Shown: positions 1-64,000 of the stretch, piece after piece
Layout of the letters: every line of letters starts with the position of its first letter
Position numbering within the stretch: position 1 is the stretch's first letter
Assembly (NCBI GenBank): GCA_032718475.1
Contig: JAUCBJ010000359.1
Coordinates: forward strand, 1 to 64,000
DNA length: 64,000 bases
Reading direction: 5' to 3'
Source of the DNA: Nemertoderma westbladi
Taxonomy: Eukaryota; Animalia; Xenacoelomorpha
Notes under the pieces: model-generated
What the model was told of the DNA's origin: nothing
Databases searched by the model: none
The model's input: the letters and a program-made list of their open reading frames with translations, nothing else
Program-made: the position numbers and the translations under genes

Positions 1-46
1 GGTCCAAATGTACACAATCTTAGGTCCAAATGTACACAATCTTAGG
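1..46. repeat. 22-bp tandem repeat (GGTCCAAATGTACACAATCTTA x2), probably truncated by the window edge
   Basis: Exact copies at 1-22 and 23-44 followed by GG; lies in the intron downstream of exon 443-289. Confidence 0.8.
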
Positions 47-288
47 AATATATTTTTTTTTTCGAACAGACAATAATTATAGTATATTTGTTTGCTACAC
101 AATAAAAAATTTGAAATAAATAAAAGTAAACAAAACAAAGCACTAGTTCGAACACTAGTGGCTTCCTGAAATATTTCTTCACTTTAGACAAAACTAATTT
201 CATTGTTTATCTCAAAATGACATTTATTGATTTATTGTTTTTTTTTTATCAATGTTTAATAATTATTTTAACTGATTTATTAACTCAC

Positions 289-443
289 TGCACGACATTG
301 GTTCATCTTCGCAGTCCATACATTCGCATTGGTAGTTGCATTCCTCTGTGCAGGTGCCCTCGTTGCATAGAAACTCGTCTGGCGGACAGGTAGGGGGCGG
401 GGTTGTCGGACAATCTGGTAAAAGTGCCTCAGGACAGTCGCAG
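289..443 (-). CDS. Internal coding exon 5 of 5 seen, cysteine-rich LDLa-repeat protein (SCO-spondin/LRP-like)
   Basis: Acceptor ttattctttag| (444-445), donor |GTGAGT (288). 155 bp, phase 2 to phase 1, in frame with the upstream exon. Translates (G)CDCPEALLPDCPTTPPPTCPPDEFLCNEGTCTEECNYQCECMDCEDEPMSC, an LDLa-like unit ending DCEDE. Confidence 0.85.
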
Positions 444-591
444 CTAAAGAATAATTAAACAAATAAACTAAATAGTTTAAACCTATTAGATACTCAACCT
501 TATTTATTGATGACTCTAGACACGATATTAATGTGTCACGGAACATTCACGGCAGATGTTTAGTGCTTATTCTGCTACTAACTATGCTTAC

Positions 592-734
592 CCAGTGCAG
601 TATTCATCCACTTTGACACATTCGCATACATTGTTACATTGACAGAGGAACTCATCAGCAGAGAGACACGTTTGGCAACATTCCTCTGATGATTCGTCTG
701 ACATATCTCCACAATCATCGTGGCCATCGCATTT
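592..734 (-). CDS. Internal coding exon 4 of 5 seen, LDLa-repeat protein
   Basis: Acceptor gtttatttacag| (735-736), donor |GTAAGC (591). 143 bp, phase 0 to phase 2. Translates KCDGHDDCGDMSDESSEECCQTCLSADEFLCQCNNVCECVKVDEYCTG, which contains the canonical LDLa tail CDGxxDCxDxSDE. Confidence 0.9.
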
Positions 735-821
735 CTGTAAATAAACCGGAAAGTTTAGCAAATAAATACCGGGAATCGAATGAACCACGGCGAGTGAGCA
801 TTAATATTTACATAAGCAATA

Positions 822-956
822 ACACAACTTTACATTACACAACTTTACTTTACACAACTTTACTTTACACAACTTTACTTTACACAACTTTACTTTACAC
901 AACTTTACTTTACACAACTTTACTTTACACAACTTTACTTTACACAACTTTACACA
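822..956. repeat. 15-bp intronic minisatellite (TACACAACTTTACTT, about 9 copies)
   Basis: Direct tandem copies are visible; this repeat explains the TTLLY-repeat ORF at 689-964. Confidence 0.95.
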
Positions 957-1326
957 TAACCTAGTCCTTTTGAAAATTATTAAAAATTAAAACATTAAGG
1001 GGAATGAACAGGTTACTGTGTCGGTGTTTTCTAACCAAAACAATAAAGGAAAGTTTATTTAACTTGCGGTTAATTTTCACGCCCTGTAGAACACGTTTTT
1101 ACTTGCGGTCAATGTGCCCCACTATCTGGGACTGGGGATCCAAGGTTAACTGGGAAGCATTGGAAGGGTTTACTGTGGGTAGTATACTCTGAGTACTTTT
1201 GTAATAAATAATTTAATGAGTCTATGCCCTATATAAAATAAAATGTTGACTTAGACACCGAAAGGGAGGAGACAGAAAATAAAAAGTTAATTACCAATAA
1301 TAATATTTATGAAGAGTATAGCTAAC

Positions 1327-1526
1327 CTTCTCAGGAGGTATACAGAATCCCTTAACAGATCCGCACTGGAACATAGTCTGGTTACATATTATTGGGCATG
1401 CATCCGGATCCTCGTCGATATACACCCCTGGTTGGTCGCAATCCGGGATACCATCACAGAGTTTATCGGGAGTCAAACATTTACCGCTTCCTGGGCATTG
1501 GATCATTGGACTAACACATTCCTCGC
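1327..1526 (-). CDS. Internal coding exon 3 of 5 seen, LDLa-repeat protein
   Basis: Acceptor attcatttatag| (1527-1528), donor AAG|GTTAGC (1326). 200 bp, phase 1 to phase 0. Translates (C)EECVSPMIQCPGSGKCLTPDKLCDGIPDCDQPGVYIDEDPDACPIICNQTMFQCGSVKGFCIPPEK: one full LDLa plus the first half of the next, completed by exon 734-592. Confidence 0.9.
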
Positions 1527-1737
1527 CTATAAATGAATATTTATAATTTATTTTTTTGGTTTTATGGGTGAATGAATGGTTTCATCTACGGTAGGGTTGA
1601 GCACAGTTGTGGCAGCATATGATGGTATTGACAGTTGTAAAATTAAGTGTTTGATTGGCAGTTGGGAGGCCATGAGGAGGAAAATTGCGGACATGCAGGG
1701 TATTATTAGATAGTATTTCTAGGTCTATCTTTTACCT

Positions 1738-1810
1738 GAGACGACAGCTGAATGGTTAGAGCGTCAGACTTCCAACCCGGTGGTCACCAGTTCGATGCCG
1801 TCATTGCTGA
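1738..1810 (+). mobile_element. Degenerate tRNA-derived SINE head (or tRNA pseudogene fragment) in an intron
   Basis: A-box/D-arm-like AGCTGAATGGTTAGAGCG (1746-1763) and B-box-like GTTCGATGCC (1790-1799) at tRNA-like spacing. The anticodon and acceptor stems do not pair properly, so it is not a functional tRNA. Confidence 0.6.
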
Positions 1811-1970
1811 CTATGCAAAAGTTGTGCCCAACAAAATGTTATAAAGAAATATGGCATTTAATTAAATCATTATTATCTCTTGCCTATGTTGCATATTTAA
1901 AATTAGAGACAACATTGGTTACAAAAAGTTTAAAAGGGAAGTGATCCCCTTACACAATCTCTATACTTAC

Positions 1971-2087
1971 AGTCATATTCATCGGAATAATCCCAACATC
2001 GGTAGGAGCCATTGCACCTTTGACTCTCGTCGTAACAATGGAATCCATTATCGCAAGGCATTTCGTATGGAGCGCAGGTCGGCACAG
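1971..2087 (-). CDS. Internal coding exon 2 of 5 seen, a single LDLa module (missing from the ORF track)
   Basis: Acceptor ctgtatttttcag| (2088-2089), donor |GTAAGT (1970). 117 bp, symmetric phase 1-1, typical of LDLa exons. Translates (T)VPTCAPYEMPCDNGFHCYDESQRCNGSYRCWDYSDEYD(C). Confidence 0.9.
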
Positions 2088-2639
2088 CTGAAAAATACAG
2101 GTATGGAAAATTACAATATAGAATAATTAAGTTTTAAAGTTAATTCTATTTCATTCGTGAGCAAATAACACAAATGGAAGGCTGTGGTAACAGTAGTAGT
2201 ACTCTATGGTTACTTTGGTGCGTGGTAATCCTGCAAGCCTCTGGCGACAACATAAATGTCGCAAAAACGGACACACACATTTTATTTTTAAAGTTTTATG
2301 TATTCTGACATATTAGTGCGGTAATAATGTAGTGTCAATATATATGTGTACAGCACAGCACTATAGTAGGGCATTCCATCCAATGGCGATGCTGCTTCTG
2401 ACGCTTATTTCCCATCAACCATAAACGACGGTTGGCCCCACCCATACTGCCTCTGTTAATTTTATACTGTAATTTTAATTGAGTTTCGGAAAATAAAAGA
2501 AATAATATTAATAAAAGAACCACAAAATGAGCTTATAATTCGGTACTATTATAAGCCTACTGAAAGAATACAGTCAGTAGCCCAGCCTTTAGTGACTATC
2601 TATCTCATAGAGACTTAGTCTCTATGACTCTATACATAC

Positions 2640-2792
2640 TGCAGTTCTGTTCACCGACTCCCTCTGCGCAGTCAGGGTAACCATCGCAATAGAAATGATC
2701 TGGACATTTAGTTGGTGGGCAATCTTTCTTCTGACAGTCGAATGCAGCATTCCGACAATGGCAGTCCTCGCAATCGAAATAGAGAACGCTAC
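2640..2792 (-). CDS. Internal coding exon 1 of 5 seen, vWC/TILa-like motif plus LDLa-like half module
   Basis: Acceptor tactaatattttgccattacag| (2793-2794), donor |GTATGT (2639). 153 bp, phase 1-1. Translates (xGT)SVLYFDCEDCHCRNAAFDCQKKDCPPTKCPDHFYCDGYPDCAEGVGEQNC. An in-frame TAA lies six codons upstream of the acceptor with no ATG in between, so more exons must lie beyond the array. Confidence 0.85.
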
Positions 2793-2814
2793 CTGTAATG
2801 GCAAAATATTAGTA
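2793..2814 (-). promoter_or_regulatory. 3' splice site of exon 2792-2640 (branch-point-like TACTAAT, U-rich tract, CAG)
   Basis: Minus strand reads TACTAATATTTTGCCATTACAG|GT. The CTRAY branch A is at -17 (position 2809). This acceptor gives the frame that joins all downstream exons. Confidence 0.75.
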
Positions 2815-5800
2815 AATTAGAGAACGCTACCTATAAGGCAAAATATTAGTAAAATAGAGAACGCTACCTATAATGGCAAAATATTAGTAAAATAGAGAAC
2901 GCTACCTGTAATGGCAAAATATTAGTAAAATAGAGAACGCTACCTGTAATGGCAAAATATTAGTAAAATAGAGAACGCTACCTATAATGGGAAAATATTA
3001 GTAAAATAGAGAACGCTACCTATAATGGCAAAATATTAGTAAAATAGAGAACGCTACCTATAATGGCAAAATATTAGTAAAATAGAAAACGCTACCTATA
3101 ATGGAAAAATATTAGTAAAATAGAGAACGCTACCTATAATGGCAAAATAATAGTAAAATAGAGAACGCCATAGAATGGCAAAATATTAGTAAAATAGAGA
3201 ACGCTACCTATAATGGCAAAATATTAGTAAAATAGAGAACGCTACCTATAAGGCAAAATATTAGTAAAATAGAGAACGCTACCTGTAATGGCAAAATATT
3301 AGTAAAATAGAGAACGCTACCTATAATGGCAAAATATTTGTAAAATAGAGAACGCTACCTATAATGGCAAAATATTAGTAAAATAGAGAACGCTACCTAT
3401 AATGGCAAAATATTAGTAAAATAGAGAACGCTACCTATAATGGCAAAATAATAGTAAAATAGAGAACGCTACCTATAATGGGAAAATATTAGTAAAATAG
3501 AGAACGCTACCTGTAATGGCCAAATATTAGTAAAATAGAGAACGCTACCTGTAATGGCAAAATATTAGTAAAATAGAGAACGCTACCTGTAATGGCAAAA
3601 TATTAGTAAAATAGAGAACGCTACCTATAATGGGAAAATATTAGTAAAATAGAGAACGCTACCTATAATGGCAAAATATTAGTAAAATAGAGAACGCTAC
3701 CTATAATGGCAAAATATTAGTAAAATAGAAAACGCTACCTATAATGGAAAAATATTAGTAAAATAGAGAACGCTACCTATAATGGCAAAATATTAGTAAA
3801 ATAGAGAACGCTACCTATAATGGCAAAATATTAGTAAAATAGAGAACGCTACCTATAATGGGAAAATATTAGTAAAATAGAGAACGCTACCAATAATGGC
3901 AAAATATTAGTAAAATAGAGAACGCTACCTATAATGGCAAAATAATAGTAAAATAGAGAACGCCATAGAATGGCAAAATATTAGTAAAATAGAGAACGCT
4001 ACCTATAATGGCAAAATATTAGTAAAATAGAGAACGCTACCTATAAGGCAAAATATTAGTAAAATAGAGAACGCTACCTGTAATGGCAAAATATTAGTAA
4101 AATAGAGAACGCTACCTATAATGGCAAAATATTTGTAAAATAGAGAACGCTACCTATAATGGGAAAATATTAGTAAAATAGAGAACGCTACCTATAATGG
4201 CAAAATAATAGTAAAATAGAGAACGCCATAGAATGGCAAAATATTAGTAAAATAGAGAACGCTACCTATAATGGCAAAATATTAGTAAAATAGAGAACGC
4301 TACCTATAAGGCAAAATATTAGTAAAATAGAGAACGCTACCTGTAATGGCAAAATATTAGTAAAATAAAGAACGCTACCTATAATGGCAAAATATTTGTA
4401 AAATAGAGAACGCTACCTATAATGGCAAAATATTAGTAAAATAGAGAACGCTACCTATAATGGCAAAATATTAGTAAAATAGAAAACGCTACCTATAATG
4501 GAAAAATATTAGTAAAATAGAGAACGCTACCTATAATGGCAAAATAATAGTAAAATAGAGAACGCCATAGAATGGCAAAATATTCGTAAAATAGAGAACG
4601 CTACCTATAATGGCAAAATATTAGTAAAATAGAGAACGCTACCTATAATGGCAAAATATTAGTAAAATAGAAAACGCTACCTATAATGGCAAAATATTAG
4701 TAAAATAGAGAACGCTACCTATAAGGCAAAATATTAGTAAAATAGAGAACGCTACCTGTAATGGCAAAATATTAGTAAAATAGAGAACGCTACCTATAAT
4801 GGCAAAATATTCGTAAAACAGAGAACGCTACCTATAAGGCAAAATATTAGTAAAATAGAGAACGCTACCTGTAATGGCAAAATATTAGTAAAATAGAGAA
4901 CGCTACCTATAATGGCAAAATATTCGTAAAATAGAGAACGCTACCTATAATGGGAAAATATTAGTAAAATAGAGAACGCTACCTATAATGGCAAAATATT
5001 AGTAAAATAGAGAACGCTACCTGTAATGGCAAAATAAAAGTAAAATAGAGAACGCCCTAGAATGGCAAAATATTCGTAAAATAGAGAACGCTACCTATAA
5101 TGGGAAAATATTAGTAAAATAGAGAACGCTACCTATAATGGCAAAATATTAGTAAAATAGAGAACGCTACCTATAATGGCAAAATATTAGTAAAATAGAA
5201 AACGCTACCTATAATGGAAAAATATTAGTAAAATAGAGAACGCTACCTATAATGGCAAAATATTAGTAAAATAGAGAACGCTACCTATAATGGCAAAATA
5301 TTAGTAAAATATAGAACGCTACCTATAATGGGAAAATATTAGTAAAATAGAGAACGCTACCTATAATGGCAAAATATTAGTAAAATAGAGAACGCTACCT
5401 ATAATGGCAAAATAATAGTAAAATAGAGAACGCCATAGAATGGCAAAATATTAGTAAAATAGAGAACGCTACCTATAATGGCAAAATATTAGTAAAATAG
5501 AGAACGCTACCTATAAGGCAAAATATTAGTAAAATAGAGAACGCTACCTGTAATGGCAAAATATTAGTAAAATAGAGAACGCTACCTATAATGGCAAAAT
5601 ATTTGTAAAATAGAGAACGCTACCTATAATGGGAAAATATTAGTAAAATAGAGAACGCTACCTATAATGGCAAAATAATAGTAAAATAGAGAACGCCATA
5701 GAATGGCAAAATATTAGTAAAATAGAGAACGCTACCTATAATGGCAAAATATTAGTAAAATATAGAACGCTACCTATAAGGCAAAATATTAGTAAAATAG

Positions 5801-8800
5801 AGAACGCTACCTGTAATGGCAAAATATTAGTAAAATAAAGAACGCTACCTATAATGGCAAAATATTTGTAAAATAGAGAACGCTACCTATAATGGCAAAA
5901 TATTAGTAAAATAGAGAACGCTACCTATAATGGCAAAATATTAGTAAAATAGAAAACGCTACCTATAATGGAAAAATATTAGTAAAATAGAGAACGCTAC
6001 CTATAATGGCAAAATAATAGTAAAATAGAGAGCGCCATAGAATGGCAAAATATTCGTAAAATAGAGAACGCTACCTATAATGGCAAAATATTAGTAAAAT
6101 AGAGAACGCTACCTATAATGGCAAAATATTAGTAAAATAGAGAACGCAACCTATAATGGGAAAATAATAGTAAAATAGAGAGCGCCATAGAATGGCAAAA
6201 TATTCGTAAAATAGAGAACGCTACCTATAATGGCAAAATATTAGTAAAATAGAAAACGCTACCTATAATGGCAAAATATTAGTAAAATAGAGAACGCTAC
6301 CTATAAGGCAAAATATTAGTAAAATAGAGAACGCTACCTGTAATGGCAAAATATTAGTAAAATAGAGAACGCTACCTATAATGGCAAAATATTAGTAAAA
6401 TAGAGAACGCTACCTATAAGGCAAAATATTAGTAAAATAGAGAACGCTACCTGTAATGGCAAAATATTAGTAAAATAGAGAACGCTACCTATAATGGCAA
6501 AATATTCGTAAAATAGAGAACGCTACCTATAATGGGAAAATATTAGTAAAATAGAGAACGCTACCTATAATGGCAAAATATTAGTAAAATAGAGAACGCT
6601 ACCTGTAATGGCAAAATAAAAGTAAAATAGAGAACGCCATAGAATGGCAAAATATTCGTAAAATAGAGAACGCTACCTATAATGGGAAAATATTAGTAAA
6701 ATAGAGAACGCTACCTATAATGGCAAAATATTAGTAAAATAGAGAACGCTACCTATAATGGCAAAATATTAGTAAAATAGAAAACGCTACCTATAATGGA
6801 AAAATATTAGTAAAATAGAGAATGCTACCTATAATGGCAAAATAATAGTAAAATAGAGAACGCTACCTATAATGGGAAAATATTAGTAAAATAGAGAACG
6901 CTACCTATAATGGCAAAATATTAGTAAAATAGAGAACGCTACCTATAATGGCAAAATATTAGTAAAATAGAGAACGCTACCTATAATGGCAAAATAATAG
7001 TAAAATAGAGAACGCTACCTATAATGGGAAAATATTAGTAAAATAGAGAACGCTACCTATAATGGCAAAATATTAGTAAAATAGAGAACGCTACCTATAA
7101 GGCAAAATATTAGTAAAATAGAGAACGCTACCTAGTAATGGCAAAATATTAGTAAAATAGAGAACGCTACCTATAATGGGAAAATATTAGTAAAATAGAG
7201 AACGCTACCTATAATGGCAAAATATTAGTAAAATAGAGAACGCTACCTATAATGGCAAAATAATACAGTAGTAAAATAGAGAACGCCATAGAATGGCAAA
7301 ATATTAGTAAAATAGAGAACGCTACCTATAATGGCAAAATATTAGTAAAATAGAGAACGCTACCTATAAGGCAAAATATTAGTAAAATAGAGAACGCTAC
7401 CTGTAATGGCAAAATATTAGTAAAATAAAGAACGCTACCTATAATGGCAAAATATTTGTAAAATAGAGAACGCTACCTATAATGGCAAAATATTAGTAAA
7501 ATAGAGAACGCTACCTATAATGGCAAAATATTAGTAAAATAGAAAACGCTACCTATAATGGAAAAATATTAGTAAAATAGAGAACGCTACCTATAATGGC
7601 AAAATAATAGTAAAATAGAGAGCGCCATAGAATGGCAAAATATTCGTAAAATAGAGAACGCTACCTATAATGGCAAAATATTAGTAAAATAGAGAACGCT
7701 ACCTATAATGGCAAAATATTAGTAAAATAGAGAACGCAACCTATAATGGGAAAATAATAGTAAAATAGAGAGCGCCATAGAATGGCAAAATATTCGTAAA
7801 ATAGAGAACGCTACCTATAATGGCAAAATATTAGTAAAATAGAAAACGCTACCTATAATGGCAAAATATTAGTAAAATAGAGAACGCTACCTATAAGGCA
7901 AAATATTAGTAAAATAGAGAACGCTACCTGTAATGGCAAAATATTAGTAAAATAGAGAACGCTACCTATAATGGCAAAATATTAGTAAAATAGAGAACGC
8001 TACCTATAAGGCAAAATATTAGTAAAATAGAGAACGCTACCTGTAATGGCAAAATATTAGTAAAATAGAGAACGCTACCTATAATGGCAAAATATTCGTA
8101 AAATAGAGAACGCTACCTATAATGGGAAAATATTAGTAAAATAGAGAACGCTACCTATAATGGCAAAATATTAGTAAAATAGAGAACGCTACCTGTAATG
8201 GCAAAATAAAAGTAAAATAGAGAATGCCATAGAATGGCAAAATATTCGTAAAATAGAGAACGCTACCTATAATGGGAAAATATTAGTAAAATAGAGAACG
8301 CTACCTATAATGGCAAAATATTAGTAAAATAGAGAACGCTACCTATAATGGCAAAATATTAGTAAAATAGAAAACGCTACCTATAATGGAAAAATATTAG
8401 TAAAATAGAGAATGCTACCTATAATGGCAAAATAATAGTAAAATAGAGAACGCTACCTATAATGGGAAAATATTAGTAAAATAGAGAACGCTACCTATAA
8501 TGGCAAAATATTAGTAAAATAGAGAACGCTACCTATAATGGCAAAATATTAGTAAAATAGAGAACGCTACCTGTAATGGCAAAATATTAGTAAAATAGAG
8601 AACGCTACCTGTAATGGCAAAATAATAGTAAAATAGAGAACACTACCTATAATGGCAAAATAATAGTAAAATAGAGAACGCTACCTATAATGGGAAAATA
8701 TTAGTAAAATAGAGAACGCTACCTATAATGGCAAAATATTAGTAAAATAGAGAACGCTACCTATAAGGCAAAATATTAGTAAAATAGAGAACGCTACCTG

Positions 8801-11800
8801 TAATGGCAAAATAATAGTAAAATAGAGAACGCCATAGAATGGCAAAATATTCGTAAAATAGAGAACGCTACCTATAATGGGAAAATATTAGTAAAATAGA
8901 GAACGCTACCTGTAATGGCAAAATAATAGTAAAATAGAGAACACCATAGAATGGCAAAATATTCGTAAAATAGAGAACGCTACCTATAATGGGAAAATAT
9001 TAGTAAAATATAAAACGCTACCTATAATGGGAAAATATTAGTAAAATAGAGAACGCTACCTATAATGGGAAAATATTAGTAAAATAGAGAACGCTACCTA
9101 TAATGGCAAAATATTAGTAAAATAGAGAACGCTACCTATAATGGCAAAATAATACAGTAGTAAAATAGAGAACGCCATAGAATGGCAAAATATTAGTAAA
9201 ATAGAGAACGCTACCTATAATGGCAAAATATTAGTAAAATAGAGAACGCTACCTATAAGGCAAAATATTATTAAAATAGAGAACGTTACCTGTAATGGCA
9301 AAATATTAGTAAAATAGAGAACGCTACCTATAATGGCAAAATATTTGTAAAATAGAGAACGCTACCTATAATGGGAAAATATTAGTAAAATAGAGAACGC
9401 TACCTATAATGGCAAAATAATAGTAAAATAGAGAACGCCATAGAATGGCAAAATATTAGTAAAATAGAGAACGCTACCTATAATGGCAAAATATTAGTAA
9501 AATAGAGAACGCTACCTATAAGGCAAAATATTAGTAAAATAGATAACGCTACCTGTAATGGCAAAATATTAGTAAAATAGAGAACGCTACCTATAATGGC
9601 AAAATATTTGTAAAATAGAGAACGCTACCTATAATGGCAAAATATTAGTAAAATAGAGAACGCTACCTATAATGGCAAAATATTAGTAAAATAGAAAACG
9701 TTACCTATAATGGAAAAATATTAGTAAAATAGAGAACGCTACCTATAATGGCAAAATAATAGTAAAATAGAGAACGCCATAGAATGGCAAAATATTCGTA
9801 AAATAGAGAACGCTACCTATAATGGCAAAATATTAGTAAAATAGAGAACGCTACCTATAATGGCAAAATATTAGTAAAATAGAAAACGCTACCTATAATG
9901 GCAAAATATTAGTAAAATAGAGAACGCTACCTATAAGGCAAAATATTAGTAAAATAGAGAACGCTACCTGTAATGGCAAAATATTAGTAAAATAGAGAAC
10001 GCTACCTATAATAGCAAAATATTCGTAACATAGAGAACGCTACCTATAATGGGAAAATGTTAGTAAAATAGAGAACGCTACCTATAATGGCAAAATATTA
10101 GTAAAATAGAGAACGCTACCTGTAATGGCAAAATAAAAGTAAAATAGAGAACGCCATAGAATGGCAAAATATTCGTAAAATAGAGAACGCTACCTATAAT
10201 GGGAAAATATTAGTAAAATAGAGAACGCTACCTATAATGGCAAAATATTAGTAAAATAGAGAACGCTACCTATAATGGCAAAATATTAGTAAAATAGAAA
10301 ACGCTACCTATAATGGAAAAATATTAGTAAAATAGAGAACGCTACCTATAATGGCAAAATAATAGTAAAATAGAGAACGCTACCTATAATGGGAAAATAT
10401 TAGTAAAATAGAGAACGCTACCTATAATGGCAAAATATTAGTAAAATAGAGAACGCTACCTATAATGGCAAAATATTAGTAAAATAGAGAACGCTACCTG
10501 TAATGGCAAAATATTAGTAAAATAGAGAACGCTACCTGTAATGGCAAAATAATAGTAAAATAGAGAACGCTACCTATAATGGCAATATAATAGTAAAATA
10601 GAGAACGCTACCTATAATGGGAAAATATTAGTAAAATAGAGAACGCTACCTATAATGGCAAAATATTAGTAAAATAGAGAACGCTACCTATAAGGCAAAA
10701 TATTAGTAAAATAGAGAACGCTACCTGTAATGGCAAAATAATAGTAAAATAGAGAACGCCATAGAATGGCAAAATATTCGTAAAATAGAGAACGCTACCT
10801 ATAATGGGAAAATATTAGTAAAATAGAGAACGCTACCTGTAATGGCAAAATAATAGTAAAATAGAGAATGCCATAGAATGGCAAAATATTCGTAAAATAG
10901 AGAACGCTACCTATAATGGGAAAATATTAGTAAAATAGAGAACGCTACCTGTAATGGCAAAATAATAGTAAAATAGAGAACGCCATAGAATGGCAAAATA
11001 TTCGTAAAATAGAGAACGCTACCTATAATGGGAAAATATTAGTAAAATAGAGAACGCTACCTGTAATGGCAAAATAATAGTAAAATAGAGAACGCCATAG
11101 AATGGCAAAATATTCGTAAAATAGAGAACGCTACATATAATGGCAAAATAATAGTAAAATAGAGAACGCCATAGAATGGCAAAATATTAGTAAAATAGAG
11201 AATGCTACCTATAATAGCAAAATAATAGTAAAATAGAGAACGCCATAGAATGGCAAAATATTCGTAAAATAGAGAACGCTACCTATAATGGGAAAATATT
11301 AGTAAAATAGAGAACGCTACCTGTAATGGCAAAATAATAGTAAAATAGAGAACGCCATAGAATGGCAAAATATTCGTAAAATAGAGAACGCTACCTATAA
11401 TGGGAAAATATTAGTAAAATAGAGAACGCTACCTGTAATGGCAAAATAATAGTAAAATAGAGAACGCCATAGAATGGCAAAATATTCGTAAAATAGAGAA
11501 CGCTACCTATAATGGGAAAATATTAGTAAAATAGAGAACGCTACCTGTAATGGCAAAATATTAGTAAAATAGAGAACGCTACCTATAATGGCAAAATATT
11601 AGTAAATTAGAGAATGCTACCTATAATGGCAAAATATTAGTAAAATAGAGAACGCTACCTATAAGGCAAAATATTAGTAAATTAGAGAACGCTACCTATA
11701 ATGGCAAAATATTAGTAAAATAGAGAACGCTACCTATAATGGCAAAATATTAGTAAAATAGAGAACGCTACCTATAATGGCAAAATAATAGTAAAATAGA

Positions 11801-14800
11801 GAACGCCATAGAATGGCAAAATATTCGTAAAATAGAGAACGCTACCTATAATGGGAAAATATTAGTAAAATAGAGAACGCTACCTGTAATGGCAAAATAT
11901 TAGTAAAATAGAGAACGCTACCTATAATGGCAAAATATTAGTAAATTAGAGAATGCTACCTATAATGGCAAAATATTAGTAAAATAGAGAACGCTACCTA
12001 TAAGGCAAAATATTAGTAAAATAGATAACGCTACCTGTAATGGCAAAATATTAGTAAAATAGAGAACGCTACCTATAATGGCAAAATATTTGTAAAATAG
12101 AGAACGCTACCTATAATGGCAAAATATTAGTAAAATAGAGAACGCTACCTATAATGGCAAAATATTAGTAAAATAGAAAACGTTACCTATAATGGAAAAA
12201 TATTAGTAAAATAGAGAACGCTACCTATAATGGCAAAATAATAGTAAAATAGAGAACGCCATAGAATGGCAAAATATTCGTAAAATAGAGAACGCTACCT
12301 ATAATGGCAAAATATTAGTAAAATAGAGAACGCTACCTATAATGGCAAAATATTAGTAAAATAGAAAACGCTACCTATAATGGCAAAATATTAGTAAAAT
12401 AGAGAACGCTACCTATAAGGCAAAATATTAGTAAAATAGAGAACGCTACCTGTAATGGCAAAATATTAGTAAAATAGAGAACGCTACCTATAATAGCAAA
12501 ATATTCGTAACATAGAGAACGCTACCTATAATGGGAAAATGTTAGTAAAATAGAGAACGCTACCTATAATGGCAAAATATTAGTAAAATAGAGAACGCTA
12601 CCTGTAATGGCAAAATAAAAGTAAAATAGAGAACGCCATAGAATGGCAAAATATTCGTAAAATAGAGAACGCTACCTATAATGGGAAAATATTAGTAAAA
12701 TAGAGAACGCTACCTATAATGGCAAAATATTAGTAAAATAGAGAACGCTACCTATAATGGCAAAATATTAGTAAAATAGAAAACGCTACCTATAATGGAA
12801 AAATATTAGTAAAATAGAGAACGCTACCTATAATGGCAAAATAATAGTAAAATAGAGAACGCTACCTATAATGGGAAAATATTAGTAAAATAGAGAACGC
12901 TACCTATAATGGCAAAATATTAGTAAAATAGAGAACGCTACCTATAATGGCAAAATATTAGTAAAATAGAGAACGCTACCTGTAATGGCAAAATATTAGT
13001 AAAATAGAGAACGCTACCTGTAATGGCAAAATAATAGTAAAATAGAGAACGCTACCTATAATGGCAATATAATAGTAAAATAGAGAACGCTACCTATAAT
13101 GGGAAAATATTAGTAAAATAGAGAACGCTACCTATAATGGCAAAATATTAGTAAAATAGAGAACGCTACCTATAAGGCAAAATATTAGTAAAATAGAGAA
13201 CGCTACCTGTAATGGCAAAATAATAGTAAAATAGAGAACGCCATAGAATGGCAAAATATTCGTAAAATAGAGAACGCTACCTATAATGGGAAAATATTAG
13301 TAAAATAGAGAACGCTACCTGTAATGGCAAAATAATAGTAAAATAGAGAATGCCATAGAATGGCAAAATATTCGTAAAATAGAGAACGCTACCTATAATG
13401 GGAAAATATTAGTAAAATAGAGAACGCTACCTGTAATGGCAAAATAATAGTAAAATAGAGAACGCCATAGAATGGCAAAATATTCGTAAAATAGAGAACG
13501 CTACCTATAATGGGAAAATATTAGTAAAATAGAGAACGCTACCTGTAATGGCAAAATAATAGTAAAATAGAGAACGCCATAGAATGGCAAAATATTCGTA
13601 AAATAGAGAACGCTACATATAATGGCAAAATAATAGTAAAATAGAGAACGCCATAGAATGGCAAAATATTAGTAAAATAGAGAATGCTACCTATAATAGC
13701 AAAATAATAGTAAAATAGAGAACGCCATAGAATGGCAAAATATTCGTAAAATAGAGAACGCTACCTATAATGGGAAAATATTAGTAAAATAGAGAACGCT
13801 ACCTGTAATGGCAAAATAATAGTAAAATAGAGAACGCCATAGAATGGCAAAATATTCGTAAAATAGAGAACGCTACCTATAATGGGAAAATATTAGTAAA
13901 ATAGAGAACGCTACCTGTAATGGCAAAATAATAGTAAAATAGAGAACGCCATAGAATGGCAAAATATTCGTAAAATAGAGAACGCTACCTATAATGGGAA
14001 AATATTAGTAAAATAGAGAACGCTACCTGTAATGGCAAAATATTAGTAAAATAGAGAACGCTACCTATAATGGCAAAATATTAGTAAATTAGAGAATGCT
14101 ACCTATAATGGCAAAATATTAGTAAAATAGAGAACGCTACCTATAAGGCAAAATATTAGTAAATTAGAGAACGCTACCTATAATGGCAAAATATTAGTAA
14201 AATAGAGAACGCTACCTATAATGGCAAAATATTAGTAAAATAGAGAACGCTACCTATAATGGCAAAATAATAGTAAAATAGAGAACGCCATAGAATGGCA
14301 AAATATTCGTAAAATAGAGAACGCTACCTATAATGGGAAAATATTAGTAAAATAGAGAACGCTACCTGTAATGGCAAAATATTAGTAAAATAGAGAACGC
14401 TACCTATAATGGCAAAATATTAGTAAATTAGAGAATGCTACCTATAATGGCAAAATATTAGTAAAATAGAGAACGCTACCTATAAGGCAAAATATTAGTA
14501 AATTAGAGAACGCTACCTATAATGGCAAAATATTAGTAAAATAGAGAACGCTACCTATAATGGGAAAATATTAGTAAAATAGAAAAAGCTACCTATAATG
14601 GGAAAATATTAGTAAAATAGAGAACGCTACCTATAATGGCAAAATATTAGTAAAATAGAAAACGCTACCTATAATGGCAAAATATTAGTAAAATAGAGAA
14701 CGCTACCTATAATGACAAAATATTAGTAAAATAGAGAACGCTACCTTTAAGGCAAAATATTAGTAAAATAGAGAACGCTACCTATAATGGCAAAATATTA

Positions 14801-17800
14801 GTAAAATAGAGAACGCTACCTATAATGGCAAAATAATAGTAAAATAGAGAACGCTACCTATAATGGCAAAATATTAGTGAAATAGAAAACGCTACCTATA
14901 ATGGAAAAATATTAGTAAAATAGAGAACGCTACCTATAATGGCAAAATAATAGTAAAATAGAGAACGCCATAGAATGGCAAAATATTCGTAAAATAGAGA
15001 ACGCTACCTATAATGGGAAAATATTAGTAAAATAGAGAACGCTACCTGTAATGGCAAAATATTAGTAAAATAGAGAACGCTACCTATAATGGCAAAATAT
15101 TAGTAAATTAGAGAACGCTACCTATAATGGCAAAATATTAGTAAAATAGAGAACGCTACCTATAATGGCAAAATATTAGTAAAATAGAAAACGCTACCTA
15201 TAATGGCAAAATATTAGTAAAATAGAGAAAGCTACCTATAATGACAAAATATTAGTAAAATAGAGAACGCTACCTATAATGGCAAAATAATAGTAAAATA
15301 GAGAACGCTACCTATAATGGCAAAATATTAGTAAAATAGAAAACGCTACCTATAATGGAAAAATATTAGTAAAATAGAGAACGCTACCTATAATGGCAAA
15401 ATAATAGTAAAATAGAGAACGCCATAGAATGGCAAAATATTCGTAAAATAGAGAACGCTACCTATAATGGGAAAATATTAGTAAAATAGAGAACGCTACC
15501 TGTAATGGCAAAATATTAGTAAAATAGAGAACGCTACCTATAATGGCAAAATATTAGTAAATTAGAGAACGCTACCTATAATGGCAAAATATTAGTAAAA
15601 TAGAGAACGCTACCTATAATGGCAAAATATTAGTAAAATAGAAAACGCTACCTATAATGGCAAAATATTAGTAAAATAGAGAAAGCTACCTATAATGACA
15701 AAATATTAGTAAAATAGAGAACGCTACCTATAATGGCAAAATAATAGTAAAATAGAGAACGCTACCTATAATGGCAAAATATTAGTAAAATAGAAAACGC
15801 TACCTATAATGGAAAAATATTAGTAAAATAGAGAACGCTACCTATAATGGCAAAATAATAGTAAAATAGAGAACGCCATAGAATGGCAAAATATTTGTAA
15901 AATAGAGAACGCTACCTATAATGGGAAAATATTAGTAAAATAGAGAACGCTACCTGTAATGGCAAAATATTAGTAAAATAGAGAACACTACCTATAATGG
16001 CAAAATATTAGTAAATTAGAGAACGCTACCTATAATGGCAAAATATTAGTAAAATAGAGAATGCTACCTATAATGGCAAAATATTAGTAAAATAGAAAAC
16101 GCTACCTATAATGGCAAAATATTAGTAAAATAGAGAATGCTACCTATAATGACAAAATATTAGTAAAGTAGAGAACGCTACCTATAATGGCAAAATAATA
16201 GTAAAATAGAGAACGCTACCTATAATGGCAAAATATTAGTAAAATAGAAAACGCTACCTATAATGGAAAAATATTAGTAAAATAGAGAACGCTACCTATA
16301 ATGGCAAAATAATAGTAAAATAGAGAACGCCATAGAATGGCAAAATATTCGTAAAATAGAGAACGCTACCTATAATGGGAAAATATTAGTAAAATATAGA
16401 ATGCTACCTATAATGGCAAAATATTAGTAAAATAGAAAACGCTACCTATAATGGCAAAATATTAGTAAAATAGAGAACGCTACCTATAATGACAAAATAT
16501 TAGTAAAATAGAGAACGCTACCTATAAGGCAAAATATTAGTAAAATAGAGAACGCTACCTATAATGGCAAAATATTAGTAAAATAGAGAACGCTACCTAG
16601 AATGGCAAAATAATAGTAAAATAGAGAATGCTACCTATAATGGCAAAATATTAGTAAAATAGAAAACGCTACCTATAATGGAAAAATATTAGTAAAATAG
16701 AGAACGCTACCTATAATGGCAAAATAATAGTAAAATAGAGAACGCCATAGAATGGCAAAATATTCGTAAAATAGAGAACGCTACCTATAATGGGAAAATA
16801 TTAGTAAAATAGAGAACGCTACCTGTAATGGCAAAATATTAGTAAAATAGAGAACGCTACCTATAATGGCAAAATATTAGTAAATTAGAGAACGCTACCT
16901 ATAATGGCAAAATATTAGTAAAATAGAGAACGCTACCTATAATGGCAAAATATTATTAAAATAGAAAACGCTACCTATAATGGCAAAATATTAGTAAAAT
17001 AGAGAACGCTACCTATAATGGCAAAATATTAGTAAAACAGAAAACACTACCTATAATGGCAAAATATTAGTAAAATAGAGAACGCTACCTATAATGACAA
17101 AATATTAGTAAAATAGAGAACGCTACCTATAAGGCAAAATATTAGTAAAATAGAGAATGCTACCTGTAATGGCAAAATATTAGCAAATTAGAGAACGCTA
17201 CCTATAATGGCAAAATATTAGTAAAATAGAGAACGCTACCTATAATGGCAAAATATTAGTAAAATAGAAAACGCTACCTATAATGGGAAAATATTAGTAA
17301 AATAGAGAACGCTACCTGTAATGGCAAAATATTAGTAAAGAAGAGAACGCTACCTATAATGGCAAAATATTAGTAAATTAGAGAACGCTACCTGTAATGG
17401 CAAAATATTAGTAAAATAGTGAACGCTACCTATAATGGCAAAATATTAGTAAAATAGAGAACGCTACCTATAATGGCAAAATATTAGTAAAATAGAGAAC
17501 GCTACCTATAATGGCAAAATATTAGTAAAATAGAAAACGCTACCTATAATGGGAAAATAATAGTAAAATAGAGAACGCTACCTATAATGGGAAAATATTA
17601 GTAAAATAGAGAACGCTACCTATAAGGCAAAATATTAGTAAAATAGAGAATGCTACCTGTAATGGCAAAATATTAGTAAATTAGAGAACGCTACCTATAA
17701 TGGCAAAATATTAGTAAAATAGAAAAAGCTACCTATAATGGGAAAATATTAGTAAAATAGAGAACGCTACCTATAATGGGAAAATAATAGTAAAATAGAG

Positions 17801-20800
17801 AACGCTATAGAATGGCAAAATATTAGTAAAATAGAGAACGCTACCTATAATGGCAAAATATTAGTAAAATAGAGAACGCTACCTATAATGGCAAAATATT
17901 AGTAAAAGAGAACGCTACCTATAATGGCAAAATATTAGTAAAATAGAGAACGCTACCTATAATGGCAAAATAATAGTAAAATAGAGAACATTATATAATG
18001 GCAAAATATTAGTAAAATAGAGAACGCTACCTATAATGGGAAAATATTAGTAAAATAGAGAACGCTACCTATAATGGCAAAATAATAGTAAAATAGAGAA
18101 CACTATATAATGGCAAAATATTAGTAAAATAGAGAACGCTACCTATAATGGCAAAATATTAGTAAAATAGAGAACGCTACATAGAGAACGCTACCTATAA
18201 TGGCAAAATATTAGTAAAATAGAGAATGCTACCTATAATGGAAAAATATTAGTAAAATAGAGAATGCTACCTATAATGGCAAAATATTAGTAAAATAGAG
18301 AACGCTACCTATAAGGCAAAATATTAGTAAAATAGAGAACGCTACCTATAATGGCAAAATATTAGTAAAATAGAGAACGCTACCTATAATGGCAAAATAT
18401 TAGTAAAATAGAGAACGCTACCTATAATGGCAAAATATTAGTAAAATAGAGAACGCTACCTATAATGGGAAAATATTAGTAAAATAGAAAAAGCTACCTA
18501 TAATGGGAAAATATTAGTAAAATAGAGAACGCTACCTATAATGGGAAAATAATAGTAAAATATAGAACGCTACCTATAATGGGAAAATATTAGTAAAATA
18601 GAAAAAGCTACCTATAATGGCAAAATATTAGTAAAATAGAGAATGCTACCTATAATGGCAAAATATTAGTAAAATAGAGAACGCTACCTATAATGGGAAA
18701 ATATTAGTAAAATAGAAAAAGCTACCTATAATGGGAAAATATTAGTAAAATAGAGAACGCTACCTATAATGGGAAAATAATAGTAAAATAGAGAACGCTA
18801 TAGAATGGCAAAATATTAGTAAAATAGAGAACGCTACCTATAATGGCAAAATATTAGTAAAATAGAGAACGCTACCTATAATGGCAAAATATTAGTAAAA
18901 TAGAGAACGCTACCTATAATGGGAAAATATTAGTAAAATAGTGAACGCTACCTATAATGGGAAAATATTAGTAAAATAGAGAACGCTACCTATAATGGCA
19001 AAATATTAGTAAAATAGAGAACGCTACCTATAATGGAAAAACAATAGTAAAATAGAGAACGCTACCTATAATGGGAAAATATTAGTAAAATAGAGAATGC
19101 TACCTATAATGGGAAAATATTAGTCAAATAGAGAACGCTACCTATAATGGCAAAATATTAGTAAAATAGAGAACGCTACCTGTAATGGCAAAATATTAGT
19201 AAAATAGAGAACGCTACCTATAATGGCAAAATAATACTAAAAAAGAGAACGCTACCTATAATGGGAAAATATTAGTAAAATAGAGAACGCTACCTATAAT
19301 GGCAAAATAATAGTAAAATAGAGAACGCTACCTATAATGGGAAAATATTAGTAAATTAGAAAACGCTACCTATAATGGCAAAATAATAGTAAAATAGAGA
19401 ACGCTACCTATAATGGGAAAATATTAGTAAAATAGTGAACGCTACCTATAATGGGAAAATATTAGTAAAATAGAGAACGCTACCTATAATGGCAAAATAT
19501 TAGTAAAATAGAGAACGCTACCTATAATGGCAAAATAATAGTAAAATAGAGAACGCTACCTATAATGGGAAAATATTAGTAAAATAGAGAACGCTACCTA
19601 TAATGGCAAAATATTAGTAAAATAGAGAACGCTACCTATAATGGCAAAATATTAGTAAAATAGAGAACGCTACCTGTAATGGCAAAATATTAGTAAAATA
19701 GAGAACGCTACCTGTAATGGCAAAATATTAGTAAAATAGAGAACGCTACCTATAATGGCAAAATATTACTAAAATAGAGAACGCTACCTATAATGGGAAA
19801 ATATTAGTAAAATAGTGAACGCTACCTATAATGGGAAAATATTAGTAAAATAGAGAACGCTACCTATAATGGCAAAATATTAGTAAAATAGAGAACGCTA
19901 CCTATAATGGCAAAATAATAGTAAAATAGAGAACGCTACCTATAATGGGAAAATATTAGTAAAATAGAGAACGCTACCTATAATGGCAAAATATTAGTAA
20001 AATAGAGAACGCTACCTATAATGGCAAAATATTAGTAAAATAGAGAACGCTACCTGTAATGGCAAAATATTAGTAAAATAGAGAACGCTACCTGTAATGG
20101 CAAAAAAATAGTAAAATAGAGAACGCTACCTATAATGGGAAAATATTAGTAAAATAGAGAACGCTACCTGTAATGGCAAAATAATAGTAAAATAGAGAAC
20201 GCCATAGAATGGCAAAATATTCGTAAAATAGAGAACGCTACCTATAATGGGAAAATATTAGTAAAATAGAGAACGCTACCTGTAATGGCAAAATAATAGT
20301 AAAATAGAGAACGCCATAGAATGGCAAAATATTCGTAAAATAGAGAACGCTACCTATAATGGGAAAATATTAGTAAAATAGAGAACGCTACCTGTAATGG
20401 CAAAATAATAGTAAAATAGAGAACGCCATAGAATGGCAAAATATTCGTAAAATAGAGAACGCTACCTATAATGGCAAAATAATAGTAAAATAGAGAACGC
20501 CATAGAATGGCAAAATATTAGTAAAATAGAGAACGCTACCTATAATGGCAAAATAATAGTAAAATAGAGAACGCCATAGAATGGCAAAATATTCGTAAAA
20601 TAGAGAACGCTACCTAAAATGGGAAAATATTAGTAAAATAGAGAACGCTACCTGTAATGGCAAAATAATAGTAAAATAGAGAACGCCATAGAATGGCAAA
20701 ATATTCGTAAAATAGAGAACGCTACCTATAATGGGAAAATATTAGTGAAATAGAGAACGCTACCTGTAATGGCAAAATAATAGTAAAATAGAGAACGCCA

Positions 20801-23800
20801 TAGAATGGCAAAATATTCGTAAAATAGAGAACGCTACCTATAATGGGAAAATATTAGTAAAATAGAGAACGCTACCTGTAATGGCAAAATATTAGTGAAA
20901 TAGAGAACGCTACCTATAATGGCAAAATATTAGTAAATTAGAGAATGCTACCTATAATGGCAAAATATTAGTAAAATAGAGAACGCTACCTATAAGGCAA
21001 AATATTAGTAAATTAGAGAACGCTACCTATAATGGCAAAATATTAGTAAAATAGAGAACGCTACCTATAATGGCAAAATATTAGTAAAATAGAGAACGCT
21101 ACCTATAATGGCAAAATAATAGTAAAATAGAGAACGCCATAGAATGGCAAAATATTCGTAAAATAGAGAACGCTACCTATAATGGGAAAATATTAGTAAA
21201 ATAGAGAACGCTACCTGTAATGGCAAAATATTAGTAAAATAGAGAACGCTACCTATAATGGCAAAATATTAGTAAATTAGAGAATGCTACTTATAATGGC
21301 AAAATATTAGTAAAATAGAGAACGCTACCTATAAGGCAAAATATTAGTAAATTAGAGAACGCTACCTATAATGGCAAAATATTAGTAAAATAGAGAACGC
21401 TACCTATAATGGGAAAATATTAGTAAAATAGAAAAAGCTACCTATAATGGGAAAATATTAGTAAAATAGAGAACGCTACCTATAATGGCAAAATATTAGT
21501 AAAATAGAAAACGCTACCTATAATGGCAAAATATTAGTAAAATAGAGAACGCTACCTATAATGACAAAATATTAGTAAAATAGAGAACGCTACCTATAAT
21601 GCAAAATATTAGTAAAATAGAGAACGCTACCTATAATGGCAAAATATTAGTAAAATAGAGAACGCTACCTATAATGGCAAAATAATAGTAAAATAGAGAA
21701 CGCTACCTATAATGGCAAAATATTAGTAAAATAGAATACGCTACCTATAATGGAAAAATATTAGTAAAATAGAGAACGCTACCTATAATGGCAAAATAAT
21801 AGTAAAATAGAGAACGCCATAGAATGGCAAAATATTCGTAAAATAGAGAACGCTACCTATAATGGGAAAATATTAGTAAAATAGAGCACGCTACCTGTAA
21901 TGGCAAAATATTAGTAAAATAGAGAACGCTACCTATAATGGCAAAATATTAGTAAATTAGAGAACGCTACCTATAATGGCAAAATATTAGTAAAATAGAG
22001 AATGCTACCTATAATGGCAAAATATTAGTAAAATAGAAAACGCTACCTATAATGGCAAAATATTAGTAAAATAGAGAACGCTACCTATAATGACAAAATA
22101 TTAGTAAAATAGAGAACGCTACCTATAATGGCAAAATAATAGTAAAATAGAGAACGCTACCTATATTGGCAAAATATTAGTAAAATAGAAAACGCTACCT
22201 ATAATGGAAAAATATTAGTAAAATAGAGAACGCTACCTATAATGGCAAAATAATAGTAAAATAGAGAACGCCATAGAATGGCAAAATATTAGTAAAATAG
22301 AGAACGCTACCTATAATGGGAAAATATTAGTAAAATAGAGAACGCTACCTGTAATGGCAAAATATTAGTAAAATAGAGAACACTACCTATAATGGCAAAA
22401 TATTAGTAAATTAGAGAACGCTACCTATAATGGCAAAATATTAGTAAAATAGAGAACGCTACCTATAATGGCAAAATATTAGTAAAATAGAAAACGCTAC
22501 CTATAATGGCAAAATATTACTAAAATAGAGAATGCTACCTATAATGACAAAATATTAGTAAAATAGAGAACGCTACCTATAATGGCAAAATAATAATAAA
22601 ATAGAGAACGCTACCTATAATGGCAAAATATTAGTAAAATAGAAAACGCTACCTATAATGGAAAAATATTAGTAAAATAGAAAACGCTACCTATAATGGA
22701 AAAATTTTAGTAAAATAGAGAACGCTACCTACAATGGCAAAATAATAGTAAAATAGAGAACGCCATAGAATGGCAAAATATTCGTAAAATAGAGAACGCT
22801 ACCTATAATGGGAAAATATTAGTAAAATAGAGAACGCTACCTGTAATGGCAAAATATTAGTAAAATAGAGAACGCTACCTATAATGGCAAAATATTAGTA
22901 AATTAGAGAACGCTACCTATAATGGCAAAATATTAGTAAAATAGAGAACGCTACCTATAATGGCAAAATATTAGTAAAATAGAAAACGCTACCTATAATG
23001 GCAAAATATTAGTAAAATAGAGAACGCTACCTATAATGGCAAAATATTAGTAAAATAGAAAACGCTACCTATAATGGCAAAATATTAGTAAAATAGAGAA
23101 CGCTACCTATAATGGCAAAATAATAGTAAAATAGAGAACGCTACCTATAAGGCAAAATATTAGTAAAATAAAGAATGCTACCTGTAATGGCAAAATATTA
23201 GTAAATTAGAGAACGCTACCTATAATGGCAAAATATTAGTAAAATAGAGAACGCTACCTATAATGGCAAAATATTAGTAAAATAGAAAACGCTACCTATA
23301 ATGGGAAAATATTAGTAAAATAGAGAACGCTACCTGTAATGGCAAAATATTAGTAAAATAGAGAACGCTACCTATAATGGCAAAATATTAGTAAATTAGA
23401 GAACGCTACCTGTAATGGCAAAATATTAGTAAAATAGTGAACGCCATAGAATGGCAAAATATTAGTAAAATAGAGAACGCTACCTATAATGGGAAAATAT
23501 TAGTAAAATAGAGAACGCTACCTGTAATGGCAAAATAATAGTAAAATAGAGAACGCCATAGAATGGCAAAATATTCGTAAAATAGAGAACGCTACCTATA
23601 ATGGGAAAATATTAGTAAAATAGAGAACGCTACCTGTAATGGCAAAATATTAGTAAAATAGAGAACGCTACCTATAATGGCAAAATATTAGTAAATTAGA
23701 GAACGCTACCTGTAATGGCAAAATATTAGTAAAATAGAGAACGCCATAGAATGGCATAATATTCGTAAAATAGAGAACACTACCTATAATGGGAAAATAT

Positions 23801-26800
23801 TAGTAAAATAGAGAACGCTACCTGTAATGGCAAAATAATAGTAAAATAGAGAACGCCATAGAATGGCAAAATATTCGTAAAATAGAGAACGCTACCTATA
23901 ATGGGAAAATATTAGTAAAATAGAGAACGCTACCTGTAATGGCAAAATAATAGTAAAATAGAGAACGCCATAGAATGGCAAAATATTCGTAAAATAGAGA
24001 ACGCTACCTATAATGGCAAAATAATAGTAAAATAGAGAACGCCATAGAATGGCAAAATATTAGTAAAATAGAGAACGCTACCTATAATGGCAAAATAATA
24101 GTAAAATAGAGAACGCCATAGAATGGCAAAATATTCGTAAAATAGAGAACGCTACCTATAATGGGAAAATATTAGTAAAATAGAGAACGCTACCTGTAAT
24201 GGCAAAATAATAGTAAAATAGAGAACGCCATAGAATGGCAAAATATTCGTAAAATAGAGAACGCTACCTATAATGGGAAAATATTAGTGAAATAGAGAAC
24301 GCTACCTGTAATGGCAAAATAATAGTAAAATAGAGAACGCCATAGAATGGCAAAATATTCGTAAAATAGAGAACGCTACCTATAATGGGAAAATATTAGT
24401 AAAATAGAGAACGCTACCTGTAATGGCAAAATATTAGTGAAATAGAGAACGCTACCTATAATGGCAAAATATTAGTAAATTAGAGAATGCTACCTATAAT
24501 GGCAAAATATTAGTAAAATAGAGAACGCTACCTATAAGGCAAAATATTAGTAAATTAGAGAACGCTACCTATAATGGCAAAATATTAGTAAAATAGAGAA
24601 CGCTACCTATAATGGCAAAATATTAGTAAAATAGAGAACGCTACCTATAATGGCAAAATAATAGTAAAATAGAGAACGCCATAGAATGGCAAAATATTCG
24701 TAAAATAGAGAACGCTACCTATAATGGGAAAATATTAGTAAAATAGAGAACGCTACCTGTAATGGCAAAATATTAGTAAAATGGAGAACGCTACCTATAA
24801 TGGCAAAATATTAGTAAATTAGAGAATGCTACTTATAATGGCAAAATATTAGTAAAATAGAGAACGCTACCTATAAGGCAAAATATTAGTAAATTAGAGA
24901 ACGCTACCTATAATGGCAAAATATTAGTAAAATAGAGAACGCTACCTATAATGGGAAAATATTAGTAAAATAGAAAAAGCTACCTATAATGGGAAAATAT
25001 TAGTAAAATAGAGAACGCTACCTATAATGGCAAAATATTAGTAAAATAGAAAACGCTACCTATAATGGCAAAATATTAGTAAAATAGAGAACGCTACCTA
25101 TAATGACAAAATATTAGTAAAATAGAGAACGCTACCTATAATGCAAAATATTAGTAAAATAGAGAACGCTACCTATAATGGCAAAATATTAGTAAAATAG
25201 AGAACGCTACCTATAATGGCAAAATAATAGTAAAATAGAGAACGCTACCTATAATGGCAAAATATTAGTAAAATAGAATACGCTACCTATAATGGAAAAA
25301 TATTAGTAAAATAGAGAACGCTACCTATAATGGCAAAATAATAGTAAAATAGAGAACGCCATAGAATGGCAAAATATTCGTAAAATAGAGAACGCTACCT
25401 ATAATGGGAAAATATTAGTAAAATAGAGCACGCTACCTGTAATGGCAAAATATTAGTAAAATAGAGAACGCTACCTATAATGGCAAAATATTAGTAAATT
25501 AGAGAACGCTACCTATAATGGCAAAATATTAGTAAAATAGAGAACGCTACCTATAATGGCAAAATATTAGTAAAATAGAAAACGCTACCTATAATGGCAA
25601 AATATTAGTAAAATAGAGAACGCTACCTATAATGACAAAATATTAGTAAAATAGAGAACGCTACCTATAATGGCAAAATAATAGTAAAATAGAGAACGCT
25701 ACCTATATTGGCAAAATATTAGTAAAATAGAAAACGCTACCTATAATGGAAAAATATTAGTAAAATAGAGAACGCTACCTATAATGGCAAAATAATAGTA
25801 AAATAGAGAACGCCATAGAATGGCAAAATATTAGTAAAATAGAGAACGCTACCTATAATGGGAAAATATTAGTAAAATAGAGAACGCTACCTGTAATGGC
25901 AAAATATTAGTAAAATAGAGAACACTACCTATAATGGCAAAATATTAGTAAATTAGAGAACGCTACCTATAATGGCAAAATATTAGTAAAATAGAGAACG
26001 CTACCTATAATGGCAAAATATTAGTAAAATAGAAAACGCTACCTATAATGGCAAAATATTAGTAAAATAGAGAATGCTACCTATAATGACAAAATATTAG
26101 TAAAATAGAGAACGCTACCTATAATGGCAAAATAATAATAAAATAGAGAACGCTACCTATAATGGCAAAATATTAGTAAAATAGAAAACGCTACCTATAA
26201 TGGAAAAATATTAGTAAAATAGAGAACGCTACCTATAATGGCAAAATAATAGTAAAATAGAGAACGCTACCTATAATAACAAAATATTAGTAAAATAGAA
26301 AACGCTACCTATAATGGCAAAATATTAGTAAAATAGAGAACGCTACCTATAATGACAAAATATTAGTAAAATAGAGAACGCTACCTATAAGGCAAAATAT
26401 TAGTAAAATAGAGAACGCTACCTATAATGGCAAAATATTAGTAAAATAGAGAATGCTACCTATAATGGCAAAATATTAGTAAAATAGAGAACGCTACCTA
26501 TAATGACAAAATATTAGTAAAATAGAGAACGCTACCTATAAGGCAAAATAGTAGTAAAATAGAGAACGCTACCTATAAGGCAAAATATTAGTAAAATAGA
26601 GAACGCTACCTATAATGGCAAAATATTAGTAAAATAGAGAATGCTACCTATAATGGCAAAATAATAGTAAAATAGAGAACGCTACCTATAAGGCAAAATA
26701 TTAGTAAAATAAAGAACGCTACCTATAATGGCAAAATATTAGTAAAATAGAGAATGCTACCTATAATGGCAAAATAATAGTAAAATAGAGAATGCTACCT

Positions 26801-29800
26801 ATAATGGCAAAATATTAGTAAAATAGAGAACGCTACCTATAATGACAAAATATTAGTAAAATAGAGAACGCTACCTATAAGGCAAAATATTAGTAAAATA
26901 GAGAACGCTACCTATAATGGCAAAATATTAGTAAAATAGAGAATGCTACCTATAATGGCAAAATAATAGTAAAATAGAGAATGCTACCTATAATGGCAAA
27001 ATATTAGTAAAATAGAAAACGCTACCTATAATGGAAAAATTTTAGTAAAATAGAGAACGCTACCTACAATGGCAAAATAATAGTAAAATAGAGAACGCCA
27101 TAGAATGGCAAAATATTCGTAAAATAGAGAACGCTACCTATAATGGGAAAATATTAGTAAAATAGAGAACGCTACCTGTAATGGCCAAATATTAGTAAAA
27201 TAGAGAACGCTACCTATAATGGCAAAATATTAGTAAAATAGAGAACGCCACCTATAATGGCAAAATATTAGTAAAATAGAAAACGCTACCTATAATGGCA
27301 AAATATTAGTAAAATAGAGAACGCTACCTATAATGACAAAATATTAGTAAAATAGAGAACGCTACCTATAAGGCAAAATATTAGTAAAATAGAGAATGCT
27401 ACCTGTAATGGCAAAATATTAGTAAATTAGAGAACGCTACCCATAATGGCAAAATATTAGTAAAATAGAGAACGCTACCTATAATGGCAAAATATTAGTA
27501 AAATAGAGAATGCTACCTATAATGGCAAAATATTAGTAAATTAGAGAACGCTACCTGTAATGGCAAAATATTAGTAAAATAGTGAACGCTACCTATAATG
27601 GCAAAATATTAGTAAAATAGTGAACGCTACCTATAATGGCAAAATATTAGTAAAATAGTGAACGCTACCTATAATGGCAAAACATTAGTAAAATAGAGAA
27701 CGCTACCTATAATGGCAAAATATTAGTAAAATAGAAAACGCTACCTACAATGGCAAAATAATAGTAAAATAGAGAACGCCATAGAATGGCAAAATATTCG
27801 TAAAATAGAGAACGCTACCTATAATGGGAAAATATTAGTAAAATAGAGAACGCTACCTGTAATGGCAAAATATTAGTAAAATAGAGAACGCTACCTATAA
27901 TGGCAAAATATTAGTAAATTAGAGAACGCTACCTATAATGGCAAAATATTAGTAAAATAGAGAACGCTACCTATAATGGCAAAATATTAGTAAAATAGAA
28001 AACGCTACCTATAATGGCAAAATATTAGTAAAATAGAGAACGCTACCTATAATGGCAAAATATTAGTAAAATAGAAAACGCTACCTATAATGGCAAAATA
28101 TTAGTAAAATAGAGAACGCTACCTATAATGACAAAATATTAGTAAAATAGAGAACGCTACCTATAAGGCAAAATATTAGTAAAATAGAGAATGCTACCTG
28201 TAATGGCAAAATATTAGTAAATTAGAGAACGCTACCTATAATGGCAAAATATTAGTAAAATAGAGAACGCTACCTATAATGGCAAAATATTAGTAAAATA
28301 GAAAACGCTACCTATAATGGGAAAATATTAGTAAAATAGAGAACGCTACCTGTAATGGCAAAATATTAGTAAAATAGAGAACGCTACCTATAATGGCAAA
28401 ATATTAGTAAATTAGAGAACGCTACCTGTAATGGCAAAATATTAGTAAAATAGTGAACGCTACCTATAATGGCAAAATATTAGTAAAATAGAGAACGCTA
28501 CCTATAATGGCAAAATATTAGTAAAATAGAGAACGCCACCTATAATGGCAAAATATTAGTAAAATAGAAAACGCTACCTATAATGGCAAAATATTAGTAA
28601 AATAGAGAACGCTACCTATAATGACAAAATATTAGTAAAATAGAGAACGCTACCTATAAGGCAAAATATTAGTAAAATAGAGAATGCTACCTGTAATGGC
28701 AAAATATTAGTAAATTAGAGAACGCTACCTATAATGGCAAAATATTAGTAAAATAGAGAACGCTACCTATAATGGCAAAATATTAGTAAAATAGAGAATG
28801 CTACCTATAATGGCAAAATATTAGTAAATTAGAGAACGCTACCTGTAATGGCAAAATATTAGTAAAATAGTGAACGCTACCTATAATGGCAAAATATTAG
28901 TAAAATAGTGAACGCTACCTATAATGGCAAAATAATAGTAAAATAGAGAACGCTACCTATAATGGCAAAATATTAGTAAAATAGAAAACGCTACCTATAA
29001 TGGAAAAATATTAGTAAAATAGAGAACGCTACCTATAATGGCAAAATAATAGTAAAATAGAGAACGCCATAGAATGGCAAAATATTCGTAAAATAGAGAA
29101 CGCTACCTATAAGGCAAAATATTAGTAAAATAGAGAATGCTACCTGTAATGGCAAAATATTAGTAAATTAGAGAACGCTACCTATAATGGCAAAATATTA
29201 GTAAATTAGAGAATGCTACTTATAATGGCAAAATATTAGTAAAATAGAGAACGCTACCTATAATGACAAAATATTAGTAAAATAGAGAACGCTACCTATA
29301 AGGCAAAATATTAGTAAAATAGAGAACGCTACCTATAATGGCAAAATATTAGTAAAATAGAGAACGCTACCTATAATGGCAAAATATTAGTAAAATAGAG
29401 AATGCTACCTATAATGGCAAAATAATAGTAAAATAGAGAACGCTACCTATAAGGCAAAATATTAGTAAAATAAAGAACGCTACCTATAATGGCAAAATAT
29501 TAGTGAAATAGAGAATGCTACCTATAATGGCAAAATAATAGTAAAATAGAGAATGCTACCTATAATGGCAAAATATTAGTAAAATAGAGAACGCTACCTA
29601 TAATGACAAAATATTAGTAAAATAGAGAACGCTACCTATAAGGCAAAATATTAGTAAAATAGAGAACGCTACCTATAATGGCAAAATATTAGTAAAATAG
29701 AGAATGCTACCTATAATGGCAAAATAATAGTAAAATAGAGAATGCTACCTATAATGGCAAAATATTAGTAAAATAGAAAACGCTACCTATAATGGAAAAA

Positions 29801-32800
29801 TTTTAGTAAAATAGAGAACGCTACCTACAATGGCAAAATAATAGTAAAATAGAGAACGCCATAGAATGGCAAAATATTCGTAAAATAGAGAACGCTACCT
29901 ATAATGGGAAAATATTAGTAAAATAGAGAACGCTACCTGTAATGGCAAAATATTAGTAAAATAGAGAACGCTACCTATAATGGCAAAATATTAGTAAATT
30001 AGAGAACGCTACCTATAATGGCAAAATATTAGTAAAATAGAGAACGCTACCTATAATGGCAAAATATTAGTAAAATAGAAAACGCTACCTATAATGGCAA
30101 AATATTAGTAAAATAGAGAACGCTACCTATAATGGCAAAATATTAGTAAAATAGAAAACGCTACCTATAATGGCAAAATATTAGTAAAATAGAGAACGCT
30201 ACCTATAATGACAAAATATTAGTAAAATAGAGAACGCTACCTATAAGGCAAAATATTAGTAAAATAGAGAATGCTACCTGTAATGGCAAAATATTAGTAA
30301 ATTAGAGAACGCTACCTATAATGGCAAAATATTAGTAAAATAGAGAACGCTACCTATAATGGCAAAATATTAGTAAAATAGAAAACGCTACCTATAATGG
30401 CAAAATATTAGTAAAATAGAGAACGCTACCTGTAATGGCAAAATATTAGTAAAATAGAGAACGCTACCTATAATGGCAAAATATTAGTAAAATAGAGAAC
30501 GCTACCTGTAATGGCAAAATATTAGTAAAATAGAGAACGCTACCTATAATGGCAAAATATTAGTAAAATAGAGAACGCTACCTATAATGGCAAAATATTA
30601 GTAAAATAGAGAACGCTACCTATAATGGCAAAATATTAGTAAAATAGAAAACGCTACCTATAATGGCAAAATATTAGTAAAATAGAGAACGCTACCTATA
30701 ATGGCAAAATATTAGTAAAATAGAGAACGCTACCTATAATGGCAAAATATTAGTAAAATAGAGAATGCTACCTGTAATGGCAAAATATTAGTAAATTAGA
30801 GAACGCTACCTATAATGGCAAAATATTAGTAAAATAGAGAACGCTACCTATAATGGCAAAATATTAGTAAAATAGAGAACGCTACCTATAATGGCAAAAT
30901 ATTAGTAAATTAGAGAACGCTACCTGTAATGGCAAAATATTAGTAAAATAGTGAACGCTACCTATAATGGCAAAATATTAGTAAAATAGTGAACGCTACC
31001 TATAATGGCAAAATATTAGTAAAATAGAGAACGCTACCTATAATGGCAAAATATTAGTAAAATAGAGAACGCTACCTATAATGGCAAAATATTAGTAAAA
31101 TAGAAAACGCCACCTACAATGGCAAAATAATAGTAAAATAGAGAACGCCATAGAATGGCAAAATATTCGTAAAATAGAGAACGCTACCTATAATGGGAAA
31201 ATATTAGAAAATAGAGAACGCTACCTGTAATGGCAAAATATTAGTAAAATAGAGAACGCTACCTATAATGGCAAAATATTAGTAAATTAGAGAACGCTAC
31301 CTATAATGGCAAAATATTAGTAAAATAGAGAACGCTACCTATAATGGCAAAATATTAGTAAAATAGAAAACGCTACCTATAATGGCAAAATATTAGTAAA
31401 ATAGAGAACGCTACCTATAATGGCAAAATATTAGTAAAATAGAAAACGCTACCTATAATGGCAAAATATTAGTAAAATAGAGAACGCTACCTATAATGAC
31501 AAAATATTAGTAAAATAGAGAACGCTACCTATAAGGCAAAATATTAGTAAAATAGAGAATGCTACCTGTAATGGCAAAATATTAGTAAATTAGAGAACGC
31601 TACCTATAATGGCAAAATATTAGTAAAATAGAGAACGCTACCTATAATGGCAAAATATTAGTAAAATAGAAAACGCTACCTATAATGGGAAAATATTAGT
31701 AAAATAGAGAACGCTACCTGTAATGGCAAAATATTAGTAAAATAGAGAACGCTACCTATAATGGCAAAATATTAGTAAATTAGAGAACGCTACCTGTAAT
31801 GGCAAAATATTAGTAAAATAGTGAACGCTACCTATAATGGCAAAATATTAGTAAAATAGAGAACGCTACCTATAATGGCAAAATATTAGTAAAATAGAGA
31901 ACGCCACCTATAATGGCAAAATATTAGTAAAATAGAAAACGCTACCTATAATGGCAAAATATTAGTAAAATAGAGAACGCTACCTATAATGACAAAATAT
32001 TAGTAAAATAGAGAACGCTACCTATAAGGCAAAATATTAGTAAAATAGAGAATGCTACCTGTAATGGCAAAATATTAGTAAATTAGAGAACGCTACCTAT
32101 AATGGCAAAATATTAGTAAAATAGAGAACGCTACCTATAATGGCAAAATATTAGTAAAATAGAGAATGCTACCTATAATGGCAAAATATTAGTAAATTAG
32201 AGAACGCTACCTGTAATGGCAAAATATTAGTAAAATAGTGAACGCTACCTATAATGGCAAAATATTAGTAAAATAGTGAACGCTACCTATAATGGCAAAA
32301 TAATAGTAAAATAGAGAACGCTACCTATAATGGCAAAATATTAGTAAAATAGAAAACGCTACCTATAATGGCAAAATATTAGTAAAATAGAGAACGCTAC
32401 CTATAATGGCAAAATAATAGTAAAATAGAGAACGCCATAGAATGGCAAAATATTCGTAAAATAGAGAACGCTACCTATAAGGCAAAATATTAGTAAAATA
32501 GAGAATGCTACCTGTAATGGCAAAATATTAGTAAATTAGAGAACGCTACCTATAATGGCAAAATATTAGTAAATTAGAGAATGCTACTTATAATGGCAAA
32601 ATATTAGTAAAATAGAGAACGCTACCTATAAGGCAAAATATTAGTAAATTAGAGAACGCTACCTATAATGGCAAAATATTAGTAAAATAGAGAACGCTAC
32701 CTATAATGGGAAAATATTAGTAAAATAGAAAAAGCTACCTATAATGGGAAAATATTAGTAAAATAGAGAACGCTACCTATAATGGCAAAATATTAGTAAA

Positions 32801-35800
32801 ATAGAAAACGCTACCTATAATGGCAAAATATTAGTAAAATAGAGAACGCTACCTATAATGACAAAATATTAGTAAAATAGAGAACGCTACCTATAATGCA
32901 AAATATTAGTAAAATAGAGAACGCTACCTATAATGGCAAAATATTAGTAAAATAGAGAACGCTACCTATAATGGCAAAATAATAGTAAAATAGAGAACGC
33001 TACCTATAATGGCAAAATATTAGTAAAATAGAAAACGCTACCTATAATGGAAAAATATTAGTAAAATAGAGAACGCTACCTATAATGGCAAAATAATAGT
33101 AAAATAGAGAACGCCATAGAATGGCAAAATATTCGTAAAATAGAGAACGCTACCTATAATGGGAAAATATTAGTAAAATAGAGCACGCTACCTGTAATGG
33201 CAAAATATTAGTAAAATAGAGAACGCTACCTATAATGGCAAAATATTAGTAAATTAGAGAACGCTACCTATAATGGCAAAATATTAGTAAAATAGAGAAC
33301 GCTACCTATAATGGCAAAATATTAGTAAAATAGAAAACGCTACCTATAATGGCAAAATATTAGTAAAATAGAGAACGCTACCTATAATGACAAAATATTA
33401 GTAAAATAGAGAACGCTACCTATAATGGCAAAATAATAGTAAAATAGAGAACGCTACCTATAATGGCAAAATATTAGTAAAATAGAAAACGCTACCTATA
33501 ATGGAAAAATATTAGTAAAATAGAGAACGCTACCTATAATGGCAAAATAATAGTAAAATAGAGAACGCCATAGAATGGCAAAATATTAGTAAAATAGAGA
33601 ACGCTACCTATAATGGGAAAATATTAGTAAAATAGAGAACGCTACCTGTAATGGCAAAATATTAGTAAAATAGAGAACACTACCTATAATGGCAAAATAT
33701 TAGTAAATTAGAGAACGCTACCTATAATGGCAAAATATTAGTAAAATAGAGAACGCTACCTATAATGGCAAAATATTAGTAAAATAGAAAACGCTACCTA
33801 TAATGGCAAAATATTAGTAAAATAGAGAATGCTACCTATAATGACAAAATATTAGTAAAATAGAGAACGCTACCTATAATGGCAAAATAATAATAAAATA
33901 GAGAACGCTACCTATAATGGCAAAATATTAGTAAAATAGAAAACGCTACCTATAATGGAAAAATATTAGTAAAATAGAGAACGCTACCTATAATGGCAAA
34001 ATAATAGTAAAATAGAGAACGCCATAGAATGGCAAAATATTCGTAAAATAGAGAACGCTACCTATAATGGGAAAATATTAGTAAAATAGAGAACGCTACC
34101 TATAATGGCAAAATATTAGTAAAATAGAAAACGCTACCTATAATGGCAAAATATTAGTAAAATAGAGAACGCTACCTATAATGACAAAATATTAGTAAAA
34201 TAGAGAACGCTACCTATAAGGCAAAATATTAGTAAAATAGAGAACGCTACCTATAATGGCAAAATATTAGTAAAATAGAGAATGCTACCTATAATGGCAA
34301 AATAATAGTAAAATAGAGAACGCTACCTATAATGGCAAAATATTAGTAAAATAGAAAACGCTACCTATAATGGAAAAATATTAGTAAAATAGAGAACGCT
34401 ACCTACAATGGCAAAATAATAGTAAAATAGAGAACGCCATAGAATGGCAAAATATTCGTAAAATAGAGAACGCTACCTATAATGGGAAAATATTAGTAAA
34501 ATAGAGAACGCTACCTGTAATGGCAAAATATTAGTAAAATAGAGAACGCTACCTATAATGGCAAAATATTAGTAAATTAGAGAACGCTACCTATAATGGC
34601 AAAATATTAGTAAAATAGAGAACGCTACCTATAATGGCAAAATATTAGTAAAATAGAAAACGCTACCTATAATGGCAAAATATTAGTAAAATAGAGAACG
34701 CTACCTATAATGGCAAAATATTAGTAAAATAGAAAACGCTACCTATAATGGCAAAATATTAGTAAAATAGAGAACGCTACCTATAATGACAAAATATTAG
34801 TAAAATAGAGAACGCTACCTATAAGGCAAAATATTAGTAAAATAGAGAATGCTACCTGTAATGGCAAAATATTAGTAAATTAGAGAACGCTACCTATAAT
34901 GGCAAAATATTAGTAAAATAGAGAACGCTACCTATAATGGCAAAATATTAGTAAAATAGAAAACGCTACCTATAATGGGAAAATATTAGTAAAATAGAGA
35001 ACGCTACCTGTAATGGCAAAATATTAGTAAAATAGAGAACGCTACCTATAATGGCAAAATATTAGTAAATTAGAGAACGCTACCTGTAATGGCAAAATAT
35101 TAGTAAAATAGTGAACGCTACCTATAATGGCAAAATATTAGTAAAATAGAGAACGCTACCTATAATGGCAAAATATTAGTAAAATAGAGAACGCCACCTA
35201 TAATGGCAAAATATTAGTAAAATAGAAAACGCTACCTATAATGGCAAAATATTAGTAAAATAGAGAACGCTACCTATAATGACAAAATATTAGTAAAATA
35301 GAGAACGCTACCTATAAGGCAAAATATTAGTAAAATAGAGAATGCTACCTGTAATGGCAAAATATTAGTAAATTAGAGAACGCTACCTATAATGGCAAAA
35401 TATTAGTAAAATAGAGAACGCTACCTATAATGGCAAAATATTAGTAAAATAGAGAATGCTACCTATAATGGCAAAATATTAGTAAATTAGAGAACGCTAC
35501 CTGTAATGGCAAAATATTAGTAAAATAGTGAACGCTACCTATAATGGCAAAATATTAGTAAAATAGTGAACGCTACCTATAATGGCAAAATATTAGTAAA
35601 ATAGAGAACGCTACCTATAATGGCAAAATATTAGTAAAATAGAAAACGCTACCTATAATGGCAAAATATTAGTAAAATAGAGAACGCTACCTATAATGAC
35701 AAAATATTAGTAAAATAGAGAAAGCTACCTACCTATAAGGCAAAATATTAGTAAAATAGAGAATGCTACCTGTAATGGCAAAATATTAGTAAAATAGAGA

Positions 35801-38800
35801 ACGCTACCTATAATGGGAAAATATTAGTAAAATAGAGAACGCTACCTATAATGGCAAAATAATAGTAAATTAGAGAACGCCATAGAATGGCAAAATATTC
35901 GTAAAATAGAGAACGCTACCTATAATGGGAAAATATTAGTAAAATATAGAACGCTACCTATAATGGCAAAATATTAGTAAAATAGAAAACGCTACCTATA
36001 ATGGCAAAATATTAGTAAAATAGAGAATGCTACCTATAATGACAAAATATTAGTAAAATAGAGAACGCTACCTATAAGGCAAAATATTAGTAAAATAGAG
36101 AACGCTACCTATAATGGCAAAATATTAGTAAAATAGAAAACGCTACCTATAATGGCAAAATAATAGTAAAATAGAGAATGCTACCTATAATGGCAAAATA
36201 TTAGTAAAATAGAAAACGCTACCTATAATGGAAAAATATTAGTAAAATAGAGAACGCTACCTATAATGGCAAAATAATAGTAAAATAGAGAACGCCATAG
36301 AATGGCAAAATATTCGTAAAATAGAGAACGCTACCTATAATGGGAAAATATTAGTAAAATAGAGAACGCTACCTGTAATGGCAAAATATTAGTAAAATAG
36401 AGAACGCTACCTATAATGGCAAAATATTAGTAAATTAGAGAACGCTACCTATAATGGCAAAATATTAGTAAAATAGAGAACGCTACCTATAATGGCAAAA
36501 TATTAGTAAAATAGAAAACGCTACCTATAATGGCAAAATATTAGTAAAATAGAGAACGCTACCTATAATGGCAAAATATTAGTAAAATAGAAAACGCTAC
36601 CTATAATGGCAAAATATTAGTAAAATAGAGAACGCTACCTATAATGACAAAATATTAGTAAAATAGAGAACGCTACCTATAAGGCAAAATATTAGTAAAA
36701 TAGAGAATGCTACCTGTAATGGCAAAATATTAGTAAATTAGAGAACGCTACCTATAATGGCAAAATATTAGTAAAATAGAGAACGCTACCTATAATGGCA
36801 AAATATTAGTAAAATAGAAAACGCTACCTATAATGGGAAAATATTAGTAAAATAGAGAACGCTACCTGTAATGGCAAAATATTAGTAAAATAGAGAACGC
36901 TACCTATAATGGCAAAATATTAGTAAATAAGAGAACGCTACCTGTAATGGCAAAATATTAGTAAAATAGTGAACGCTACCTATAATGGCAAAATATTAGT
37001 AAAATAGAGAACGCTACCTATAATGGCAAAATATTAGTAAAATAGAGAACGCTACCTATAATGGCAAAATATTAGTAAAATAGAAAACGCTACCTATAAT
37101 GGCAAAATATTAGTAAAATAGAGAACGCTACCTATAATGACAAAATATTAGTAAAATAGAGAACGCTACCTATAAGGCAAAATATTAGTAAAATAGAGAA
37201 TGCTACCTGTAATGGCAAAATATTAGTAAATTAGAGAACGCTACCTATAATGGCAAAATATTAGTAAAATAGAGAACGCTACCTATAATGGCAAAATATT
37301 AGTAAAATAGAGAACGCTACCTATAATGGCAAAATATTAGTAAAATAGAGAACGCTACCTGTAATGGCAAAATATTAGTAAAATAGAGAACGCTACCTAT
37401 AATGGCAAAATATTAGTAAAATAGAGAACGCTACCTATAATGGCAAAATATTAGTAAAATAGAGAACGCTACCTATAATGGCAAAATATTAGTAAAATAG
37501 AGAACGCTACCTATAATGGCAAAATATTAGTAAAATAGAGAACGCTACCTATAATGGCAAAATATTAGTAAAATAGAGAAAGCTACCTATAAGGCAAAAT
37601 ATTAGTAAAATAGAGAATGCTACCTGTAATGGCAAAATATTAGTAAAATAGAGAACGCTACCTATAATGGGAAAATATTAGTAAAATAGAGAACGCTACC
37701 TATAATGGCAAAATAATAGTAAAATAGAGAACACTATATAATGGCAAAATATTAGTAAAATAGAGAACGCTACCTATAATGGCAAAATATTAGTAAAATA
37801 GAGAACGCTACCTATAATGGCAAAATATTAGTAAAATAGAGAATGCTACCTATAATGGCAAAATATTAGTAAAATAGAGAACGCTACCTATAATGGCAAA
37901 ATATTAGTAAAATAGAGAACGCTACCTATAAGGCAAAATATTAGTAAAATAGAGAACGCTACCTATAATGGCAAAATATTAGTAAAATAGAGAACGCTAC
38001 CTATAATGGCAAAATATTAGTAAAATAGAGAACGCTACCTATAATGGCAAAATATTAGTAAAATAGAGAACGCTACCTATAATGGGAAAATATTAGTAAA
38101 ATAGAAAAAGCTACCTATAATGGGAAAATATTAGTAAAATAGAGAACGCTACCTATAATGGGAAAATAATAGTAAAATAGAGAACGCTACCTATAATGGG
38201 AAAATATTAGTAAAATAGAAAAAGCTACCTATAATGGCAAAATATTAGTAAAATAGAGAATGCTACCTATAATGGCAAAATATTAGTAAAATAGAGAACG
38301 CTACCTATAATGGGAAAATATTAGTAAAATAGAAAAAGCTACCTATAATGGGAAAATATTAGTAAAATAGAGAACGCTACCTATAATGGGAAAATAATAG
38401 TAAAATAGAGAACGCTATAGAATGGCAAAATATTAGTAAAATAGAGAACGCTACCTATAATGGCAAAATATTAGTAAAATAGAGAACGCTACCTATAATG
38501 GCAAAATATTAGTAAAATAGAGAACGCTACCTATAATGGGAAAATATTAGTAAAATAGTGAACGCTACCTATAATGGGAAAATATTAGTAAAATAGAGAA
38601 CGCTACCTATAATGGCAAAATATTAGTAAAATAGAGAACGCTACCTATAATGGCAAAACAATAGTAAAATAGAGAACGCTACCTATAATGGGAAAATATT
38701 AGTAAAATAGAGAACGCTACCTATAATGGCAAAATATTAGTAAAATAGAGAACGCTACCTATAATGGCAAAATATTAGTAAAATAGAGAACGCTACCTAT

Positions 38801-41800
38801 AATGGCAAAATATTAGTAAAATAGAGAACGCTACCTATAATGGCAAAATAATAGTAAAATAGAGAACGCTACCTATAATGGGAAAATATTAGTAAAATAG
38901 AGAACGCTACCTATAATGGCAAAATAATAGTAAAATAGAGAACGCTACCTATAATGGGAAAATATTAGTAAAATAGAGAACGCTACCTATAATGGGAAAA
39001 TATTAGTAAAATAGAGAACGCTACCTATAATGGCAAAATATTAGTAAAATAGAGAACGCTACCTATAATGGCAAAATATTAGTAAAATAGAGAACGCTAC
39101 CTATAATGGCAAAATATTAGTAAAATAGAGAACGCTACCTATAATGGGAAAATATTAGTAAAATAGAGAACGCTACCTATAATGGCAAAATATTAGTAAA
39201 ATAGAGAACGCTACCTGTAATGGCAAAATATTAGTAAAATAGAGAACGCTACCTATAATGGCAAAATATTAGTAAAATAGAGAACGCTACCTATAATGGC
39301 AAAATATTAGTAAAATAGAGAACGCTACCTATAATGGCAAAATATTAGTAAAATAGAGAACGCTACCTATAATGGGAAAATATTAGTAAAATAGAGAACG
39401 CTACCTATAATGGCAAAATATTAGTAAAATAGAGAACGCTACCTATAATGGGAAAATATTAGTAAAATAGAGAACGCTACCTATAATGGGAAAATATTAG
39501 TAAAATAGAGAACGCTACCTATAATGGCAAAATATTAGTAAAATAGAGAACGCTACCTATAATGGCAAAATATTAGTAAAATAGAGAACGCTACCTATAA
39601 TGGGAAAATATTAGTAAAATAGAGAACGCTACCTATAATGGCAAAATATTAGTAAAATAGAGAACGCTACCTATAATGGCAAAATATTAGTAAAATAGAG
39701 AACGCTACCTATAATGGCAAAATATTAGTAAAATAGAGAACGCTACCTGTAATGGCAAAATAATAGTAAAATAGAGAACGCCTACCTATAATGGCAAAAT
39801 ATTAGTAAAATAGAGAACGCTACCTATAATGGGAAAATATTAGTAAAATAGAGAACGCTACCTATAATGGCAAAATATTAGTAAAATAGAGAACGCTACC
39901 TATAATGGCAAAATATTAGTAAAATAGAGAACGCTACCTATAATGGGAAAATATTAGTAAAATAGAGAACGCTACCTATAATGGCAAAATATTAGTAAAA
40001 TAGAGAACGCTACCTATAATGGCAAAATATTAGTAAAATAGAGAACGCTACCTATAATGGCAAAATAATAGTAAAATAGAGAACGCTACCTATAATGGCA
40101 AAATATTAGTAAAATAGAGAACGCTACCTATAATGGCAAAATATTAGTAAAATAGAGAACGCTACCTATAATGGCAAAATATTAGTAAAATAGAGAACGC
40201 TACCTATAATGGCAAAATATTAGTAAAATAGAGAACGCTACCTGTAATGGCAAAATAATAGTAAAATAGAGAACGCTACCTATAATGGCAAAATAATAGT
40301 AAAATAGAGAACGCTACCTATAATGGGAAAATATTAGTAAAATAGAGAACGCTACCTATAATGGCAAAATAATAGTAAAATAGAGAACGCTATATAATGG
40401 CAAAATATTAGTAAAATAGAGAACGCTACCTATAATGGCAAAATATTAGTAAAATAGAGAACGCTACCTATAATGGCAAAATATTAGTAAAATAGAGAAC
40501 GCTACCTATAATGGCAAAATATTAGTAAAATAGAGAACGCTACCTATAATGGCAAAATATTAGTAAAATAGAGAACGCTACCTATAAGGCAAAATATTAG
40601 TAAAATAGAGAACGCTACCTATAATGGCAAAATATTAGTAAAATAGAGAACGCTACCTATAATGGCAAAATATTAGTAAAATAGAGAACGCTACCTATAA
40701 TGGCAAAATATTAGTAAAATAGAGAACGCTACCTATAATGGCAAAATATTAGTAAAATAGAGAACGCTACCTATAATGGCAAAATATTAGTAAAATAGAG
40801 AACGCTACCTGTAATGGCAAAATATTAGTAAAATAGAGAACGCTACCTATAATGGCAAAATATTAGTAAAATAGAGAACGCTACCTATAATGGCAAAATA
40901 TTAGTAAAATAGAGAACGCTACCTATAATGGCAAAATATTAGTAAAATAGAGAACGCTACCTATAATGGCAAAATATTAGTAAAATAGAGAACGCTACCT
41001 ATAATGGCAAAATATTAGTAAAATAGAGAACGCTACCTATAATGGCAAAATATTAGTAAAATAGAGAACGCTACCTATAATGGCAAAATATTAGTAAAAT
41101 AGAGAACGCTACCTATAATGGCAAAATATTAGTAAAATAGAGAACGCTACCTATAATGGCAAAATATTAGTAAAATAGAGAACGCTACCTATAATGGCAA
41201 AATATTAGTAAAATAGAGAACGCTACCTATAATGGCAAAATATTAGTAAAATAGAGAACGCTACCTATAATGGCAAAATATTAGTAAAATAGAGAACGCT
41301 ACCTATAATGGCAAAATATTAGTAAAATAGAGAACGCTACCTATAATGGCAAAATATTAGTAAAATAGAGAACGCTACCTATAATGGCAAAATATTAGTA
41401 AAATAGAGAACGCTACCTATAATGGCAAAATATTAGTAAAATAGAGAACGCTACCTATAATGGCAAAATATTAGTAAAATAGAGAACGCTACCTATAATG
41501 GCAAAATATTAGTAAAATAGAGAACGCTACCTATAATGGCAAAATATTAGTAAAATAGAGAACGCTACCTATAATGGCAAAATATTAGTAAAATAGAGAA
41601 CGCTACCTATAATGGGAAAATATTAGTAAAATAGAGAACGCTACCTATAATGGGAAAATATTAGTAAAATAGAGAACGCTACCTATAATGGGAAAATATT
41701 AGTAAAATAGAAAAAGCTACCTATAATGGCAAAATATTAGTAAAATAGAGAATGCTACCTATAATGGCAAAATATTAGTAAAATAGAGAACGCTACCTAT

Positions 41801-44800
41801 AATGGGAAAATATTAGTAAAATAGAAAAAGCTACCTATAATGGGAAAATATTAGTAAAATAGAGAACGCTACCTATAATGGGAAAATAATAGTAAAATAG
41901 AGAACGCTATAGAATGGCAAAATATTAGTAAAATAGAGAACGCTACCTATAATGGGAAAATATTAGTAAAATAGAGAACGCTACCTGTAATGGCAAAATA
42001 TTAGTAAAATAGAGAACGCTACCTATAATGGCAAAATATTAGTAAAATAGAGAACGCTACCTATAATGGCAAAATATTAGTAAAATAGAGAACGCTACCT
42101 ATAATGGGAAAATATTAGTAAAATAGAGAACGCTACCTATAATGGCAAAATATTAGTAAAATAGAGAACGCTACCTATAATGGCAAAATATTAGTAAAAT
42201 AGAGAACGCTACCTATAATGGCAAAATATTAGTAAAATAGAGAACGCTACCTATAATGGGAAAATATTAGTCAAATAGAGAACGCTACCTATAATGGCAA
42301 AATATTAGTAAAATAGAGAACGCTACCTGTAATGGCAAAATATTAGTAAAATAGAGAACGCTACCTATAATGGCAAAATAATACTAAAAAAGAGAACGCT
42401 ACCTATAATGGGAAAATATTAGTAAAATAGAGAACGCTACCTATAATGGCAAAATAATAGTAAAATAGAGAACGCTACCTATAATGGGAAAATATTAGTA
42501 AAATAGAGAACGCTACCTATAATGGCAAAATAATAGTAAAATAGAGAACGCTACCTATAATGGGAAAATATTAGTAAAATAGTGAACGCTACCTATAATG
42601 GGAAAATATTAGTAAAATAGAGAACGCTACCTATAATGGCAAAATATTAGTAAAATAGAGAACGCTACCTATAATGGCAAAATAATAGTAAAATAGAGAA
42701 CGCTACCTATAATGGGAAAATATTAGTAATATAGAGAACGCTACCTATAATGGCAAAATATTAGTAAAATAGAGAACGCTACCTATAATGGCAAAATATT
42801 AGTAAAATAGAGAACGCTACCTGTAATGGCAAAATATTAGTAAAATAGAGAACGCTACCTATAATGGCAAAATATTAGTAAAATAGAGAACGCTACCTAT
42901 AATGGCAAAATAATAGTAAAATAGAGAACGCTACCTATAATGGCAAAATAATAGTAAAATAGAGAACGCTACCTATAATGGGAAAATATTAGTAAAATAG
43001 AGAACGCTACCTATAATGGCAAAATATTAGAAAAATAGAGAACGCTACCTATAATGGCAAAATATTAGTAAAATAGAAAAAGCTACCTATAATGGGAAAA
43101 TATTAGTAAAATAGAGAACGCTACCTATAATGGGAAAATAATAGTAAAATAGAGAACGCTACCTATAATGGGAAAATATTAGTAAAATAGAAAAAGCTAC
43201 CTATAATGGCAAAATATTAGTAAAATAGAGAATGCTACCTATAATGGCAAAATATTAGTAAAATAGAGAACGCTACCTATAATGGGAAAATATTAGTAAA
43301 ATAGAAAAAGCTACCTATAATGGGAAAATATTAGTAAAATAGAGAACGCTACCTATAATGGGAAAATAATAGTAAAATAGAGAACGCTAGAGAATGGCAA
43401 AATATTAGTAAAATAGAGAGCGCTACCTATAATGGGAAAATATTAGTAAAATAGAGAACGCTACCTGTAATGGCAAAATATTAGTAAAATAGAGAACGCT
43501 ACCTATAATGGCAAAATATTAGTAAAATAGAGAACGCTACCTATAATGGCAAAATATTAGTAAAATAGAGAACGCTACCTATAATGGGAAAATATTAGTA
43601 AAATAGTGAACGCTACCTATAATGGGAAAATATTAGTAAAATAGAGAACGCTACCTATAATGGCAAAATATTAGTAAAATAGAGAACGCTACCTATAATG
43701 GCAAAACAATAGTAAAATAGAGAACGCTACCTATAATGGGAAAATATTAGTAAAATAGAGAACGCTACCTATAATGGGAAAATATTAGTCAAATAGAGAA
43801 CGCTACCTATAATGGCAAAATATTAGTAAAATAGAGAACGCTACCTGTAATGGCAAAATATTAGTAAAATAGAGAACGCTACCTATAATGGCAAAATAAT
43901 ACTAAAAAAGAGAACGCTACCTATAATGGGAAAATATTAGTAAAATAGAGAACGCTACCTATAATGGCAAAATAATTGTTAAATAGAGAACGCTACCTAT
44001 AATGGGAAAATATTAGTAAAATAGAGAACGCTACCTATAATGGCAAAATAATAGTAAAATAGAGAACGCTACCTATAATGGGAAAATATTAGTAAAATAG
44101 TGAACACTACCTATAATGGGAAAATATTAGTAAAATAGAGAACGCTACCTATAATGGCAAAATATTAGTAAAATAGAGAACGCTACCTATAATGGCAAAA
44201 TAATAGTAAAATAGAGAACGCTACCTATAATGGGAAAATATTTGTAAAGTAGAGAACGCTACCTATAATGGCAAAATATTAGTAAAATAGAGAACGCTAC
44301 CTATAATGGCAAAATATTAGTAAAATAGAGAACGCTACCTGTAATGGCAAAATATTAGTAAAATAGAGAACGCTACCAGTAATGGCAAAATAATAGTAAA
44401 ATAGAGAATGCTACCTATAATGGCAAAATAATAGTAAAATAGAGAACGCTACCTATAATGGGAAAATATTAGTAAAATAGAGAACGCTACCTATAATGGC
44501 AAAATATTAGTAATGGGAAAATATTAGTAAAATAGAGAACGCTACCTATAATGGCAAAATAATAGTAAAATAGAGAACGCTACCTATAATGGCAAAATAT
44601 TAGTAAAATAGAGAACGCTACCTGTAATGGCAAAATATTAGTAAAATAGAGAACGCTACCTGTAATGGCAAAATAATAGTAAAATAGAGAACGCTACCTA
44701 TAATGGCAAAATAATAGTAAAATAGAGAACGCTACCTATAATGGGAAAATATTAGTAAAATAGAGAACGCTACCTATAATGGCAAAATATTAGTAAAATA

Positions 44801-45450
44801 GAGAACGCTACCTATAATGGCAAAATATTAGTAAAATAGAGAACGCTACCTATAATGGGAAAATATTAGTAAAATAGTGAACGCTACCTATAATGGGAAA
44901 ATATTAGTAAAATAGAGAACGCTACCTATAATGGCAAAATATTAGTAAAATAGAGAACGCTACCTATAATGGCAAAATAATAGTAAAATAGAGAACGCTA
45001 CCTATAATGGGAAAATATTAGTAAAATAGAGAACGCTACCTATAATGGGAAAATATTAGTCAAATAGAGAACGCTACCTATAATGGCAAAATATTAGTAA
45101 AATAGAGAACGCTACCTATAATGGCAAAATAATAGTAAAAATGAGAACGCTACCTATAATGGCAAAATATTAGTAAAATAGAGAACGCTACCTATAATGG
45201 CAAAATAATAGTAAAATAGAGAACGCTACCTATAATGGGAAAATATTAGTAAAATAGAGAACGCTACCTATAATGGCAAAATATTAGTAAAATAGAGAAC
45301 GCTACCTATAAGGCAACCTATAAGGCAAAATATTAGTAAAATAGAGAACGCTACCTATAATGGGAAAATATTAGTAAAATAGAGAACGCTACCTATAATG
45401 GCAAAATATTAGTAAAATAGAGAACGCTACCTATAAGGCAAAATATTACT

Positions 45451-48400
45451 AAAATAGAACAGAAAATATAAAATATTTGTAAAATAGAGAACGCTACCTA
45501 TAATGGGAAAATATTAGTAAAATAGAGAACGCTACATATAAGGCAAAATATTAGTAAAATAGAGAACGCTACCTATAATGGGAAAATATTAGTAAAATAG
45601 AGAACGCTACCTATAAGGCAAAATATTAGTAAAATAAAGAACGCTACCTATAATGGGAAAATATTAGTAAAATAGAGAACACTATATAATGGCAAAATAT
45701 TAGTAAAATAGAGAACGCTACCTATAATGGGAAAATATTAGTAAAATAGAGAACGCTACCTATAATGGGAAAATATTAGTAAAATAGAGAACGCTACCTG
45801 TAATGGCAAAATATTAGTAAAATAGAGAACGCTACCTGTAATGGCAAAATAATAGTAAAATAGAGAACGCTACCTATAATGGCAAAATAATAGTAAAATA
45901 GAGAACGCTACCTATAAGGCAAAATATTAGTAAAATAAAGAACGCTACCTATAATGGGAAAATATTAGTAAAATAGAGAACACTATATAATGGCAAAATA
46001 TTAGTAAAATAGAGAACGCTACCTATAATGGGAAAATATTAGTAAAATAGAGAACGCTACCTATAATGGGAAAATATTAGTAAAATAGAGAACGCTACCT
46101 GTAATGGCAAAATATTAGTAAAATAGAGAACGCTACCTGTAATGGCAAAATAATAGTAAAATAGAGAACGCTACCTATAATGGCAAAATAATAGTAAAAT
46201 AGAGAACGCTACCTATAAGGCAAAATATTAGTAAAATAGAGAACGCTACCTATAAAGGGAAAATATTAGTAAAATAGAGAACGCTACCTATAATGGGAAA
46301 ATATTAGTAAAATAGAGAACGCTACCTATAATGGGAAAATATTAGTAAAATAGAGAACGCTACCTATAAGGCAAAATATTAGTAAAATAGAGAACGCTAC
46401 CTATAATGGCAAAATATTAGTAAAATAGAGAACGCTACCTATAATGGCAAAATAATAGTAAAATAGAGAACGCTACCTATAATGGGAAAATATTAGTAAA
46501 ATAGAGAACGCTACCTATAATGGGAAAATATTAGTCAAATAGAGAACGCTACCTATAATGGCAAAATATTAGTAAAATAGAGAACGCTACCTATAATGGC
46601 AAAGTAATAGTAAAAAAGAGAATGCTACCTATAATGGCAAAATATTAGTAAAATAGAGAACGCTACCTATAATGGCAAAATAATAGTAAAATAGAGAACG
46701 CTACCTATAATGGGAAAATATTAGTAAAATAGAGAACGCTACCTATAATGGCAAAATATTAGTAAAATAGAGAACGCTACCTATAAGGCAACCTATAAGG
46801 CAAAATATTAGTAAAATAGAGAACGCTACCTATAATGGGAAAATATTAGTAAAATAGAGAATGCTACCTATAATGGCAAAATATTAGTAAAATAGAGAAC
46901 GCTACCTATAAGGCAAAATATTACTAAAATAGAACAGAAAATATAAAATATTTGTAAAATAGAGAACGCTACCTATAATGGGAAAATATTAGTAAAATAG
47001 AGAACGCTACCTATAAGGCAAAATATTAGTAAAATAGAGAACGCTACCTATAATGGGAAATTATTAGTAAAATAGAGAACGCTACCTATAAGGCAAAATA
47101 TTAGTAAAATAGAGAACGCTACCTATAATGGGAAAATATTAGTAAAATAGAGAACACTATATAATGGCAAAATATTAGTAAAATAGAGAACGCTACCTAT
47201 AATGGGAAAATATTAGTAAAATAGAGAACGCTACCTATAATGGGAAAATATTAGTAAAATAGATAACGCTACCTATAAGGCAAAATATTAGTAAAATAGA
47301 GAACGCTACCTATAAAGGGAAAATATTAGTAAAATAGAGAACGCTACCTATAATGGGAAAATATTAGTAAAATAGAGAACGCTACCTATAATGGGAAAAT
47401 ATTAGTAAAATAGAGAACGCTACCTATAAGGCAAAATATTAGTAAAATAGAGAACGCTACCTATAAAGGGAAAATATTAGTAAAATAGAGAACGCTACCT
47501 GTAATGGCAAAATATTAGTAAAATAGAGAACGCTACCTATAAAGGGAAAATATTAGTAAAATAGAGAACGCTACCTGTAATGGCAAAATAATAGTAAAAT
47601 CGAGAACGCTACCTGTAATGGCAAAATATTAGTAAAATAGAGAACGCTACCTATAAGGCAAAATATTACTAAAATAGAGAACGCTACCTATAATGGGAAA
47701 ATATTAGTAAAATAGTGAACGCTACCTATAATGGGAAAATATTAGTAAAATAGTGAACGCTACCTATAATGGGAAAATATTAGTAAAATAGTGAACGCTA
47801 CCTATAATGGGAAAATATCAGTAAAATAGTGAACGCTACCTGTAATGGCAAAATATTAGTAAAATAGAGAACGCTACCTGTAATGGCAAAATATTAGTAA
47901 AATAGAGAACGCTACCTATAATGGGAAAATATTAGTAAAATAGAGAACGCTACCTATAAGGCAAAATATTACTAAAATAGAGAACGCTATATAATGGGAA
48001 AATATTAGTAAAATAGAGAATGCTACCTATAATGGGAAAATATTAGTAAAATAGAGAACGCTACCTATAAGGCAAAATATTAGTAAAATAGAGAACGCTA
48101 CCTATAAGGCAAAATATTACTAAAATAGAACAGAAAATATAAAATATTTGTAAAATAGAGAACGCTACCTATAAGGCAAAATATTACTAAAATAGAACAG
48201 AAAATATAAAATATTTGTAAAATAGAGAATGCTACCTATAATGGGAAAATATTAGTAAAATAGAGAACGCTACCTATAATGCAAAATATTACTAAAATAG
48301 AACAGAAAATATAAAATATTTGTAAAATAGAGAACGCTACCTATAAGGCAAAATATTACTAAAATAGAACAGAAAATATAAAATATTTGTAAAATAGAGA

Positions 48401-51400
48401 ACGCTACCTATAAGGCAAAATATTACTAAAATAGAACAGAAAATATAAAATATTTGTAAAATAGAGAACGCTACCTATAAGGCAAAATATTACTAAAATA
48501 GAACAGAAAATATAAAATATTAGTAAAATAGAGAACGCTACCTATAATGGGAAAATATTAGTAAAATAGAGAACGCTACCTATAAGGCAAAATATTTGTA
48601 AAATAGAGAACGCTACCTATAATGGGAAAATATTAGTAAAATAGAGAACACTATATAATGGCAAAATATTAGTAAAATAGAGAACGCTACCTATAATGGG
48701 AAAATATTAGTAAAATAGAGAACACTATATAATGGCAAAATATTAGTAAAATAGAGAATGCTACCTATAATGTCAAAATATTAGTAAAATAGAGAACGCT
48801 ACCTATAAGGCAAAATATTAGTAAAATAGAGAACGCTACCTATAATGGGAAAATATTAGTAAAATAGAGAACACTACCTATAATGGGAAAATATTAGTAA
48901 AATAGAGAACGCTACCTATAAGGCAAAGTATTAGTAAAATAGAGAACGCTACCTATAATGGCAAAATATTAGTAAAATAGAGAACGCTACCTATAATGGG
49001 AAAACATTTGTAAAATAGAGAACGCTACCTATAAGGCAAAATATTAGTAAAATAGAGAACACTATATAATGGCAAAATATTAGTAAAATAGAGAACGCTA
49101 CCTATAATGGGAAAATATTAGTAAAATAGAGAACACTATATAATGGCAAAATATTAGTAAAATAGAGAATGCTACCTATAATGGCAAAATATTAGTAAAA
49201 TAGAGAACGCTACCTATAAGGCAAAATATTAGTAAAATAGAGAACGCTACCTATAAGGCAAAATATTAGTAAAATAGAGAACGCTACCTATAATGGGAAA
49301 ATATTAGTAAAATAGAGAACGCTACCTATTAGGCAAAATATTAGTAAAATAGAGAACGCTACCTATAATGGGAAAATATTAGTAAAATAGAGAACGCTAC
49401 CTATAATGGCAAAATATTAGTAAAATAGAGAACGCTATATAATGGTGAAATATTAGTAAAATAGAGAACGCTACCTATAATGGGAAAATATTACTAAAAT
49501 AGAACAGAAAATATAAAATATTTGTAAAATAGAGAACGCTACCTATAATGGGAAAATATTAGTAAAATAGAGAACGCTACCTATAAGGCAAAATATTAGT
49601 AAAATAGAGAACGCTACCTATAATGGGAAAATATTAGTAAAATAGAGAACGCTACCTATAAGGCAAAATATTACTAAAATAGAACAGAAAATATAAAATA
49701 TTTGTAAAATAGAGAACGCTATATAATGGCAAAATATTAATAAAATAGAGAATGCTACCTATAATGGCAAAATATTAGTAAAATAGAGAATGCTACCTAT
49801 AAGGCAAAATATTAGTAAAATAGAGAACGCTACCTATAAGGCAAAATATTAGTAAAATAGAGAACGCTACCTATAATGGGAAAATATTAGTAAAATAGAG
49901 AACGCTACCTATAAGGCAAAATATTAGTAAAATAGAGAACGCTACCTATAATGGGAAAATATTAGTAAAATAGTGAACGCTACCTATAAGGCAAAATATT
50001 AGTAAAATAGAGAACGCTACCTATAATGGGAAAATATTAGTAAAATAGAGAACGCTACCTATAAGGCAAAATATTACTAAAATAGAACAGAAAATATAAA
50101 ATATTTGTAAAATAGAGAACGCTACCTATAATGGGAAAATATTAGTAAAATAGTGAACGCTACCTATAAGGCAAAATATTTGTAAAATAGAGAACGCTAC
50201 CTATAAGGCAAAATATTACTAAAATAGAACAGAAAATATAAAATATTTGTAAAATAGAGAACGCTACCTATAATGGGAAAATATTAGTAAAATAGAGAAC
50301 GCTACCTATAAGGCAAAATATTACTAAAATAGAACAGAAAATATAAAATATTTGTAAAATAGAGAACGCTACCTATAAGGCAAAATATTACTAAAATAGA
50401 ACAGAAAATATAAAATATTTGTAAAATAGAGAACGCTACCTATATGGCAAAATATTACTAAAATAGAACAGAAAATATAAAATATTTGTAAAATAGAGAA
50501 CGCTACCTATAAGGCAAAATATTAGTAAAATATAGAACGCTACCTATAATGGCAAAATATTAGTAAAATAGTGAACGCTACCTATAAGGCAAAATATTTG
50601 TAAAATAGAGAACGCTACCTATAAGGCAAAATATTACTAAAATAGAACAGAAAATATAAAATATTTGTAAAATAGAGAACGCTACCTATAATGGGAAAAT
50701 ATTAGTAAAATAGAGAACGCTACCTATAAGGCAAAATATTACTAAAATAGAACAGAAAATATAAAATATTTGTAAAATAGAGAACGCTACCTATAAGGCA
50801 AAATATTACTAAAATAGAACAGAAAATATAAAATATTTGTAAAATAGAGAACGCTACCTATAAGGCAAAATATTACTAAAATAGAACAGAAAATATAAAA
50901 TATTTGTAAAATAGAGAACGCTACCTATAAGGCAAAATATTACTAAAATAGAACAGAAAATATAAAATATTTGTAAAATAGAGAACGCTACCTATAAGGC
51001 AAAATATTACTAAAATAGAACAGAAAATATAAAATATTTGTAAAATAGAGAACGCTACCTATAATGGGAAAATATTAGTAAAATAGAGAACGCTACCTAT
51101 AATGGCGAAATATTAGTAAAATTGTGAACGCTACCTATAAGGCAAAATATTAGTAAAATATAGAACGCTACCTATAATGGCAAAATATTAGTAAAATAGA
51201 GAATGCTACCTATAAGGCAAAATATTAGTAAAATAGAGAACGCTACCTATAATGGGAAAATATTAGTAAAATAGTGAACGCTACCTATAAGGCAAAATAT
51301 TAGTATAATAGAGAACGCTACCTATAATGGGAAAATATTAGTAAAATAGAGAACGCTACCTATAAGGCAAAATATTACTAAAATAGAACAGAAAATATAA

Positions 51401-54400
51401 AATATTTGTAAAATAGAGAACGCTACCTATAATGGGAAAATATTAGTAAAATAGTGAACGCTACCTATAAGGCAAAATATTTGTAAAATAGAGAACGCTA
51501 CCTATAAGGCAAAATATTACTAAAATAGAACAGAAAATATAAAATATTTGTAAAATAGAGAACGCTACCTATAATGGGAAAATATTAGTAAAATAGAGAA
51601 CGCTACCTATAAGGCAAAATATTACTAAAATAGAACAGAAAATATAAAATATTTGTAAAATAGAGAACGCTACCTATAAGGCAAAATATTACTAAAATAG
51701 AACAGAAAATATAAAATATTTGTAAAATAGAGAACGCTACCTATAAGGCAAAATATTACTAAAATAGAACAGAAAATATAAAATATTTGTAAAATAGAGA
51801 ACGCTACCTATAAGGCAAAATATTAGTAAAATATAGAATGCTACCTATAATGGCAAAATATTAGTAAAATAGTGAACGCTACCTATAAGGCAAAATATTT
51901 GTAAAATAGAGAACGCTACCTATAAGGCAAAATATTACTAAAATAGAACAAAAAATATAAAATATTTGTAAAATAGAGAACGCTACCTATAATGGGAAAA
52001 TATTAGTAAAATAGAGAACGCTACCTATAAGGCAAAATAATACTAAAATAGAACAGAAAATATAAAATATTTGTAAAATAGAGAACGCTACCTATAAGGC
52101 AAAATATTACTAAAATAGAACAGAAAATATAAAATATTTGTAAAATAGAGAACGCTACCTATAAGGCAAAATATTACTAAAATAGAACAGAAAATATAAA
52201 ATATTTGTAAAATAGAGAACGCTACCTATAAGGCAAAATATTACTAAAATAGAACAGAAAATATAAAATATTTGTAAAATAGAGAACGCTACCTATAAGG
52301 CAAAATATTACTAAAATAGAACAGAAAATATAAAATATTTGTAAAATAGAGAATGCTACCTATAATGGGAAAATATTAGTAAAATAGAGAACGCTACCTA
52401 TAATGGCAAAATATTAGTAAAATAGTGAACGCTACCTATAAGGCAAAATATTAGTAAAATATAGAACGCTACCTATAATGGCAAAATATTAGTAAAATAG
52501 TGAATGCTACCTATAAGGCAAAATATTAGTAAAATAGAGAACGCTACCTATAATGGGAAAATATTAGTAAAATAGAGAACGCTACCTATAAGGCAAAATA
52601 TTACTAAAATAGAACAGAAAATATAAAATATTTGTAAAATAGAGAACGCTACCTATAATGGGAAAATATTACTAAAATAGAACAGAAAATATAAAATATT
52701 TGTAAAATAGAGAACGCTACCTATAATGGGAAAATATTAGTAAAATAGAGAACGCTACCTATAATGGCAAAATATTAGTAAAATAGTGAACGCTACCTAT
52801 AAGGCAAAATATTAGTAAAATATAGAACGCTACCTATAATGGCAAAATATTAGTAAAATAGTGAACGCTACCTGTAAGGCAAAATATTTGTAAAATAGAG
52901 AACGCTACCTATAAGGCAAAATATTACTAAAATAGAACAGAAAATATAAAATATTTGTAAAATAGAGAACGCTACCTATAATGGGAAAATATTAGTAAAA
53001 TAGAGAACGCTACCTATAAGGCAAAATATTACTAAAATAGAACAGAAAATATAAAATATTTGTAAAATAGAGAACGCTACCTATAAGGCAAAATATTACT
53101 AAAATAGAACAGAAAATATAAAATATTTGTAAAATAGAGAACACTACCTATAATGGGAAAATATTAGTAAAATAGAGAACGCTACCTATAAGGCAAAATA
53201 TTACTAAAATAGAACAGAAAATATAAAATAATTGTAAAATAGAGAACGCTACCTATAATGGGAAAATATTAGTAAAATAGAGAACGCTACCTATAAGGGA
53301 AAATATTACTAAAATAGAACAGAAAATATAAAATATTTGTAAAATAGAGAACGCTCCCTATAAGGCAAAATATTACTAAAATAGAACAGAAAATATAAAA
53401 TATTTGTAAAATAGAGAACGCTACCTATAATGGGAAAATATTAGTAAAATAGAGAACGTTACCTATAAGGCAAAATATTACTAAAATAGAACAGAAAATA
53501 TAAAATATTTGTAAAATAGAGAACGCTACCTATAAGGCAAAATATTACTAAAATAGAACAGAAAATATAAAATATTTGTAAAATAGAGAACGCTACCTAT
53601 AAGGCAAAATATTACTAAAATAGAACAGAAAATGTAAAATATTTGTTAAATAGAGAACGCTACCTATAAGGCAAAATATTACTAAAATAGAACAGAAAAT
53701 ATAAAATATTTGTAAAATAAAGAACGCTACCTATAAGGCAAAGTATTACTAAAATAGAACAGAAAATATAAAATATTTGTAAAATAGAGAACGCTACCTA
53801 TAATGGGAAAATATTAGTAAAATAGAGAACGCTACCTATAATGGCAAAATATTAGTAAAATAGCGAACGCTACCTATAAGGCAAAATATTACTAAAATAG
53901 AACAGAAAATATAAAATATTTGTAAAATAGAGAATGCTACCTTTGGGAAAATATTAGTAAAATAGAGAACGCTACCTATAAGGCAAAATATTACTAAAAT
54001 AGAACAGAAAATATAAAATATTTGTAAAATAGAGAACGCTACCTATAAGGCAAAATATTACTAAAATAGAACAGAAAATATAAAATATTTGTAAAATAGA
54101 GAACGCTACCTATAAGGCAAAATATTACTAAAATAGAACAGAAAATATAAAATATTTGTAAAATAGAGAACGCTACCTATAAGGCAAAATATTAGTAAAA
54201 TATAGAATGCTACCTATAATGGCAAAATATTAGTAAAATAGTGAACGCTACCTATAAGGCAAAATATTTGTAAAATAGAGAACGCTACCTATAAGGCAAA
54301 ATATTACTAAAATAGAACAAAAAATATAAAATATTTGTAAAATAGAGAACGCTACCTATAATGGGAAAATATTAGTAAAATAGAGAACGCTACCTATAAG

Positions 54401-57400
54401 GCAAAATAATACTAAAATAGAACAGAAAATATAAAATATTTGTAAAATAGAGAACGCTACCTATAAGGCAAAATATTACTAAAATAGAACAGAAAATATA
54501 AAATATTTGTAAAATAGAGAACGCTACCTATAAGGCAAAATATTACTAAAATAGAACAGAAAATATAAAATATTTGTAAAATAGAGAACGCTACCTATAA
54601 GGCAAAATATTACTAAAATAGAACAGAAAATATAAAATATTTGTAAAATAGAGAACGCTACCTATAAGGCAAAATATTACTAAAATAGAACAGAAAATAT
54701 AAAATATTTGTAAAATAGAGAACGCTACCTATAATGGGAAAATATTAGTAAAATAGAGAACGCTACCTATAATGGCAAAATATTAGTAAAATAGTGAACG
54801 CTACCTATAAGGCAAAATATTAGTAAAATATAGAACGCTACCTATAATGGCAAAATATTAGTAAAATAGTGAATGCTACCTATAAGGCAAAATATTAGTA
54901 AAATAGAGAACGCTACCTATAATGGGAAAATATTAGTAAAATAGAGAACGCTACCTATAAGGCAAAATATTACTAAAATAGAACAGAAAATATAAAATAT
55001 TTGTAAAATAGAGAACGCTACCTATAATGGGAAAATATTACTAAAATAGAACAGAAAATATAAAATATTTGTAAAATAGAGAACGCTACCTATAATGGGA
55101 AAATATTAGTAAAATAGAGAACGCTACCTATAATGGCAAAATATTAGTAAAATAGTGAACGCTACCTATAAGGCAAAATATTAGTAAAATATAGAACGCT
55201 ACCTATAATGGCAAAATATTAGTAAAATAGTGAACGCTACCTGTAAGGCAAAATATTTGTAAAATAGAGAAAGCTACCTATAAGGCAAAATATTACTAAA
55301 ATAGAACAGAAAATATAAAATATTTGTAAAATAGAGAACGCTACCTATAATGGGAAAATATTAGTAAAATAGAGAACGCTACCTATAAGGCAAAATATTA
55401 CTAAAATAGAACAGAAAATATAAAATATTTGTAAAATAGAGAACGCTACCTATAAGGCAAAATATTACTAAAATAGAACAGAAAATATAAAATATTTGTA
55501 AAATAGAGAACACTACCTATAATGGGAAAATATTAGTAAAATAGAGAACGCTACCTATAAGGCAAAATATTACTAAAATAGAACAGAAAATATAAAATAT
55601 TTGTAAAATAGAGAACGCTACCTATAATGGGAAAATATTAGTAAAATAGAGAACGCTACCTATAAGGGAAAATATTACTAAAATAGAACAGAAAATATAA
55701 AATATTTGTAAAATAGAGAACGCTACCTATAAGGCAAAATATTACTAAAATAGAACAGAAAATATAAAATATTTGTAAAATAGAGAACGCTACCTATAAT
55801 GGAAAAATATTAGTAAAATAGAGAACGTTACCTATAAGGCAAAATATTACTAAAATAGAACAGAAAATATAAAATATTTGTAAAATAGAGAACGCTACCT
55901 ATAAGGCAAAATATTACTAAAATAGAACAGAAAATATAAAATATTTGTAAAATAGAGAACGCTACCTATAAGGCAAAATATTACTAAAATAGAACAGAAA
56001 ATATAAAATATTTGTAAAATAGAGAACGCTACCTATAAGGCAAAATATTACTAAAATAGAACAGAAAATATAAAATATTTGTTAAATAGAGAACGCTACC
56101 TATAAGGCAAAATATTACTAAAATAGAACAGAAAATATAAAATATTTGTAAAATAGAGAACGCTACCTATAATGGGAAAATATTAGTAAAATAGAGAACG
56201 CTACCTATAATGGCAAAATATTAGTAAAATAGTGAACGCTACCTATAAGGCAAAATAATACTAAAATAGAACAGAAAATATAAAATATTTGTAAAATAGA
56301 GAACGCTACCTATAAGGCAAAATATTACTAAAATAGAACAGAAAATATAAAATATTTGTAAAATAGAGAACGCTACCTATAAGGCAAAATATTACTAAAA
56401 TAGAACAGAAAATATAAAATATTTGTTAAATAGAGAACGCTACCTATAAGGCAAAATATTACTAAAATAGAACAGAAAATATAAAATATTTGTAAAATAG
56501 AGAACGCTACCTATAATGGGAAAATATTAGTAAAATAGAGAACGCTACCTATAATGGCAAAATATTAGTAAAATAGTGAACGCTACCTATAAGGCAAAAT
56601 AATACTAAAATAGAACAAAAAATATAAAATATTTGTAAAATAGAGAACGCTACCTATAATGGGAAAATATTAGTAAAATAGAGAACGCTACCTATAAGGC
56701 AAAATAATACTAAAATAGAACAGAAAATATAAAATATTTGTAAAATAGAGAACGCTACCTATAAGGCAAAATATTACTAAAATAGAACAGAAAATATAAA
56801 ATATTTGTAAAATAGAGAACGCTACCTATAAGGCAAAATATTACTAAAATAGAACAGAAAATATAAAATATTTGTAAAATAGAGAACGCTACCTATAAGG
56901 CAAAATATTACTAAAATAGAACAGAAAATATAAAATATTTGTAAAATAGAGAACGCTACCTATAAGGCAAAATATTACTAAAATAGAACAGAAAATATAA
57001 AATATTTGTAAAATAGAGAACGCTACCTATAATGGGAAAATATTAGTAAAATAGAGAACGCTACCTATAATGGCAAAATATTAGTAAAATAGTGAACGCT
57101 ACCTATAAGGCAAAATATTAGTAAAATATAGAACGCTACCTATAATGGCAAAATATTAGTAAAATAGTGAATGCTACCTATAAGGCAAAATATTAGTAAA
57201 ATAGAGAACGCTACCTATAATGGGAAAATATTAGTAAAATAGAGAACGCTACCTATAAGGCAAAATATTACTAAAATAGAACAGAAAATATAAAATATTT
57301 GTAAAATAGAGAACGCTACCTATAATGGGAAAATATTACTAAAATAGAACAGAAAATATAAAATATTTGTAAAATAGAGAACGCTACCTATAATGGGAAA

Positions 57401-60400
57401 ATATTAGTAAAATAGAGAACGCTACCTATAATGGCAAAATATTAGTAAAATAGTGAACGCTACCTATAAGGCAAAATATTAGTAAAATATAGAACGCTAC
57501 CTATAATGGCAAAATATTAGTAAAATAGTGAACGCTACCTGTAAGGCAAAATATTTGTAAAATAGAGAACGCTACCTATAAGGCAAAATATTACTAAAAT
57601 AGAACAGAAAATATAAAATATTTGTAAAATAGAGAACGCTACCTATAATGGGAAAATATTAGTAAAATAGAGAACGCTACCTATAAGGCAAAATATTACT
57701 AAAATAGAACAGAAAATATAAAATATTTGTAAAATAGAGAACGCTACCTATAAGGCAAAATATTACTAAAATAGAACAGAAAATATAAAATATTTGTAAA
57801 ATAGAGAACACTACCTATAATGGGAAAATATTAGTAAAATAGAGAACGCTACCTATAAGGCAAAATATTACTAAAATAGAACAGAAAATATAAAATATTT
57901 GTAAAATAGAGAACGCTACCTATAATGGGAAAATATTAGTAAAATAGAGAACGCTACCTATAAGGGAAAATATTACTAAAATAGAACAGAAAATATAAAA
58001 TATTTGTAAAATAGAGAACGCTACCTATAAGGCAAAATATTACTAAAATAGAACAGAAAATATAAAATATTTGTAAAATAGAGAACGCTACCTATAATGG
58101 AAAAATATTAGTAAAATAGAGAACGTTACCTATAAGGCAAAATATTACTAAAATAGAACAGAAAATATAAAATATTTGTAAAATAGAGAACGCTACCTAT
58201 AAGGCAAAATATTACTAAAATAGAACAGAAAATATAAAATATTTGTAAAATAGAGAACGCTACCTATAAGGCAAAATATTACTAAAATAGAACAGAAAAT
58301 ATAAAATATTTGTAAAATAGAGAACGCTACCTATAAGGCAAAATATTACTAAAATAGAACAGAAAATATAAAATATTTGTTAAATAGAGAACGCTACCTA
58401 TAAGGCAAAATATTACTAAAATAGAACAGAAAATATAAAATATTTGTAAAATAGAGAACGCTACCTATAATGGGAAAATATTAGTAAAATAGAGAACGCT
58501 ACCTATAATGGCAAAATATTAGTAAAATAGTGAACGCTACCTATAAGGCAAAATATTAGTAAAATATAGAACGCTACCTATAATGGCAAAATATTAGTAA
58601 AATAGTGAATGCTACCTATAAGGCAAAATATTAGTAAAATAGAGAACGCTACCTATAATGGGAAAATATTAGTAAAATAGAGAACGCTACCTATAATGGC
58701 AAAATATTAGTAAAATAGTGAACGCTACCTATAAGGCAAAATATTAGTAAAATATAGAACGCTACCTATAATGGCAAAATATTAGTAAAATAGTGAACGC
58801 TACCTGTAAGGCAAAATATTTGTAAAATAGAGAACGCTACCTATAAGGCAAAATATTACTAAAATAGAACAGAAAATATAAAATATTTGTAAAATAGAGA
58901 ACGCTACCTATAATGGGAAAATATTAGTAAAATAGAGAACGCTACCTATAAGGCAAAATATTACTAAAATGGAACAGAAAATATAAAATATTTGTAAAAT
59001 AGAGAACGCTACCTATAAGGCAAAATATTACTAAAATAGAACAGAAAATATAAAATATTTGTAAAATAGAGAACACTACCTATAATGGGAAAATATTAGT
59101 AAAATAGAGAACGCTACCTATAAGGCAAAATATTACTAAAATAGAACAGAAAATATAAAATCTTTGTAAAATAGAGAACGCTACCTATAATGGGAAAATA
59201 TTAGTAAAATAGAGAACGCTACCTATAAGGCAAAATATTACTAAAATAGAACAGAAAATATAAAATATTTGTAAAATAGAGAACGCTACCTATAAGGCAA
59301 AATATTACTAAAATAGAACAGAAAATATAAAATATTTGTAAAATAGAGAACGCTACCTATAAGGCAAAATATTACTAAAATAGAACAGAAAATATAAAAT
59401 ATTTGTAAAATAGAGAACGCTACCTATAAGGCAAAATATTACTAAAATAGAACAGAAAATATAAAATATTTGTAAAATAGAGAACGCTACCTATAATGGG
59501 AAAATATTAGTAAAATAGAGAACGCTACCTATAAGGCAAAATATTACTAAAATAGAACAGAAAATATAAAATATTTGTAAAATAGAGAACGCTACCTATA
59601 AGGCAAAATATTACTAAAATAGAACAGAAAATATAAAATATTTGTAAAATAGAGAACGCTACCTATAATGGGAAAATATTAGTAAAATAGAGAACGCTAC
59701 CTATAAGGCAAAATATTACTAAAATAGAGAACGCTACCTATAATGGGAAAATATTAGTAAAATAGAGAACGCTACCTATAAGGCAAAATATTAGTAAAAT
59801 AGAGAACGCTACCTATAATGGGAAAATATTAGTAAAATAGAGAACACTATATAATGGCAAAATATTAGTAAAATAGAGAACGCTACCTATAATGGGAAAA
59901 TATTAGTAAAATAGAGAACGCTACCTATAATGGGAAAATATTAGTAAAATAGAGAATGCTACCTATAAGGCAAAATATTAGTAAAATAGAGAACGCTACC
60001 TATAAAGGCAAAATATTAGTCAAATAGAGAACGCTACCTATAAAGGGAAAATATTAGTAAAATAGAGAACGCTACCTATAATGGGAAAATATTAGTAAAA
60101 TAGAGAACGCTACCTATAATGGGAAAATATTAGTAAAATAGAGAACGCTACCTATAAGGCAAAATATTAGTAAAATAGAGAACGCTACCTATAAAGGAAA
60201 AATATTAGTAAAATAGAGAACGCTACCTGTAATGGCAAAATATTAGTAAAATAGAGAACGCTACCTATAAAGGGAAAATATTAGTAAAATAGAGAACGCT
60301 ACCTGTAATGGCAAAATAATAGTAAAATCGAGAACGCTACCTGTAATGGCAAAATATTAGTAAAATAGAGAACGCTACCTATAAGGCAAAATATTACTCA

Positions 60401-60570
60401 AATAGAACAGAAAATATAAAATATTTGTAAAATAGAGAACGCTACCTATAAGGCAAAATATTACTAAAATAGAACAGAAAATATAAAATATTTGTAAAAT
60501 AGAGAACGCTACCTATAAGGCAAAATATTACTAAAATAGAACAGAAAATATAAAATATTTGTAAAATAGA
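45451..60570. repeat. 67-bp composite subfamily domain (37-bp monomer plus 30-bp AAAATAGAACAGAAAATATAAAATATTTGT)
   Basis: The module first appears at 45451 and is frequent from about 48.1 to 60.6 kb; period 67 measured (48122 to 48189). Confidence 0.9.
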
Positions 60571-63345
60571 GAACGCTACCTATAATGGGAAAATATTAGT
60601 AAAATAGAGAACGCTACCTATAAGGCAAAATATTAGTAAAATAGAGAACGCTACCTATAATTGGAAAATATTAGTAAAATAGAGAACGCTACCTATAAGG
60701 CAAAATATTAGTAAAATAGAGAACGCTACCTATAATGGGAAAATATTAGTAAAATAGAGAACACTATATAATGGCAAAATATTAGTAAAATAGAGAACGC
60801 TACCTATAATGGGAAAATATTAGTAAAATAGAGAACGCTACCTATAATGGGAAAATATTAGTAAAATAGAGAACGCTACCTATAAGGCAAAATATTAGTA
60901 AAATAGAGAACGCTACCTATAAAGGCAAAATATTAGTCAAATAGAGAACGCTACCTATAAAGGGAAAATATTTGTAAAATAGAGAACGCTACCTATAATG
61001 GGAAAATATTAGTAAAATAGAGAACGCTACCTATAATGGGAAAATATTAGTAAAATAGAGAACGCTACCTATAAGGCAAAATATTAGTAAAATAGAGAAC
61101 GCTACCTATAAAGGGAAAATATTAGTAAAATAGAGAACGCTACCTGTAATGGCAAAATATTAGTAAAATAGAGAACGCTACCTATAAAGGGAAAATATTA
61201 GTAAAATAGAGAACGCTACCTGTAATGGCAAAATAATAGTAAAATCGAGAACGCTACCTGTAATGGCAAAATATTAGTAAAATATAGAACGCTACCTATA
61301 AGGCAAAATATTACTAAAATAGAGAATGCTACCTATAATGGGAAAATATTAGTAAAATAGTGAACGCTACCTATAATGGGAAAATATTAGTAAAATAGTG
61401 AACGCTACCTATAATGGGAAAATATTAGTAAAATAGTGAACGCTACCTATAATGGGAAAATATTAGTAAAATAGTGAACGCTACCTGTAATGGCAAAATA
61501 TTAGTAAAATAGAGAACGCTACCTGAAATGGCAAAATATTAGTAAAATAGAGAACGCTACCTATAATGGGAAAATATTAGTAAAATAGAGAACGCTACCT
61601 ATAAGGCAAAATATTACTAAAATAGAGAACGCTATATAATGGGAAAATATTAGTAAAATAGAGAATGCTACCTATAATGGGAAAATATTAGTAAAATAGA
61701 GAACGCTACCTATAAGGCAAAATATTACTAAAATAGAGAACGCTACCTATAATGGGAAAATATTAGTAAAATAGTGAGCGCTACCTATAATGGGAAAATA
61801 TTAGTAAAATAGTGAACGCTACCTATAATGGGAAAATATTAGTAAAATAGTGAACGCTACCTATAATGGGAAAATATTAGTAAAATAGTGAACGCTACCT
61901 GTAATGGCAAAATATTAGTAAAATAGAGAACGCTACCTGTAATGGCAAAATATTAGTAAAATAGAGAACGCTACCTATAATGGGAAAATATTAGTAAAAT
62001 AGAGAACGCTACCTATAAGGCAAAATATTACTAAAATAGAGAACGCTATATAATGGGAAAATATTAGTAAAATAGTGAACGCTACCTATAATGGCAAAAT
62101 ATTAGTAAAATAGAGAATGCTACCTATAATGGCAAAATAATAGTAAAAAAGAATAGAAAATATAAAATATTTGTAAAATAGAGAACGCTACCTGTAATGG
62201 CAAAATATTAGTAAAATAGAGAACGCTACCTATAATGGGAAAATATTAGTAAAATAGTGAACGCTACCTATAATGGGAAAATATTAGTAAAATAGTGAAC
62301 GCTACCTATAATGGGAAAATATTAGTAAAATAGTGAACGCTACCTATAATGGGAAAATATTAGTAAAATAGTGAACGCTACCTGTAATGGCAAAATATTA
62401 GTAAAATAGAGAACGCTATATAATGGGAAAATATTAGTAAAATAGTGAACGATACCTATAATGGCAAAATATTAGTAAAATAGAGAATGCTATAGAATGG
62501 GAAAATATTAGTAAAATAGTGAACGCTACCTATAATGGCAAAATAATAGTAAAAAAGAATAGAAAATATAAAATATTTGTAAAATAGTGAACGCTACCTG
62601 TAAAGGCAAAATATTAGTAAAATAGAGAACGCTACCTATAATGGGAAAATATTAGTAAAATAGAGAACGCTACCTATAAGGCAAAATATTAGTAAAATAG
62701 AGAACGCTATATAATGGGAAAATACTAGTAAAATAGTGAACGCTACCTATAATGGCAAAATATTAGTAAAATAGAGAACGCTACCTATAAGGCAAAATAT
62801 TAGTAAAATAGAGAACGCTACCTATAATGGGAAAATATTAGTAAAATAGAGAACGCTACCTATAAGGCAAAATAATACTAAAATAGAGAACGCTATATAA
62901 TGGGAAAATATTAGTAAAATAGTGAACGCTACCTATAATGGCAAAATATTAGTAAAATAGAGAACGCTACCTATAATGGCAAAATAATAGTAAAAAAGAA
63001 TAGAAAATATAAAATATTTGTAAAATAGAGAATGCTACCTGTAATGGCAAAATATTAGTAAAATAGAGAACGCTACCTATAATGGGAAAATATTAGTAAA
63101 ATGGAGAACGCTACCTATAAGGCAAAATATTAGTAAAATAGAGAACGCTATATAATGGGAAAATATTAGTAAAATAGTGAACGCTACCTATAATGGCAAA
63201 ATATTAGTAAAATAGAGAACGCTACCTATAATGGGAAAATATTAGTAAAATAGAGAACGCTACCTATAAGGCAAAATATTAGTAAAATAGAGAACGCTAC
63301 CTATAATGGGAAAATATTAGTAAAATAGAGAACGCTACCTATAAT

Positions 63346-64000
63346 CGACCCTTTTGCTAACTCAGTAATCAGACAGTCATGAGCCAGTCACAATCAGTAG
63401 TTAATAGGCATGTGTCCGGTCCTAATGCGGGTACCGGTGCAGGAGAACCCAGTAACAGGCGTGAGAGTTCTGGTAATACCACACCGGTTATTTCTGATAA
63501 CTTATTGGATGCAAATATGTGTAGACCCGACGGTGGCAATGTTATGGACACCAGTAGTACAGATGGTACCGGCCTCGAGAATTGTTTAACCAACTCCTCC
63601 TGGGCCGGGTCAACTCCAGGTGAACCGGTACCGGTAGTTGTAAATACGTGTTTGTCTTTTGCACTGCAATGTTTTTCTAATTCAGTATTTGGAATCGGTA
63701 GTACTGCCTGCCTGAAGCGTTTCTCTCCTGAGCAGATTTGGGCATCCAAGGTTCTATTATTTAACAAGTGTCTGGGATCAAGTTCGGACTTGATCAATAG
63801 GCGAGATACTGCTGAACGTTCAGCTGCAGAAGCTAATGTCAAAGACATATGGGATAAGATTCGCGATCTCGATCGAGCGGGTAAGTTACCCCTAATAGCG
63901 GTGGATGCATTGGATGCTTTATCGCTTCCATCGTTTCCGATTACGAATGATTCAGATAGTGTAAATCAGGCAGATCAGTCAGCGGGTTTCTCTATGATTG
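63346..64000 (+). mobile_element. 5' end of a probable non-LTR retrotransposon (LINE, CR1/L2/Jockey-group-like) abutting or inserted in the satellite
   Basis: Abrupt switch mid-monomer (...CCTATAAT|CGACCC) to higher-GC unique sequence carrying an intronless ORF1-like reading frame, antisense to the host gene. Confidence 0.65.
63379..64000 (+). CDS. Partial ORF (at least 207 aa, open at the window end) resembling invertebrate LINE ORF1 N-terminal domain
   Basis: ATG at 63379 follows an in-frame TAA (63358), with no stop up to 64000. After a low-complexity S/G/T N-terminus it reads VVNTCLSFALQCFSNS...ACLKRFSPEQIWASKVLLFNKC...RRDTAERSAAEANVKDIWDKIRDLDRAGKLPLIAVDALDALSLP. This fits, from memory, the N-x-x-L...F-x-x-E-x-I-x-x-A/S-K-x-x-L...RR...DI...P...LP pattern of the ORF1 family often mis-annotated as 'mutant cadherin'. 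Not database-verified. Confidence 0.7.
   Translation, partial: MSQSQSVVNRHVSGPNAGTGAGEPSNRRESSGNTTPVISDNLLDANMCRPDGGNVMDTSSTDGTGLENCLTNSSWAGSTPGEPVPVVVNTCLSFALQCFSNSVFGIGSTACLKRFSPEQIWASKVLLFNKCLGSSSDLINRRDTAERSAAEANVKDIWDKIRDLDRAGKLPLIAVDALDALSLPSFPITNDSDSVNQADQSAGFSMI

Follow-up and report, generated by a model that had tools for sequence, protein, structure and literature searches.

A single tandem array with a period of 38 bp, arranged head to tail, occupies 60.6 kb of the minus strand (positions 2777-63345) of the window, the whole 64-kb stretch of Nemertoderma westbladi DNA that was analysed. Its unit consists of 22 nt of acceptor-like sequence joined to the first 16 nt of a predicted exon, exon A, into which the last copy of the array continues unbroken. 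The array probably belongs with the mirage repeats of lancelets, in giant form. It is fairly probable, judging from the sequence, that it arose in situ by duplication of an intron/exon border followed by expansion, and that the last copy would likely be the only one used by the spliceosome. The original prediction had described a 60-kb satellite of about 1,500 tandem acceptors, with a unit of about 22 nt of intron end and about 16 nt of exon start. The count came to 1,520 units, 1,396 of them with a terminal YAG acceptor (the presumed real one included), and the anatomy was the same, the border being predicted. The origin in situ that was claimed with it is the best reading and likely. It matches the described class of mirages, a class absent from the original prediction.

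The array was delimited by its periodicity and by unit counts, 1,521 anchors giving the 1,520 units, which fell into 203 unit types. Units of 38 nt (n = 1,161) were accompanied by units of 37 nt (n = 133), 36 nt (n = 109) and 67-68 nt (n = 107), and unit lengths marked out a distal sub-domain (48074-63345, minus strand) rich in the 67-68 nt variant. Within the array 93.7% of 1-kb words were unique, and the longest exact repeat measured 2,548 nt. The units ended in AG in 1,400 of 1,520 cases (92%; CAG, n = 167; TAG, n = 1,231), TACTAAT and the terminal YAG were both kept in 1,057 of the 1,520, and 72 array positions were identical to the terminal 38-nt junction. The GC content was 28%, compared with 48% in the 153-nt exon A. 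Mutational silencing of the decoys was considered and rejected, given the retention of AG. A coding role of the array was also rejected, since the longest open stretch was only 73 codons. A mismatch gradient along the array was set aside, as the comparison was ungapped and inflated by the 37- and 67-nt units.

Five exons were predicted on the minus strand downstream of the array. Exon A (2640-2792; 153 nt, phase 1-1) is LDLa-like by Pfam (E 0.018) and phmmer and has a GTATGT donor. Exon B (1971-2087; 117 nt, phase 1-1) encodes an LDLa domain (Pfam E 3.1e-06), exon C (1327-1526; 200 nt, phase 1-0) is LDLa-like (Pfam E 7.8e-05), and exon D (592-734; 143 nt, phase 0-2; Pfam and ORF) supplies the rest of the LDLa begun in exon C. 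Exon E (289-443; 155 nt, phase 2-1), predicted from its ORF, is Cys-rich and had no Pfam match. At the curated PF00057 cut-off of 24.1 bits exon B passed (27.7 bits), and exons A, C and D matched below it. From 2792 to 289 the five exons join in phase into 255 codons with zero stops, with the GT-AG ends kept. Motif, phase and frame point to position 2792 as the start of exon A, and the LDLa homology begins about 23 nt inside this exon, past the 16 nt shared with the unit. The claim that the last copy runs into a coding exon agrees with this LDLa-like, phase 1-1 predicted exon at 2792-2640. The further claim that the downstream exons are intact and in frame holds for the stop-free chain of five, but 13 of the 38 possible end points of the unit would be in frame and two LDLa Asp residues are lost.

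A phmmer search of 1.84 billion representative proteins returned three matches. The only credible one was P0001, a VLDLR-like LDLa repeat protein of amphioxus (E 8e-12), which is no orthologue; the other two, P0002 and P0003, look like repeat or composition matches. The search for an orthologue of exon A among longer proteins gave no candidate, and the search via exon C gave one candidate and nothing significant. ARAGORN and Rfam returned 0 matches on the exon flank.

The terminal junction unit (2777-2814, minus strand) comprises TACTAAT with the branch A at -17, a T-rich tract, CAG and 16 exon nt, and is the presumed template of the array. In the unit bearing the presumed real acceptor (2793-2830, minus strand), CAG is combined with a second CTAAT motif at -25, a post hoc observation. 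This second branch-point motif was absent from the 200 nearest decoys, again post hoc. Throughout the array a second branch point was found at 68 of 1,396 acceptors and together with CAG at 17 of 1,396, the presumed real one included. There are 2,945 YAGs in the array, and only the last reads stop-free to the 2640 donor in phase 1. Exons of at most 300 nt would be produced from the four nearest acceptors, the presumed real one included, and all three decoys in this group are intact, so that proximity alone may not exclude decoys.

The unit junctions also carry AG|GT, with 1,266 occurrences of YAG|GTAGCG in the array. The U1 pairing of these junction donors was -6.4 kcal/mol (TAG type) and -8.0 kcal/mol (CAG type), within the range of the five predicted gene donors (-3.7 to -9.2 kcal/mol), and pseudo-exons within the array are therefore possible. 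The idea that the array is without a usable donor was rejected for this comparable pairing. A G at +5 was present in only 9 of 3,112 array GT sites, compared with 5 of 5 predicted gene donors, and GTAAG, GTGAG and GTATGT did not occur in the array.

An initial 38-nt duplication across the intron/exon border may have given rise to a small mirage, which unequal exchange or slippage would have enlarged; variant blocks recurring at many scales fit such growth. In an intron of more than 61 kb, an acceptor would be committed only when paired across the short exon with the donor and with exon sequence. The last copy would be favoured as the sole copy followed by the full 153-nt exon and the nearest to the 2640 donor, and also for its CAG and better-placed second branch point. 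We consider it likely, from these sequence features, that the last copy is chosen by cross-exon definition. Cross-exon proximity matters under long introns, and in human data the overall upstream preference among 3' splice sites is merely reduced under exon definition (PMC9225289). Splicing to a decoy would be expected to introduce a premature stop, because all YAGs but the last lead into one, and nonsense-mediated decay would then clear the mis-spliced RNA. Decoy use would thus cost yield without giving rise to a wrong protein. Most likely the array has no function and is tolerated.

Lancelet mirages are described in the globin genes BflGb6 (3' end of the intron plus 5' part of exon 2) and BflGb9, in Adh3 and in troponin C in the available part of PMC3087553, and PGBD5, Adh and TnC mirages appear also in the available part of PMC3902484. 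Like the array, they are head-to-tail copies of a border lying beside the real border, with AG/GT kept in many. The lancelet units evolve in concert, and the lancelet copy number varies between haplotypes. Several of the features that define a mirage were found here as well: the array is tandem within a gene, its 38-bp unit lies within the range of 10-160 bp and keeps the splice signals, the unit spans the predicted border, and the end copy is that border by sequence, phase and frame. The scale differs: the array reaches 1,520 units and 60.6 kb, whereas BflGb6 has 6 and 3 units, each of 150-160 bp. Moreover, the BflGb6 mirage is spliced normally by RT-PCR according to the same part of PMC3087553, whereas normal splicing across the array is a prediction.

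Human junction VNTRs, as given in the available part of PMC1557585, include F7 IVS7 (37 bp, 5-9 copies), CBS IVS13 (15-20), LMNB2 (10-15), PDGF (16-18) and an interferon-inducible gene with 25 pseudo-sites; splicing uses the site adjoining the exon or those closest to it. As in the array, the unit extends across an exon border, and its splice site recurs in identical form. The human VNTRs repeat donors downstream of the exon, whereas the array repeats acceptors upstream, so that transcription would pass its decoys before reaching the real site. At typical polymerase speeds, 60 kb of decoy acceptors correspond to 15-60 minutes of transcription before the real acceptor is reached. Drosophila Y fertility genes share with the array giant satellite-filled introns in coding genes (PMC11207136, PMC6508613, each in its available part), but those introns are described simply as satellite-filled, whereas the unit of the array is the gene's own predicted acceptor. 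Recursive splice sites likewise juxtapose an acceptor and GT within introns of more than 40 kb (available part of PMC6110457); the array differs in having about 1,270 such junctions at 38-nt spacing, without +5 G and identical to the exon start. Because the class of junction repeats is known, the structure of the array is no discovery in itself. The published junction repeats (lancelet mirages and human VNTRs) have 3-26 copies in the portions of those sources available, and the novelty of the array is its size, about 60 times the largest published example found (26 sites). No larger printed case was found in the literature search, which had most subscription journals outside its scope and in which the word 'mirages' turned up with this meaning in only two papers.

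Contigs from other samples were compared with the window. X1 and X2 are from two other studies, and X3 is from the same sample as X1. The exon contig covers 2370-2806 in X1 and X2 and 2527-2806 in X3, and breaks 30 nt into the unit. The ratio of unit depth to single-copy depth was about 1,300-1,900 in X1 and about 4,000-4,800 in X2, rough values in that summed contig depth is not copy number; on this same measure, which is not a copy number, it was only 11-48 in X3. Two variant words taken from X1/X2 contigs recur in the window, 79 and 97 times. An assembly artefact and a dispersed genome-wide satellite had been named as readings that would overturn the original prediction. Since the X1 and X2 contigs hold the exon and about 10^3 unit copies, the array is real and not an artefact of assembly. 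Since the total depth in X1 and X2 is, by this rough measure, about 10^3 single-copy equivalents, or about one array, the unit is not a major genome-wide satellite. Contigs fitting only partly numbered 3 of 182 and 2 of 72, a weak test of dispersal given that flank contigs overlap the unit by about 30 nt; among the matches listed, this comparison did not detect the known exon junction itself. X5 covered neither exon nor unit and is no evidence of absence, and a metagenome scan for the unit gave 0 matches.

The window allele differs from X1-X3 at two exonic positions. Position 2654 in exon A lies in a Gly codon in place of Asp, and position 2013 in exon B in an Asn codon in place of Asp, so that both differences (2 of 2) are losses of a canonical Asp of the LDLa CDG and DE motifs. 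We take the Asp residues of these acidic motifs to be calcium ligands. The differences from X1 were 2 of 454 in exons and 16 of 1,154 in introns (p 0.12, not significant).

The losses of Asp would suit a mirage in a gene or allele that is dead or nearly silent, where the array either grew unchecked or killed the allele. A young antisense element at the far end of the array, with no bridge between the two among the X1/X2 pieces listed, points the same way, as does the retention of AG in 92% of units, which gives no sign of selection to silence the decoys. We nevertheless regard a dead or silent allele as rather unlikely, in view of the GT-AG ends, phases and open frame kept by all five exons and of the X1 and X2 arrays, which are similar or larger by depth and yet belong to alleles with both Asp residues. 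The lower number of exonic than intronic differences also speaks against it, although not significantly. Assembly expansion of a short repeat to 60 kb would account for the low unit depth in X3, but it is highly improbable with 10^3-fold depth in X1 and X2, from two studies, and with 203 types of unit and 1-kb words that are for the most part unique. It is very improbable that the acceptor was supplied by chance by an unrelated satellite that entered the intron end or took its place, the first 16 exon bases then being satellite-derived. In-frame continuity would be cheap for such a satellite, as noted for the 13 of 38 end points, the LDLa homology starts past the shared 16 nt, and 2,685 of 20,000 units of shuffled composition (13%) gave a valid in-frame acceptor under a loose rule with no branch point. 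When a branch point was included, however, only 559 of 20,000 (2.8%; YTRAY) or 115 of 20,000 (0.6%; CTAAY) passed, 0 of 38 antisense rotations gave a valid acceptor, and both the total depth of about one array and the few partly fitting contigs (the weak test) argue against a dispersed family.

Gain of a new intron through tandem duplication of an AG|GT segment lying entirely within an exon (the Rogers model, cited in the available part of PMC3087553) would explain the AG|GT at every junction. It is scarcely credible and was rejected: the branch-point motif of the 22-nt part, retained by most units, includes an in-frame TAA, and this part is therefore not coding, so that the unit is not wholly exonic; moreover, no LDLa coding sequence was found upstream of the first copy within the 64-kb window. 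An active part of the array in splicing was also weighed, whether by recursive correction to the last copy or by multi-unit poison exons that tune output via decay, with the nascent RNA also loading many U2/U2AF/U1 complexes. The YAG|GTAGCG junctions with their U1 pairing in the gene-donor range lend themselves to this, recursive sites are AG/GT motifs present in most fly introns of more than 40 kb (PMC6110457, in its available part), and snRNPs gather on a chicken tandem-repeat RNA that has many predicted donors (10.64898/2026.03.19.712899). We find it quite improbable because the +5 G shared by all five predicted gene donors is nearly absent from the array, because the exon side of a post-splice donor would come from an upstream exon beyond the window, and because the same GT opens the real exon, where a strong donor would cause skipping. 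Similarly doubtful is the combined reading in which an expressed gene is spliced correctly over 1,400 to several thousand intact copies of its acceptor and AG|GT serves as a dense ratchet (recursive correction or decay). In that case the length of the array would act as a heritable dial for the output of the gene, and its 60-kb nascent RNA would be a sponge that holds U2/U2AF/U1 at the locus.

Under the favoured reading of a tolerated mirage, the array illustrates how the duplication of a 38-bp junction can lead to tandem repeats of satellite scale with blocks of higher order. Expression of the gene would make the array a natural test of whether commitment to a 3' splice site is delayed until exon definition, with alleles that differ in array length forming a dose series. 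If the gene is silent, the array would be a large but ordinary mirage.

The far end of the array does not show a clean in-situ boundary. The upstream end at 63345 adjoins a 16-nt spacer (63346-63361) without a match in the unit or in the copy that X1/X2 have of the element beyond it, and the array there starts 15 nt later in the unit than expected of an intact in-situ array. The element (63362-64000, plus strand) was recognised by contig depth and by an ORF antisense to the host gene, and is low-copy, with about 4-5 near-identical copies; it cuts the far end of the array. Its ORF is open from 63379 to the window end. This ORF had no Pfam match, and a protein search gave 492 candidates, none significant; by its appearance the element may resemble ORF1 of a CR1/L2-type LINE.

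By its testable features the locus is a mirage, a junction minisatellite that copies an intron/exon border and is known from lancelets, and its sequence predicts that it would work like one. Apart from short flanks, a single array fills the window. Its limits by Tandem Repeats Finder are 2777-63345, with a period of 38 and 88% matches, and cutting it at an anchor yielded 1,520 units that fall into 203 types; 1,161 units have a length of 38 nt. Read on the minus strand, 1,410 of the 1,520 units begin with GT, 1,400 end in AG (167 CAG, 1,231 TAG), and 1,057 carry both TACTAAT and a terminal YAG. The last copy contributes 16 nt and is followed by unique sequence, forming a predicted 153-nt exon. 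The original prediction had described a 60-kb array whose unit joins an intron end to the start of the exon, with the last copy running into that exon, and this description proved accurate. Within the array, 93.7% of 1-kb words are unique, no exact repeat is longer than 2,548 nt, and variant blocks recur at many scales. The far end of the array is a domain of a 67-nt variant unit.

Normal splicing is a defining feature of mirages; at this locus it is a prediction from sequence. The array exceeds the published junction-repeat cases considered here by one to two orders of magnitude; human donor-side junction repeats have 5-26 sites (PMC1557585). No larger printed copy counts were found by literature search, which did not reach the original Adh3 paper or Zhuo 2007, so that larger counts are possible. 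What is new is the size, from minisatellite to satellite, the kind itself being already known. If the gene is expressed, this is a striking and testable case; if not, it is ordinary.

An assembly artefact and a major genome-wide satellite were considered as explanations of the array. Of six listed runs, none of them RNA, three contain the flank. Contigs from four of the six were compared over 960-2870, and from two of the six over 63255-63700. In X1 and X2, runs from two studies, and likewise in X3, from the sample of X1, a single-copy contig spans 2370-2806 and breaks off 30 nt into the unit, as would a graph branch at a repeat. Single-copy depth was about 25-35 in X1 and 24-27 in X2, peak unit depth was 46,000-50,000 and 107,000-113,000, and the ratio was about 1,300-1,900 and 4,000-4,800, respectively. 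Since summed contig depth is not a copy number, and the ratio in X3 was just 11-48, these ratios are usable as an order of magnitude only. Unit depth in X1 and X2 fits about one array like that of the window. At this order of magnitude, the depth argues against an assembly artefact, a refuting outcome that the original prediction had itself named, and against a major genome-wide satellite.

Five exons were predicted on the minus strand: A (2792-2640; phase 1-1, GTATGT donor), B (2087-1971; 1-1), C (1526-1327; 1-0), D (734-592; 0-2) and E (443-289; 2-1). Joined in phase, they give 255 codons with 45 Cys and no stops. Pfam matched LDL-receptor class A (LDLa) in four of the five, with exon B alone exceeding the curated cut-off. 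The best protein match of exon A was an amphioxus VLDLR-like LDLa repeat protein; the similarity begins ~23 nt inside the exon, and the predicted exon start is therefore without homology support. Exons A and B hold one module each, and the phase-0 intron between exons C and D divides one LDLa module.

The array does run continuously and in frame into exon A as originally claimed, but this is weak evidence because 13 of 38 possible end points of the unit would also give an in-frame, stop-free acceptor. None of the 38 antisense rotations did. Of 20,000 shuffled units, 2,685 satisfied a loose acceptor rule; when a branch-point motif was also required, 559 did so with YTRAY and 115 with CTAAY. The predicted acceptor/exon match thus appears partly beyond chance.

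AG positions were variable in <1% of 38-nt units, and the predicted decoys, the upstream acceptor copies, are not disabled by sequence change. The array has 2,945 YAG triplets, of which the final one alone is stop-free in phase 1 as far as the donor at 2640, and 889 of 1,400 unit-end decoys reach a stop after 11 codons. Since every YAG but the last meets a stop, RNA spliced at decoys would become a substrate for decay. Exons of ≤300 nt would result from just 4 of the unit-end acceptors. In human data, long introns favour the splice sites that lie nearest across the exon, although for 3' sites the overall preference for upstream positions is only reduced (PMC9225289).

The presumed real acceptor has CAG (167 of 1,396 acceptors) and a second CTAAT at -25 in addition to one at -17. 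A second branch-point motif occurs in 68 of 1,396 acceptors and in 0 of the 200 nearest decoys, and the combination in 17 of 1,396, a distinction observed post hoc. Chance may account for it, or the edge unit may have escaped homogenisation, as has been reported for the lancelet globin gene BflGb6 (PMC3087553). The unit with this acceptor (2793-2830) is of a rare type: 16 of 1,396 acceptors show the identical 38 nt. Copies elsewhere are located at 17.6-37.2 kb, with none in the nearest 14 kb.

Pairing energies used the U1 5' end sequence. The AG/GT junctions pair with U1 at -6.4 or -8.0 kcal/mol, inside the range of the five predicted gene donors (-3.7 to -9.2), so that their use as poison pseudo-exons or recursive splice sites would be possible. 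However, the +5 G common to all five donors is found at just 9 of 3,112 array GT sites. Recursive splice sites and repeat RNA gathering snRNPs are treated in PMC6110457 and 10.64898/2026.03.19.712899, respectively.

At its far end the array begins 7 nt ahead of a unit end, whereas an intact in-situ duplication predicts another point. Beyond lie 16 nt of unrelated sequence and then an element from 63362, with a plus-strand ORF from 63379 that we take to resemble a CR1/L2 LINE ORF1; Pfam and protein searches with the ORF did not confirm this identity. A single contig represents the element in X1 and X2; its depth is 4-5 times that of single-copy sequence, and it shows 1 difference in 339 nt. This contig extends past 63362 into 73 different letters, and the array-element junction is bridged by none among the 16 X1/X2 pieces listed (239 others were not listed). 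Probably, then, only the window allele carries this insertion, and both the upstream exon and the point where the array truly starts fall beyond the window; the predicted intron would be longer than 61 kb. The element, low-copy (about 4-5) and near-identical, was probably inserted recently, at the array or into it, and is probably polymorphic.

The window differs from X1 at 2 of 454 exonic and 16 of 1,154 intronic sites (p 0.12). Across exons A-C, the window departs from X1-X3 at just two exonic positions, with Gly at 2654 and Asn at 2013 where X1-X3 have Asp. These positions lie in the DE and CDG motifs of LDLa, and amphioxus repeats carry Asp at both. The Asp losses may mean that the window allele is decaying, or they may be variants that are tolerated or errors of assembly. 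That X1 and X2 combine both Asp with large unit counts argues for the compatibility of a big array with intact exons.

Dispersed short repeats occur at ~990-1100, 1590-1700 and 1711-1796; in X1-X3 and a further run, X5, they reach thousands of times single-copy depth and show many loose ends. The stretch 1746-1796 resembles a tRNA-derived SINE head; ARAGORN and Rfam returned zero matches here. A 15-bp minisatellite (822-953; 8.8 copies, 99% matches) of no evident splice-site origin lies in the C-D intron. A 22-bp tandem repeat at 1-46 (2.1 perfect copies) extends off the window start and may belong to a further array, in the next intron.
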